This document shows, one piece after another, positions 1-64,000 of a DNA stretch of 64,000 bases; the first letter of the stretch is position 1; each line of letters begins with the position of its first letter. The translations under genes and the position numbers were made by a program. Location of the stretch: positions 21,762,001 to 21,826,000 of the forward strand of contig NC_090355.1 of the NCBI RefSeq assembly GCF_035084215.1, given 5' to 3'. Source of the stretch: Heptranchias perlo. Taxonomy: Eukaryota. The notes beneath the pieces are model-generated. The model had not been told where the DNA came from and ran no database searches. It worked only from the letters and a program-made list of their open reading frames with translations.

Positions 1-255
1 ATGAGACATTTAATCCATGTGCTCTCTCAGGTGGACTTAAAAGATCCCATGACGCTCTTCAAAAAAGAGCAGGAGTGTTCTCCCGGTGTCCTGGCCAATA
101 TTTATCCCACATCCAACCCCACTAAAACAGATTATCCGATCTCATTGTTGTATGTAGGACCTCGCTGTGTACAAGCAGGCTGCCGTGTTTCCCTATATTA
201 CAACAGTGACGATACTTCGATCCTATTTCATTGGCTGTAAAGCTCTTTAGGGTAC
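1..255 (+). mobile_element. Deu-domain SINE (SacSINE1-like), 3' part
   Basis: ctctcaggtggac..aaaagatcccat..ggtgtcctggccaatatttatccc..aaaacagattatc motif; related copies at ~38590, 43990, 53870. Confidence 0.75.
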
Positions 256-390
256 ACATAAGAAATAGGAGTCGGCCATATGGCCTCTCGAGCCTGTTCC
301 ACCTCAATGGCTGATCTTCTACCTCAACTCCACTTTCCCACACTATCCCCATATCCCTTGATTCCCTTAGTGTCCAAAATAAGAACATAA
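256..390 (-). mobile_element. CR1 LINE 3' end fragment
   Basis: Homologous to the 3' UTR of the CR1 at 40950-41083. Confidence 0.7.
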
Positions 391-993
391 GACTTGATGC
401 AGAAGGGCTTAACAAATACCCAGTTTATACACCATTAAGTGTAGACAATGTTAGATCCATAAAACAAATCTGAAAAATGCTTGTACAAGGAATCAATGCA
501 GCAGACAAAATTTGCAAGCAACCAAAAAAAAAGTGCAGTCCAGCAAAACTACAAAACTTGGAATTCCAAGGACCAAAACTTAAATGTTAGGATCATGAGG
601 AAGGCTTGAATTTAGATGAACAATTTGGTCAACATCAATTACCAAATGAAACATCATTTTTTTTAAAAGTATAAAGCAGAAATTCTACATTCTCTGTTTT
701 ACTATACTTTTTCACTTTCAACCTCCCACCCTTCCCCTGCTTCTATTTACCCATGTAAATTCACAGCAGAGGCAATACTTTTTTGATGCTGTTCTTCAGC
801 AGTTGGACAACTGATGGACCTCTGCTTAGAATTTAGATACACAACAGCTGTTAACAGATTACTGACAAAAAAAACCTCTTCTGTAATTTGTACAAAGCAG
901 GACTTCTGTAAGTCGATATTATGCCTTTGATATTAAAAAAAAGCCTCTCGTTACCTACATTTTTAAAACTAAAAGCATCAACATGAGTTATAC

Positions 994-1320
994 CAGTGTT
1001 TCCCAAACTGTGGGCCACGTCCCTCCCCACCTTGGGTTCCAAAGTGGGGTGTAAAGAGTTCGGAAAAGTGAAATATTTTCAGAACTGCCTCCCACACACA
1101 CAGCCCATTGGTCATTTGCCAGAGCGACATCGTTGCCATTTCATGGGACTGCCCCGGTCACGAGTGGATTGTCGCAATCTATGGCAGTGCCCCAAACTGC
1201 TACATGTGTAGGGAGCACAGCAAAAGTGTTCAAATTGAGACACACCTCAACATCGTTTTTTCTGAAAATATTTTATTTTGCCGACCTCTGCACCCGCGCC
1301 CCACAGTTTGGGCAATGCTG
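994..1320. mobile_element. hAT/Charlie-like MITE
   Basis: Imperfect TIRs CAGTGTTTCCCAAACTGTGGG and CCCACAGTTTGGGCAATGCTG; flanks fit nnTTAyAn but are not identical. Confidence 0.6.
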
Positions 1321-1562
1321 CTTTACAGTAAAGACCTGTAGGGTGAGAGCCAGTACCATTAGGAATCTTTTATTTTTATATTTGTGATTTATTGAACTTT
1401 GTTTTATGTTTTGTAAGTTATCAACAAATATCTAATGTTTATGTGTATAGGAAGCGCGAGTGCTCGTCTTCACTACTATGGGGCAGGAGCCAAAATAGTT
1501 TGGGAAATTCTGAGTTACACATTGATGTGTACTAGATTCTAACCAGTTTGTGTTCCCTAACC

Positions 1563-2470
1563 ATAGATTCTTATAGCACAGAAGGAGGACATTCAGCCGA
1601 TCATGCCTGTGCCAGCTCTTTGAAAGAGCTATCCAATTAGTCCCACTCCACTGCTCTTTCCCCAAGTCCTGCAAATTTTTCCCCTTGAAGTATTTATCCA
1701 ATTCCCTTTTGAAAGTTACTATTGAATCTACTTCCACTACTCTTTCAGGCAGTGCATTCCAGATCATAATAACTCACTGCATAAAAATATTTCCCCTCAT
1801 CACACCTCTGGCTCTTTTACCAATTACCGTAAATCTTTCTCCGCTGGTTACCAACCCTTCTGCCAGCAGAAACAGTTTCTCCTTATTTACTCAAAACCGT
1901 TCATGATTTTGAATGCCTCTATTAAATCTCCCCTTAACCTTCTCTGCTCCAACTAGAACAATCCCAGCTTCTCTAGTCTCTCCACATAACTGAAGTCCCT
2001 CAGCCCTGGTACCATTCTTGTAAATCTCTTCTGCACCCTCTCCAAGGCCTTGACATCCTTCCTAAAGTGTGGTGCCCAGAATTGGACACAATACTCCAGC
2101 TGATGCCTAACTAGTGATTTATAAAGGTTTAGCATAACTTCCTTGCGTTTGTATTCTTATGCCTCTATTTATAAAGTCATGGATCCCATATGCCATTTTA
2201 ACAGCCTTACCAACTTGTCCTGCCACCTTCAAAGATTTCTGTACGTAAACCCACAGGTCTCTGTTCCTGCTGCCCCTTTAAAAATTGTACCATTTAGTTC
2301 AGATTGCCTCTCCTCATTCTTCCTTGAAAAATTTATCACTTCACACTTCTCTGCGTTAAATTTAATCTGTCATGTGTCTGCCCATTTCACAGGCTGTCTA
2401 TTACCTCCTGGAGTCTGCTACTATCCTCCTCATTGTTTACTACTTTTCCAAGGTTTTGTGTTATCTAGGT
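1563..2470 (-). mobile_element. CR1 LINE, 5'-truncated (RT C-terminus plus 3' UTR)
   Basis: [38 protein letters not shown] and WNALPERVVE peptides. Confidence 0.9.
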
Positions 2471-2984
2471 TGTGTTAATAAATTATAATACAGGAGCAGC
2501 TTAGCAACCAGTATGTTGCAGTATCGGTCTGATGAGATTCAAAAATCAAAGCCCAATCTTTGCACTCAGGCTCCCCAAAGGAATTAATTCTTGAATTACT
2601 TAAGTGCGTGTACTTAATGGATCAGTAACAAAATACTGTTCGAGTTAACATTTGTCACTCCATCACCTTGACACAATGACGAAGGAGGATAGCAAAGATG
2701 GTGGAAGGTGGGGGGGGGGGGGGGGGAGAAGAAAATAAATATAAAATCTGATGTTAAAAGGTTGCCTGATGCTGTAATACTACAGGAAAACAGTGCTCAG
2801 CAAACAGTCAGTGGGCCAGTCTCACCAAACAAAATTTGCCTTGAAGCAGATCGTCCTGGGAAGACTGTTATAAAAAAAACTCAAAGAATTATTATATTAG
2901 AATTTCAGTAACATGACTAACTGTTTTGAGAAATTATTAGAAAATAACTCCCTTGATAGTTCAGCAAGATTATCCAGATTTAAT

Positions 2985-3310
2985 TCCCAAACTGTGCTGA
3001 CTTAGATTTCAACTGGGCAGCAGTATATGCACTGCAAATGGCCAAAGCACCCATGGGTTAACTGGAGGAAAATTGGCCAAAATTCACATTCCTGATTGCT
3101 ATCTAGAGACCACTGCTAGAAGCGCACACATGTGGATGTTTGTTGAGGACAGGCTATGTCCCCTATGGATGAATGACATGGCAACACTCAGTCACGGTTT
3201 ACACACAAATATGAACTATTTGGGCAAGGTACCAGAAGGCAACCACAACCTACAAAACCAGAGAAAAGCAAGGAATCAACACCTTCCAGAGATGGGTGAA
3301 GAAAACTGGC
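2985..3310 (+). mobile_element. Old tRNA-headed SINE-like repeat (unnamed family)
   Basis: Shared motifs (ctgattgcta..gacc.ctgctggaa..gaggacagg..tgggcaaggtaccagagggc) with copies at 9040, 11700, 13720, 17190, 29630, 42975. Confidence 0.5.
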
Positions 3311-4349
3311 GGGAAGGGTGAGGGCAATTATAGCAAGCTATTTACAGAATGTAAACCTTTATATTAGGACATTATTGACCTTCTGAGCAGCATTAAGATC
3401 ATGAAATCATTCTTAAAGACTAGTCTAAAGGGACTAATCTGGATCTGTAACAATAAACCATACCTCAAACTACAGTAGGAGACTATTAATGGTGGTCATT
3501 ATAGATCAGTTTCACTGAATAAATATCTATTTTATTCCCATCCTCCCAAAAAAGATAAATACTCATCTACTTTTCAACTGGTATTGCACAAATCAGCATC
3601 TAAATAACTTTTGAAATCTAGCCCACAAGCAGGTGGCAAAGGTGGCAGTAGGTTTTGATGCCACTGCCAAAACTGCTCACAATAGGCAATGGCACAATCA
3701 CCAGGACCGGTGGCACAATCTCAACCAACATTTAGCAGGAGCCAGCTTTTCAAATTTCCCACTCGAGAATTAGGTGGCGGGTGCAGACTGAAGCCAAGCT
3801 GACTGCTGCTGCCAAGACGGGCACCAAATTAAACAGAAACATAGCACTGCAACTGGGTGAGAAAAAAAAAGTAGTTACTGAAGAGGTAACGTTAAGAAAA
3901 AGAGGTGGATTTACAGAAAGGATAACCACTACCAGTATTCTTAGCTAGAGAACCATGAGGTTCTGGGAATTTTTTTTTTGTTGGAGACCAGCCCACAAAC
4001 ATTTCAGAACTGCTATATTGAATAATTTTGTTCACATTTATGGTCAAGAATGGAAGCTGAGTCAGGGAGAGATAAAGGACTGCCTAGTGCCATTAGAGGA
4101 TTCCTGAGGGCAGATTCAGGTGGACTCCCAGAACATGGCGAAGGTTTTAAATAGCTACTTTGCATCAGTCTTGACGCCTGCAGACTATGCTCAGTTACCA
4201 TTAATGCAATGTGCAGTTAACACTAAAGTTGTATAAGTTGAAGTAGGTGCAAGTCTAATCTTGAGGGAATAAGGGCTCTCAAATGAGAACGAGCTACTAG
4301 TGCAGATGGCATTTACCTGAAATTGCTCAAACAAATGGGAACTGCGCTT

Positions 4350-4787
4350 ATCCATCACCTCTGTGCTTGCTGATCAACATTGGCTCCTGGTCCAGTTACA
4401 CCTCGAATTTAAAATTCTCATTCTTGTGTTCAAATCCCTCCATGGCCTTGCCTTCCCTGTCTCTGTAACCTCCTCCAGCCCTACAACCCTCACACATCTC
4501 TGCGCTCCTCCAATTCTGGCCTCTTACACATCCCCGATTTTCATCGTCCCACCACTGGTGATCATGCCTTCAAGCTGGCTAGGCCCTAAGTTCTCGAATT
4601 CCCTCCCTAAACCTCTCTGCTTTGTTCTCCTCCTTTAAGGCACTCCTTAAAACCTACCCCTTTGACCAAGCTGTTCTAATATCCTTTCATGTGGCTCAGG
4701 GTCAAATTTTGTTTGATAACGCTCCTGTGAAGCACCTTGGGACTTTTCACTATGTTGAAGGCACTATATAAATGCACGTTGTTGTTG
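4350..4787 (+). mobile_element. L2 LINE 3' end
   Basis: LADQHWLLV..FKILILVFKSLHGLA peptide; ends ctatataaatgcacgttgttgttg. Confidence 0.85.
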
Positions 4788-6180
4788 CTCATATATTCAA
4801 TAGCTCGCTGGTGTATCGCATCGTACTTGATGACTGGAAGGAGGTTCATGTCTTACCGATATTCAAAAAGGGCAACAAGTTAGAACTGGAAAATTATAGG
4901 AACCATGAGCTTGGTGTCAGTTATAGGAAAATTGCTAGAAGGGATCTTTGGGGATACTCTATACAACCAACTTGATAGAGAAGGGGTTATAAGGGCAAAT
5001 GCAACATGGCGTCTGAGAAAGGCCATGTCTCATCAACCTGGTTGAATTCTTCAAGGAGGTTACTAGGGTGATGGATGAAAGTAGCCCTATAGACATTGTA
5101 TATTTTGACTTTCAAAACTTTGACAAGGTGTTACATAGTATAAGGAAGAGTCCTGTGGGTTTGGAGATCAGATCCAGGGTTGGATAGAGAATTCATTGCG
5201 CTCTTGTAGACAGAAAGTGGTCATCAATTCTAGCGGCTCTCCGTGTAGGCCGGTTACAAGTGGAATTCCGCGGTGATCAGTGTTAAGGCTGTTTCTGCTC
5301 ATGATTTATATCTATGGTCCGGATGAAGAAGTTGAGGGAGTTCTGTCAACGGATGACAAGAAGATCCGTGCTGGTGTCAGAAGCCTTGAGAGAAAAAAAG
5401 ATTGGGAGTTCTGAACAAGAGGGGCATAACATTAAAATTAGAGCGAGGCTGTTCAGGGGTGACATCAGGAAGCACTTCTTCACTCAAAGGGTAGTGAAAA
5501 TCTTGGACTCTCTCCTCCAAAAAGCTGTTGAGGCTAGGTCAATTGAAAATTTCAAAAGTGAGATTGATAGGTTTTTATTAGGCAAGGGTATTAAAGGGTT
5601 ATGGAATCAAGGCGGGTAGATGGAGTTAAGATACAGATCATCCATGATCTACTTGAATGGTGGAACAGACTCAAGGGGCTGAATGGCCCACTCCTGTTCC
5701 CATGACAATCTAATCGAGATATGATGGATAATGGGCCCACATCTGGCAGATGACATTTAAGGTAGCTCAATGCATGTGGGAAGTGCTGCTGCCTAGCACG
5801 CATATAATGACTGTTAAGAGAGAAAGTGACCTGTGTTTTTTAGCGCATGAGTTTCTAAAGGTCCACGACCAGTGCCGAGAGGCTATAGCAAAAGCAAATA
5901 GAGTATTAGGATGTATAGCTAGGACTATTCAATACAAAACTAAGAGCACCATAGTGTCCTTGTATAAGAATCCGTTTAGGACCCATGTGAAATATTGTGT
6001 CTAGTTCTGGTCCACTCACATGATGGGAGATATATTGGCCCTAGAAAAGGTTCATAGAGGGCCACTGGATTAACACCAACTATAAAAAGTTTTAGCTATC
6101 ATGATGGGCTCTGAGAGCTCAGTACTTTTACTTTTTCAAAAAAAAACTTGGCGGAGACTTGATTAAAGTATTTAAAATGT
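4788..6180 (+). mobile_element. Degraded CR1 RT fragment with a nested younger CR1 3' end (~5410-5703)
   Basis: DWKEVHVLPIFKKG, KANRVLGCI and GHNIKIR..KHFFTQRVV peptides with frameshifts. Confidence 0.8.
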
Positions 6181-6511
6181 GTCTTAAAAAATATGAAAGC
6201 TTATAGATCTGACTGGGAAATCCTGAAGACCAATTTCAGTTTTTTTGGAAAGAAAATAAACAACTTCAACTGAAAAGAGCACAGAAATCAACAGAATACA
6301 AATTCCCAACTATCTCATGGAAATGATTCTGTTTTGTACTCACTAATGTGTAAAGTAGCTCCTTCATAGACATAAACCATTGAAAATTAAAACAATTGCT
6401 CCTGTGCTAAACCAAATCTCCCATAGTACCCTTCCCTGTATATGATTAAGTTTAAATGTTCTCAACTTAATTCAAGCCCTACACATGACTGGAAGCATTC
6501 CTTTATTCTAC

Positions 6512-6590
6512 CTTCATAATCACAACGACCTGTGGGAAACACACCAGTAGCTGACAGATAGACCAGGAGGACACTATTTCCAGGCAGCTC
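6512..6590 (-). CDS. SCAI: SCAI exon ([27 protein letters not shown])
   Basis: 79 nt; tttcag acceptor, gtagaa donor; ends in phase 1; next exon not found in 1-6511. Confidence 0.94.
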
Positions 6591-9500
6591 CTGAAAATGA
6601 AAATGCAAATATTTACCACTGATACTTCGTGCAACATTATAGTCTTTAAAACAAAATCTGAATAGGTCATCAATTTTTTTTATTGCTCTTCATTTTTAAA
6701 CTTCAGGTACAAGCAATGACAAATAAATAAAAATAATAGATTGGTATATGCTAGTGTTCTGATGTATAGTAAAATTTGACTGATTAAATCCTTGCTTCTC
6801 GGACAAAAAAACTTGCTTTCAATAAAACAAAAGCAAAATACTGCAGTTGCTGAAAATTTTTGAAATAAAAACACAAAATGCTGGAAATACTCAGCAAGTC
6901 GGGCAGCACCTGTGGAGAGAGAAACAGAGTTGATGTTTCAGGTCGATAACCTTTTGTCAGAATAGTCATCAACCTGAAATGTTAACTGTTTCTGCTGAGT
7001 ATTTCCAGTATCTTCTGTTCTTATTTCTTGCTTTCATTAAATGTTTTTTAGGTGAATTAAAAGTGGTTTAGACTTGGGTCCTTCAAGGTTTTTGTCACTG
7101 TGGGCCACGGTGTATATCACGATGCTTCAGAAGCCACAAAGTTTAGCTCCAAGTTCCCATTAATTTGTATGCCTCAAGTTGCTGACATTAGCAGATCTTG
7201 GTGTTCTGATATTTAACCACTAATAAGGCAACAGTTCTAAGAACAGCTCTTTCTAAATCTCCAGGCCCACAAAATTCCAACAGGACAAACCAGCTATTAA
7301 GAAATAAATGCAAATAAGAGTGAGTTGCCTGGGCTTTGGGGGCTAGTTTGCCAGGCCTCAAGACTGCAGGTATTTCACAGGCCAGTTTGGACACTCCTGG
7401 TTTAGACTGCTTTAAATAAATCATTTATACAACATACAAATCTTATAAGTGAGTAAATAATTAAAAATTCAACAGCGCAGTGGAAGCACAAGGTTTATTC
7501 CATTTTAACCTAGTAATTCAGTGTTTGTCTTTGCTGCAGATGCGTAGGCAAAATACTGTCCTTGAATGGGGAAGTTAGCAAATTAAATGTATTGCAGTAA
7601 GAAGCCTGTTTGCCCACCGATGTATCGTACGCAGCCAGTTTGTGTTCACGCTTCCCCACAGAGTGGGATCCTATCTTGGCCGTGCTATCAAATGGGAGAT
7701 CCTGAGTGGAGGCACGATTAAGGGGGCGGGGGGGGGGGGGGGGAGAGACAGTGGATAAGTAATCTGAACTACTCTTCATGTGCCTCTCAGATAAACAGCT
7801 GCACTGGTAGACATGTGGCATCTGGGTGATGTTCCCAAAAAGGAAACTTTAAAAAAAAGTTTTTTTAAAGTGCAAATGGCACTTTACAAATCAAAATGAC
7901 CAAGTACCATGTTAAAAAGTTAACCAAGTTTTAACATCTAATTATATTTGAGATTTAACCCTGTATTTTAGTTAATGGCAGAAAAATTAAATATGTTCAA
8001 ATTGCAATAGAATTCTGATAAGGGGATAACATTTACAGACAATTAAAAGTTATATCATCAAATACTAACTTGACATTCTTCTCGCTTAGTTATCACATAG
8101 TTACATAAAAATAAGCACTTGAAGCCTTCAGTTAATGAAAATCTAATTTCTTGAACTTAAGCAGTTAGGAACAATTGCAAAAGCATTAAAGATAACTGTT
8201 CTTGAAGTGAAGCAAGAGCTCTTAACTAAAAGCTTTCAAAATCTAAGTTTAAAATCACAAGGTGCATTTCAGTTTATTTAGCAACTTACCATTTCACCAG
8301 TTCTATTTGGTATCTGGAGTTTCATACACTCATTTGACTCAGCTTTCAGTGCCAATTTTATGCATACAAGCAGTTATGGATTAAAACTTTACATGTACTG
8401 ATCATCAACATCAGAACACGTTAGCAAACCTTAAATGATGCAGAAAGGAATGTGTACAGTTGACTGAATGTTGGCTTGTACAGCAAATATTTGTGTGGAT
8501 TTTCTCGCTTTGACGGTTTCTCTGTTGACTCCTAGGGAAAGAAAAAGACAAACAGTACAAACTATTTACCGTCATTTTTATTGTGGTACTTGCTCCCTTT
8601 TGCATCTCTGGAATCTCTTCATATTAAGTCATACACCATTTCTGATTCAGGACAATCTGCCCTCAGGTCTTTGTCAAAACTGTTCAAAACCAATCCCAAT
8701 AAAGAGCCATTTCTACCAAATAAAGCTTAAAACTAGGTTCTTTTGCATGGCAATTTAAAAAAGCAAAACATTTTTTTTCTAAACCGAAATAATTTAGCTT
8801 CCTTTTGCTGACAGGATTGATATATGGGCACAATGCCATATCATGACCCATCTGACTCAAGGTACACTTACCTTGGGGTGAAACAGAATAGTAATTTTCA
8901 AACTTATTGGGGCAGCCTCACCCAATGAAACTGAACAAGTACACCATTGGATTTGAAACTGAGCCACATTTAAACTACTCCTTGTAAATCTCTTTCTATA
9001 TCTCCATTTCCGCCAGCTTGAGGTAGTCAGAGTAAGGGACTTTTAAAACTTTTTTCCCCCCTTCAATTCTTCCGTCCCCTGAAGGTGTAGACTTCCACAG
9101 CCATCAGTTGCCCTCTGGTAGCTCAATGAAGTGGGTTTTGTTTATGTAGAACCCTTGATAGTGAGTGCTGGCGAGCTATTCAAGTGTGGAAGGCATCACC
9201 ACCGAGCTCAATACTGTCTTGATCTGGCACTCACACTTGCACATTTCCAGCAGGGGTCCTCAGGAGCAGAAACCCTGAATTACTTTCTCTTCCCTATCTC
9301 AGGAAAGCTGCAACCAATTGCAATCCACTGCAAATAACTCAGCAAAGAATGGGGATCAAACCTGGGATCTTCCCGGTCTGTATGGCTCAAAGACGGTGAG
9401 ACTACATCTGAACCATCCAGGGAGCCTCAGAATAAATTATGTCTACACAGTTGGCCAGAAGTAGGGAGTGTTCAGTTCCATTCGCAACCCCTCAGATAAT

Positions 9501-12500
9501 GAAGCAGTTCGTGCCCACATGCAGCAAGACCTGGACAACATTCAGGCTTGGGCTGATAAGTGGCAAGTAACATTCGCGCTAGACAAGTGCCAGACAAGGA
9601 CCATCTCCAACAAGAGAGAGTCTAACCACCTCCCCTTGACATTCAACGGCATTACCATCGCCAAATCCCCCACCATCAACAACCTGGAGGTCACCATTGA
9701 CCAGAAACTTTACTGGACCAGCCACATAAATACTGTGGCTACAAGAGCAGGTCAGAGGCTGGGTATTCTGTGGCGAGTGACTCACCTCCTGACTCACCAA
9801 AGCCGTTCCACCATCCACAAGGCACAAGTCAGGAGTGTGATGGAATACTCTCCATGTGCCTGGATGAGTGCAGCTCCAACAACACTTAAGAAATTCAACA
9901 CCATCCAGGACAAAGCAGCCCGCTTGACTGGCACCCCATCCACCACCCTAAACATTCACTCCCTTCACCACTGGCGTACCGTGGCTGCAGTGTATACCAT
10001 CCACAGGATGCACTGCAGCAACTCACCAAGACTTCTTCGACAGCACCTCCCAAACCCGCAACCTCTACCACCTAGAAGGATAAAGGCAGCAGGCACGTGG
10101 GAACACCCCCCACCCTGCACGTTCCCCTCCAAGTCACACACCATCCCGACATGGAAATATATCGCTGTTCCTTCATCGTCGCTGGGTCAAAATCCTGGAA
10201 TTCCCGACCTAACAGCAATGCGGGAGAACCTACACCACGCAGATTGCAGCGGTTCAAGAGGGCGGCTCACCACCACCTTCTCAAGGGCAATTAGGGATGG
10301 GCAATAAATGCTGGCCTCGCCAGCGCCCCCCTCATCCCATGAACAAATTTTTTAAAATGCGCAATGAAAGTTTTCTAACTTTTTCAGCTGGGCAACTGTA
10401 TTTAATAAATTTGTGATGGAAGAGGGTGAGTAAAATTGGTACAAGGGGATCTATTCTGTCCACAAATATTCATCCTATTGGCCAATAGCAAGTGGGATTA
10501 ATAGTGTCTGTGGAGAAATCCGATGTTGTTCATTTTCACTCTCGACCACTCCTTTCAGATAGACTGGCCTGTGGATTCCCATCAAGTGTGTGGAGGAAAA
10601 GAAAAATAGTAAATGTCATAAACAAGTTTTCTGTTCCACTGTATCAGCAACAACAATTTTATACCACTGAATTTTCTAGTTAGGAAGTGCCAACAGGAAA
10701 ATCTGACAAGACATCTTCAACTAGAAGATGATCTGAACATTTCTTGGAGAAGGACCTGCCTAACCTGCTCCTTACATTTCTTGTTGGCACAAGAACTCCA
10801 GTTATTTCATTAAAAGCAAGAAAATTGCAGATTCCAGAGATCTGAAACAAAAACAGAAAACAGTGGAAACAAAGCAGATCAGTCAAACATTTTCTGTTTA
10901 TGTTCCCAGTCATTTCATACAGTTTTTCCTGACCCCCGAGATAACTCGGCCTCTTCCCACATAGAGGAGCCACAGCACAATAATTATCCTTTAATTAACC
11001 ATGGCCTATTTAGATCATTTCCTCAAAGGGGATACCTCAGCCCTAAAGGATCAGGCCAGGTTAGCAACAAAACATTATAACCATGTTCCATAATATGCAT
11101 AAGCAATATTATGTAAAATCAACTAGTGTTATATAGGTTGTGAATTATGCTGATAACAATTCCAAAAACCACAACTGTGATTTGTAACTTCCTTGTTTGT
11201 GCCACTACCATAAGAAAATATGTGTTGTTTCTACTGGTTCAATTTATAACACAAATTGTTCAACAAATCTTCTAAAAACTCAGCAATCACTCACCTGTGA
11301 CCCAGTCTTGTTTAGTTGTGAAGCCAAATTAATGGGTTCCCGTTCCAGAGCCTGCAGCATTCTGAACATGTCTATCGTTAATTCACTGAATTTAACCTAA
11401 AGTTTAAAAAAAGTGAATTAAATGAATCTATGAAATCACAAAAACTGACACCTTTACATTAGCAGCATACATGTCTAATAATACAGAAAATCTCTCAACA
11501 AGAGCACAAGTTAAATGTTATCTTGACCCAGAAACAGGGAATATCACATCAGTTCTTTCCCAGTTTTTCAATAAGAGGATGAAATAGATGTAACAGCCCC
11601 CCAAACTGCTACTACATGATTGTTTAGGAACAAGTCAAAGTCAACGCCACATAAAAAAAAACATTTCATGTTTCCAATAGCCCATTAAGTAATACAGATT
11701 AATAGGTTGCAAGTTTGGTTCTCTGTTTTTGCTATTAGTATATCTCAAATGGGGCAATCAGAGCTCTACAATTGGTCTCAGCACCCCTGGGCGAGGTAGA
11801 AAGGGAAAAAAATATCAGCAAAGGTGTTCACTCCTGATTGCAAGTTAATGACTCCTGCTGAAATGTGCATGCACGTGGACATTGGAGAGATCACATGGAG
11901 AACAGGCACTTGGGCCAGATATTGAAGGGTTACCAGGGCTCTTGGAACCATCCAGCATGCCTTAGCACCTTCAGGAGGGAGAAGAAATAGGTAAAAAAAA
12001 CGAGGAGGAAAAATAAGTGAATTTCAAAAATGTACATACCACATACATCCAAAGTGCATTTTGGGACTTCACACAGTTCATGGAAGGACATCATCATGTC
12101 ACATCCTGTGATTGTGCAATAGTATTTTGAAAGATAAGGGCCAGTCATCTGTTATCAGGCTACGCCGATCCAAATGAGGGTACATTTACACTGCAACTGT
12201 AGCGTTGGTGTGAAGCAGTTTTGCACTGCACCATTGCATTTATAGTGTCAATGAGGTCAAAATCCAGAGTCAAGGCTCAACTCGACTCTGAAGTGAAGTG
12301 GAGTGAGACTCCTAGGAGAAGGCAGTCTTGCTGCAGTGCATTTATATGCACAAGTTTGGCAACAGTTTGATTCAGAAAGCATTTTGCAACAGTAAATTTA
12401 TAGTGTAAATGTACATTTAGAAATCAGGCACTGTTTTAAAAAAAATGTGAATAAGTTATTCCTTTTCCTACCTCAAGCATAATGAGTCCCAATTTATCAT

Positions 12501-15414
12501 GACGTGGTGAGATAGGAGGGCAAGAGAAACAACTGTGTATTTTAAAAAAGCAACTTGTTCCCCAATGTTTTCTTCTGTGAATTAATTATACAGCAATTTT
12601 AAAAAGTTGCTCAAATCCAGATGTCCAATTTAAACTAAATGTTAATCTATTTGCTTTCAAAAGTTTTAGATGAATAGAATAATTTGCAACATCTCACACA
12701 CACAGACAGACACACTTTTCTGGCTATACCTCAATTAGAGCCCTAATGCTACTTTTAGTTGTGAGTTTCTTCATTCAGTTGGCAGAGTATGATAGTCTGA
12801 CCCACTGACATTTCCTGATTTGTAAACGGGAAGTTCTGCAGAGCATGGCTGGCCCTGCAGGGTTTTCCCACTTTTTTTCCCCATCCTAAAGGGAGAGAAA
12901 ATAAGCAGAGGAGATTGCCCTACTGCCATGTGCCACACAGTGCTCCATTCAACAGAAATAGGGAAACTTCCTCAGCAAGAATCAAGGCTGGGATTTGAGG
13001 CTGCAGAGGGTCCAATGCTTAAACATGCACCACCAGGCTGTTTTGCAAATGTAAAAACGGAAAAGGCGGCAAGGTAACATATTTGTTTCAGCAGTAAAAA
13101 GATTGCAAATGACATACCTGACTGCTACAGTTTCCAATGATTAGCGCATCTGCTAATGCCAGCTGGCCAGCTACCATCCCTTGTTCCAGTGGTGGGACTA
13201 CTCCCTCCGCCAGGCGATTTGAGGTTACCACAATGTTGTTGTCATCATTTAACACAATCACAGGATCTGCCTATAAACAATAGGTCAAACAACATTTGAA
13301 CATAATTAAGATACCACAAACCCTAATCCAGACAAGCAAGCTACCTGTACATTCCATCAATTTATACTAGTTAACATGACTCTCCTGGGAAATGGACCAA
13401 AATTATCCTTCTTCAAAAGTTTAACCTTTACAAATAACTTCTCAGTTAATAATAAAATACAATTTAAGATACCCAATTGCTTTGCAATATAATTAAACAA
13501 TTTAAGTACTTACTCAAAAATCAGTCAAAAAATAAACCAAAAAAGTCACCACCAGTGTAAAAGTCATACCCATGGCAAAAGGTCATCTGCACAGGTGTAT
13601 CAATATCCATCACATTTGTAGGTCACAAAACCCACATGAAGGTGTAACACGAAAAACAAAGAGGGGAAAAAACAAGGCAAAATGTATGTTGACAATTGAT
13701 TTTGATAAATGCTACCCACAAGCTCTTCCATGGCTCAGCTGGTAAATACAGTCCAACGTGGGATGAAGGCAAACACAGGTTTAACTTCTGGCCTGTGTTG
13801 ACTTAGTTGATCATGCTGCTGCCCTAGCTGACAGCACTACAACTGGCATTAGTACCTCTGAGATAGAGAGGGAAAGGAGGAAAAAAATAGAATCCTGAGT
13901 TTCGACCGCCGAGATACTTTACAGCAGACTTTGCTCAAAAGCTATGTATGTGAATGTCTGGTGAAGACAAGACTGGGCTCAGCTATGATGCCTACTATGG
14001 TCGAACAGCTTGCCAATACTCATTGGCAAATTTGGGTGAGGAACCAGGAGACACTGTGCCTGCAGAACTATACCCCAGAAGGACTTGGTGCTTTCAGGAG
14101 AGGAGGAGAGAAAAAAGGTTTCCTCATGATCCTCACCTCTTCATTGTAATATAACCACCAAAGATGGTTGGTTTAAGACAAGGATAAAACTGATGAGAAA
14201 CACAGAGGTAGGTGCAAAGTTCAGCTGTGGAGCCTAATGGGTATTCACACTGATGAGAGCCCAACATTTAGTCTATTTAGAATAAACTAAACGTTCAAGT
14301 GGAAAAATCAAACTTTTTTTTAAAAATGCTAATACTTTGCTCAAAACCTCTGCCAATTGTCTTGTACAATGTGCGCTACTGCAGGAGAAAAATTGTGGGG
14401 GTTGTGGGAAGAGAATCATTTTTTAAAAAAAGGATGTAGAGACTGACCCTTTTAATGACTTTAATGTTAATTTGCCTCAGGCACTATCTTATAATAGGCA
14501 GTTACTCAATAAAATGACTTTACATTATCTAAGCTCAGAGAAACTTCCAATCTAATACAACTATTACGAAGTGATTGGCAGACAAAAGCTGGCTCTAGCA
14601 TTTTGTGCAGCTCAGGGGCAAACAGTTACCATCAATTTCTTAAGTTTTAATCGACAGGCTGCATGTTAAAACTCTGGAAAGGGCTTAAGCTCAGCTTCCA
14701 TCAAACCAGCCAATGTCAGTAATTGAATGGTTAGATGGTAACTGAGTGTAAATCCTCTTGCATGTCAAGCTGGTGGGTATTAATAGAAAAAAAAGGATCT
14801 TTAACGTGATCTTCATGGATTAAATGTCACTTTAAAAATGTTTGCATTAATTAACTGACCAAAGGCTGAAGGTGGGTTTGAGTGACAGCCAAACTGCTGT
14901 ATTGCAATTCTGGCTGCTGTTGAAGCCAATCATACTCACGTCCTAAAAAAACACTGACGCCTTCAGTGCTCTTCACACTTCAAAATGATGACTTGGAAGG
15001 CAGCAGCTTGTTACTGTTTACTGATATTCTAACATATCGCATCTTAGAACAGTAGGGTGAAATTTCAGGCCATTATTTCCCCCCATCTGCAGCCCCCCCA
15101 CCTCATGCAGATTCCCAATGCTGGATCTACTGCCAGATAATTCATCACAGGGAAGGAAACATGTAAAAGTTAGACAGAAAAATCCCTTGAGGCAACACTG
15201 ATGCACTTCCCATATCATAAACAGCAGTGGCAGAGGCCGAGGAACACAGTGACCGCCCTCACTCATCCAGGAAAATGTTCCTGGGACAATATTCAAAATT
15301 GGAACTTCAACCGAGCATCTGTAATGTAGTTTCATAACACACCCACCCACATCAACATTATACAGTTTTCTTACTACAATTAATCCCCCAATTCCACCTC
15401 CACCTCCGTCCCCC

Positions 15415-15460
<46 letters not shown>

Positions 15461-18400
15461 ATCACCAATTTTGGGCATTCTGGAAAAGGTCTGCTCCTCT
15501 GAATTTGAACTCAGTTAATTAAAATTAGTGGATCTGAACTTCAAAGAAAATATTTGCTATTTTAATTTGGCTAGTTAATTCTAATTACTAGTTAATCCAA
15601 GTTCTTTGGGCAAATATGACTGAATTATCAGAAGGAGACTGCAATCTCTGATCTGAGTGACTGGCATTACCAAGATCAAGCAAGCCTCGAGCAAAAGACC
15701 CCAGCTTCATTGGATTTAGAAATAATTCAAAAGAATTTTTCCACTACTCTCCCATTTTTACTAGGATTGAATTTTAAATTATGTGGCAAGGGATTTCTCT
15801 CTAAAAAGCTACCAGTTTGACAGATGAACGCACGGTGTAAATTAGGTAAGAGTGGCAGTAATTTTTAGATGCCACACTCAAGCTTGTAGAGAATGTGTAC
15901 AGCAATGCAGTGTGTGTAAATACAATATAGGTTATAAGAGCAGATTACAGAAATGCTGTAGTGAACAGAGCAAGAACCAAAGGGCAATACTGGACAATGA
16001 AGGTGATACTTCCACCACTTCCAAAATATTTTAACCATAAAATATTAAAGATTACTATAAAATGATTACTTTTTGATTCTAATTCCATCATTCACTTTGT
16101 AACAAGTTTGATCGGCAAACTGGGTGAAATATTAAGATGGCTCCTTGCTCTACTGGAATCTTGTATCTTTGTACTTTAGGTATGCAACAGTGAATGGATC
16201 TATTACTATCTGACATCACACATTTCAGGGATAATCAAAACTATTTTTAGTACATGACCAATTTCTAGTCAATTACCTTCACAATCCTTCAAAAGTTAAT
16301 GGATTTGGAATGAACTTGTACAGAAATAACTTTCCATGTACAACTCTAACCAAGGCTGGAAATTAATGAGGCAAAATTTTTATATACTATTTTACATGCA
16401 CCACTTGGTCTCCACCTGCCATCACTTAACTAACACATTTCCTTCACAGAACAAATGAGAGGAACAATTAACAATATTACTTGATATTACAAGTGGGTTT
16501 CTATTATTGGAGCAGTTCGGTCAATTTTTTTCTTCCTCACCTTTTGGATGAGCAATCCATCCAGGCTAAGAACTGGTAAAACTCTATCCAATCAACAGGT
16601 GAGTTTGATGGATACTTGTGAGGAATTCAACACTCTACCATTAGGATCATACCACACATTAAAAACTGCCGTAAACTATTAGCAAATAGCATCAGCTGCA
16701 TTAAATTCTTCATCACTGCATAACCATCAGCAGTAGCAGAAAAAAATTCCTTTGAAAAATTAGCTGATTAACTAGTATATGATAATAACTTAAGTAATTT
16801 TGAAAACATAGAAATCATGTAGTAATTAAATAATTATAACTTCATTTCATATACTCCGATTTTTCCCCAACAACTTCAGATTACTATTTAACAGACCTCA
16901 ACAAATGCTGCCACCTCTTGTAGCACAAGATTCCATTCTAGCTGGTCTTCAGTGTTGAAACGATGTGTATAATCTTCAATTTCATCTGACAGTTCCTGGT
17001 AAAATTAGAAACTACTTTAGTGCGTACTACAGAACTATAATAACTAGATTACCATTTTCAAAATGGCATATGTAAACTTAACAGTAGATGTAGGAATTTT
17101 AAGTGTAGCTGAAGCAGTAACAAAACCTCTGCTATTTTGCAAGTTAGTTAAACTAAGACACACCACCAGAACAATTTAAAACTCAAATGCATCTTCTTCC
17201 ATGGAGCAAAGTGGACCGCTTGTATTGTATTGAGCTGTATAGGTCCAGTAGCCACAAATGTGATCCCTGCTAGGTTATGACCTCTGCTTGGACAGCATTG
17301 GAGGTCAGCATTCCAGTTAGGGAAAGGGGAAAAATAAAAATCAGTTAAACACACTTGCTGGAAACTGCATGCCGACAGACAAAATTCAGCTCAGTTATGA
17401 TGTCCACCATATTGGTGCATATTGATTGTCGAGGCTCATAGTGAAAAATTGCCACTTGGGCAAGATATCAGAGGGCTGCTAGTGCCGATGGACCAATACC
17501 TCGCAGGTCAGTGTCTTCAGGAGAGAAAGGGAAAAAAAGTTGTAAGGTAGTTCCAACATCTGTCACCAGTAGTTTCATTCACTTTGTTCTTTTAAGCAGT
17601 AGCCAATAATTAATTAAAATTGGAAAAATACAATACCTTCAAGGACAAACTGAAAGACACAGATCACTGGCAACCCTCAGGTCCCTTGCTCAGGTGGCTA
17701 CTTTTCACGTGAGCCTGGACAATAAATGTCTATCACCATGGAGGGCTGAATTTTGTCCATGTACATTCCATTAAGTAACAGGGAGGTTAATGTCAAAACC
17801 CAAGCCCAAATGATTCAATGGGTAGCTCAAAAAAATTGAAAAAAATGGCAGGAAGTTGGTTTCTGAGAAAATAAAGCATCTGAAAATTCATCAGACATTG
17901 AGCTGAGACAGAATTGATCAAATACCAAAAAAATTATTGGGAATTAGGAGATACTCTGATAAAATTCTTGTATAGTTCTTTGAACAGCTGCCATTATTTC
18001 TCAAGAAAGGACAGAGGAGGAAATTGGCAGAGAAGAAAAGCATTGTTTTCCTTATTTGGAAGTGCAATATAACTTTATTCCTTGCTTCAATCTCCTAACA
18101 ATCCATTCCTATCCCCTGTTACCAGGTCAGCTGGAATACAATAATAAACAGATCACTGTTCCCCCACATTCTCCCTGACAATGTCAGGCAGTAACATGCA
18201 GCTACACTGCACTCAGCCCAAGCATGTGCAAAATGGCAATCGTAGAGATGTAATAAAGTGTTGCTCTGCTTGAATTTTTTTTGTATGACAGGTAATTCTA
18301 CCATGAATAATGCCAAATCTACAAAGAGAAAGTCTTTAAGGATTACATCTGCTTTAAAAGTCAACAATTAATACAACTATTTTAGAATAAAACACATCCT

Positions 18401-21400
18401 TTTCCATACCTTCTGTAAATGCTTTGGGAAAAGAAATAGCACTTTTCTTTAAAGTTACAGATAGATATGCTACACCATGGAGGGAACAGAGTTGGGAGAG
18501 TTGATGGAAGGATTAGTCAAAAAGGTGATTTCTGAGAACGTTTTTAAAAAGTGTTGGGGATACAAAGCTGGAATGGGTTGAAAAGAGGTTGGTGCAAGGC
18601 AATAAAGGGATTTGAAGATGAGGACAAGGATTTTAAATTCAGTCCATTGGGGAAGAGGGAGCCAATGTACATCAGCCAGGACAAGTTGATGGGCAAACAG
18701 GTCTGGAGGGTGGAATGTGTGTGGCTGCATGTTGGAAGTTATAGAAAGTGGAGGATAGGAGGCAACAGGGGAAAATGGTGTCCAGAAGTGACAAAAGCAT
18801 GGATTAGGTTTTCAACAGGAATGGAGCTGAGGTAGGGATGGAAGCAGGCAATATTTCAGAGTTGGAAGGAAGCAATCTTGACGATGGGGATAGTATGGGT
18901 TTGAAGCTCAGCTCTGGGTCAAACAAGATGTGAAGGTTTTTCAAGTTCTGGTTCAGCCTCAGCGAGGAGGGGGGAGGGAGAAGAAGTGGAGTGAGTGGCA
19001 AGGGAGTGGAGTTAATGGAAGGGGCCAAAAACAAATATTTCAAAATTGTAGATATATTTGTAGGACTTTCTAAAAGTATCAAGAACATGAAATACAGTTC
19101 ACACAAAAACACCATACCTTAACTAGATCTTTTACGAGGTCCATTTTGTTAAGCAGCAGACAAACCACTATGTATCGTGCATAATACCGTAGCTTTTTAA
19201 CCACAAGCTCAGGCCTACAAAAAAAGAGCAAACCAAGCAGTTTCAAAGCCAAGAAACACTGAGTGACCCATCCAAGCAAGAAAAACATGTGCGAAAATTG
19301 TTTACCAATACAAATAAAAAAAAATTAAACTGAATTTTCGGCATATAATTTAGAAAAATTTTCCTAATTTTGTTGCTTTAATTCAAGAGCTTACGTTAAA
19401 ATACTAAAAATTGTTGTCCATAAGGAAAACAAGTAGTCTTGCAAGGGTACTTCAGCACATAAAAATTGATTTATAACCACATCCACAACTGAGTTATGCA
19501 TGTACCAGTTTGTATTTGTAGTTATAAACACACAAAAGTTACTTATGAAAACATATAACAACCATAAGTTATCATACCTATCCTCTTTAGTGACCTGGGA
19601 GTAATAGGCTCTGTGTCTTATTGCAGAGTAGAAGGAAAATGCTTCATTCAGATAACTGGTCTCAGAAGTACGCAAGCTAAAGAATGGGGCGGCAGGGAAA
19701 CAAGAAAAAAGACAGCATTATATTGGAAAGGGAAGGATAGGTTAAAATTGTGCAAAAAAGAAATAAGAGCTATGAGAAACAAAGCCTACAAAAATGCTAT
19801 CCACCTTTAAACTTTTTAAAAAATCAATGGTTTTCAAGCTCTCTCAGGCCAGGCTCACAACCATTCACACCTCTAAAGGAAACAAGTACCGTTTGGTCTG
19901 CAGAAAAGTCTGTTTCCTCCTTCAATTCTCTTTCTCCTCCCCTCCTTTCTCCATGTCTCTTCTCTCCCCTCCTCTATTTTTCTATCCTTCTCCTTTATTT
20001 CTTCTCTCTTTCTCCTTATTCTTCTTACTCATTTGGTCTTGCCACTCCCATTACTTTTTCCTGTATCTCATTCAGGTTAGGAGACTACAGGAGTGGGGAA
20101 CAGGTTGGGGCCACTAATGGAGCACAGAAAGAAAGAGGAATTGGTCTGGAGCCCCCTAAGGAGTGCAACGTGCACATACTTGCTAGCAACAGTCAATCAA
20201 CCACTTCAAAATTGGTGAACAGCGGCCCTCTATAACATGTAGATGCACTGAATGCGGGCTGGTCATAGCTAAAGGTACCCAACATTACAGAGCTTTTTCC
20301 TCATATCGCGAGGAAACATCGGGGATATGTACTATCACTGCAAAATCTGGTTATTAAACTGCTCTTCCATAGGCCATACCTGTTGTTGCTGCCAACTGTG
20401 GGCAGCAATTCCTGATTTCACAAAGCTATTGTGAGGTCAGGAATGCCCACCCCACCAGGATCAAATGTCAATAATTTTTATTTTACAATTCATATTACAA
20501 GCAGATATACCAATTTCTTTTGACAGCACTTCTAGTCGCCATCTTTGTGCAATAAAGTTTGATCCCCAAGCAAAGCAGCCGAAGCACTGGGTAGAAGCCA
20601 GGGGTGGAACAGGGCCATTACAACTGGGCTGCAAGAAGTTTAAATGCCTGTTTGTTTTCACCCACAAATGCACGACTGTCTGAAACGCTGACTGTGTAAA
20701 ACTCAGTCAATTGGCATAAATCCAAGAATGAAAGGACATGGTGCTGTGTCAGGAAGAATCAGTGCTTTAAGTAAATGATTTTTCAAAGTTGTCATACTAA
20801 TTAATTTTCTTTTGAGCAATCCAAAAATCAAACTTACTAATAATGGTAGTAAAGCTGTCCTATTTTTGAAGCAATTTCTCCAATCTGCCACCGTTTCAGG
20901 CCATACCTGTTGTCCAGAATTTGCCTAGGATGAAAGATGGGCAAATAAAATATACCGTTCATACTGTATTTACAAGCATGGAGATAGAGTATATATATAT
21001 TATATATAACCGATACTGGTATTAGCTCAAGTGATATCAACAATAGACTCGTCACATCTGCACTAACTGGGACTTGGTTAAAATTTTCTCCTGTAATATA
21101 TCGAAGATGGCAAGGTCAATCCCATTTGTTACAGCTATTGATATTATATTTCCTAGAGATTCAATAAAAGCAATGATAGTGGTTCAAGGTGAATATCCTG
21201 GAGCAGTTAAGAGACTTCCCTTCTCTGCTACCCCATCAAGAAATAAAAACTCAAAATGGAACAGAGAGAGATGGAAAAAAATTGTGTTGATGAAAGATGA
21301 AAATTGCTGAAGAAAGTGAAGAAAACAACAAAGATTAAAGTCAGTAGGAGCATTGCCATAATGAATCTTTGCAACTTGTGCGCAATATCATCAAGCCTTT

Positions 21401-24400
21401 ATGACATGCAGGAGAAACAATGAACTGCTGCTCAAGGCCAGGGCATGCCTTTATATTTTTTTTTAATTCGTTCATGGGATGTGGGCGTTGCTGGCGAGGC
21501 CAGCATTTATTGCCCATCCCTGATTGCCCTTGCCCTTTACATACTGTGCAGGTACAGAACTGATCACATGGTGACACCTCTGACACAGTGAGATTGCCAT
21601 GTCACAAAAAGTCTCCCTTATGGTTTTTTTTCTCCCAGCAGAATGAGGCCCATTATAGAGGACACAATCTACAGAAAAATTAGCTTTATCTAACCATTTC
21701 AAAACTTCCACTGGTCTTCATTTCATGAATGTGCACACCCAGTCAAACAGAACTCGCCCCCCTCCCCAGCCCCCAATTTCAATGGCTTCTTGCCTGTGGA
21801 TGAAGCATTAAAACCAAAAAATCCAGCCTTATTACACCTCTGGTTAAATATACACAGCAATGTCTTCACACCAAAATCTGAATAGGATTGTATGATTGCG
21901 AAGGCAGCAAAAAGCACTTTTTAAATAAGGAGCACTGTCTATCTTGCTCTAATTAAAAACCACCTGCTGGCCAGAATATTATCAAATATGAACAAACCTG
22001 GAGTACACATATTGGCCCACCATCTACAATGCACAAGTCAGGAGTGTGATGGAATACTCTCCACTTGCCTGGATGAGTGCAGCTCCAACAACACTCAAGA
22101 AGCTCGACACCATCCAGGACAAAGCAGCCCACTTGATTGACACCCCATCCACCACCCTAAACATTCACTCCCTCCACCACCGGCGCACAGTGGCTGCAGT
22201 GTGTACCATCCACAGGATGCACTGCAGCAACTCGCCAAGGCTTCGACAGCACCTCCCAAACCCGCGACCTCTACCACCTAGAAGGACAAGTGTAGCAGGC
22301 ACATGGGAACGACACCACCTGCACGTTCCCCTCCAAGTCACACACCATCCCGACTTGGGAATATATCGCCGTTCCTTCATCGTTGCTGGGTCAAAATCCT
22401 GGAACTCCCTTCCTAACAGCACTGTGGGAGAACCTTCACCACACGGACTGCAGCGGTTCAAGAAGGCGGCTCACCACCACCACCTTCTCAAGGGCAATTA
22501 GGGATGGGCAATAAATGCCGGTCTCACCAGCAACGCCCACATCCCATGAACAAATTTTTAAAAACTCTCCTCGATATTGGAAATACATGCGTTTGTGTGT
22601 GCCGATAAATGTGTTGTCAACCACAAACCACATAGGTCCTACACACTAACTCCCTTCAATCCTTAACTGAAATATAAACAGAGTTTTAAATTTTATACAT
22701 TTAATTAAACCAAGTCTTAAACAACGAGATTACTCAACTCGAGATTGCATACATCATTCTTCACAAGTGTACATTGGTGGTCATGAAATACCACTGCCCA
22801 AGTCATTGCAAACAGATGTTAAATTCACCTAGCCAAGTATACTGTACTAGAGTCACTTCCTGCCACCGAAGCTGAAAAAGGACTTCAGGTGACAGGATCT
22901 ATCATTTATTCTGGAGTAACTTCTTTGTTGAAACCAAAATATTATTGCATGGAATAGTCTGTAAAGCAAAATTTCTCCAAACCTGTGTTGCTGTTGGAAC
23001 TTCCAGAGCTTAGTGTAAACATCGAAAGTGCGTCCAAAATACGACTGCCACTGCTTCTGTCCATACTGAGGTAAATCCCTGTTAGAAAAGAATAATCTGG
23101 ATTTATTTTAAAACCATGAGCTAAATCTGCAAAAAGCAATCTGGTGGGTCAAACCTGGAGGCAGAGAACAGGGGATGGAGGATAAGTGGAAGTGAGCAAA
23201 TAAGTTAGAGATATAAAATATGGATTACATATTTACATTGTTAAACACAGCGTAATTCAATAAACATTGCTAATTCACTAATATATTAGGGAACATTACT
23301 CAAAAAATCCACATTGCCTACATCAGAATTCGAGTCTCATCATCACAGATCAATTGAATGTTGTTCCACTCGTTCATTACTTATACAACTAAGGGAAGGG
23401 ATGGGAGGATTCAAGGGAACTGAATGTCTTCCCTGGAAAGGAAAATTACTAAACTTCGTAATGAGGAAAATTTGAACTATAATGGTGGATTTTGATACTT
23501 TCCTTGGTAAATCTGTAGCTAATTTGCTTTCCCTTCAGCTGCATATAGTTCTCTTGGCCCTTCTGATAATCACTTTCTTGTTTTAAATAAAATTGACTGC
23601 TTTCAGGTTGCTGAGGATACTTCTCAAATGCTCAATAGTCCCTTTGATTTATATAACTCCACCATAACAAAAATCTAGTCACGAGTCCAAAATGGGGAGG
23701 AGCAACAAAATTTTGTTATAACACATGAATATACAAAAATTGCAGACGGGAAGAAACTGGTCCATCTAGCCTGTCCCAGTTGGAAACAAACTGCAAGTCC
23801 AAAGACAACCCTCATTAATTGGAGATTTCACTGCAAGGTATGCTGATTGCGTGCAATGTCAAGGGAAGTTGTTCAACACTACCACTTTAGGTTCTCTAGG
23901 AGTCAAAATTAAGCAGGTGGATGATCAGGTGAATTAGTTTCATCATAGGATGTAAGGGAACAGTGATTACAGCACTTACGTGCAAAGCAATAATGTAACG
24001 GATAGAAATCCTGATCTCTTAAGGACAATTACCAAAGGATAGTAAATTTCGAAGGTACAGTTAAGATTGTGATCTCCAACTTGTTTCTAGATACTGGGGG
24101 TTGCATCAGAAAGGATTATTGGCTTTAACAATTGGCTAGAAACATTGAATTAAAAAAAAACTGGTGGTGGCAAATAACTGGAAAGGGTAAATTTTTGAGG
24201 AGCACTGGGGTTCATTTGATTGGTTGAGGGCCGAACAGCTGGCTCTGAATGTAGAACGGAAGATATTTAAACTAGTTGGCATAGTGGCTAATGTAATGTC
24301 ATTTCTCTCGCATTAGGAAACAAATGGTAATTGATGGTAAGTTAAAATTTAATGAATTTCAATTAAAAAGTTTACTTACAATGAACCACATAACATGCAC

Positions 24401-27400
24401 AGTATTCCTCTTTATGCTCATGGCAGAAGTTTTAGAAATAAAATGCTGGAAATATAGACATATGCTTCTATGAAGATTTTAGATATTAGAGGTAGATCTG
24501 AAATATTTAGTACAGATCTGAAGTGCGTTTGAAATGGTAGAAGGATTGCCGAAAGGATAAGTTGTGTCTCAAAAAGGGGGTATTCTTTATTTTTTAAAAA
24601 TTAAATAATTGAGACACTGAGGATTATGATCACCAAGAGGGCATTGATAAGATTTGGATGATACTGGATCATGGTAGATGCGCTACTCAGCACATCACAG
24701 GCTTCTGGGCAACAGGTTGAGCATCACAAGCAACTCAAATTAGAAGAGCAACTGAACAGGGTAGTGTTGTTTGGGGGATTTTAACTCGGTCCATTAAGTT
24801 AGCAACCAAGTTCAGGGGTAAGTAGGACTAAAATACTTGCTGACGCAGTCAATGAATGCTTCCTTATTCCTTCAGAAGAGTACTAGAGAAAACAAATTTA
24901 CTAGATTTAGCATTTACCAGTAATCCTGAGATTATAGCTGATCTCCATGTAATCAAGCACGTGGGCAATGGCCATCACTGTATGGACAAGAAAGGTGGAT
25001 GGACTGTAGTGAACAAGGTGTACCGACTGAAGCAGTGGCTGATGTCACCCTTCCGAATCACCAATGCAGCACTGGAAAGTTACAACCATGCACATACGTC
25101 CACCCCGCAAGTGATGGAGAGGACGAAGAGGTGCTTAAATCATACTCTCAGTGCCTGGATAGGTTGAGGCACGTTCTACAATATTCCCCTAGCAACGTGA
25201 CAAAGGTTGTAGTGGTGTGGTGTGCTGTGCATGGCATAATTTTGCCCTGCAGGGAGGATGTCCTTGGGCCCATGGGTGATGTGCACCCCCCTACCCAGCA
25301 GGAAGGCATGCCAGCACCAGGCAGGGTGGCCCAGGTGTTCGGGACAATAACAGCCACCCCAGCTCTCACCATTTCTCTCCCCTCAGAGTTCTGCCAACAG
25401 AATGGAGGTGGATCAGGAAGTCCAAATGTCTATGGAATAATTCCCTGTGGTTGCACAAACATGAAGGAGGACAGGCAAGATTGACACTTAAAACAATGGA
25501 ATTTTTATTCAGTGCAAAAACAAAGTCAACAAACATCAATGTAAACCCAGGATAACAAAAAAAAAATTAAAACTCCCATCAGGACAATCAATAAAAAGGT
25601 GGCTCAGGGTCACAGTCTTGCTCCACAGCACCAGGCTTATTTTGCAGGGTCCTCTCCCTCACACTCCCCAGCAGCAGCAGCACTCTCCTCTCATGGTCTA
25701 AGAGAGGCTACAGATCCTCATCTCCAACGTTCTGCACTCATTTTTGTTTTTTTTCCAGAGACATCTGAGGAAAAAAGTGTATACGCAAAACAATTATTTT
25801 TAAAACCACGTTTGAATTTTTTTTTTAAAAAGTTGATTTAAGGTCTTTTCAGAAGTTGCCGGTCACTCACCTGCTCGTGCCACACATCAGAGTTATGGTG
25901 TTTGTTTTCATTTTTTTTAAAAAAGTGCTGTGGTTGGTCTGCGAGATAAGCCATTGGGCACACTGTCCGTGAGGTCTGTGATTCATCATTGACTTCATTG
26001 CACCGTTATTGGATCGACAGTCCAGCAATTTGTAGCGCAAATAGTGTGGTTAATGGAGAGTTTAAAACTCCAATTAATGGCAATCGCTGCCAAACCAGTC
26101 ATTGCAGCAATTTCAGGAGCACTGCATATAAAAGTTACAACTGTAAATAGAGTAGGGATAACTCTTCTTTTAAAAAGCTGAGGATAATTAAATCTAGCAT
26201 TAGAAATACTAAACATGCATTTAAAAAGGATAGTAGGAAATTGTAGCAGTGATGGCAAGTCCACTGCAGTTCAGTTAGAATTCAGAAAACAATTCAAGAC
26301 CACATTTGCTCTTTGAGGGAATTAACAAGGCAAGTTAGATTGGAGGACAATGATACGGATGAACCACCAAATAAAAACTTGGCATCAGTAAAACTTGCAA
26401 AGACAATGCTATGGATCGGATAGTACAGGATAGTCATGCTACTAAAATTGTGTTGAAGCAAATAAAGTGCAGAAATGGTCTTAGGTGAAGATTAACCTGC
26501 TTAAAACAAAAGTGCTGTGGGACCCAATTCCATTTACTCCAGAATGCTAAAAGATATGTGGGACGATCTAGATGAATCACTATTTTCTGTGTTCAGTCGA
26601 AGATTAACTTCCAAGCTGATTCCCAAGGATTGGGGAAAGGCAACGAAGACCCATTTTTTTTTGAAAGGGAGGAAATCGGGCCCTCGTAATTACAGTACCA
26701 TGAGTTAGACGTTTATCATAGGGAAGCTGTTAGAAAGCATTATACAAGATGACATTGGGGATCATGAAGAATTTAGCAGCAAGTAGCAATTTACAGCATA
26801 GCTTAATGAAATGTAGGTCTTGCCTTGCTAATCTGATTTAGTTTTGAGGAAGTGACCAGAATGGTGGATGTTTAATCCTCTTGATGTTGCAGATCAGGAT
26901 TTCCAAAAAACATTGAATAAAGTACTACAGGCAATTATTGGGGGAAAACAAAAAGTAGCTGGAAAAGTAACTTATCAAAATCTTCAAGTGGAGTGTTGTC
27001 ATTAAAGTGACTGCATCTGGTCACCACTGGACTACAAAGCTCCATGTTAGAACCATTCCTGTTCACTTTCATAAACTAAGGAGGGCAGCATTATGGGACC
27101 ATTCTAAGTTTGTACATGACAAATGCATAGAGGTTAGCAATTTAGACTGAATAGGTTGCAGGCAAATTGATACCAGTTAAGGGATGGGCCAATGTGTGGC
27201 AGATGCCCCTTAATATGAACAAATGTACTGTCATATATTTAGGATTGGGAAACTCTAGGCATGTTCATACAATGCTGGATTACCTGTTAAGGTACCAGAT
27301 TTAGAGAGATCTAGGGGTAATTGCTGATCACTCATTAGAAGTGCACAATGAGATGGCAAAAGAGAAAGCAAATAGGATTTCAGGTTGTATTGCTAGGACC

Positions 27401-30400
27401 AAAGTATGAAACAAAGACTACTATACCTAGGCTAGATAAGTCTTTGGTTTGTCTGCACTTGGAGTACAGGATACAGTTTTGCTCCCCACACATTGTGAAG
27501 CAGAAGGTGCAGAGGAGAGGCAGCCTAGCCTTAGGGACTTCAGTTATGAGGATAGGCTCTGAGTTAGGGCTATTTAATTTGATGGAACAGTCTTAAAAGA
27601 TGACAGAATCAAGGTTTTTAAAATGAAGGGACTAGAACAATGAAAAAAAACATTGTGGGCAAATATAAATCATGTCCCACTTCACTGAATTGTGCCCACT
27701 TAGTAAACTACGTGTTGGCCTATGCACTTTGCATGCTGATGACAATGCTGTAAGATGGCTGGAATTATATGCCAAGTTGGCACACTAAATAATACTGTGA
27801 CAAAAACATCACAATTCAGTGCATTTTTTTAAAAAAACATTAATTGAACCAAATCAAAATCTATGATTAAGATATTTACTCTAATATTTATTGAAAACAT
27901 TTGTATGAAGTTAAATGTTAGTAATCTGATCACAGTTCTGATGAACTATATCTGAAATATTAACTCACCTTTCTCATTCAGATGCCGTAAATTTGATCTT
28001 AAAGTTCAGAGTTTCAACATTTGCAGTTTTTTTTTTAAAAAGTGTTTGTTTCAAATCCTTTTCAAGTCAAAATTTATTAATAATGCTTCCCAATTGCACA
28101 GAAAATTCCACTACTGGTGTGGAAAGAATGAGCCTTAATATGTACCTTTATGCTGCAGTTTCAATTCAGTAACAATAATTGGTAAAGTTTAATAGTTGCA
28201 TACATCAAATGTGCCAAGTTTTCATGATGAACAAAGAGCTCCAGTACTAATTATTGCCTCAGCCTGTCAAATTGCTGGTTCACAGCTTAAATCGTTAAGT
28301 AAATTATGTCCACATGAGATTTTTTTTTTTAAATGTTCATGGGATGTGGGCATCACTGGCAAGGCCAGCATTTATTGCCCTTGAGGTGGTGATGGTGATG
28401 AGCCGCCTTCTTGAACCGCTGCAGTCCGTGTGGTGAAGGTTCTCCCACAGTGCTGTTAAGTAGGGGGTTCCAGGATTTTGACCCAGCAACGATGAAGAAA
28501 CAACAATATATTTCCAAGTTGGGATGGTGGGTAATTTGGAGGGGAACATGCAGGTGGCGTTGTTTCCATGTGCCTGCTGCCCTTGTCCTTCTAGGGTCAC
28601 TTGTTTGGGAGGTGCTGTCGAAGAAGCCTTGGCGAGTTGCTGCAGTGCATCCTGTGGATGGTGCACACTGCAGCCACTGTGCGCCGGTGGTGGAGGGAGT
28701 GAATGTTTAGGGTGGTGGATGGGATGTCAATCAAGCGGGCTGCTTTGTCCTGGATGGTGTCAAGCTTCTTGAGTGTTGTTGGAGCTGCACTCATCCAAGC
28801 AAGTGGAGAGTATTCCATCACACTCCTGACTTGTGCCTTGTAGATGGTGGAAAGGCTTTGGGGAGTCAGGAGGTGAGTCACTCGCCACAGAATACCCAGC
28901 CTCTGACCTGCTCTTGTAGCCACAGTATTTATATGGTTGGTCCAGTTACGTTTCTGGTCAATGGTGACCCCAGGATGACGTTGGTGGGGGATTCGGCGAT
29001 GGTAATGCCGTTCAATGTCATGGGGAAGTGGTTAGACACTCTCGTTGGAGATGGTCATTACCTGGCACAAATGTTACTTGCTACTTATCAGCCCAAGCCT
29101 GGGTGTTGTCCAGGTCTTGCTGCATGCAGGCATGGACTGACTCGTTATACAACATTTTGTATCTGCAGCAAATTACTCTTCTTGTCTGCTCATTAATCAA
29201 GTCAATAACTTTTCTTCAAAAAAAAAGCACTGTCCTAGAAAGCACATGAAATTTATTTGTCTGAAACTCAACTGCATGGCTTTACTCCTCCAGCAGCCAA
29301 ATTATGATAATGTACAAATCAAAATAATTAAGTATGTAAAACTCCAAAGTAAGGTAATTGCTGAGAATTTAGCATTGTGATTACATACAGCTTACTGTGC
29401 CAGTATTTAAAACTTGAACACTGAAGGTGCATGTGGTGTTTCTGACAAAGCAATAAATAGACGACAACAATGGTAGTTTTTAACCTTGAAAAGCAAAAAA
29501 GAATATCAATTCACTAATTTGACTTTATGCTTAAAAAAACTTTTGAAAATATAGCTCCCTCCTTCTCCAAACCTTTCAAAGTTCAATCCCTTGTCTGTGT
29601 TGCGTATTTAATCAATATCAGAGTGGCAATGGCTTAAGTAAAATAAATTTCAGTTTTGATTCTTTTTCCTCCCTGCCCCAGCACCAAGATCCGCCTGGTG
29701 CCCCCTGCTGGAAAGTATGCACTGGTGGATGTTGGGAAAGGACTCAGTTGTGATGCCCCACCATTAAATAATTCATCAGTGCTCACTGTCTAGGCTCACA
29801 TGAAGAATGGCCACTTGCACAAGGTATTGGAGGGCTGCCAGGACCTGTGGAACCATACTTCAGCCAAGTCACCACCTTCAGTAACCTAAACAAACCATTA
29901 TTTTAAGGATGCAAAATTTCCAGCATCCACATAGAAGGCATTTTAAACATGCTTCACCCATTTTTGGGGGTCAGAGGAGCAGGAGGGGGGTTGGGGGGGG
30001 GGGGAGCAGAAATTTGACATTTCATTCTGGTCCCTCCTATGTCCCAATCCTGCTCTCTAACAGGGTTAACCTCAAACATACACTTGGATATCTTTGCTTT
30101 AGGCTCTGAAAAGGACTTGATGGCATCCCAATAAACATAGCCCCTTGCATGCTGTTTCCTAATGGAGGCAATAATTTATTTTAAAATCATGCATGAAGCA
30201 CTTGGGGGAAAAAAAGATTGCCTCTGGTCACTGACTTCATAAAAAAAAAATAGCAAAATGCCTGTGTTCCTTCTGAAGAAATCAAATATGTTTTAAAAGG
30301 CATCATTTATAATTTCTCTAGAGAAACCAAATTGGAGGCAATTTTGCTATGTTTGCACTGTCACCAACTCAATGGCAAATTGCTCCTCCCACATGAAATG

Positions 30401-32005
30401 CACAATGAGGCTGCCTAGAAGTATACAAAATATTTTGTTCTCTAATGTTTTAATATGCTCGCTATGGACTCCATCATACAGAATTTTACAAACAATTTCC
30501 TGAATTAGACAATTAAGCACTTACAGCATGCATTAGGCATATAATCATCACTACACCGCCTGCACCCCCCCGCCCATTGTGGGGCCAAATATCTTCTGAA
30601 AGCAACCAGTAAGAGTCACACGACAGCCTGCTGTTGACACTCTGATTTGCCCATCCTGCCTGTGGAGACATGCGAGATATCTCGGCAGAGATCAGAAATC
30701 TTACCAATCTGCACAGCCACAAGCAGGTTACAGCATGCTACTACTGTACCTCCAATATTTGTCTTAAAAAGTTTGTCATATGGCATTCAAATGCAGTGTT
30801 CAGGTATTTGTCTAAAGAGTCTTTCATTAATGAAAATGAGTGTAGCATCACACATTATATTTTTACAAACATTACCAAAATAGAAGGTGACAATGCAGAT
30901 TCAGGTCCAAAATAGCTTTGTAAACAAAGTTCAATGCCATACTACGAATGGAGAAAAAGAATCAATGATCTTTCTTCTCATTGCATTACCATTACCAAAA
31001 AATGGCACCTAAATTGACAGATGCTGAAAACACAGCTGACCTAGCTTTTTTTTTAAAAAAAGATATTGGCTTGTTCTTTTTTTGTCTGTCACTGTGTATA
31101 TCATGTGGGCATTATTACTGTCTGCAAAGATGGGAAATTAATGGGCTGTGGAATGAAATTAAATCCTGTCTGATGATAGCCCATCAGCCAAATGACCTTG
31201 TATTTCACATCAGGCAAGGACGTCTTTATGATGAATTCACTGTATTACTCAGTCCTCTTCCAGCCATTTTCTTGTATTTCTATTTTGTTTCATGCAAGAG
31301 AAACACAGGACAAAGTCCACTCAATCCAGCTCTATCAAAAATAAGCTCAATTTTTGATATGACTGACACCACAACATTGTCATCAGTTTGTGGCTTTTGT
31401 TGACATTATGGAATGATCATAAAGGGCTTTCCAACAGGAAAACAGTTTAATGGTTACTGTGGCAACTACATTCTTAAATACATGTGAATACTTATGACCA
31501 CTTCAAACTTCGCTTATTTTCAAGAATGCAGTTTAAACACTATTTCAGTTCGTCCTCTTATTTTAAAAAAGTAAAAATGTATACAAAAACAATGAATGTT
31601 TTACATTAAATACATATAATGCAGATCACACCTACATTTGAGCTTTGTATTACCAATTATTCAGCCTTCATTTTTAATATAACCAATTTCATAAAACATT
31701 TGTATTTTGCAATATTTGGTAGCCTTACAATCAAATTCTAGAATCATTTCCATTTCACTGACATTCCAACTATATGCAAGCCACATATCACCAAAAACTT
31801 CACAACATGAAAGAACAAAGTAACTGAAATGGTAGCAAAGGATGAAGATAGTTATAATTTTTTTAAGGTTTAAAATCTCTGACTAATGAACTTCACTGGT
31901 TCACAGTTTGAGAATTGGGGGGGGGGGGGGGGCGGAAGAGGGAGGGAGGGGCAATGGTTCTTTCCTGGTGTCAAAGCAAGAATCTCATTCTTTCATACGA
32001 CAATG

Positions 32006-32043
<38 letters not shown>

Positions 32044-35000
32044 ATTGAGTCAGAAATTCTCAGCTTTCATTAGGCCTGGCAATTTGTCATGAAAATGTTA
32101 AAAAAAAAGGCAATCACCCACAAAAGGCAGCTTACATTTCTTCAGGCTAGTGATCTGTAAACTGCACAGCTTTAAATTACTGTGATTGGCAAGAAAATTT
32201 AATTATGTGAAAAGACTTAATTATTCAGTCTTGGGGCAAGTGACCAAATATCAGTGAAAGTACAACACTCGAAACCATCAATGGGAATTCAACTTAATTA
32301 AGTCAATCTGAACTGTAGTCTGCCTATTACTCATATCGAAGAACAAATGTAATTACATTAAGAAAGTGAAATGAACACATTACAAGTGGTAAAGAATTGG
32401 GCAGACATGTAGCAGTTCAAACTTAGTTTGTACACATTTACTGAAACATTTTAAACATCTCTAGAATTTCAGTACTTCTATAAATATACAAATGTTTGCT
32501 GTTTTATCCAATACCATGTCACCAATTTTATTACACCCCACATGCTTACATTACCGCTAGGATCAGAGCGGCAAACCAACTAGGTAGTCCAATGCTGGAT
32601 GTTTGGACACAGCTTTGCACCGACAAATCCCATGCAGTATGGGGCAAGGCAAAGAGCAGAGGCCAAAACACTTTCACACATGTAAGAGGGCAAAAATTAA
32701 AAAAGGTCCTTTATCCTGAGCAACTTCCCAATAAATTCCAGTCAGAACAGCAGTCGTAGTCTGTAACACCCAGCCCTTCAAGAGCTTTGGTGGTAGGTGG
32801 GTGGGGGGAAATCATTATGTATTAGGAAAAAGAAACTGGTACCAAATCAGAAACATCGTCGAAATAGCTGTGCCGAGAGTGTTCAATGTTCTAGGAAATT
32901 AACTTGATAGTTTCATCAAGGTTTTAGTTAAGCTTATGTTTTAGCAAAAGATTGAAGAATTAAATTTCCAACAATTTTAAAATCTAACATTATCTCGATT
33001 CTTCAGTAACTGATAGCAGCATGCTCATGTAATGTGCTTGGGAATCCTTTTATTAAACAGCGAGACAATGGAGTTCCAAAACATAACCTTATCTTGGCCC
33101 AATTCTTGGTCATTTGATTCTATTACTGAAACTTGAATGTTAGGAGCTGTTAGGAACGAATCCAAGTTCCCCACCCCACATCACCTTCCTCCCCTCATCC
33201 CTTCTGAATCAGAAATTGATCCAATTTTCTTTTTAGTACTTCAAGAGTCAGTATACACTACAATAGTTGACAATTTCTTAAGGCAATGACTAAGCATAAA
33301 AAAATTACTCAAGTTTAGAGTGTACCTTTTTTAAACTCATGGTCAACAGCTGGTTTCAGATTCTGGTTTTGCCAAAACACCTTTACCTCTGGCACCCTAC
33401 ATGAATTCTGAAAACCTTACATAACTGCCCAATGCAAAAAACTTATGGGTCATATTTACCCAGCATTTACCAATTTAAAATGTCATTTTCAGTTGGACAG
33501 AGTTTTTTTTTCGAAATCCAAATGGTGCCAGTGTTAGTGTGCAAAAGCTGTACCATAGTGTGCTGAAGTGATGTACGATGTTGGTTCAGACCCATAGTTC
33601 CCGACTTCATGAAATTCTGATCTCAGCTATGTATCTGAGTCACCTCAGGGTGCTCACATACTGTACTATATACTGCAGCAACACAAATCTAAAAACAGAC
33701 CTCCTATTCACCTGCTCAAGTTGGTCTGTTAGCATGGAGAAGCACCACAATGGGCAAGAGAAAAATGGATATTGCAGCTTTCCAGTTCTGGGTTGTGGCA
33801 CTTTTTAAAGCAGTGGACACAAGAGCTCAGAGCCATCACCACGAGTCAAAAAGGTAGACGGTTCCCACTATTTGCAAACAGATGGTCTGTCTGGGGAGAC
33901 AGCAATAAGACACAAATTTAACGTGAACCATAAAAGGATTTAAAGGTTAGAAAACAAACCTTCACAAGAGGTAGTTACTATGTGGATTTTTCTGCCACCA
34001 ACTGTTGAAGTAGAGTCCATGAATTTTTTAAAGATAGAATTAAGATAGCTGCTTGAAAAAAAAGAGAAATACTAAAAGGATACTGAAAATAAGTACAAGA
34101 GAGGTATTACAGGAAACACTGGCAGATTTGGTGGGCCACATGGCCTGTTTCTAGGATTCTATCTACAAACCACCATGCTGTAACAGAAAGGCCTCAAGTG
34201 CCATTACTCTAGGAGGTAGAAAAGTTTTGCGAGCTTTGGCTGCCTCACTAGATTGCACCATCAGAACATTCCAACTCTGGAGGAGCTGAGCAGGGCTATA
34301 TAAAATATTAAAATTGGGGCTGCAACACAAAGTAGATTTCCTACTACGTTATGACTAGAGTGATGCTGACTGAATATTTTATAATCCTAACCTAATGCAA
34401 TGATTAATTTCTATGCTGAAACAACCCATTTACAAACCAAATGGCGACAATGTAATTTGAAACTGATCTAATGAGAACTTAACAGCTTCATGTGACTTCA
34501 AACAGTTGATGATTCTCACTTTCCAGAGCTTCGGAACTCTGGACATACTTGCAGAATATGGTTTAACTCAACCATGCACAGCTGAAGTATGGAAGGTACA
34601 GTTAACAGCAATAAATCTCACATGTTCCTCAGTATCTTTTCAGTTGAGATTCTTAAATATCTGTTAGACCTGAAACATTTTTGAAAAGACTTGTATTGTT
34701 TGAGCATAGTCACCACAGACTGCAGTTCAGATTTTATGTGTCAGAAATTAACACAATGAACACTACAAGATAAGCCTAGACAGTATGAGGTTAAAGAGTA
34801 CAGCAGTCATCTGTACTTTACATCAAGGAGGCCTAAGGGAATTTTTCTTCATCTCTTTTGCTCTCAATTACTGCTGTTATCTTTACTCCAGCAGTGCAGC
34901 TGACCTGACATTTGGCTCTCAATGAATTACCAGTGATTCTGTACACTAACCGAAATGAGGTGCAGTTAGAAGGAGTATCGGTTAGTTACATATATTACCT

Positions 35001-38000
35001 CTACCCACATGAATGCTGGGTCACTAAATATATATCAACTTCCATTTATATAGCACATTTAACAGAAAAATGGCCCAAGGTCCTTTACAGAATCACGAGA
35101 AAAAAAAAGGACATCGAGTCAAAGAAGGAAAATGAGAAGAGAAAAGCTTGGTCATAAAGGTGCATTTTAGAAGAGGGTCTAAGAGGAGGAGGGGGAGGTA
35201 AAGAGGCCGAGGGAGGGAATTCCAGAGCATGGGGGTTGAGGCAGCGAAAGGCACACAAGAGGCCCCAAAGAACCAAAAGTGAGGCAGGAGAAGGTTGCAG
35301 AGATAGGTGGATCGAGGCCAGAGGGATTTGAACACCAGGGTGAAAATCTTACATTTGTGGTATTGGATGACAGAGACCAATGTCGCTCAGCAAGGACAGG
35401 AGTGATAGGCCAGCAGGGCTTGTTGTGAGGCACAGTGGGCAGCAGAGTTTTGGGTGGGCTGAAGTTTATGACAGTTGGTGGATTGGAGTAAATGAAGTTG
35501 AGGTGACAGACATGGATGAGGGTTTCAGTGGAAGACAGGCTGAGGTAGAGGTGGAGGCAGGCAGTTAGAGATGGGAGTAGGCACTCTTTCTAACGGAGAG
35601 GATATGGGGTTGGAAACTTTCCTCAGGGTTAAATGAGCTGCCAAGGTTGCAAACAACCTGGTTCAGTCCAAGACCGCAGCCAGGGAGGGGGAAAATACAG
35701 CTGGTGGCAAGTATGGATTTTGTGACAGGGCTTGAAAATGATAACTTTGTTCTTCCCATTGGTAACTGGAAGAAACTGCAGCTCAATGAAGACTGGATGT
35801 TTGACAAGCAGGAGGGGTACAGCTGGGTTTCAGAGTACATGGGAAAGCTGACCCCATGCCTTCAGACAATATTGCCAAGGGGCAACACGTTAGTGAGAAA
35901 GAGGGTCCATGAATGATTCCTTGGAGGACTGCAAAAGGTGTCAGTGCAGGGATGAAGAACAGCCATTGCTGGAGATGCTTTGGCCATGATTGAATCAGTT
36001 AGTGAGAACAGTCCTACCAGACCCAACAACAGGAGAGCTATTGGAAGAGGATGATGCATGTCAAAGACAGGTCATGGTGCATTATCTTCCTTGTCCCCAA
36101 TCTCTCTGCACAGTCACACAGAATGGCAATGATTTTGGTATGGGCAAAAATCTGATTGGAGGGATTCAAACTGGAAGTTGGGGAAGAGGGGCAGAGATCT
36201 CGGCAGCAGCCAACAGCAACAGAGGAAAAGGGAGACTGGAAGTGGGGCAGCATTTGGTGAGGAGTTGAGGACGTTTGCTTTGAGCAGAGGTGACAACAGT
36301 TTAGAAATGGAGGGGGCATAGTGCCCAAGGAGAGGGAACCCTTCATGCCATTATCTAGCACATACGTTGTATGGATGAGGGGAGCTTGAAGATAGCATGG
36401 AGGAGATGGAACAGAAACTAGACAAAAAAGAGAAAAAGGACAAGGGTGCAGAGTATTAAAATGATCGGAGGCGTGCTTGTAGCAAAACATCGACCATTCT
36501 TTCCTTCCCATCCCCAGTTGGCACATTTCATTACTTTCAATACCTTTTCACCTTGACCGAATACCATTGACTGACAGCATTTTGTTCTCTTGTTCAAATC
36601 TCTTCATGCCCCTCCCCTTTCTCTAACCTCCTCCGGCACTACAATCCTCCAAGAATTCTGCGTGCATCCCTCACTCCCTTTGCCTCACCATTGGTGGCCA
36701 TGCTGGAAATTTCTGGAAGTCATGCTCTAAACTTCTGAGTGGACAACCAAAATGTACACAGAGCAATCTCTGCAGAAATCCATTTCTTGTGGATCATGCA
36801 AGCTGATCCCATATGCAGTCACTAAGCTTGTGGAGTTAGTTACACACGCCTGCACTCATTGAAAACTAAACTAGCGTTTTCCATATCAGCTTTTAACAGC
36901 CCTTAACAGTCAGATGATCAATATAATCTGGGAACAGCAGTACAGAGGTTGTTAGAGCACCATTCCCTCTCAAGTTTGGTAAAAGGCAACTATCATGCCA
37001 CCTGAAAGAAAATTTTCAGCAATGCTGCACCATTTGTAACCCACACTTCAACTGTATTTCACATATTGCAAACTCATTGTCAACATAGAATAATTTTAAC
37101 ATGTTTGTTTACAGGTTTAGTAAACTTTAGGCTGTTCACATATGCCACAGGATCTTTCAATACACAGTAATATTGAAGCAGCTAGATTGTGGGAGGGATC
37201 AGGCAGCCCAAGGATTGAACACTTGACTTCTCCTTTCTCAATGTTGCCTTACTATGTGTATCATGAGTTTTAGTTTCTATTAACACTGAATTGAATATTG
37301 TTTTGAAAGAAAATATCATTGACGTTTCATGTAAAAAAAATCATTGTTATAAGTTACTGTACAACAACTTGCATTTATATAGTACCTTTAATGTAAGTGA
37401 ACATCCCATGGCTCTTCACAACAGTGTAAGAAGACAAAAACTGGCAGAGTGAAAAGGAGATATTCGGAGAGGTGACTAGATGCTTGGTCTAAAAGGCAAG
37501 TTTTAAACTAAGGTCTTTGAAAAGGAGGGGGAGAGAGAGAGACAGACAGACAGAGAGGTTTAGAGCAGGAATTCCAGAAATTTGAAGGCATGGCCACCAA
37601 TTATGAGGCAACTGGAGTGGGGTTGCACGCGGAGTTCTTGATGATTGTAGCGCTGGAGAAGGTTACAGAGATAGGGGAGAGGCATGGAGGGATTTGTACA
37701 GAAGGATTAGAATTTTAAAATTGAGTTGGTGGACTGGGTGTCAACATAGGTCCGAGTTCTTAATTAACGCTTTCAACATTGAACGTTCTTGTGCGAGCAC
37801 AGGGGTGATGGGCGAGCAGGACTTGGTGCGGGTTAGAATAAGGGCAGCAGAGTTTTGGATGAGCTCAAGTTAATGGAGGATGTAAGACAGGTGGCCAGCC
37901 ATGGACACAAACTTGGGGATTCAATACCAAATTAACATTGTCACACGGTATATTTTCTGCCATTTGTTATGCTTTTTGCTAAACTTGGAAATTGCAGAAA

Positions 38001-41000
38001 ATTTGCCATGTATCTGCAGTAAAAGAGTGTCTCAGCTAACTCAGTGGAAAAAATTTATGACTGAGTCAACATGTTATAGGGACATTTCCACACAACTTTG
38101 AAAGATGTTACATACCTCATTATCTTGGCACTAAATTCCACTTTTAAATCCGAAGAAACCTATTGCATATTTATTCCATTTAGGCACTGAAGTACATAAA
38201 CTAGTCACACATAACTGTCACAAAAGAATACCTTCATGTAAATAACTTATGGTTAATGTTCTTCCAATCAGTTTGTGTTCATTTTAAACTGTGGTGTTAA
38301 ATATTAATTCTAACTGATTTACTGAAGCATGCTCCAACAAGTCTGGTGCAGCAAATGATAATGAGGTATGTAACATCTTTCAAAGATGTGTGGAAATGGT
38401 CTCTAAAACCTCGCATTTGAATTTCTATACAAAAAAGGGAGTATGTTTGACTAAGGGAACTTCTAATACTGCACACTCAAGGAGAGAAGTAATGCAACAG
38501 TGATGATACAATTAAGACCTACTAAAAAGCATCCAGTTCACTTCTAACAAGTCGACATTTAAATGCCCCACGTTGCTTAACTAGAACGGTGACCTGCATT
38601 TATATATAGCGCCTTTAACAACCACAGGATATGCAGAAGCACTTTACAGCCAATAAAGTGCTTTTTTGAAGCATAGTCACTCCTATAACATAGGGAAATA
38701 TTGTAAACAATTTTACAACACATTTATGTAATTACATTTATGTAATTTCCACACCACCTGAGGAAGGAGGAAGCCTCCGAAAGCTTGTGGGATTAAAAAT
38801 AAAATTGTTGGACTATAACTTGGTGTTGTAAAATTGTTTACAATTGTCAACCCCAGTCCATCACCGGCATCTCCACATCATAGGGAAATATGGCAGCCAA
38901 TTTGTGCACAGCAAGGTGTCACAAACAGCAATGAGATATGGATTATCTGGTTACGTAAGACCATCAGAGGTAGGAGCAGGCCATTTGGCCTCGAGCCTGC
39001 TCCACCATTTAATGAGATCATGGCTGATCTGATTTTTACGTCAACTCCACTTTCCCATCTTTTCCCCATATCCTTTGGCCTCCTTGTTGATCAAAAATTT
39101 GTCCAACTCACCCTTGAATGTATTCAATGACCCTGCCTCCACAGCTTTTTGGGGTAAAGAATTCCAAAGATTCATGATCCTCTAGGAGAAGAAATTCCTC
39201 CTTACCATCTTCAATGGGCGACCCCTTATTCGGAGACTATGCCCCCTTGTTTTAGATTCCTCCATGAGGGGTAACATCCTCTCAGCATCTTATGTTTCAA
39301 TGAGATATCTCATTCTTCTAAACTCCAATGAGTGTAGACCCAACCTGTTCAATCTTTCCTCATAAGACAACCCTTTCATTTAAAAAAAAATGTTGGTTGA
39401 TGGATAAAGATTATCCAGGTCATTGGGAGACTGCCCCTGTTCTTTTGACTAGTGTCATGGAATCTTTTACAGCCACCTGAGAGGGCAAACTAGGTTTAAC
39501 ATCTCATCTGAAAGTCTCTGGAGTGGGGCTTGAACCCATGACCTTCTGCCTCAGAGAGAGTGCGACCACTGAGCCAACGCTGGATGGTTGTAATCTTCCA
39601 GAAGTCACTCGATTCTAGAAAGGTCCCAGCGGATTGGAAAACCACAAACGTAACACCCCTATTCAAGAAGGGAGTGAGACAGAAAGCAGGTAACTATAGA
39701 CAAGTTAGCCTAACATCTGTCATTGGGAAAATGCTATAATCCATTATTAAGGAAGTAGTAGCAGGACATTTGGAGACTCATAACACCATCAAGGAGAGTC
39801 AACATGGTTTTATGAAGGGGAAATCGTGTGACATTTATTAGAGTTCTTTGAGGAAGTAACGGACAGGGTGGATCAAGGGGAGCCAATGGATGCAGTATAT
39901 TTGGATTTCGAAAAAGCATTCGATAAGGTGCCACATGAAAGATTACTGCACAAGAGAAGAGCTTATGGTGTTGGGGGTAATATACTAGCATAGAGGATCA
40001 GCTAACTAACAGAAAACAAAGAGTCAGGATAAAAGGGTCATTTTCAAAATGGCAATCTGTAACTAGTGGAGTGCCACAGGGATCAGTGCTGGGGCCTCAA
40101 CTATTTATAATATATATCAATGACTTGGATGAAGGAACGGAGTGTCCTGTGGCCAAACTTGCTGATGATACAAAGATAGGTGGAAAAGCAAGTTGCGATG
40201 AGGACAAAAGTGTCTGCAAAGGGATATTGACAGGTTAAGCGAATGGGCAAAAATTTGGCAGATGGAATATAATGTGGGAAAGTGTGAAGTCATCCACTTA
40301 GGGAGGAAAAATAAAAAAGCAAAATATTATTTGAATGGCAAAATACTACAAAATGCTGCAGTACAGAGAGATCTGGGTGTCCTCTTACATGAAAGAGGAA
40401 GTCAACATACAGGTGCAGCAGATAATCCAGAAGGCAAACAGAATCTTGGCCTTTATTTCTAAGGGGATGGAGTATAAAAGCAGGGAAGTTATGCTACAAC
40501 TATACAGGGTGCTGGTGAGACCACACCTGGAGTACTGCATACAGTTCTGGTGCCCTTATTTAAAAGGAAGGACATACTCACGTTGGAGGCAGTTCAGAGA
40601 AGGTTCACTAGGTTGATTCCGGGTATGGAAGGGTTGTCTTATGAGGAAAGATTGAACAGGTTGGGTCTACACTCACTGGAGTTTAGAAGAATGAGAGGAG
40701 ATCTTATTGAAACATACTAGATTCTGAGGGGACTCGATAGGATAGATGCTGAGAGGATGTTATCCCTCATGGGGGAATCTAAAACTAGGGGGCATAGTCT
40801 CAGAATAAGGGGTCTCCCGTTTAAGATGGAAATTAACAGGAATTTCCTCTCCCAGAGGGTCGTGAATCTTTGGAATTCTTTACCCCAAAAAGCTGTGGAG
40901 ACTGAGTCATTGAATACATTCAAGGCTGAGTTAGACAAATTTTTGATCAGCAAGGGAGTCAAAGGATATGGGGAAAGGGCGAGAAAGCGGAGTTGAGGTA

Positions 41001-42457
41001 AAAGTCAGATCAGCCATGATCTCATTAAAATGACGGAGCAGGCCCGAGGGGCCGAATGGCCTACTCCTATCTCTTATGGTCTTATATAGTAGAGAAAAGA
41101 AAGATCTTCACAACATAGACCATTTCTCTCGTGTTATCAGCTCTTCACTCATGGAATAAAATGGGCATCCACTCTACCAACTGTATATTCTCTGATATGA
41201 TTGCAGTTTGTCACCACCAACCATTTTTTGCTGGCATTGTACAGCAGTCAACAGTTTTCCACTAGAATATTCAAGACCTCAGAATAAAACAGTATTTCAT
41301 AGGTTATTTTTAAAAATGTGTCATTTGTAACTGCCAATAACTTAAATTTATTGGTTGCACTTCTCAGGTATCAGTGGCAAGTAATAATGCTTGATTAAGG
41401 CATCCATTACTTATTGAATTTCGGCCTTCTACCACTTGAGCATATTTTTTCCTTTTCTGTAAAAGGCAATCTGTATTTACATATTCTTGCATTAGATTGT
41501 ATCAAGCTCTGCATATCTCGGCATCAGCCAGTGAATGCAACACTAATCGCTATCAGTAGCTACACTTCTGATTTACAACCTCTTCAAAAAGCAGCCGCAG
41601 TTTTATGCTTGTGTGCTTCAACAATTCATTTTGCAGCTCACATGCCAACCCCACATCATTAAGCCTCATGCTACAAACCACCTTCCAGAAGAATATCACC
41701 ATTTCCAGTAAGAGATGACACATACATTCCACTGGAATCACAACACTTGTATTCTTTCTTGCATAAGATCATTTAATATTTTTTCTTTTAAAAACGAGCC
41801 AGAATTCACCTCAATTTTCCAAAATCAGCAGTTTTCTTTCCAAGAGCAATTCAGCACATGGATTTCTTGTAGAAATTATTTGATAAAGGAAGAACAAATC
41901 ACCAGCTGGCGTAAGTGTTGTATTAGAAGGAAATGCAGATAGGGTTAGATGAAGTAGGATGGGAGACGGCTCGTGTGGAGCATAAACACTGGCACAAGCC
42001 ATATGGGCCGAATAGCCCGTTTCTGTTCTGTAAATTCAATGTAATTAAAAAGGGCAACAATTGAAATGAAAATAACTTTTTGAAGCAGTTTTTGTTAAAG
42101 CTAAAAAAAAATTCAGCATGCACACATTTAGGGTAACGTCAATACTGTAATATGAACACTTTCATTATATACTATTGCCCCACAAAAATATTAAGAGGAA
42201 GGGAAATATTTTTATTCAAAATAATCTGCTTTTCATAAAAAGATACAAGTCACTGAATGCTGCAAAGGAAAAGACACTGCAATTTTCCAGAAAATCAAAG
42301 TGAGTCCAACTGATTTACTGCACTGACCTTAAGCCATTGAACAGCTGTTTGGATTTATCAAGTAGGTAGCAAAAATCAGTAACTGTCTTCCTCTCCCCCA
42401 ATGGAATATCATCATCGGTTCCTCCCCCTGCTGTCATGGCTCCTTCCAGATTCAATA
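6512..42457 (-). CDS. SCAI: SCAI (suppressor of cancer cell invasion), partial multi-exon gene; 10 coding exons visible, continues beyond the left edge
   Basis: Spliced translation [69 protein letters not shown]...[27 protein letters not shown] is recognisably vertebrate SCAI. All introns are GT-AG and exon phases are compatible (1024 coding nt). Confidence 0.97.
6827..7026 (-). mobile_element. Penelope-like fold-back terminal fragment (family B) with degenerate hammerhead motif
   Basis: TSD cttgctttca(a/t)taaa at 6812-6826 and 7027-7041; inverted arms; minus strand reads CTGACAA-A-AGGTT-ATC-GACCT-GAAA. Confidence 0.75.
7074..7399. mobile_element. hAT/Charlie-like MITE
   Basis: Perfect 8-bp TSD GTTTAGAC (7066-7073, 7400-7407); right TIR AGTTTGGACACTCCTG; left TIR degenerate. 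Confidence 0.55.
8430..8531 (-). CDS. SCAI: SCAI exon ([34 protein letters not shown])
   Basis: 102 nt; ccctag acceptor, gtttgc donor. Confidence 0.96.
9040..9430 (-). mobile_element. Old tRNA-headed SINE-like repeat
   Basis: Minus strand has A-box-like GGTTCAG and B-box-like GGTTTGATCCC; body matches the 2985 family. Confidence 0.55.
9454..10355 (+). mobile_element. Jockey-group (CR1-like family 2) LINE, 5'-truncated
   Basis: ORF 9468..10307 [31 protein letters not shown]; conserved 3' tail. Confidence 0.9.
11295..11396 (-). CDS. SCAI: SCAI exon ([34 protein letters not shown])
   Basis: 102 nt; ttttag acceptor, gtgagt donor. Confidence 0.96.
11700..11990 (+). mobile_element. Old tRNA-headed SINE-like repeat
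   Basis: Same motifs as the 2985 family. Confidence 0.5.
12178..12416. mobile_element. PIF/Harbinger-like MITE
   Basis: 13-bp perfect inverted repeat GTACATTTACACT / AGTGTAAATGTAC; GGG start; TGA/TTA flanks. Confidence 0.55.
13118..13270 (-). CDS. SCAI: SCAI exon ([51 protein letters not shown])
   Basis: 153 nt; ttatag acceptor, gtatgt donor. Confidence 0.95.
13720..14115 (+). mobile_element. Old tRNA-headed SINE-like repeat
   Basis: TGGCTCAGCTGG A-box; body matches the 2985 family. Confidence 0.55.
15418..15458. repeat. (CA)n microsatellite
   Basis: About 20 CA units. Confidence 0.98.
16897..16995 (-). CDS. SCAI: SCAI exon ([33 protein letters not shown])
   Basis: 99 nt; accag acceptor, gtctgt donor; phase 0/0. 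Confidence 0.95.
17190..17540 (+). mobile_element. Old tRNA-headed SINE-like repeat
   Basis: gccacttgggcaagatatcagagggctgct motif shared with the 2985 family. Confidence 0.5.
18410..18970 (-). mobile_element. L2 LINE fragment
   Basis: [21 protein letters not shown] and [11 protein letters not shown] peptides. Confidence 0.8.
19118..19214 (-). CDS. SCAI: SCAI exon ([32 protein letters not shown])
   Basis: 97 nt; ttgtag acceptor, gtatgg donor; peptide visible in ORF 19079..19288. Confidence 0.96.
19578..19676 (-). CDS. SCAI: SCAI exon ([33 protein letters not shown])
   Basis: 99 nt; tttag acceptor, gtatga donor; peptide visible in ORF 19391..19675. Confidence 0.96.
20838..20924 (-). CDS. SCAI: SCAI exon ([28 protein letters not shown])
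   Basis: 87 nt; cctag acceptor, gtaagt donor; peptide visible in ORF 20837..21055. Confidence 0.96.
22020..22565 (+). mobile_element. Jockey-group family-2 LINE 3' fragment
   Basis: Highly similar to 9820-10355. Confidence 0.9.
22983..23078 (-). CDS. SCAI: SCAI exon ([32 protein letters not shown])
   Basis: 96 nt; ctaacag acceptor, gtttgg donor; phase 2/2. Confidence 0.96.
23800..27640 (+). mobile_element. Highly degraded long CR1 (ORF1 esterase-like remnants to RT end), interrupted by a Harbinger relic
   Basis: GVHL-like, [28 protein letters not shown] and [11 protein letters not shown] remnants in colinear order. Confidence 0.6.
24985..26110 (+). mobile_element. PIF/Harbinger transposon relic (DDE transposase C-terminal fragment, frameshifted)
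   Basis: [31 protein letters not shown] and [29 protein letters not shown] resemble the HARBI1-type motif series. Confidence 0.75.
27934..28035 (+). mobile_element. Degraded Penelope-like family-B terminus with hammerhead core
   Basis: AGTT-CTGATGA-actatatct-GAAA-TATT-AACT followed by tail remnant. Confidence 0.55.
28320..29135 (-). mobile_element. Jockey-group family-2 LINE fragment
   Basis: ORF 28597..28923 [18 protein letters not shown].. Confidence 0.9.
29630..29880 (+). mobile_element. Old tRNA-headed SINE-like repeat (3' part)
   Basis: tgaagaatggccacttgcacaaggtattggagggctgcc motif. Confidence 0.5.
32009..32040. repeat. (AT)16 microsatellite
   Basis: Read directly from the sequence. 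Confidence 0.98.
33800..34160 (+). mobile_element. Degraded CR1 3' end
   Basis: acaagaggtagttactatgtgg..ctgcca..gggccacatggcctgtttct. Confidence 0.55.
35030..36500 (-). mobile_element. L2 LINE fragment
   Basis: [37 protein letters not shown] peptides; L2 3' tail at 35040. Confidence 0.8.
37360..37900 (-). mobile_element. L2 LINE 3' fragment
   Basis: acaacaacttgcatttatatag tail; homologous to 51525-52215. Confidence 0.8.
38590..39580 (-). mobile_element. Deu-domain SINE interrupted by a PLE fold-back and a CR1 3' end (38955-39375)
   Basis: Colinear with the copy at 43990-44395; tRNA head with gggttcaagccc B-box on the minus strand. Confidence 0.8.
38702..38878 (+). mobile_element. Penelope-like family-A terminal insertion with hammerhead motif and short inverted 5' arm
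   Basis: TSD CATAGGGAAATAT at 38689-38701 and 38879-38891; CTGAGGA-A-GGAGG-AAG-CCTCC-GAAA-GCTT at 38758-38786. Confidence 0.85.
39581..41083 (+). mobile_element. CR1 LINE, 5'-truncated RT plus 3' UTR
   Basis: PQGSVLGP / ADD motifs, [29 protein letters not shown]; frameshifted. Confidence 0.92.
42328..42457 (-). CDS. SCAI: SCAI exon containing likely start ATG at 42437 ([37 protein letters not shown])
   Basis: Acceptor ttttcag; ATG in GCCATG context; donor AAG|gtcagt; ends in phase 2. Confidence 0.93.
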
Positions 42458-42974
42458 CTGAAAACTAATAATAAACTTTACATTAGTACATTGAACTACA
42501 AGTATTGTCTTACACATTATGGATATGTACATTATATAAACCTGTACCTCACCTAATTCCACGAAGGATTAAAAAAAAAAGCAGCACAACTATTCCATCC
42601 ATGTGACTGAAATAAAAATGAAGTTACTGGTCACTTGTAACCAGTGATACAGCCAACTTGGGAGACATTGCCCCATCAGTGACACACAAATGAAGTCTTG
42701 AACAGTTATTGCACAGTAGAGAGAGCCACAGCTTCAAGCTTGTTACACAATTAGTATGTTTATGACACTAATTTTGCCTGAACAGTCACTGTACTTCAAA
42801 AGTAATTCATTGTGTAGCACTTTTGAGAATCTCAACATGATAGTATTTGTATTTATTTAGCACTATTATTTAAGCACAAGCCATCCCTCAATTATGCAAC
42901 TCACTTGCAGCCATCTATTGTATTACAGTACATTGTGTCATGCAGTTATTAAGCCAACATTTACTGAATAAAAG

Positions 42975-43375
42975 GCTCTCCCTGATGGCTCAGCAAGTTT
43001 ATCTACTGACAAGTAAGCAAGAGAGACCAGCAGGGTCCTAGATTTGATTCTTGGTCTGTGCTGAGTTGGCTGATATTGCCTGGGGCAGTCAGTCATCGGG
43101 GTACTACAATTAGTGACAGTACCCATGGGCTAGGGAGATGAGAAAGAGAAAAAAAAAAGTTCCTGATCACTGTCCAGTGACCTGCTGGAACTGCCACTGA
43201 ACATTAAAGATGAAATCAGGTTCAACTGAGATGATATCCCTCACCATCAAATGAATGGTCTGCCAACACCCACTTTCAAGGCTAACAAGTGAATGATGGC
43301 CACTTAGGCAAAGTATTGTTGCTCATGGGACCGTTCTTCAGTAAAAGGATTCAACATCATCAGTAGAAAAAGGAG
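42975..43375 (+). mobile_element. Old tRNA-headed SINE-like repeat
   Basis: TGGCTCAGCA head; atggccacttaggcaaagta motif. Confidence 0.55.
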
Positions 43376-43989
43376 AAGCCACAAGCCACTATTAGGCAGA
43401 ACAGGAGTTAATTTTTTTTAAAAACAGCAGTTTTAAATTTTACGACGACTTTGCGTGGAATAAACAATTTCAGAACACATTGAGGCAACTAGAAGAATGA
43501 AATACTGTTCAAAATAATGCCAGTCAAATGTTACCATTGCAATCAACATAGCAACTCCAGTGCCCATGAGCAAGCCACCCATAAAACACCAATAAAAAAA
43601 CTCATTCCAGTATAATCACAACAGAAAGCACAAGATCCAGAGATGTCAAATGCATGATAGCAAAAAGGCTATCATTTCCATGTAATGACCATGTTTCAAG
43701 CCACTCCACTTTTTTTTAAATTTAAATATTCATAGTGCCAGGAGAACCATTTTAAATCAGAAAACAAGTTAAAAACTTGCTGGATAGGCCATTTATCCAA
43801 CAAGTAGGCACAACCAAACACACAATGCTCATCTTGGTATGAAGTGGTATCCAAGAGTTTACAAACATGATTACATTAATTTGTTAAACATTTATATTTT
43901 ATTTCCTGAAATCAGCTTTGTGTACACTGAATTAACCTTCACACTCCTGCAAAAAAAAGCTTGTAAAAAAGTGAAGCCACATTAAATAA

Positions 43990-44395
43990 AAAACATTTAT
44001 AGCACCTTTCACGACTATAGGACGTCCCGAAGCACTACAGTTATTGAAATATTTTTGAAGTGTAGACGCTATCGTAACGTAGGAAATGCAGCAGCCAATT
44101 TTGCACACAGCAAGGTCCCACAAACAGCAATGAGATACATAACCAGATAATCTGTGTTTTTAAAAAGATGTTGGATGAGAGATAAATGTTGGCCAGAGCA
44201 CTGGGAGATGCCATCCGATTTTTAGTGAGGGCAGATGGGGTCTCTATTTCACGTCTCATCTGAAAGACGGCACCTCCGACAGGGCAGCATTGAAATATCA
44301 ACCTGCATTATGTGCTCAAGTCTCTGGAGAGGGGCTTGAATCCATGACCTTCCGACTCAAGAGGCAAGAGTGCTACCACTGAGCCGAGGCTGACA
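43990..44395 (-). mobile_element. Deu-domain SINE, near full length
   Basis: Minus strand gtcagcctcggctcagtggtagcactcttgcctc..ggattcaagccc head; L2-like tail. Confidence 0.85.
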
Positions 44396-44969
44396 TCTTA
44401 GTTAAAGTTGCCTTTAATATAAACTAACTTGCACTATGACAACATTTTTTTTTTTAAAAGTCAAGAATTTGAAAGTTATTACAAGTGGAAGTTAATGGAG
44501 CATAGATGAACAGAAGCATATTAAAAGAACCTAGTCAAACAATATTTATGTTGATCGCATACACCCAAGACTGTGCTCTTTGAAGGAGGTAACAAAATGT
44601 ACAAAATACTTTATTTCCTGCAGCTGTGCAATGCTAGCTGGAATGTGAACTCCGGTTTCAGCATTTACTTGCTCAGTGACTGATGTAGTAGTGCAGAACT
44701 GTGTTCTCAGAATAAGCTGAAGCATAGCGTTACAGAGGATCTTGCTTTGCTAAGGACCTGCCTTGGTGAGGATCTCAATTCACACAATGTGATTCACTGA
44801 AACGCTGCTGACACAATAAGTTCTGAAAGCATTTTGAGTAAGTGAGAGCGGCAAGATGATCAGTTTTTTCTATGGGTGTGCCAATCCTGCAAGAGCTTCA
44901 TAAAATTTATACTACCTCCATTTTGCTGCAGCCCACATACAATTAACTGGAGGCATGCTTGAAGTATAA

Positions 44970-45875
44970 AATAGAAATCTTGGCAAAATTTACAACACAG
45001 AAGCCATCCATTCAGCCCATTGTGTCTGTGCCAGCTGAAAAAAAGCCATCCAGCCGAATCCCACTTTCCTGCTCTTGGTCCGTAGCAGCACTTCAAGTGC
45101 CTATCCAAGTACTTTTTAAGTATGATGAGGATTTCTGCCTCCGCCACCCTTTCAGGCAGTGAGTTCCAGACCCCCAGCACCCTCTTGATGGAAACATTTC
45201 TCAACTCCCCTCTAATCCTTCTGCCAATTACTTTAATCTGTCCCCAGTTATTAACCTCTCTGCTAAGAGAAATAGGTCCGTCCTATCCACTTTATCTAGG
45301 CCCCTCAATTTTATAAACCTCAATTAAATCTCCCCACACACTCTTCTGTTCTGAAGAAAACAACCCCAACCTATCCATTCTTTCCTCACAGCTGAATTTC
45401 ACCAGTCCTGGCATCACCCTCTTAAATCTCCCCTGTACCATCTCTAGTACAATCACATCTTTCCTGTAATGTAATGACCAGAACTGTACATAGTATCTCT
45501 AGCTGTGGCCTAACTAGTGTTTTATACAGTTCTAGCATAACCTCCCTGCTCTTATAATCTATGCCTCAGCCAATAAAGGAAAGTATCTCACATGCCTTCT
45601 TAACCACCTCATCTACCTGTCCTGCTACCTTCAGGGATTTGTGGCCGTGCACTCCAAGGTCCCTCTCTTCCGCTACACCTTAGTATCCATCATTTATTGT
45701 TCATTCCCTTGCCTTGTTTGCTCTCCCCAAATGCATCACCTTGCACTTCCCCAGATTGAATTCCATTGCCACTTTTCTGCCCAGTCCATTGATCAATTTC
45801 TGCAGTCCACAGCTTTTTTCCTCACTATCAACCACACAGCCAACTTTTGTATCATCTGCAAACTTCTTAATCATA
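44970..45875 (-). mobile_element. CR1 LINE 3' fragment
   Basis: RVLGVWNSLPERVAEA peptide; colinear with 1563-2470. Confidence 0.85.
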
Positions 45876-46004
45876 AATGTTAAGCCTTCTCCTCTCCATA
45901 AGTGGAATGATTAACTGCAGCAAGGGTTAATCACCCAGCAGACCAAACACTACTCAAACCTATCCAAATAAGTCAGGCAGTCAGGAGAATTAATGCTGCT
46001 TTCG

Positions 46005-46370
46005 ACTTGTTCTTGGGATGTGGGTGACGAGCAAGATTACAGTCATTGCCCATCCTTGTTGCAGAGCAGCAATTAAAAAAAAACTGAGCAGCTTGCTAGA
46101 CCACTTCAGAGGGCATTAAAAGTCAACCACAGTGTGGGACTGGAATCATGGATAGGCCAGACTGGTATGGATGACAAGTTCCCGTCAAGGAAGGAGAGTA
46201 CTACACCAGTTGGTAGTTCATTGCAACTGGCAGCTTTCATGGCTATTTTCTTCTGGTGCCAACCCATAAATTGCCACATTTATTGAATTCAATTTCACAA
46301 CACATCATCATGTTTGGAATTGAACACAGCCTCTAGGTTGGTAGTCCATAACAATAATGCTACTATACCC
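46005..46370 (-). mobile_element. tRNA-derived SINE sharing its 3' tail with the family-2 LINE
   Basis: Homologous to 48125-48555. Confidence 0.65.
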
Positions 46371-46449
46371 TGATAAAACTGAAATCACTCAGTGCACAGA
46401 CAGAAAACCCGCATTACTTGACACTGCATTTATAGAAATTTGCTAGTCA

Positions 46450-47277
46450 AATTTCGAAGTTTGCAGACGATACAAAATAGCAAGGATAGTGGCAGACTCC
46501 AGGAGGTGAGACATGACAAGCAATTTAATGCAGGCAAGTGTGAAGTGATGCACTTTGGGAAGAACATGGAGAGGCAGTATAATCTAAAATGGTACTATTT
46601 TGAGGGGGTGCATATTCACAAATCTGGGCAGGGCAAGTTGATATGGCGATTATGAAAGTGTATGGGATACTTGGCTTTGTAAATGAGAGCACTGAATGCA
46701 AAAACAAGGAAATCATGCTAAACCTTTACAAATTACTGGTTAGGCCTCAGCTGAGTATTGTGTACAATTCTGGGCACCACACTTTAGGAAGGATGTCAAG
46801 GCCTTGGAGAGGGTACAGAGGAGGTTTACCAGGGATGACGGACTTCAGTTATGTGGAGAGACTGGAAAAGCTGGGATTGTTCTCCTCAGACCTGAGGTGG
46901 TTCGATCCAACAAAGGTTTTCAAAATTATCTGAGGTTTTGAAATCGCAAGTAGGGAGAAACTGTTTCATCTGACAAGTGGGTCAGTAACCAGAGGTCATA
47001 GATTTAAAATAACTGGCAAAAGAACAAGAGATGAAATAGGAGAATTTTTTTCACGCTTACAGTTAGGATCTGGAATGCACAACCTGAGAGTGTGGTGGAA
47101 TCAGATTCCATAACAACTTTCAAAAGACAAAAGACAATTGGACATGTACTTGAAGAGGACTAATTTGCAGGGTTATGGAGAAAAAGCCAGAGTGCGGAAC
47201 TATATTGGACAGCTCTTTCAAAAAGCAAGCAGGCACGACAGGCCAAATGGCCTCCTCCTGTGCTGTTAAGATTCTAA
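46450..47277 (+). mobile_element. CR1 LINE 3' fragment
   Basis: [21 protein letters not shown] and [12 protein letters not shown] peptides. Confidence 0.85.
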
Positions 47278-48124
47278 AGACGTGGTTTTCAGAAGGAAGT
47301 AGAAAAATCAATATCCTTCTATCTAACACCATCACATTCTGCAATGATTACCAGGCCTAACATCTCCAGATATACAGGATAAGTTTCTGTATCCCTCAAT
47401 GCTGGAATTTGAAAAAAAGGTTAATTTGATTATTTAAATGGCTAAAATGTAAAAGGATAAAGGGCAGCTTTCCCCTCACTAACAGTACTTCTCAGTAATA
47501 GCAAAGCCTGTAATCCTAATGTAAGCAATTGCTAATCTTGAAATCTGTTGTATTGCCAAATTGGTAAACCTGCTTGATGATTACATAAGCTAATTAACAA
47601 ACCTCCTACACCAATTTTGAGTCTTTGTTCATTTACTTTGTTCTGACACAAATGGAGATGATTCAAAAAGTTATTCAACACACCTCCTTTAAAAATAAGG
47701 TTTCAAGTTAAAGATAGAGTATAAAGAAGAAAAAGATTTGAAGCTTTGCTTAAGATTAGAGTACTATTTGTCCTCCTGCAGGTGAGGAATGGAACATTTT
47801 CATTTTAGGCACCCAGTGTCAGAATCAAGCACTCAGGTCAAGTGCAGCATGGTCAGGTGTATAGTAATGGTCCCTCTACTCTACCTAAATCCCCAACTGC
47901 ATCAATATGACCTGTGGCTTCTCAGAATGAGATTGCCAATTCAATGCCAGTTAGTGGCAAAGCAGAAGCAATTTTGTTCTCAAGAACTCGATTAAGTCTG
48001 TTTACTTCAGGCAAGGCCTTTACTACTAACAGACAGAGGAAACTTATCAGTCTGGACAGAATTCAAACACCAAAGTAAAAGGCCATTTTTAACCCACAAT
48101 CACCAAGTCTAATTTTTTTTTAAA

Positions 48125-48555
48125 AAATTCATTCTCAGGACATGCCAATTACTAGTTGCCAAGATGGTGGTGGGCTACCTTTTTGAACCGCTGCAGACAG
48201 TGTGGTGTAGCAGTTTGATATAACTTAGTGGCTTGCTATGCCACTTCAGGAGGGCAGTTAAGAGTCAGTCACGTTGGAGAGAGACTGGAGGGTCAAACGA
48301 GTCAAACTGGATAAGAACAGCTGGTTTCCTTCCCCAAAGGGCATTAGTGAACCAGTTGTAGTTTTAGGACAATCCCATAGCTTCATGGTCACATTTACTG
48401 ATAAATAAATCTGGGAATAAATTGTTATTTTTTTTCAAAAACTGAATTCAAATTCTCAAACTGCCGTAGTCAGATATGAACACTCATTCTTGCAAGGTCA
48501 TTAGTACAAGCCTCTGGGTTACTCATCCAATAAGATAACCACTACACTACCGTAC
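48125..48555 (-). mobile_element. tRNA-derived SINE with family-2 LINE tail
   Basis: Minus strand GGTAGTGTAGTGGTTA head; ends ctgcagcggttcaaaaaggtagcccaccacc. Confidence 0.7.
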
Positions 48556-48724
48556 CTGATTTAATAGAGTGACTCCTGCAAAGGTTTCCGTGATTAGAGA
48601 GTTTCAAACTCGTTTTTTTTTCTGGCTACTAGAGTCCCTTGTATTAGGACGTACACTGAAGCAACTAACTTAAACAGCACACTAAAACCAACATGATACT
48701 GGGGCACAGAGGGTTAAATTACTA

Positions 48725-49145
48725 AGGACATGGTTGCATAGACTCGGCTTGCATTCCCTTGAGTATAAAGGATTAAGGGGTGATCTAATTGAGGAGTTTA
48801 GCCACTAGACTGAGGATGATAGGGTGGGAGTCCAGAGCAAGGGGGCATAACCTTATAATCAGAGCTAGGCTGTTCAGGGGTAATGTCAAGAAGCACTTCA
48901 CACACAAAGGTAGGGGAAATCTGGAACAATTCCTTTCTCTTCCCTACCCGCCCCTGCAAAAAGCTGTTGAGGCTGGGTCCATTGAAAATTTCAAAATTGA
49001 GATTGATTTTTGTTGTTAGGTATAAGTATTAAGGGTTATGGAACCAAAGTGGATAAACAGTTAAGATACAGATCTGCATGGTCTAACTGAATGGTGTAGC
49101 AGGCTCAAGGGGCTGAATGACCTACTCTTGTTCCTCTTATGTTCC
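48725..49145 (+). mobile_element. CR1 3' end
   Basis: Homologous to 5410-5703. Confidence 0.8.
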
Positions 49146-51524
49146 TGGAAAGCTGAACAGTAAATATATAAACTTCACGAACTGAGCACGATTTGGCCTT
49201 TGGTTGGAGGATATACTGCCCAAAGAGATCTCCGGAGAACCACAAGATTGTTTCTTGTCCAGTTCCTTAAATTTCTTTCTGCTGCAGTACAGTAACTTAG
49301 TGAATGAATGTGATGGAAAAGATCAATACTCCAAATCTGGTATTCTGCCAAAAACATCTGATGTTTGCGCAGTCTATGGTTAATCAAATGCATGTTGATC
49401 CATTTTGTTATTAAAAAATTTCAATTCATAATGTGTAGCTACACAACTGTATGAACTTAAATCTTGATTTAGGAGACCCAAAAAAAAGCTCACCACTAAC
49501 CAGTCCCCACCTTCCCAATTACATACCACTGTCTCTAATGAGGTAAATAGTAAAAACTTACATGACAATGTACATTTGTCCAAGTAGTACCACCTAATGT
49601 ATAGACAGGGATTAGTAAAAATGTGCATAGATTTGATAACAGGAAATAGTAAACCAGGAGTAGCAAAATGCTTCAGTTGAATTGATTCATTGATCATAAA
49701 CATCAATGTCAATAAACATTCTTGCAGACACTGTTCACAGGTGAAGCGACAATGTCCTTTTCCTGCACAAAGACAGGATTAGTATACTATATTGCAGAGA
49801 GACAGGATTAGTAAACTATATGGTGAATCTGAAAGTATATTCTTGTGCCATATTTATAATTTTCAGTAAATCACTGGTTATCCTGCATCCATTAGCAGAA
49901 CAAAATTCACAACCCCTATTTATTGTATACGAACTCCTACAACTCCAAAAAGCAGTATTCATTTTTTTGCCTTTTTCCTCCCCCCTCCCTTCACTCACCT
50001 TCCCACAACATACATCTCCTGCAACCAAGATTGGCAAATAAGGGCCATCAGCAGCAAAAAAGACAAACCCCAGATGATTACTTTTTTCCTCCCTCCTTAT
50101 CTGGAAATGTCTCTGCTCATCACCTCGCCATGGCCACGTGGCCGAGATCTGAAACTCCGAGTGGGAGATATCAATCCTGCACCCAACTACCCAGCGTAAT
50201 GCGCCAGTATGGCAACATGCTGCCAAATTGTGCCAATATTGTAATTGTTTCTTTAAATAATTTTAAGATATGCTGACAGCATTGAGAAATAAGCATACAA
50301 CTTGTGCACAATATAAAAAATACCATGGCTGCATTACTTCAGAAAATATAACTACAACAGATCCTAAACACTAAATAGCTCCTGCACTTCACTAAGCAAT
50401 ATATACAATTACAAATTAGATATAATTATAGACCAAAAAAAAAATCATGGTACAGAAAAGGCTGCTCAAGAACTTCAGTATACAAAAAGGTCAATATGGA
50501 ATTTATAATAAATCATTGTTCTCTTTGCAATAGATGTCAGTAGTGCATGATTGCAGTGAGAAGGTCACAACGTTCCGGCCACTGTATAACAAACTGAAAA
50601 TGATTTCAAAATCACATCACCTGGATTTTTTTTTAAATGTTTCAGATTCTATGAAAACAGTACTAAAGTAAGTACTCTGAACATAGAGAAGTAGTTGTAA
50701 AAAAAAGCTTCAAAATCTTTTCAGATTTTAAAAGATGCATATTTTCTTTTGGTGCAGAATCAGGAGTTTAAAAATAAGCCTTCCTAGTTATTGGTCTAGG
50801 ATCAGCATCCACTAAAAAAAAGCCATGAGATTGTCTTTACAACAGAACAAATTTTGAAAATAATTACACTAACAATTTAAGTTTTCATAATTGTGGATTA
50901 CAAATGTTATTCCTCCTTTTTTGAACAGGAGATAAAAATCTAATCAATACACCATTAGGCTTCCCCATAAAAAAAAACTACTTGATAATACAGAAACTTG
51001 ACAATTAAGTGAAAAATGAACAGAAAACTACAAAATACCATTTATACCACACATGGTCTCAGATGTTGGTTTTCACCTTTGATCATTTTAACTGTACCAA
51101 AAAGCTTCCCATATTATTTCAAGATTTAGTTATTTTCTCAATTTACATGTCTTCTTCATCCATGTGGCCCTGCATTCCATTCTCTTCAATTGCATGTAGC
51201 TCTCCCATCTCAACTAATGATGGAAATTATACCTCGATTTCTCCATGTATAAAATGTGCAATGCATATGCTGTACAATCATTCTGTTCCCTTCAGTTGCA
51301 TTAGAGAAAAGCCATGACTGATAACTCCATGTGTGCTTGCTTGACTGCACATTAATGATTGATACATCATATCACCAACACTGGAAATGCACAGTAAAGG
51401 CCACTGAATCCCTCATCAAACCTCCATAACCACCCTGCCTCCACCACCCCCTCCCCCCGCCCCAACCACTATTCTAATGCTCTCCTGGCCAGCCTCCCAT
51501 CCTCCACCCTCTAATCTAAATCAC

Positions 51525-52215
51525 AACAACTTACATTTACTCAGCACCCTCAACATAGTAAAACATCCCAATGCACTTCACAGAAGCGTGAACAAAATTT
51601 GACACCAAGCCACATAAGGAGAAATTAGGTCAGGTGACCCAAAGCTTGGTCAAAGAGCTAAGTTTTAAGGAGGGTCTTAAAAAGGATGAGGGGGTAGAGG
51701 GGTGAAGAGTTTTAGAGAGGGTATTCCAGAGCTGAGGGCCTAGGCAGCTGAACACACAGCCACCAATGGTAAAACAATTGAAATCAAGGATGCACAGAAG
51801 GCCTGAATTGGAAGAGCACAGAGATCAGAGGGTTATAGGGCTGAAGAAGGTTAGAGATAGGGAGGGGCAAGACCATGGAGGGATTTGAAAACAAGGATAA
51901 GAATTTTAAAATCCAGGTGTTGCCTTATCGGGAGCCAATGTAGGTCAGCGAGCACAGGGTTAGGGGTGAACGGGACTTGGCGCGAGTTAGGATACAGGCA
52001 GCAGAATGTTGGATGAGTTCAAGTTTATGAGGGTGCAAGGTGGGAGGCCGGCCAGGAGAGCATTGGAATAATCAAGTCTAGAGGTAACAAAATCATGGAT
52101 GAGGGTTTCAGCAGCAGATGAGCTAAGGTAGGGGCAGAGATGGGCGATGTTACAGAAGTGGAAATAGGCGGTTTTGGTGATGGTGAAAATATGGGGTCAG
52201 AAGCTCATCTCAGAG
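51525..52215 (-). mobile_element. L2 LINE 3' fragment nested among plus-strand L2 remnants (51420-51515, 52215-52370)
   Basis: Homologous to 37360-37900 and 4350-4787. Confidence 0.8.
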
Positions 52216-52559
52216 CCTCCTGTAAGATCCCCATTAAAACCTACCTCTGACCAAATTTATGGCCACCCCTAACAATCATCGGCTCTGCATCCACATATTA
52301 TGCATGACACCTCTGAAGCACCTTGGGATGTCTTTCTATGTTGAAGGTGCTGAATAAATACAAGTTCTTGTTAAAAGGGAGAGGGGGAAGTGCTTCACCA
52401 CATGTTTTATCAAGGTAAGAAAGATTACTTCATTGTTGAAGTACATTTTCCTCTTTCCATACTGACAGCAAGCACTCCAATGCCATGTTACATTCAATAC
52501 ACTGTACCACAGATTTTACAACACAGAAACAGGCCATTCGGCCCAACAGGTCTGCGCTT

Positions 52560-52775
52560 CAAATAGTACCACGGAATCTTATGTCCACCCGAGACAGCAG
52601 ACAGGATCAGAGTTTAACGTCTTATCCAAAAGACAGTAGCTCTGACAGCGTAGAACTCCCTCAGTACTGCACTGAAATGTCAGCCTTGATTATGTGCGTA
52701 AGTCTCTGGAGTGGGGTTTGAACCCATGGCTTTCTGACTGGAGAGTAACCCACCATTGAGCCAAGGTTGACACCT
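52560..52775 (-). mobile_element. Deu-domain SINE 5' part
   Basis: Homologous to 44220-44395. Confidence 0.7.
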
Positions 52776-53377
52776 AAAACGCAAAAATGGTTTTTAATTC
52801 CAATCATATTTTGTAACAATGGAGTGGAACAGCATCATCTCAGTTTCTACTCAATTTATTCAAGTAGTTAATCGCCAGACAGGAGGGTTCCCTCCCAGTC
52901 GGAGAACACTTCAGCAGTCAAGGACATTCAGCCTCCAATCTTCGGGTAAGCGTTCTCCAAGGCGGCCTGTGGAACACACGACAATGCAAAATCGTCGAGC
53001 AGAAATTGATAGCCAAGTTCCGCACCCACGAGGACGGCCTCAACCGGGATCTTGGGTTCATGTCACGCTACATGTAACCCCACCTGACGTAGAGTCATCC
53101 AGACTAAGTCGTAGTTGGCTTGTTCTCCATACACAGATGCAGCCGGACCTGCTGCGATTTCCAGCGAAAAAAAGTTATCTGTTTTCAATACAAACCCCAG
53201 CATCTGCTACATTTGACCCCTTGTGACCCCACCTCAGTATTCTTGGATGTAATGTTTCCCTGACTAACCTGTTTGAACACCATTCACTCCTTTGATTGCT
53301 GTGATTATCTCTCTGCCGAGGTGTGATAAAGGGCAGTTAGAAAGATTATCTGTAATCACCAGGCATTGTTCTCTGAC

Positions 53378-53412
53378 TATATATGCTGTGCCGATATGCA
53401 TCTCTTCACTTC
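53378..53412 (+). promoter_or_regulatory. Candidate TATA plus Initiator of the PLE pseudo-LTR
   Basis: TATATAT at 53378; TCACTTC (YYANWYY) with its A at 53408, 30 nt downstream. Confidence 0.4.
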
Positions 53413-53447
53413 ACCTGACGAAGGAGCAAAGCTCCAAAAGCTTGGGA
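53411..53447 (+). ncRNA. Minimal hammerhead ribozyme motif in the PLE pseudo-LTR (G12 mutated)
   Basis: TCAC-CTGACGA-A-GGAGC-AAA-GCTCC-aAAA-GCTT-GGGA. Confidence 0.6.
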
Positions 53448-54176
53448 TTTCAAATAAAGCTGTTGGACTCTTACCGGGTGTTGTGCGTCTCCTTACATTT
53501 AATCAGAGAGAGAATGCTCAATTAGTCATTTTATAATAAACTTGGAATTTGTTTGAAATTGACTGTTTTAAGATAATGGCCATTTAAAAAATAATGTACT
53601 TTGAAAGTATAATTAATGCCCAATGATTAAGGGAAGAAAATACCCATTTGATTCCCCGTCCCTCAAGTCAAATTATATTGGCCACGGGAATCAAGCGCCG
53701 CCTGGGACAACTGTCAGCTGATTGAGGAATTGGTGCCCTTCTCTCACATTCAAAATGGTAGTCAGGACAGCAGGAACATCACATTCTTTCACAGAAACTT
53801 CATTTTGTTCACCACTTGTAAAATCACACTGTTAGCTGCTCTGCCAATCATTCCAAGTTAAGGCCTGCACAGTGCATTGTTTCAGCTTGGTTAAATTTGC
53901 AGCACTCACACCTCTTCAAAAAGGTTGTGGGTTCAAGTCAGACTAGGATTTCAGCACATAATCTGGCCTGTGCAGTGGTGAGGCAGTGTTGCATTGTCAG
54001 AGGTATCCTATAAATGAAGTGTTAAACCAAGGCTCCAATGGATAAAAGAGCTATAGCACTATTTGGAGAAGAAAGGAGTTCTCCTACTGTTTTTGGCCTT
54101 GACTAATACCACTAAACACAAATTATCTGGTCATTCATTCAGTCATGTGGGACTTCACTGCTGCATTTGTCTAGAT

Positions 54177-54386
54177 GTGGAGATGCCGGTGATGGACTGG
54201 GGTTGACAATTGTAAACAATTTTACAACACCAAGTTATAGTCCAGCAATTTTATTTTAAATTCACAAGCTTTCGGAGGCTTCCTCCTTCGTCAGGTAAAT
54301 GTTTACCTGACGAAGGAGGAAGCCTCCGAAAGCTTGTGAATTTAAAATAAAATTGCTGGACTATAACTTGGTGTTGTAAAATTGTT
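54177..54386 (-). mobile_element. Penelope-like family-A fold-back insertion: perfect 86-bp palindrome with a hammerhead motif on each strand
   Basis: Arms 54214-54299 and 54302-54387; TSD TGCATTTGTCTAGAT at 54162-54176 and 54387-54401. Confidence 0.9.
54301..54341 (+). ncRNA. Minimal type-I hammerhead ribozyme motif (mirror copy on the minus strand at 54260-54300)
   Basis: GTTTAC-CTGACGA-A-GGAGG-AAG-CCTCC-GAAA-GCTT-GTGAAT. Confidence 0.7.
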
Positions 54387-55699
54387 TGCATTTGTCTAGA
54401 TAAGTGGCTGCCCTGCAAAAGTAGCACTTGAAAAAGTAAACCATTGTTTGTAAAATGCTCTGGGATATCCTGTGGATGTGATGAGTGCTATATCTTGTAT
54501 CTTTTTTGCTGCAAATTAATTTTAAAAATTCAGTTAGAAACTAAAATGCTCAAAAGGCTTAAAAAGGTCAAGGATGCTTAGGGTATGTAAACTATTAGTA
54601 ATGCTAAAGATTCTGTCTTCTGCATAGTTGAATGAAGTCTGGTTTCTAGAAAAGATTAGCTCTGCATGTTTTAAACAGATGTTTTTCATTGTGTTTGACA
54701 AATACAATGCAATCTGCAATGTTGTGGGTTATTTACAGTCACACTGTAACCCTGAATTGCAAGACCATATTTTTTTTTAATATTGTGACAAGTAAAGGGG
54801 AACTTGCAGCTTCACCAGTCTGTTTTCACTACCTTCTTTGGGTCAAAATAGATGACAGGCGAGATATATTGCACGATTCGCAGTAAATCTCAATGGAGGG
54901 ATGCAGGTGTGGGTAACTGATTAAAATTTCACCACCAAGCCAGAAACCACACAACAGCACAAATGCTGGTTCACAGTATTTCACCCGAGTACTATGGGGC
55001 TTTCCAGAACTGCCATTTTACTCTTGGGAGTAGTTCTTTCATAGAATTTCTAATATATACAGATACAATCACAATTAGTCATATTCTTTATATACCTCTG
55101 CTCATCTATTCCTCAATTCTTCCAATCACTCTCATTCTAGAAATGTCTAGTGATGTTGTCAATAGCAGTTTACAACCCTAAACCTAATCCCAACAACCAA
55201 CTTCTAAACCTAACCAACAACCTAACCACAAATCCTAGCCACTAACCCTAAAGCATGAATAAAGAGAGCGATGCAGAACCAGCTATGTGTCAATAGTCAT
55301 TGTGACATTGATGATACAGGTCGGCCACACTGTCAAGAGTCACTTATTCTTTCATCTTCCATTGTTTGGTTCCCCTATACCCTCTTGCATCATTGTCTCC
55401 AATTCTTTCAAATTCTCTTAAGAAATAGGCAGAGATTCCTTTTAAATAAACCTAAATGACTACTGTGATCCAATTACAATGACTATGTCAATAGTTGCAA
55501 ATGTTGCTGTTAAAATTTTTTTAGCTACTATGCACACATGGTTACTTTCTGACTTTATTCCTGATATTTTCCATACTAGTAACATGAGGGATTTTGCTGC
55601 AAATTGAACTATCAGGGAACTCATTTTTCTTTTCTTTTGCTTTTCTCTAGGAAAGAAATGACTGAAACACGAGTTTAAAATCCATAAAAACACTGTCTG

Positions 55700-55915
55700 T
55701 TTGCCTCCACCTCCCTCCTGTCTGAGCAGAAAACAATTGTCTGCTCTGCCTCCACCTCCCTCCTCCTTAAAACCTACCTCTTGGACCAAGCTTTGAGTCA
55801 CCAGTCTTAATAGCCCCTCTTTGGCTCGGTGTAAATTTTTGTCTGATTGCACTTCTGTGAAGCACCATGGGAAGTTTTCCTATGTTAAAGGCACTATATA
55901 AAAAGTAGTTGCTGA
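55700..55915 (+). mobile_element. L2 3' end
   Basis: Homologous to 4600-4787. Confidence 0.75.
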
Positions 55916-55928
55916 CGATTACACTTTA

Positions 55929-57239
55929 TTTAGAATGCAGTTCTCTTGGATCCGAGAATAGTTTTGATTGACCACTCTTAGTTGTAGAATGGTGCAAGGG
56001 ATAGGGAATGGAAGTGAAAAAAATTTAATTAGCAGGAGAAAACACTAAAGGATGAGAATGCGTTGTACCAGTGAAGGATTAAATGGCAGTTTTTTTTAAA
56101 ATCACCGATGTATGGTTTTTGTAAGGACTTTTGCTGGAAAATGTGCGCACAATGATTACCAAAATCAAGCTAAAATTTCTTGTCCACAATTTTTTGTTTA
56201 CTGTTTAAATGTTGCACATTTTTTTTTAAAAAACACTAAATCTATGAAATGCATGCATGCAGTGGTTCAAGAAGGCGGCTCACCACCATCTTCTCAAGGG
56301 CAATTAGGGATGGGCAATAAATGCCGGCCTCGCCAGCGATGCCCACATCCCATGAATGAATAAAAAAAATTATGGTTCTGTTTAAAAGGAATTTTATTTA
56401 GATTATTTCACAGGACCACAGGAAACCAGTCCTGAAATGTCACTTGAACATGTCCCAATCAGCTCACTCAAATCAAAAATTTTTCAAAATATTGATAAAG
56501 CAACTTTCTTCAGTTGTTAAAATTATACTTTTTAGATGGTGTTGGGAAAAAGAACGGCTGCTATATTAAAAAAAAATTACTATTTCCATTCAAAACTCAA
56601 ATGTGAAGCTAAAAAGTGTAAACAAAATATGGATAAATTTTAAAGACACAGGAACCAAATAAAAGCACACTAATTATTGGGCATAATTGTTCATCCAATA
56701 CAGTTAAAAGAATTAAGGGTATAGCAGTGTTTTTACATTTGAACTGGCCTTTCAAAGAATAAAATGTGTCTTCTGAAATTCCTTTTAAACAGAACCATAA
56801 TTTTTTTTATTCATTCATGGGATGTGGGCGTCGCTGGCGAGGCCGGCATTTATTGCCCATCCCTAATTGCCCTTGAGAAGATGGTGGTGAGCCGCCTTCT
56901 TGAACCACTGCATGCATGCATTTCATAGATTTAGTGTTTTTTTTTAAAATGTGCAACATTTAAACAGTAAACAAAAAATTGTGGACAAGAAATTTTAGCT
57001 TGATTTTGGTAATCATTGTGCACAAATTTTCCAGCAAAAGTCCTTACAAAAACCAGACATCGGTGATTTTAAAAAAAACTGCCATTTAATCCTTCACTGG
57101 TACAACGCATTCTCATCCTTTAGTGTTTTCTCCTGCTAATTAAATTTTTTTCACTTCCATTCCCTATCCCTTGCACGATTCTACAACTAAGAGTGGTCAA
57201 TCAAAACTATTCTCGGATCCAAGAGAACTGCATTCTAAA
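55929..57239. repeat. Long inverted duplication: arms 55929-56394 and 56776-57239, 381-bp spacer
   Basis: Arms are reverse complements with about 5 substitutions plus one homopolymer length difference; each contains a family-2 LINE 3' tail. Confidence 0.95.
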
Positions 57240-57264
57240 ACAAATCATTGAAAAAATGCCAGCA

Positions 57265-57700
57265 TCATGGAATCATACAGCACAGAAGGAGGCCAGTCAG
57301 CCCATCATGCCTATGCCAGCTTTTCAAGCAGCTATCCAATTCATACCCCTGCAATTATTTTTGCCGTTTCAATTATATGTCCACCCTTTCAGGCAGTGCA
57401 TTCCAGATCACAACAACTCACTGTAAAAAAAAAACTCTCACCTCCCCTCTGATTTTTTGCCAATTACCATAAATCGGTGTCCTCTGGTTACTGACCCTCC
57501 TGCCAGTAGAAACAGTCTCTCCAAATCTACTCCATCAAAACCCTTCATGATTCTGAACACCTCTTAAATCTCTCCTTAACTTTCTCTGCTCTAAGGAAAA
57601 CAATCACAGCTTCTCTCGTCACTCCACACAACTGAAATCCCTCATCACTGGTACCATTCTAGTAAATCTCTCAAAGGCCTTGACATCCTTCCTCCAATTC
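57265..57700 (-). mobile_element. CR1 3' fragment
   Basis: Homologous to 1563-2070. Confidence 0.8.
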
Positions 57701-59407
57701 AGGTGAGCAATGTTATGGGAAAAGTCTATGAGTATTTTTTTGACTTGCAATGTGGGGATTGCTATAAACTAATTAGTGTAGTATTATGAACATTGTTTGA
57801 GCCATGGTAGCTAATGATGGTGCAAAAGCATTACAGTAGTCAGTGTCCAACTTAAGTGCTGCCAAAGAAGCAAACTGAATTTTGCAGACAGAATTTCTGA
57901 ATTGGGATCAGTTATTATTTTCTGTCCCTCCAATGAAACTTCCTGCCTGTGGATTATCTACACTTTCTTCACTTTTGCACAAAGCAGCTTTCACCCAAAA
58001 CACTGGACACTTAGCGTACTAATAATTTAGTTATAAATCCATGCTTGCCTCCCCCTCTTTTTTTTTGTTCTTTAGTCCTCCAATCCATAAATGCTCATCT
58101 CAAAAATACAACACTGCACTATTATAATTCACTGTTTAATTTTTTTTTTGAATGATTAAAGATTCTACTTTGGCCCTAAAAGAGATGTTGTCATAACTGC
58201 AGCATCAATTCATCTTGAAAATTATTTTTCTTTTCTTCCCACTTCATCTTGCCTCCACAATCAACATGTGCCAGAAAGCTCCTCTCCATCCCAAATTAAA
58301 ATATTGAAATAGACAAGAGAATTGGGGAAGGGACAGTAATGAGAGGTGTGGGGAAATACAACCTATGTCAGCAGTACCAGATGGCACAGTGGGTTAGATC
58401 CTGGCCTAGTATTAAAGCCAGCAAACAAAACTAAGAGTTGAAGTTAATTTCGCCAATTTCAATCCATTTCCAAAACTGCCTCGAACCGCACTAAATTGAC
58501 ATTCTCATTTAAAGATCTTTTTTGGAAGTCCCCAACACAAAGTTTGAATAACATTGATCTAAACTGGACTGAATTTTATCACAACATAGCTGAGCTAAGT
58601 ACTTGCTATACTAAGCAGCAATTAGTCAGACTGATAAATGGGCTCTTAAATTATCAAGCTATCCTGCTGCTGGTGGTGAAGGAACCTGTTGAATTTTCTT
58701 GCTTCGGAGCTATGATTATCCGCAGTTTACAGTTCAATGAAATAGATTGCCAAATTTTAAACTTAGCACAAATGTTGAGAATTGTGGCTTGCTTTTGATA
58801 TGACATTACCTCAATTAACATTCCTACACACCTAAAATTTAACGTAATTAACATTCACAAACAGTACTATAGAAAAACTGCTTTGACATACTTAACACAA
58901 ACCAGTGCAATTTCACACTAAAGATTTATACCTCTTCTTACAAATAGTAAAGTTCCTCTTGTATTTTTTTTTGAGTGAGGAGAAATGATTATACATCCTA
59001 AACTATTGTAGCAAAGCGCTCAATGCAGTACAGCAAAAAGACTGCTTGGTGATGTCTGAATACATGTTAGCAAGAGATTTACTTAAACTCCAGTTCCTAA
59101 AAATGTATCTACCCACAGTCTTTGTTCAGTTCAAAATTCCCTTATTTAATCTTCAGCATTGCAACCATCTGAGCCCTTAAATTACCAATTAATCTGCTGA
59201 TCCAAGATTGCTCAGTAGATTCTGATCAAAACCTCAAATTTCCCCAGTGAACCATCTCATTAATAAATGCTGCAAAATGACATGCTCAGTGCTCACTTGT
59301 CTGGATAATTACATCTAGTTTTTCCTTGGTAGCCAGCAGCTTCTAACCATAGAAAGTAGATGCATCAGAGATTGAGAATTCTTTTATCTATCATTTATAC
59401 ATACACA

Positions 59408-59610
59408 TGTAAGGAATCTTACAACACCAGGTTATAGTCCAACAAATTTATTTTAAAATCACAAGCTTTCGGAGATTATCCGCTTCATCAGGTGAAGGGG
59501 ATAATCTCCGAAAGCTTGTGATTTTAAAATAAATTTGTTGGACTATAACCTGATGTTGTAAGATTCCTTACATTTGTCCACCCCAGTCCATCACCGGCAT
59601 CTCCACATCA
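59408..59610 (+). mobile_element. Penelope-like family-A (second subfamily) fold-back insertion with hammerhead motif
   Basis: Arms 59407-59487 and 59493-59573 (2 mismatches); TSD TTATACATACACA at 59395-59407 and 59611-59623. Confidence 0.9.
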
Positions 59611-59739
59611 TTATACATACACAGCAGTTCCTCTGCGGGGCTTGTGCTACATGGTTTTTGCAACTCTTTATATACAAGGAACATACACAAATAATATTGT
59701 TAAGACCACACGATCTCATGGAGTACAAGATTTGTGATC

Positions 59740-62700
59740 TTATAGAATCATAGAAAAGTTATAGCATGGAAGAAGGCCAGTCAGCTCGAGACCACGCCAG
59801 CTCTATGCAAAAGCAATCCAGCTAGTCCCACTCCCCCGCCCTATCCCCGTCGCCCTGTGAATTTTCTCCTTTCAAATACTTACCCATTTCCCTTTTGAAG
59901 GACACGATTGAATCTGCCTCTACCAACCCCTCAGGCAGTGCATTCCAGATCCTAACCACTCGCTGTGTAAAAAAGTTCTCCCTCATGTCACCCTTGGTTC
60001 TTTTGCCAATCACCTTAAATCTATGTCCTCTGGTTCTTGACCCTTCAGCCAATGAGAACAGTTTCTCTATCTGTTCTGTCCAGACCCTTCATGATTTTGA
60101 ATACCTTTATCAAATCTCCTCGCAACCATCTCTGTGCTAAGGAGAACAACCCCAGCTTCTCCAGTGTATCCACATAACTGAAGTCCCTCATCCCTGGAAT
60201 CATTCAAGTAAATCTTTTCTGCACCCTCTGAGGCCTTCACATCCTTCAAGTGTGGAGCCCAGAACTGGACACAATACTCCAGTTTTGGCCAAACCAGTGT
60301 TTTATAAAGGTTCACCATTACTTCCATACTCTATGCCTCTATTTATAAAGCCCAGGCTCCAGTATGCTTTTTTAAAAATCACTTTCTCAACCTGCCCAGC
60401 ACCTTTAATGATTTGTGCATTTACCCCCAGATCTCTGTTCCTATCCCCCTTTGAGTTGCGCCCTCTAATTTATATTGCCTCTCCTCGTTCTTCCTACCAA
60501 AATGTGTCACTTCGCATTTTTCTGCGTTAAATTTCATCTGCCACTTGTCCGCCCATACCACCAGCCTGTCTATAGCCTCTTGAAGTTTATTACTATCCTC
60601 CTCATTCTTAACTACACTTCCAAGTTGTGGGTCATCTGCAAATTTTGAAATTGTGCCCTGCACACCCAAGTCCAAGTCATTTTTTAATCAAAAAAAAAGC
60701 AGTGGTCCCAGCACAAACCTCTGGGAAACACCACTGTACACCTCCCTCCAGTCCAAAAAACTGTTCACTACTATTTCCTGTCCCTTAGCCAACTCTGTAC
60801 CCCCGTCGCTACGGCCCCCTTTATTCCATGGGACGCAATCTGGATGATAAGCCTACCATTCAGCACTTTATCAAATGCCTTTTGAAAGTTCATATACACA
60901 TCAACTGCATTGCTTCATCTACCCTCTGTTAACTCATCAAAAAACCATCAGGTTAAATAAACACAATTTCCCTTAAACAAATCTATGCTGGCTTTCTCAA
61001 AATCAATCTACACTCTTGCAAGTGACTTAATTCTGTCCCAGATTATCATTTCTAAAAGTTTCCCCACCACCAGAGGTTAAACTGACTGGCCTGTAGTTGC
61101 TGGGTTTATCCGTACACTTTTTTTGAACAAGGGTGTAACATTTGCAATTCTCTAGTCCTCTGGCACCACCCCCGTATCTAAGGATGTTTGGAAGATTATG
61201 GCCAGTACCTCTGCAATTTCCACCCTTACTTCCTTCAGCAACTGAAGATGCATCCCATCTGGACCGGGTGACTTATCTCCAAGTACAGCCAGCCTTTCGA
61301 GTACCTCTATCAATTTTTATCCCATCTAGCCCGGCTGTTGTGCTGAAGACTTTGCTTCAGAACTAGCCGCGCCTCTAGCCAAATTGTTCCAGTACAGCTA
61401 GAACACTGGCATCTACTAGACAATGTGGAAAAGTGCCCAGGTATGTCCTGTCCACAAAAAGCAGGACAAATCCAATCCGGCCTATTACCGCCCATCAGTC
61501 TACTCTCAATCAACAAAGTGATGGAAGGCGTCATCGACAGTGCTATCAAGCGGCACTTACTCACCAATGCTCAGTTTGGGTTCCGTCAGGACCTCTGCTC
61601 CAGACCTCAGTACAACCTTGGTCCAAACATGGACAAAAAAAAACACTGAATTCCAGAGGTGAGTGACTGCCCTTGACATCAAGGCAGCATTTGACTGAAT
61701 GTGGCACCAAGGAGACCTAGTAAAATTGAAGTCAATGGGAAAAACTCTCCAGTGGCTGGAATCATACCTAGCACAAAAGAAGATGGTAGTGGTTGTTGGA
61801 GGCCAATCATCTCAGCCCCAGGACATTGCTGCAGGAGTTCCTCAGGGCAGTGTTCTAGGCCCAACCATCTTCAGCTGCTTCATCAGTGACCTTCCCTCCA
61901 TCATAAGGTCAGAAGTGGGGATGTTTGCTGATGATTGCACAGTGTTCAGTTCCATTCACAACCACTCAGATAATGAAGTAGTCCGTGCCTGCATGCAGCA
62001 AGACCTAGACAACATCCAGGCTTGGGCTGATAAGTGGCAAGTAACATCCGTGCCAGACAAGGACCATCTCCAACAAGTGTCTAACCAGATCCCCTTGACA
62101 CCATCCAGGACAAAGCAGCCCGCTTGATTGGCATCCCATCCACCACCCTAAACATTCACTCCCTTCACCACCGGCACACAGTGGCTGCAGTGTGTACCAT
62201 CCACAGGATGCACTGCAGCAACTCTCCAAGGCTTCTTCGACAGCAGCTCCCAAACCCACGACCTCTACCATCTAGAAGGACAAGGGCAGCAGGCACATGG
62301 GAACACCACCATCTGCACGTTCTCCAAGTCATACACCTTCCCGACTTGGAAATATGTCGCCGTTCCTTCATCGTTGCTGGGTCAATCCTGGAACTCCCTA
62401 CCAAACAGCACTGTGGGAGAACCTTCACCACGTGGACTGCAGTAGTTCAAGAAGGCAGCTCACCACCACCTTCTCAAGGGCAATTAGGGATGGGCATAAA
62501 TACTGGCCTTGCCAGCGATACCCACATCCCATGAACAAATTTTAAAAATCTCCTCAACTATATCTTCCTTCACTGAAACTCTGGCAGCATCTTGCGCCTT
62601 GGTAAAGACAGATGCAAAGTACTCATTTAGTACCTCGGCCATGCCCTCTGCCTCCATGAGTAGATCTCCTTTATGGTCCCTAATCAGCCCCACCCCTCCT

Positions 62701-63770
62701 CTTACTACCCATTTACTTGCCTGTAGAAGACATTTGGATTCCCTTTTATATTGGCTGCCAGTCTATTCTCATACTCTGTCTTTACCCCTCTTATTTATTT
62801 CCTCTTTCACTACCCCTCTGAACTTCTATATTATGCCTGATTCTTACTTGTTACCAACCAGACATCTGTCATACACCCCTTTTCATCTTACTCTCTCTCG
62901 TCATCTAGGGAGGTCTGGCTTTAGTTGCCCTACCTTTCTGCCTCATGGGGATGTACCTAGAGACTGTACCCAAACCATATCTTCTCTAAAAGCCACTCAT
63001 TGTTCAGTTACAGTTTTGCCTGCCAATCTTTGATTCCAATTTAACCGGGCCGCCAGATCTGTTCTCATTTCACTGAAATTCCTTCAAATGGGTATTTTTC
63101 CTCCGAGTGCTCCTTGTCCTTTTCCATTGCTATTCAAAACCTTATATGATACTATGATCACTGCTCCCTAAATGCTCCCCACCACTTGCACACACTCCAC
63201 TTGGCCCACCTCATTTCCCAGAATAAAGTCCAGCAATGCCTGCTTCCTTGTTGGGCTGGAAACACTGATTTAGAAACTTATCCTGAACACATTTCAAAAA
63301 TTCCTCCCCCTTATATTGTTATCCCAATCTATATTAGGATACTTGAAGTCCCCAGTTATCACTACTCTATAGCTTTTGCACCTCTCTAATTTCCCTGCAA
63401 AATTGCTCCTTTATATCCTTCCCACTAGTTGGTGGCCGATACACTACTGGGTGTATTGTAATGGCACCTCTATTGTTTCTTAACTCTAACCAAAGATTCT
63501 GTCCTTGACCCCGCCAAGACATCCTCTCTCTCCAGCACTGTTATATTCTCCTTAATTCAAGCTCCTCCAGCTGACAACACTTCCTGCATCTGTGGTTGTC
63601 CAGGACACAAAGTGTCCTGGAGTTCCCACATGGCACAGGCCATGCATTCGATGAGAGGGAGCTGCCCTGCCATGCCTTAATTTATTAATTTATTTTTAAG
63701 TTTTAGTAAACTAAGCCTTAAATACACTGAAAAACTCACCAGCTACCAGCCAATCAGCTCCTTCCCCTGT
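59740..63770 (-). mobile_element. Long degraded CR1 (5' UTR/ORF1 remnant, APE, RT, 3' UTR) interrupted by a family-2 LINE
   Basis: [43 protein letters not shown] and AEVLNEYFASVFTK peptides in colinear order. Confidence 0.85.
61330..62548 (+). mobile_element. Jockey-group family-2 LINE RT fragment nested in the CR1
   Basis: [25 protein letters not shown] motifs and the family-2 3' tail. Confidence 0.9.
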
Positions 63771-64000
63771 TTATTTATATCTTGATCTTCAGGATCCAAA
63801 AATAATTATTTCCCTCATAAAAGTAGAAAAAATGAACTCTCCATTCTTTAAGTCTCTGGGATCATTCATCATTTCACAAAGGCTGCCAATGTAGTTCAGT
63901 CATTGGGCACTAAGTTGTACACAAAACTGACCATATTTGATTTACCTTGGAATTTTTGTGTTTCCATCGGGGACTACTTGGCCTCCAACTGATGGCACAG

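What the first reader, a model, noticed from the sequence alone, without database searches (positions are those of the whole stretch)
38689..59623. Family of short hammerhead-ribozyme-bearing fold-back retroelements derived from a Penelope terminus
Seen: three independent insertions (38702-38878, 54177-54386, 59408-59610) share one architecture. Each has a ~120-nt unit starting at a CUGANGA...GAAA core, ending in the same 36-nt tail (tgtc(a/c)accccagtccatcaccggcatctccacatca), joined head-to-head to an inverted copy that stops at ...TTACA(A/T)T (a few nt earlier at 54387) and lacks the tail. Each is flanked by a 13-15 bp TSD. The same unit ends the GIY-YIG-encoding fragment at 52871-53490. Established: PLEs carry minimal hammerheads in their pseudo-LTRs and often have inverted 5' ends with a short tail. 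Inference: these ORF-less palindromes may be a self-propagating non-autonomous ribozyme mini-element mobilised in trans, rather than random truncations.
Basis: partly seen in the sequence, partly recalled or inferred. Interest (0 to 1): 0.85.

Follow-up and report, generated by a model that had tools for sequence, protein, structure and literature searches.

The report
Run-off copies of a Penelope retroelement
These short hairpin-shaped insertions are real and very common in this genome, but they are likely dead by-products of a full-length Penelope-like jumping gene, whose copying enzyme likely runs off the front end of its own RNA about 130 bases after it starts, rather than a self-spreading ribozyme mini-element.

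Summary
Observation largely confirmed; the self-propagating mini-element reading is not supported. The three insertions have 13-15 bp TSDs, but A's inverted arm is only 22 nt and C's tailed arm lacks the hammerhead core. A, B, C and the ORF fragment belong to four subfamilies of a Penelope-like element (PLE) with an intact 902-aa RT/GIY-YIG ORF; its tail has 43,266 exact genome matches. Among 254 sampled copies, 118 end 115-144 nt upstream of the ORF start. This pile-up is not at the ribozyme cut site (-92). Its modes sit 29-30 nt behind a conserved TATA box and shift with it between two subfamilies, so it likely marks the mRNA 5' end. Fold-back centres fall into 138 classes in 149 copies. The recurrent ones (B type 449 copies, C type 61) occur on several parent haplotypes and in both orientations. 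Copies of 0.5-6 kb share the architecture. Best reading: run-off cDNAs primed from both target strands at the two known PLE start sites, joined head to head. The architecture is known; I did not find the run-off cliff in print. This scan reported similar fold-backs on other genomes.

The parts
38689..38701 (.). Copy A, left TSD (13 bp; right copy 38879-38891)
38700..38721 (-). Copy A, tailless inverted arm, 22 nt, parent positions -36 to -57 from the ORF ATG; 2 nt overlap the TSD
38722..38744 (.). Copy A, junction spacer, a partly templated duplication; this junction occurs once in the genome
38745..38879 (+). Copy A, tailed arm (subfamily F1). Starts at the ATTTCC motif where F1 copies most often start; hammerhead 38754-38790 (core CUGAGGA 38758-38764, stem II 38766-38778, predicted cut after 38786); tail ends at 38879
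54162..54176 (.). Copy B, left TSD (15 bp, last 3 nt shared with the tail end; right copy 54387-54401)
54174..54304 (-). Copy B, tailed arm (subfamily F2), 131 nt, 5' end at TATA+30 of F2 parents; intact core CUGACGA at 54288-54294
54302..54386 (+). Copy B, tailless arm with intact core at 54307-54313; joined to the tailed arm through a 3-nt microhomology; this junction type has 449 exact genome matches
59395..59407 (.). Copy C, left TSD (13 bp; right copy 59611-59623)
59408..59496 (-). Copy C, tailless inverted arm (subfamily F4), core CUGAUGA at 59485-59491, one mismatch in stem II
59494..59610 (+). Copy C, tailed arm starting inside the core (no CUGAN); 3-nt GAA microhomology at the junction; this junction type has 61 genome matches
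52870..53500 (+). Copy D, 5'-truncated tailless PLE 3' end (subfamily F3): ORF residues from about 824 of 902, 3' UTR, TATA-like box 53378-53385, decayed hammerhead (core 53415-53421, G12 changed); ends at -35; no TSD found

Best explanation
The three insertions are short copies of the end of a full-length Penelope-like retroelement, likely dead by-products made each time its reverse transcriptase starts at the ORF start and likely runs off the 5' end of the element's own mRNA about 130-140 nt later. Steps: (1, shown) an intact 902-aa RT plus GIY-YIG parent exists, and its ATG follows the tail directly. (2, inferred) A TATA box in the upstream pseudo-LTR starts transcription about 30 nt downstream, 7-17 nt before the hammerhead core. 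(3, known in vitro for the anole PLE, inferred here) The protein nicks both target strands about 12 nt apart and primes cDNA at two internal RNA sites, the tail end (0 to +10) and about -36. (4, inferred) Each cDNA stops at or near the RNA 5' end, like retroviral strong-stop DNA. (5, shown at DNA level) The two ends are joined head to head by short microhomology or templated inserts, giving a palindrome with a one-sided tail and a TSD. (6, inferred) Long and tandem copies come from templates with no 5' end at that point, such as read-through tandem RNA or ligated circles. The hammerhead is a real conserved part of the parent that rides along because it lies between the start site and the ATG. 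It does not set the ends, and in a fold-back transcript it is predicted to be buried in a long hairpin.
For: Parent: 902-aa ORF starting right after the tail, RVT_1 E 3.3e-10, GIY-YIG E 4.6e-4, 675 exact tail-ORF junctions, full-length tandem copies. Cliff: 118 of 254 copies end at -115 to -144, hazard 0.029 per nt against 0.001-0.002 in the flat parts and 0.004 around the cut site; seen in both samples, 49 of 103 and 69 of 151; 97 of the 118 ends are backed by an inverted arm plus TSD or an adjacent TSD. Canonical TATA in 53 of 64 long copies. Modal ends at -17/-16 from the core in F1 (TATA at -46) and -10 in F2 (TATA at -40), both TATA+29/30. The tailless arm starts at -33 to -39 in 110 of 148 copies and at -31 to -42 in 27 of 30 long inverted copies of 0.5-6 kb. 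TSD in 148 of 149 short fold-backs, mode 12 bp. 17 of 17 extensions of 3 nt or more after the tail match the ORF start, so the template carried the ORF start. The tailless arm reaches further 5' than the tailed arm in 72 of 149, the reverse in 39, so neither arm is always a plain copy of the other. B and C fold into single hairpins of -147 and -128 kcal/mol. PMC11167929 (main text parts 1-2 read): both strands cut and extended, two internal RT starts bounding the tail, ORF sequence downstream of the start required, ribozyme mutants still insert.
Against: No RNA evidence for the start site: the only runs were contigs of guessed type. No clear cap-derived extra G at junctions. The TATA-tracking test is mixed: an exact-match version gave no family difference relative to the core (p 0.32) and a difference relative to TATA (p 0.006), opposite to my reading, though 10 F1 arms stopped there at variants missing from the panel. 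The tolerant version gave p 0.053 and 0.13 on whole distributions; only the modal windows differ clearly (16:4 against 4:17, p 1.4e-4), and I chose these windows. Only 41 of 85 ends lie at TATA+27 to +33; 38 score further upstream, some by alignment over-extension. The F3/F4 families show no sharp mode. The D. virilis Penelope promoter is reported as internal and TATA-less (PMC2377424, passages). The arms nearly always share one haplotype (0 of 31 B-type copies discordant at the stem II variant; 4 of 137 with two or more shared-variant differences), so two independent RNAs are the exception and the joining step is not settled.
Confidence: 0.68

Rival explanations
1. Same origin as dead by-products of the parent, but the cliff comes from polymerase stalling or template release at the 5' side of the folded hammerhead or a bound protein, not from the RNA end.
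For: The pile-up lies within about 25 nt of the core, many ends are at -7 to +5 from the core, and whole-distribution tests of TATA tracking are weak.
Against: RT meets stem II from its 3' side (-100), where the hazard is low (0.003). The modes differ by 7 nt between F1 and F2 in step with TATA spacing. Ends inside the core are mostly the shorter arm of a microhomology junction. cDNAs that had already crossed an ORF stop in the zone in only 3 of 20 cases.
Confidence: 0.15
2. Fold-backs form by snap-back self-priming of one cDNA, which then anneals to a short second cDNA or is resolved by the endonuclease at -36. This is a variant of the joining step; the copies are still dead by-products.
For: Arms almost always share a haplotype. 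L275 and L280 show the C-type snap-back extended 13-16 nt and then rejoined. 16 of 21 long junction inserts are templated. Self-priming was proposed in PMC3846280 (passages).
Against: A pure one-cDNA snap-back cannot give copies whose tailless arm extends further 5' while the other arm has the tail (72 of 149, 42 by 10 nt or more). A few copies have arms from two subfamilies (L045). A second priming event is still needed.
Confidence: 0.1
3. Some fold-backs (the B and C junction types) are self-propagating non-autonomous elements that are transcribed and re-mobilised in trans by the parent's protein.
For: The B junction has 449 and the C junction 61 exact matches. 56 of 61 C-type copies carry the minority GGGG stem variant, which is 34 of the first 100 listed cores. 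Four recurrent short-copy haplotypes plus one more were not seen among 70 long copies. Twin priming on a fold-back RNA could in principle flip the junction.
Against: B type occurs on at least 5 parent haplotypes, orientations 19:12, with no arm difference shared by two of 31 copies. C type occurs on two main haplotypes (13 and 11 of 32), orientations 24:7. The GGGG bias follows linkage to the TTCAC that supplies the microhomology (4 of 10 against 0 of 22), and GGGG copies with ORF exist (L129). Short copies lack the TATA box and the ORF 5' sequence needed for binding in the anole PLE. 34 of 129 have no core at all. A's junction is unique.
Confidence: 0.05
4. Short copies are cDNAs of ribozyme-cleaved RNA, with the hammerhead cut setting the 5' end.
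For: The hammerhead shows covariation; the hazard at -85 to -99 is about twice the local background, 14 of 229.
Against: No arm ends at core+28 to +30, the predicted first bases of the 3' product; the small excess is at the AAGCTT palindrome. Most short copies keep the whole core, which lies 5' of the cut. PMC11167929 found no RNA reads starting at the cut and no need for cleavage in vitro.
Confidence: 0.02

Closest known systems
Insertion units of endonuclease-bearing Penelope-like elements (pseudo-LTR, adjacent inverted 5'-truncated copy, one-sided 30-40 bp tail); PMC8557442 and PMC3846280, passages read
   Same: Inverted tailless copy at the 5' end, one-sided tail of about 36 nt, TSD of about 12 bp, partial tandems, palindromic or overlapping junction.
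   Different: Here most copies (176 of 254) are shorter than 175 nt and their 5' ends pile up about 30 nt behind a TATA box; those papers describe variable truncation, and in the passages seen give no breakpoint table.
PAc, Poseidon PLE of Anolis carolinensis (PMC11167929, main text parts 1-2 read)
   Same: Two internal RT start sites bounding the tail, both strands primed, hammerhead upstream of the start sites, AT-rich targets (TSDs 68% AT).
   Different: In PAc the ORF begins at hammerhead stem II and the tail lies inside the ORF; here the ATG follows the tail. The parent here has the CX2-5CXXC linker of Neptune/Nematis. That paper does not map the mRNA 5' end or explain fold-backs.
Minimal type I hammerheads of metazoan PLEs (PMC4209133, parts 1-2 read)
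   Same: CUGANGA core, extra base between 9 and 10.1, G10.1-C11.1, palindromic AGCU helix III, short helix I. The paper already notes pairs of motifs 100-700 bp apart on opposite strands and ascribes most motifs to truncated PLEs.
   Different: Helix II is 5 bp here; no cleavage assay was done on this motif.
Animal non-LTR retrozymes (bioRxiv 10.64898/2026.07.22.740005, parts 1 and 3 and passages read; PMC7229834, search listing only)
   Same: ORF-less, hammerhead-bearing, derived from PLE pseudo-LTRs.
   Different: Retrozymes are head-to-tail tandems with a hammerhead in each unit. These are head-to-head, often with one core or none, and the hairpin would block ribozyme folding.
L1 twin priming and retroviral minus-strand strong-stop DNA (recalled, no call)
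   Same: Second target strand primes a second cDNA, giving a 5' inversion joined by microhomology; internal priming near the RNA 5' end gives a short run-off cDNA.
   Different: Here both cDNAs copy the same overlapping stretch, so the product is a palindrome; priming is by target DNA, not tRNA; no strand transfer to a true LTR is shown.

Membership tests
EN+ Penelope-like element (parent) | Single ORF with RT and C-terminal GIY-YIG endonuclease | tested here: met
   902-aa ORF; RVT_1 E 3.3e-10; GIY-YIG E 4.6e-4, 20.9 bits, just under the 22.6 cut-off; Atlas hits at 0.98 to clusters with the same domains
EN+ Penelope-like element (parent) | Pseudo-LTRs from partial tandems, inverted 5' copy, one-sided 30-40 bp tail, TSD | tested here: met
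Neptune clade | CX2-5CXXC linker between RT and endonuclease (shared with Nematis) | tested here: met
   motif at residue 753; definition from PMC8557442
Neptune clade | Placement in an RT phylogeny with reference PLEs | not tested
   no reference PLE proteins were fetched; clade name rests on the motif only
Minimal type I hammerhead | Conserved core with covarying helices I and II and palindromic helix III | tested here: met
   95.8% of cells paired, 15 cells in 3 pairs changed on both sides, 0 of 500 shuffles as high, 38 distinct related sequences; Rfam did not detect it at E 1
Minimal type I hammerhead | Self-cleavage | not testable with these tools
   needs an in vitro assay, probably as a dimer or with the protein
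Non-LTR retrozyme | Head-to-tail tandem units each with a complete hammerhead | tested here: not met
   head-to-head; both cores in 56 of 129, none in 34. Met only by a separate single-locus array, L322
Non-LTR retrozyme | Circular RNA accumulates | not testable with these tools
   only assembled contigs of guessed type were available
Self-propagating non-autonomous family (SINE- or MITE-like) | Fixed internal structure and diagnostic variants shared by copies and absent from the parent | tested here: not met
   138 junction classes in 149 copies, no two insertions identical; recurrent junctions on several parent haplotypes in both orientations
Self-propagating non-autonomous family (SINE- or MITE-like) | Keeps its own promoter and the cis signal for the partner protein | tested here: inconclusive
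   short copies lack the TATA box and the ORF 5' sequence; an internal promoter as in D. virilis was not excluded

The most novel reading that the evidence does not exclude
These thousands of short copies are a fossil record of a strong-stop step in Penelope retrotransposition. On linear capped mRNA the enzyme starts at the ORF start and falls off the cap 130-140 nt later, leaving promoterless palindromes. Long and tandem copies, the only ones that regain the TATA box, are copied from a second RNA pool with no end there, most boldly unit-length circles made by the two hammerheads. The ribozyme would then decide whether an insertion is live or dead without ever marking an end.
Probability: 0.3. 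Interest if true: 0.65.

Novelty: new member of a known kind. Interest (0 to 1): 0.36.

Why it matters
The elements themselves are ordinary PLE insertion products and should not be annotated as a new mini-element, as miRNA hairpins (Rfam gave two spurious miRNA hits) or as MITEs. What has value is the breakpoint table. How PLEs rebuild their pseudo-LTR and what the hammerhead is for are open questions (stated in PMC2377424, PMC4209133, PMC11167929). A 15-25-fold cliff at TATA+30 with no spike at the ribozyme cut site links the in vitro internal-initiation result to genomic products. It gives a sharp prediction (RNA 5' ends at -131 in F2 and -138/-139 in F1) in a family with intact, near-identical copies. 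By estimate about 22,000 short fold-backs (43,266 x 129/254) also put long perfect hairpins into host transcripts.

Tried and rejected
Rfam found no hammerhead at E up to 1, only miRNA and leader look-alikes of the palindromes. A DNA similarity search of the genome returned nothing because common words are skipped; patterns were used instead. Pfam on the window's 69-aa fragment found no GIY-YIG, since the motif lies upstream of it. The MSA-based arm comparison was inflated by gap placement and was redone pairwise; its nearest-neighbour count is not used. The exact-match TATA test went against my reading and is reported above. Cap-derived G: F1 ends at -17 were preceded by G in 3 of 6 and F2 ends at -10 in 1 of 10, no clear signal. 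Splice acceptor as cause of the cliff: no AG at the modal ends and no shared upstream exon. Expression: no RNA holder listed; four runs of one sample guessed as RNA, contigs only, uninformative on starts or ends. A genome count of TATA-bearing F4 copies could not be run, so the short-to-long ratio of the GGGG variant is open. A B-type copy followed by ORF sequence was checked as a possible master and has only 82 nt of ORF. The 404-bp tandem array's junction occurs at one locus only, so it is not a dispersed family. A haplotype pattern failed and was fixed. Literature: 8 searches found no paper tabulating PLE 5' ends against a start site or applying twin priming to PLEs; subscription journals and Repbase/Dfam entries were not searchable, and supplements were not read.

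Full report
1. Observation. The three insertions are there with exact TSDs of 13, 15 and 13 bp. B and C are long palindromes; A has only a 22-nt inverted arm and an 18-nt spacer. C's tailed arm begins inside the hammerhead core, so its only core is on the tailless arm. The ORF fragment D spans 52870-53500, has no tail and no TSD, and encodes the endonuclease only after the GIY-YIG motif. The four units are 69-93% alike, and each matches a long copy of a different subfamily (A F1 84/85, B F2 85/85, C F4 83/85, D F3 73/80). F1-F4 are my working labels.

2. The parent. The window lies in a 3.25-Gb genome. The tail 29-mer has 43,266 exact matches. Loci taken around them hold intact ORFs; one is 902 aa with its ATG directly after the tail, with RT, a weak GIY-YIG hit and the CX2-5CXXC linker that PMC8557442 assigns to Neptune and Nematis. 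No tree was built. There are 675 exact tail-ORF junctions and full-length tandems. The hammerhead matches the minimal PLE type of PMC4209133 and shows compensatory changes in helices I and II across 38 distinct related copies. Cleavage was not tested.

3. Sample. I collected 277 tail-bearing copies: the first 100 genome matches and their neighbours, 140 matches chosen by the four letters after the tail, 20 from loci chosen for being fold-backs, and the three in the window. Three were dropped because the alignment did not end at the tail, and the 20 selected fold-backs were left out of frequency counts, leaving 254. Two of them (L043, L044) are segmental duplicates and were kept. Nearly all come from contigs C1 and C2.

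4. Where the copies end. 118 of 254 end 115-144 nt upstream of the ATG. The hazard there is 0.029 per nt, against 0.001-0.002 at -36 to -84 and beyond -160, and 0.004 around the predicted cut at -92. Both subsamples show it (49 of 103, 69 of 151). 97 of the 118 ends are backed by an inverted arm plus TSD or an adjacent TSD, and long copies aligned without themselves never stopped there, so the cliff is not an alignment artefact. No arm ends at core+28 to +30. A canonical TATA box sits 37-47 nt upstream of the core in 53 of 64 long copies. Modal ends are -17/-16 from the core in F1 and -10 in F2, both TATA+29/30. This test is mixed: the modal windows differ (16:4 against 4:17, p 1.4e-4, windows chosen after seeing the data), whole-distribution tests are weak (p 0.053 and 0.13), an exact-match version pointed the other way because of variants missing from the panel, and F3/F4 show no sharp mode. 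I infer, without RNA data, that the cliff is the mRNA 5' end.

5. The fold-back. 129 of 176 short copies have an inverted arm. It starts at -33 to -39 in 110 of 148 copies and at -31 to -42 in 27 of 30 long inverted copies of 0.5-6 kb, so short and long copies are one continuum. TSDs were found in 148 of 149 short fold-backs, mode 12 bp, but in only 21 of 47 short solo copies. Junctions overlap by microhomology in 70 of 149, differ by 0-7 nt in 58, and carry inserts of 8 nt or more in 21, of which 16 are templated. The tailless arm reaches further 5' in 72, the tailed arm in 39, which needs two priming events. Arms differ by 1.7% within a copy against about 12% between copies. Only 4 of 137 differ at two or more shared variants, so one template is the rule and two the exception; whether one RNA is read twice or a cDNA snaps back is open. 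In all 17 short copies of the first sample with 3 nt or more between tail and TSD (of 62 with a TSD), those letters match the ORF start, one with a mismatch and some against an inferred variant start. This fits PMC11167929, where both strands are cut and extended, RT starts at two internal sites bounding the tail, ORF sequence downstream is required, and ribozyme mutants still insert.

6. Self-propagation. About 7,800 fold-backs have exact cores on both arms within 30 nt (3,737 plus 4,097), with varied centres. My sample has 138 junction classes in 149 copies and no two identical insertions. A's junction is unique. B's recurs 449 times; in 31 examined it lies on at least five parent haplotypes, in both orientations (19:12), with no shared arm differences. 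C's recurs 61 times, 56 with the minority GGGG variant, which at first suggested a master copy. But 32 examined split into two main haplotypes (13 and 11) and both orientations (24:7), and GGGG is linked to the TTCAC that supplies the microhomology (4 of 10 against 0 of 22). Six of the 11 recurrent short-copy haplotypes, covering 47 of 63 copies, were also seen among 70 long copies; five were not. Short copies lack the TATA box and the ORF 5' region, 34 of 129 have no core, and B and C are predicted to fold as single hairpins that bury the ribozyme. Recurrent formation from a fixed RNA end explains the data better than master copies.

7. Long copies. Pseudo-LTRs upstream of an ORF stop in the cliff zone in only 3 of 20 cases that reach it (4 if -148 is counted), against 118 of 205 on first pass; p about 5e-4 on a count of 3 of 19, and some loci are not independent. 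This suggests a second template pool without that end: read-through tandem RNA or circles. A single-locus array of 9.5 x 404 bp (TATA, hammerhead, tail, 128 nt of ORF), flanked by a 12-13 bp TSD, fits rolling-circle copying or later tandem expansion.

8. Verdict. A new member of a known kind: dead short insertions of a likely Neptune-type PLE, with the architecture described in PMC8557442, PMC3846280 and PMC4209133. Four earlier notes of this scan on other genomes reached the same filing; I saw them after forming my reading, and they are not independent support. The part I did not find in print, in 8 searches of open papers, is the cliff at TATA+30 and its reading as a strong-stop step. Twin priming and strong-stop DNA are recalled comparisons. 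Interest 0.36.

Noticed in passing
L322:1357-5183 (G000:C2 about 21.273-21.277 Mb): 9.5 head-to-tail copies of a 404-bp unit (pseudo-LTR -276 to -1 with TATA, hammerhead and tail, plus the first 128 nt of the ORF), 99% identical, ending at the tail and flanked by a 12-13 bp TSD. It looks like a retrozyme-type array or rolling-circle product; its internal junction occurs only at this locus.
   Followed up: yes
L323:3861-9901 (G000:C1 about 188.73 Mb): Head-to-tail full-length copies with a 3,083-bp period, ORF 99.9% identical to L051; the family looks young.
   Followed up: partly
L294/L295, L324, L325: Divergent ORF pairs joined through short inverted pseudo-LTR pieces with a tail on both arms.
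   Followed up: partly
L292-L321: 10 of 30 pseudo-LTRs upstream of an ORF end at -15 to -80, several near the tail start, like the ORF-between-two-tails copies drawn for Drosophila in PMC2377424; may reflect insertion into the element's own tail.
   Followed up: no
L066, L174, L256, L076, L008: A small group of arms ends at TATA+1 to +9, and no tailed arm of 254 ends at -160 to -179; unexplained.
   Followed up: no
L045:about 6035-6277: Fold-back whose two arms come from different subfamilies (4 shared-variant differences), a case of two RNA templates in one insertion.
   Followed up: yes
window 55929-56394 and 56776-57239; window 39008-39379 and 40625-41029: Two other long inverted pairs (98-99% and 90-97% complementary) made of different repeats, unrelated to the PLE unit.
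   Followed up: no

Follow-up and report, generated by a model that had tools for sequence, protein, structure and literature searches.

The window analysed here is a 64-kb stretch of Heptranchias perlo DNA in which three insertions of a Penelope-like element (PLE) lie at 38.7, 54.2 and 59.4 kb, each with a duplicated target (Table 1). The three have in common the 3' tail, inverted arms and a hammerhead-type core. As the first-pass annotation of this DNA had reported, all carry target-site duplications (TSDs) and two lie antisense within copies of a SINE. This repeat is ~400 nt long with a putative tRNA-like head; a profile search of the window gave no SINE hit at site 3. Throughout, site A denotes the RNA start at the tail end, and site B the RNA start on the opposite strand that lies upstream of it by 34-41 nt. 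An empty-allele check in two of the four sequencing runs of one sample that contain this DNA gave no joint spanning insertions 2 or 3 among the matches listed.

The 12-nt TSD register obtained from genome-wide data places the cut (^) before RGCAG at all three window sites, which read ATAGGGAAATAT^GGCAG, CTAGACAAATGC^AGCAG and TTATACATACAC^AGCAG for insertions 1, 2 and 3, respectively. In this register, the 1-nt offset previously noted between the TSDs of the two SINE insertions vanishes; the 15-nt sites on which it was based include bases common to the element ends. The consensus proposed from those sites, AnnTAnnnAnAYRYR-GCAG, fits none of the 104 empty sites in the unbiased set.

Table 1. 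PLE insertions and SINE copies in the window (window positions; bits refer to the target motif described in the text).
Feature	Position	Strand	Remarks
SINE copy hosting insertion 1	38602..38953	-	profile hits 38602-38716/38881-38953
Insertion 1, upstream copy of 12-nt TSD	38690..38701	+	
Insertion 1, body	38702..38879	+	short inverted arm from RNA site B, then pLTR end and tail
Insertion 1, putative hammerhead core	38758-38782		motif match alone, without Rfam hit
Insertion 1, tail (36 nt)	38844-38879		last base is RNA site A
Insertion 1, downstream TSD copy	38880..38891	+	followed by half-site GGCAGCC; motif score 8.0 bits
Uninterrupted, near full-length SINE copy	43995..44397	-	profile seed; -3.1 bits at the SINE site proposed earlier
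Diverged SINE copy hosting insertion 2	53879..54493	+	profile hits 53879-54161/54365-54493; SINE coordinate of the insertion ambiguous
Insertion 2, tail-end TSD copy	54163..54174	-	12-nt register; final base common to tail; 7.4 bits
Insertion 2, body	54175..54387	-	inverted arms 2 x 95 nt, 98% complementary, with putative hammerhead cores
Insertion 2, tail	low-coordinate end of 54175..54387		
Insertion 2, inverted-end TSD copy	54388..54399	-	
Insertion 3, upstream TSD copy	59395..59406	+	12-nt register
Insertion 3, body	59407..59610	+	second sequence variant, with inverted arms of 85 nt, a tail and one additional A
Insertion 3, downstream TSD copy	59611..59622	+	followed by AGCAGTT; outside SINE; 5.6 bits

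Other repeat structures were seen in the window. A fourth, more diverged PLE piece (52900-53500) comprises the 3' end of the ORF and a pLTR ending at site B, with the tail absent. At 55929-57239 lies an inverted duplication with 466-nt arms, 98% identical, around a 381-nt spacer; it includes unique-looking DNA and a LINE 3' end, and is supported by short contigs from two runs. The segments 38956-39379 and 40625-41084 are one repeat present twice, inverted (83%), with a piece of SINE and part of a LINE between them.

Exact copies of the element's 29-nt tail number 43,266 in the 3.25-Gb genome, and those of its 18-nt form an estimated ~47,000. In a natural copy, a single ORF of 902 aa runs from an ATG behind the tail and matches RVT_1 (E=2.5e-10). 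By motif, its C-terminus is a GIY-YIG-type nuclease with CCHH (VVY...YIGET at 790, two cysteines between, histidines downstream), for which Pfam returned no hit; a CX4CxxC linker is found at 753. A PDB search gave nothing below E=0.65. The pLTR, the inverted arm and a tail of 30-40 nt are all present, and the pLTR contains a putative hammerhead, recognised by its core motif and a short stem, with no hammerhead match in Rfam at gathering score. A CX2-5CxxC linker before the nuclease is the Neptune/Nematis criterion in a recent review (PMC8557442), and lack of the linker, the Penelope/Poseidon mark, does not apply to this protein. By the criteria of that review, the CX4CxxC linker thus identifies the element, as far as its sequence can tell, as an EN+ PLE of the Neptune/Nematis type rather than a Poseidon. 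The microsatellite bias associated with that type was not observed, with a simple repeat following the tail in only 5 of 180 insertions.

We take the host repeat to be a putative Deu-SINE/SacSINE1-like element, the Deu-SINE label following the first-pass annotation. Text resembling A and B boxes was recognised by eye at 44318-44392, and ARAGORN found no tRNA. The earlier claim that insertions 1 and 2 occupy the homologous SINE position has mixed support from alignment. When site 2 was aligned pairwise to 12 uninterrupted SINE copies, it fell on the same base in six and 3 nt off in one; in two of the others it lay ~20 nt upstream, and in three it was unaligned. The profile alignment, with low posterior, places site 2 inside an insertion ~20 nt upstream. 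The two insertions are in any case independent events. Copying of a SINE+PLE composite as a single unit was considered for this pair and ruled out, since each TSD is an exact duplicate, the two SINE hosts are very different and the arms also differ.

It had also been suggested that the SINE acts as a safe harbour, a single coordinate of it being targeted by the endonuclease or through RNA-DNA pairing. Two of the three window insertions do lie in SINE copies, both cut before RGCAG, and a pair of hits at this single site within one window should, by a hand estimate, occur only ~0.006 times per genome; summed over all SINE positions, however, the same kind of estimate gives ~0.2 such windows per genome. 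Moreover, the homology of site 2 is ambiguous. Among 180 unbiased tails from a single contig (C1), five lie in the SINE, none of them at the proposed site, compared with 29 of 1,311 control positions taken from those loci (Fisher p=0.59) and 8 of 426 in the window. Genome-wide, the SINE 9-mer GCAGCCAAT occurs within 60 nt behind a tail in 55 matches, against 44-47 predicted by uniform insertion, an expectation built on 107,411 genome copies of the 9-mer, a count slightly inflated by tandem arrays such as the one of 37-nt period at C1:1266944-1267248. The distance from tail to 9-mer is 13-22 nt in 25 of the 55 (hand count), a clustering that speaks for the SINE site. Nevertheless, among the 54 matches retrieved (the 55th is site 1), the 35 that are SINE with a resolved TSD have cuts scattered over at least 17 positions. 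The proposed site takes 5/35 of these, fewer than the 8/35 at position +9/+10, which is 8-9 nt away, and two of the five are in SINE variants where both sites coincide.

A tighter pattern of the proposed site has 37,203 copies; a tail lies within 14 nt in seven of them and at the exact cut in three, the TSD being confirmed in two of those three. Antisense use of the site is thus ~11 times uniform (3 vs 0.27 expected), and genome-wide a similar SINE pattern has 0 matches in the sense orientation. No single repeat coordinate is dominant: the exact SINE pattern accounts for 3 of ~47,000 tails and the strongest site found, in a LINE-like repeat, for 274, so that the SINE site is filled ~100 times less often (3/37,203 vs 274/28,392). 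What remains at the SINE site is a mild local preference, and a mechanism aimed at one SINE coordinate is scarcely credible. The SINE safe harbour is not real; the sequence preference behind it is. As a separate observation, the insertions at the proposed site (loci L235-L237, L044 and window 38880-38898) lie in copies that read T^GGCAG, a form due to CpG decay, and not the commoner C^AGCAG or C^GGCAG.

That preference emerges from a target logo, a check that the first-pass annotation had proposed for all TSD-flanked copies; it brought out a sequence-specific motif. The logo was built from the 180 tails in the first 100 Mb of C1, an exact 18-nt tail being required. A usable TSD (10-18 nt, adjoining element sequence) was found for 106 of them, 105 unique; the other 74 had none within 1.5 kb, and TSDs longer than 18 nt, which occur at simple-repeat sites, were dropped. 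The maximal TSD length is 12 in 48/105 and 10 or 11 in 9/105. Counting bases common to the element, 12 nt is compatible with 92/105 TSDs, while 13/105 are incompatible. In 62 sites just one 12-nt register is possible, and these, placed without reference to any motif, gave the flank motif CnnTGYC^N12^GRCAnnG. On the right flank, G at +1 is present in 38 of the 62 sites, C at +3 in 32, A at +4 in 32 and G at +7 in 31; the left mirror has C at -1 in 33, G at -3 in 29, T at -4 in 37 and C at -7 in 25. These frequencies (40-61%) compare with a background of 21-29% (p from 1e-4 to 1e-11). At +1 and -1 the definition of the maximal TSD introduces some bias, from which +3, +4, +7 and their mirrors are free. 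Mirror symmetry reaches r=0.85 at spacing 12 and is at most 0.21 at spacings 8-11 and 13-16. The duplicated part is 72% A+T. The motif is weak, with a total information of ~5 bits, and the match quality of the half-sites varies widely and correlates little (r=0.17). It is present in both sequence variants of the element (39 and 18 sites).

Counts of the half-site across the genome, independent of TSD calling, agree with this picture. The tail followed after 6-22 nt by GRCANNG has 4,305 genome matches where ~1,400-1,800 are expected, with a gap of 12-13 nt in 43 of the first 100. Site B followed after 6-20 nt by GRCANNG has 2,765, with a gap of 11-12 nt in 57 of the first 100. Therefore, the PLE family inserts at a loose palindromic motif with a mostly 12-nt, A+T-rich TSD and no SINE preference. 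Two elements of the first-pass annotation are thus borne out: the endonuclease has a sequence preference, and the GCAG beside the TSD belongs to it, being the right half-site GRCAnnG shifted by one base.

The motif probably also accounts for the SINE hits of the window. Its scores at the two SINE sites, 8.0 and 7.4 bits, are in the top 0.1% of window positions, and the median at the same place over 14 uninserted SINE copies is -2.8 bits. This indicates that the enzyme reads sequence and not a SINE coordinate, and that these two copies were probably hit because mutation had made them good matches. The SINE hits of the window are thus likely to be copies mutated into a good motif, plus chance.

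The strongest site found, with a motif score of ~11.7 bits, lies in an abundant LINE-like coding repeat, presumably a CR1-type LINE, to judge by the protein it encodes; its reading frame had no Pfam hit. At this hot spot, 157 and 117 insertions occur in opposite orientations, with complementary 12-mers and the same 12-nt cut, and together they occupy 274 of 28,392 repeat copies (~1%), 570-760 times uniform. More LINE-like target sites recur in the sample (L005/L068/L148, L029/L105/L184 and L003/L061), some used both ways round. Other arrangements of insertions were also noted. In a tandem GA-rich repeat (loci L072-L075, C1:3945100-4016400), PLEs form a cluster, some seemingly amplified with the repeat, and one PLE lies inside another. 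At L146 (C1:35337945-35338042), two PLE tails stand face to face, 16 nt apart, and the TSD of one abuts the tail of the other.

Such hot spots raise the question of whether the logo is a by-product of a few abundant repeat sites, of PLE-carrying LINEs copied whole, or of DNA shape or A+T richness. Indeed, 12 of 92 sites fall in four recurrent clusters, hot-spot sequences recur in the genome-wide matches, and the duplicated part is A+T-rich, as given above. On the other hand, the motif is little changed in 57 de-duplicated sites, the hot-spot copies vary in orientation, length and junction, and the flank signal is G/C-specific and symmetric at spacing 12 alone. We regard a by-product of this kind as very improbable.

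The element ends add a second regularity. The 5' start of the insertion is an inverted arm in 91/105 cases and lacks one in 14/105. Mapped on the element's own sense copy, which was possible for 76 of 92 insertions, the inverted start never coincides with the tail end and in 71/76 lies upstream of it by 34-41 nt. Target ends pair with the RNA at both junctions over 1-4 nt: microhomology between the target end and the RNA continuation amounts to 1.47 vs 0.45 nt over the 85 junctions at site A, and to 1.60 vs 0.51 nt over the 72 at site B; 0 of 2,000 shuffles reach the observed value at either. At the hot spot, 93 of the first 100 matches in one orientation (primer end TTTA) have just one A at the junction, and in the other orientation (primer end TCTA) three spacer lengths cover 98 of the first 100 (hand counts); several junctions there carry an unpaired terminal base. 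This dependence of the junction on primer end and microhomology indicates that pairing picks the start point on the RNA.

The same pairing does not choose the DNA site that is cut, as the first-pass annotation had allowed. Pairing of the element RNA with the target flanks was ruled out: no copy of the half-site is found in 290 nt around the RNA ends, which also counts against a safe harbour reached by RNA-DNA pairing, and the element's own ORF start scores only -1.6 bits for the motif. RNA folding gave a weak hairpin around B (z=-1.96) and z=-0.2 for the whole A/B region. In a full-length copy, with a TSD of 11-12 nt and a perfect half-site, the long arm ends at site B and the short one at the tail end (site A), so that the roles are swapped. 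Two further details were seen at site A: the ORF ATG coincides exactly with this RT start (L231, 1561 onward), and some insertions include up to ~40 nt of the ORF start before the target joint.

The motif, its symmetry, the 12-nt length, the use of a site in two orientations, the paired ends and the microhomology are direct observations, and we consider it probable that insertion at the palindromic motif, with no preference for the SINE, proceeds via two copies of the GIY-YIG nuclease nicking 12 nt apart, both 3' ends acting as primers. Following TPRT logic, a nick 5' of GRCAnnG on each strand would leave 12-nt 3' overhangs. One overhang would prime reverse transcription at site A and the other at site B; both cDNAs would then run through the RNA upstream of B and so form the inverted arms, of which only the A-primed one would carry the tail, and the joining of the two arms could produce the variable centre. 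Copying the same RNA stretch into both arms would require two templates or strand displacement. In such a process the enzyme would be a dimer and the two primings would be concerted.

Alternatively, the same motif might be used sequentially: one domain nicks, reverse transcription follows, the same domain nicks the mirror half-site, and later priming, fold-back or template switching gives the inverted arm. A single domain used twice would also yield a palindromic logo, and the 14/105 insertions without an inverted start would fit. Published accounts lend it some support: second-strand cleavage, as a late second nick, is placed after TPRT for PLEs in the available text of PMC8557442, self-priming has been proposed for inverted arms (PMC3846280), and homing GIY-YIG enzymes nick one strand and then the other (PMC3161791). 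Still, the near-fixed 12-nt spacing, with equal motif strength and equal microhomology on both sides, favours a fixed two-site geometry. Fold-back gives no reason to expect the target end to pair with site B, and A and B are paired in 71/76 insertions. We therefore find the sequential scheme unlikely and retain double nicking with priming from both ends.

The origin of the inverted repeats and tail of PLEs is called open in the available texts of PMC8557442 and PMC11167929. A symmetric staggered double cut with priming from both ends would explain both the inverted pLTR and the tail, and a fixed 12-nt palindromic target with paired RNA starts makes the question directly testable on a known substrate. 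As a wider and more tentative proposal, to which we give slightly less than even credence, PLEs might in general integrate symmetrically, unlike LINEs, through a dimer, two half-sites, a 12-nt staggered break and two RNA sites 36 nt apart. If this were true, the inverted pLTR, the one-sided tail and the TSD would all follow from a single step throughout the class, and a defined substrate would be at hand for in vitro work. The palindromic preference also accounts for repeated hits at one and the same repeat coordinate, with no need of safe-harbour targeting; this matters where shared insertions serve as markers.

Among known systems, L1 twin priming is similar in outcome: there the other end of the cut target serves as primer for a further cDNA, and an inverted 5' arm arises within the TSD. 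The inverted arm inside the TSD is common to both, and so, on the proposed mechanism, would be second-end priming. In L1, however, the second site is scattered, the event concerns a minority of insertions and the arms do not overlap, whereas in the PLE family the second site is fixed, most insertions are affected and the arms copy the same RNA stretch. DDE transposases and integrases likewise show a weak symmetric consensus around a TSD of fixed length, and hot spots. Unlike them, the PLE family has a GIY-YIG nuclease with an RT, and its 3' overhangs would serve as primers.

The host repeat appears to resemble SacSINE1 and the Deu-SINEs (PMC5499810) in a putative tRNA-like head, a central body and a length of ~400 nt, in a genome of shark-like repeat content; here it is an incidental target only. 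With Neptune/Nematis as outlined in PMC8557442, the element has in common an ORF with RT and C-terminal GIY-YIG-type nuclease, CCHH, the CX4CxxC linker and a DKG motif, besides a putative hammerhead core in the pLTR, an inverted pLTR and, at one end or the other, a tail of 36 nt. It differs in its target: the linker is tied to a microsatellite bias there and accompanies a palindromic, non-repeat target here, so that the linker zinc finger is not in every case a sign of targeting to microsatellites. PLE TSDs are given as variable in that review and as 8-10 bp in PMC3846280, and a mostly 12-nt TSD contradicts the variable description, at least for the Heptranchias perlo family. No palindromic PLE target or fixed 12-nt TSD was found in the literature searched; older papers and Repbase/Dfam may hold TSD data.

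Finally, a studied enzyme for comparison is that of PAc, the Poseidon of Anolis carolinensis (PMC11167929). The anole enzyme prefers an ATT motif and A+T-rich DNA instead, so that the palindromic motif may be family-specific, and neither a fixed TSD nor paired priming is described in the available text of that paper. In other respects the anole PLE fits the mechanism proposed here: in vitro, it cleaves and extends both strands, its RT starts at two sites that bound the tail, and a dimer is predicted; it also has a hammerhead, for which the Heptranchias perlo element has a candidate (PMC11167929).

Follow-up and report, generated by a model that had tools for sequence, protein, structure and literature searches.

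The hammerhead-like motifs in a 64,000-nt stretch of the Heptranchias perlo genome (NC_090355.1, positions 21,762,001 to 21,826,000; the window) are probably pseudo-LTR fragments of a high-copy Penelope-like element (PLE). By prediction, the minimal hammerhead ribozyme (min-HHR) they carry would cut only upon pairing of two copies via their AGCU palindromes, and the fragments found in the window are likely to be inert passengers. Six related sites were located across four PLE insertions, all of them short end-fragments (Table 1). The exact CUGANGA...GAAA...UH core in type I order is present at four of the six sites, and three sites (C3 at 38758 and 54307 on the plus strand and at 54294 on the minus strand) have a full core together with both stems. 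A profile was built from 41 copies, five of the six window sites being among them; this model recovers all six at E ≤1.2e-9, with the next-best window site at E 0.27. By its sequence, the motif is a minimal type I hammerhead of the kind already described, as opposed to a chance match.

Motif sites of the window

Table 1. Positions of the elements discussed. Coordinates are those of the window, or of the contig (C) named.
Feature	Position	Strand	Basis
Target-site duplication of insertion 1, 10 bp, left copy (right copy 38880-38889)	38690..38699	+	sequence
Short inverted pseudo-LTR arm, 5' side of insertion 1	38700..38721	-	blastn
Insertion 1, short PLE copy without TATA-like box: predicted transcription start region, motif, ORF start codon	38745..38881	+	
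Min-HHR of insertion 1, intact	38754..38790	+	sequence, 41-copy model
Insertion 2, older 5'-truncated PLE copy	52870..53500	+	tblastn and blastn
Min-HHR of insertion 2, core mutation G12→A (53436) and stem I mismatch, predicted dead	53410..53448 (C3 at 53415)	+	
Insertion 3, minus arm, with long tailed 3' end; its intact min-HHR has C3 at 54294	54174..54300	-	
Insertion 3, plus arm, with short 3' end; its intact min-HHR has C3 at 54307 and a cut predicted after 54335	54301..54396	+	
Insertion 4, minus arm, with an intact core (C3 at 59491) and a stem II that contains a C·C mismatch	59403..59496	-	
Insertion 4, plus arm: truncated inside core (no CUGA), GGGGA/TCTCC stem, tailed 3' end	59492..59611	+	
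Second PLE family (L102-L107)	C4:141.42-141.81 Mb, C1:198.12-198.27 Mb, C5:0.13-0.19 Mb, C9:89.32-89.38 Mb		
Second PLE family, further listed places	C6, C7, C8, C10, C1:0.93-1.02 Mb		

The motif of insertion 1 reads CCAC-CUGAGGA-A-GGAGG/CCUCC-GAA-AGCU-U-GUGG, with the core running from 38758, an extra A at 38765, stem II at 38766-38778 and the AGCU at 38782-38785. An earlier sequence-only reading of the window had noted the AGCU palindrome without a loop and a predicted cut after CUU; both are confirmed, the cut falling after 38786 here and after 54335 in insertion 3. The 131 bases from 38750 (38750-38880) are found identically at no fewer than 24 places in the 3.25-Gb genome. The gap between this insertion's main copy and its short inverted arm is filled by a 14-bp tandem duplication (38720-38747). 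Insertion 2 contains the end of a GIY-YIG coding region (52871-53083, 86% identical to P0001 824-894; P0001 is the element protein described below), a 3' UTR, a TATA-like box at 53378-53386 and the motif.

The remaining two insertions are head-to-head inversions (54294-/54307+ and 59491-/59497+), predicted to form hairpins of 85-95 bp. In the case of insertion 3 the arms make a 95-bp hairpin at 98% identity, with a direct repeat at the flanks (GCATTTGTCTAGAT); direct repeats were found at the flanks of three window insertions. The plus-arm motif of insertion 3 reads GUUUAC-CUGACGA-A-GGAGG/CCUCC-GAA-AGCUU-GUGAAU. The sequence-only reading had listed stem variants of four plus-strand copies as compensatory changes. 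Its stem II sequence GGAGG/CCTCC stands for the 38754 and 54301 copies, but the GGGGA/TCTCC variant (59497) lies on the truncated plus arm of insertion 4, which reads CAGGTGAA at the CUGANGA position and thus has no core, and the 53423 copy is the G12→A core mutant. The stem I sequences CCAC/GTGG and GTTTAC/GTGAAT are likewise upheld, but the 3' strand of the 53423 copy is GGGA and not GTGA. That inventory also lacked the minus-strand 54294 copy, both head-to-head inversions and the host PLE pseudo-LTR.

An Rfam scan of the window returned no hammerhead family at E ≤1; all four of its matches scored below the gathering scores, and those to mir-4716 and MIR161 were rejected, as they correspond to inverted-repeat hairpins. 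The loose pattern CTGANGA-N8-30-GAAA gave 13 window matches versus 5.6 expected, four of which are family members. The window also contains a 466-bp inverted repeat (55929-56394 / 56776-57239, 98% identity, arms 381 nt apart), the inner ends of which match the 3' end of a LINE-like repeat at 9.5-10.3 kb. Four fragments of one such LINE-like RT repeat are present (9465-10345, 21992-22564, 28326-29148 and 61699-62548; 84-90% identity), which we take to be CR1/L2-like.

Host element and conservation of the motif

The tandem PLE unit is 3,081 bp long and occurs in head-to-tail arrays with one hammerhead motif per unit. At locus L064, three motifs are spaced 3,081 nt apart and two units have 0 mismatches. 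Each complete L064 unit encodes a 902-aa ORF (P0001), which starts 92 nt past the predicted cut; the motif lies 121 nt upstream of the start of this RT-endonuclease ORF, and AATAAA follows shortly downstream of the motif and predicted cut. PLE copies extending farther upstream reach the RT ORF. P0001 has an RVT_1 match above the Pfam cut-off (E 3.1e-10) and was without a direct GIY-YIG match in the Pfam scan. The GIY-YIG assignment was made by alignment and motif: P0001 shares 33% identity over 766 columns, spanning linker and endonuclease, with a Pfam-positive GIY-YIG ORF, and it contains a VVY...YIG motif. The linker that joins RT to EN is of the form CX4CX2C, and comparison with solved structures gave no match to P0001 at E ≤0.1.

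The motif is present in both pseudo-LTRs of the element (loci L064, L065, L066 and L069). A single ORF with RT and C-terminal GIY-YIG, tandem or inverted insertions and, at one end, a tail of 30-40 bp are all found, as known for EN+ PLEs. On these predicted features the host of the motifs is a high-copy EN+ Penelope-like retrotransposon, with the motif in its pseudo-LTR. One unit (L065:231-1991) has its 5' ORF swapped for a ~51-bp tandem repeat derived from the ORF start. Contigs of four sequencing runs cover the element, with strand, ends and level unreadable and the run type not recorded as RNA; they were given no weight as evidence of expression.

The core pattern matches the genome exactly 82,910 times (41,448 + 41,462), as compared with 4 matches for a reversed-pattern control; these genome counts are of copies, not independent events, and because the pattern holds the core fixed they cannot show core conservation. 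The unpaired base between A9 and G10.1 is an A in 82,910 copies and other or missing in 282, confirming the extra A after A9 reported previously. In 600 kb, a downstream anchor located 31 copies regardless of the motif, of which 23 retain the exact core: 18 have it without a TATA-like box and 5 have both, the other 8 being cut inside or below the motif.

The motif has the G10.1-C11.1 pair, and both stems I and II pair. Pairing was tallied at 78 loci picked by the core pattern or its variants, with 108 copies located by the downstream anchor; six of the 108 were dropped for want of a fuzzy motif match, and the resulting 102 may include a few duplicates from overlapping loci. Stem II pairs 1-4 are held in 99-102 of the 102 copies and stem I pairs 1-4 in 91-98. 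One-sided changes to G·U/U·G occur at stem I pairs 1-3 (in 5, 15 and 29 of the 102 copies), and pair 4 shows a U-A to C-G change. Genome-wide, the copies with G·U at stem II pair 3 number 6,585, those with G-C 2,542 and those with A·C 77. The loop-closing pair, which had been put forward as proof of covariation, does not serve that purpose: within the fold it is the pair least often held (79 of 102), and since at least 7,750 copies from a single background carry an A·C mismatch there, as do most stem II pair 3 G-C copies among the matches listed, it makes the poorest covariation witness.

We examined covariation in two alignments. The hand-chosen one combined 5 window copies with 36 of 66 variants, giving 41 rows, and the omission of 30 truncated or single-mutant variants favours pairing; shuffles reached the observed value in 0 of 500 on three of five measures, and in 65/500 and 216/500 on the other two. 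The unbiased alignment took all 29 model matches in 600 kb regardless of the motif (20 of them distinct). Here shuffles reached the observed value in 47/500 for percent paired, 39/500 for score and 283/500 for pairs with two-sided changes, and no measure beat the shuffles (39-426/500). Taken together, the two alignments give a mixed result. Slid controls are far lower in both alignments, at 26-53% paired, and single-motif folding z-scores are modest (-0.66 to -2.51 for six sequences). Of the earlier case for compensatory covariation, the cited pair, the core-less arm and the core mutant fall away; stem II pair 3, and the ACGU of a separate family, lend the fold better support. The proposed fold and dimer requirement fit the anatomy and the published min-HHR account (PMC4209133). 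It would appear that the RNA structure was kept in the amplified lineages, for which the stem II pair 3 counts speak more clearly than the loop-closing pair.

Copy ends, palindromes and rival explanations

In long copies a TATA-like box is located 62-76 nt upstream of the predicted cut, the motif following ~37-47 nt below the box. In the 38750 subfamily an Inr-like A (-42) lies 28 nt below a TATA-like box (-70). The 5' ends of 30 copies of this subfamily, at loci selected to contain -37 onward, comprise 17 at -38 to -47 (five of them at -42), none at -48 to -71, 3 at -72 to -91 and 10 beyond -100. For 92 short copies of mixed subfamilies, the 5' end lies <25 nt below the box in 4, 25-31 nt below in 36 and further down in 52, a measure sensitive to wrong subfamily assignment, which shifts ends downstream. 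The hammerhead cut was considered as the 5' end of inserted copies and rejected. A non-T just before the predicted cut was found in only 166 copies of GTGAATTT type, set against a denominator estimated at roughly 50,000 from the sampled share; junctions preceded by T are missed by this approach. When 30 of the 166 were inspected, 26 proved to be junctions and 4 substitutions. As 5' ends pile up ~30 nt below the TATA-like box and not at the cut, inserted copies are likely derived from uncut RNA. The 3' ends of unbiased matches cluster at two sites in 29 of 34 cases, with 15 at +92 to +96 and the remaining 14 at +55 to +61, and the distal end coincides with the ORF start codon.

In the tetramer A15.1-G-C-U16.1 the pairing A and U are separated by two bases, with no loop. 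Two bases cannot close a hairpin, so stem III cannot close within one motif. Genome-wide, AGCU occurs in 82,910 copies and ACGU in 638, alongside the non-palindromic AG[AGU]U (592), AC[ACU]U (176) and A[AU]NU (525); among the matches listed, these non-palindromic variants resemble scattered point mutants, CpG decay or chance. The amplified forms appear to be the palindromes AGCU and ACGU only, an argument that amounts to one two-sided change between two or three families and is suggestive, no more. An inversion at L165:3050-3210 turns exactly at an AAGCTT palindrome, and the palindrome may thus double as microhomology during insertion.

Within 3.6 kb of the first 100 matches on C1, a head-to-head partner is present for 46 and a same-strand partner for 24, with 11 at unit distance. 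The only near same-strand pair in the window (53415/54307, 892 nt apart) comprises one core mutant and one copy within a hairpin. None of the window copies is matched, within its own insertion, by an intact copy on the same strand; they are thus likely unable to pair usably as dimers and are likely to be inert passengers. The head-to-head pairs were rejected as dimers: their arms, lying on opposite strands, fold into long hairpins (-160.9 and -130.7 kcal/mol). Co-folding of two copies yielded strand-swapped stems I/II or other pairings and no dimer through stem III, which leaves energy models neither as support for the active dimer nor as a test of it.

We propose that a transcript reading from one pseudo-LTR into the next would carry one motif at each end. 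The two end motifs would pair via a 4-bp stem III formed between them, probably aided by the element protein, and the paired motifs would remove the capped leader together with the poly(A) end, leaving a unit-length RNA. Judging from the copy ends, the hammerhead cut would not make the insertion template. Reverse transcription instead likely starts on uncut RNA at two sites, 55-61 and 92-96 nt past the cut, and would mostly run off the transcript 5' end, giving ~95-140-nt copies and head-to-head pairs. More tentatively, and as a possibility we would not yet favour, the short copies, tens of thousands in number, may constitute a genomic RNA record, the 5' ends of which mark a TATA-driven start ~40 nt upstream of the predicted cut while steering clear of that cut. 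The hammerhead would then be no template-maker but a two-ended switch, firing only with both pseudo-LTRs on one transcript and removing cap and poly(A) end together, with the TATA-then-hammerhead layout recurring in a separate two-ORF telomeric-repeat PLE family.

A role other than cutting would leave the hammerhead shape conserved for a different main job, as a 5' leader structure or as an AGCU pairing handle that joins two RNA ends, or two RNAs, on the element protein. This would account for inserted copies that cross the cut site intact and almost never start there, and it is in line with a PLE whose ribozyme mutants insert normally in vitro and for which no RNA-seq reads end at the cut (PMC11167929), and with Naiad PLEs, which multiply without the motif (PMC8557442). 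We nevertheless consider it unlikely. Every amplified subfamily sampled retains the full catalytic core and a cleavable NUH triplet, against variation in N7, loop II and the stems; the core is also kept in the 33%-identical family, and related motifs are reported to cleave (PMC4209133, PMC11167929).

Cutting by a single motif, once the ORF protein holds its shape and with no second copy needed, is less probable again and in our view improbable. The monomer was inactive in PMC4209133, the geometry of stem III speaks against closure within one motif, and only palindromic tetramers at 15.1-16.1 were amplified, for which a monomer has no need. In favour of such protein-aided cutting, the anole PLE motif was cut only with protein added, the account leaving a dimer requirement unstated (PMC11167929), and a nearby same-strand partner exists for just 24 of the 100 genomic copies above. 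That the apparent covariation merely reflects shared descent of a few repeat subfamilies, free of selection on RNA structure, is very improbable, despite an unbiased alignment not above its shuffles, few independent events and a loop-closing pair that is often mismatched. At stem II pair 3, where two transitions are equally simple, the pairing-keeping one reached 6,585 copies in at least three backgrounds and the pairing-breaking one 77; a distant family with different stems still pairs, and pairing drops in the slid controls. The preferred reading remains a predicted cleavage by two motifs paired via AGCU.

Related elements and implications

The ACGU matches fall into a subtelomeric family (86 of 100 among the matches listed) and an old dispersed family; their stems are wholly different, yet they share the same core and extra A. 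The second PLE family forms tandem arrays of ~7.4-8.3 kb near contig ends, mixed with TTAGGG runs. Its ORF 1 (754 aa) has a weak GDSL/SGNH match (E 0.011, below the cut-off) and its ORF 2 (744 aa) encodes RT plus GIY-YIG, while its hammerhead has ACGU and a 7-bp stem I and is found immediately downstream of TATA-, CCAAT- and GC-box-like motifs. On C1 right, C4, C5 and C9 the family's 5' end is turned towards the contig end; C1 left and C10 depart from this pattern. We presume that Nereid is the Repbase name for telomere-targeted PLEs. This telomeric family is possibly more interesting than the window motifs. The old dispersed ACGU family (L080, L095-L099) has a varied stem II, with an RT-like frame upstream in L098. 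A search by title and abstract opening among the best-ranked open literature, subscription papers and Repbase being outside its scope, found neither a description of a telomere-targeted two-ORF PLE nor one of PLE 5' ends at a TATA-driven start. In Drosophila, Penelope is described as transcribed from the upstream pseudo-LTR, but from a TATA-less promoter (PMC2377424).

The min-HHR of PLE pseudo-LTRs was described by Cervera and De la Pena in 2014 (PMC4209133), with an extra base between positions 9 and 10.1 and palindromic positions 15.2-16.2; the dimer and trimer were weakly active there, a result repeated in a review (PMC6765202) that also cites a paper titled for dimer cleavage. The present motif agrees with that description in its type I order, the absence of stem III beyond the core, G10.1-C11.1 and a stem I of 4-5 bp, in its presence in both pseudo-LTRs ~3 kb apart, in opposite-strand pairs and in a majority of single truncated copies. 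It differs in number, with 82,910 exact copies against 4,000-9,000 for coelacanth and Xenopus, and in a stem II of 4-5 bp, shorter than in the Schistosoma examples. In the passages compared, PMC4209133 names no shark, and its supplements may already list the H. perlo family. The small PLE hammerhead variants of Lunse, Weinberg and Breaker, compared by title and the review passage (PMC6765202), likewise cleave as dimers and may also include it. The motif, the dimer logic and the PLE home are thus already in print (PMC4209133), and what this family adds is scale and the copy-end record.

With Neptune/Nematis PLEs the element shares RT followed by C-terminal GIY-YIG, a CX2-5CxxC linker, into which the CX4CX2C of P0001 fits, partial tandems, an inverted 5'-truncated copy, a 30-40 bp tail and a pseudo-LTR hammerhead (PMC8557442), a likeness by traits that holds for the two clades together. 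In PAc (Poseidon of Anolis), two RT start sites are reported, uncut RNA is the main insertion substrate and cleavage needs protein (PMC11167929). Two RT start sites in an AC-rich stretch below the hammerhead are common to both, deduced here from copy ends. In PAc, however, the ORF starts inside stem II and RT begins 111-118 nt into the ORF (PMC11167929), whereas here the ORF begins 92 nt beyond the cut, its start codon coinciding with the distal copy end. Non-LTR retrozymes also carry a type I hammerhead related to PLE pseudo-LTRs, but they are short tandem repeats (bioRxiv 10.64898/2026.07.22.740005), in contrast to the single or head-to-head fragments of an autonomous element seen here; retrozyme identity was rejected, as the window holds no short non-coding tandem array and the 3,081-bp tandem unit is coding.

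With more than 80,000 young copies, the family offers a readable record of the changes tolerated by active masters and of where RNA templates start and end. The masters would seem to have tolerated G·U and G-C but not A·C, and palindromes only, and the identical intact tandem units provide a ready test system. The role of PLE hammerheads has been called unclear (PMC8557442). The copy-end record bears on what they are for, and agrees with in vitro data in which uncut RNA is the template.
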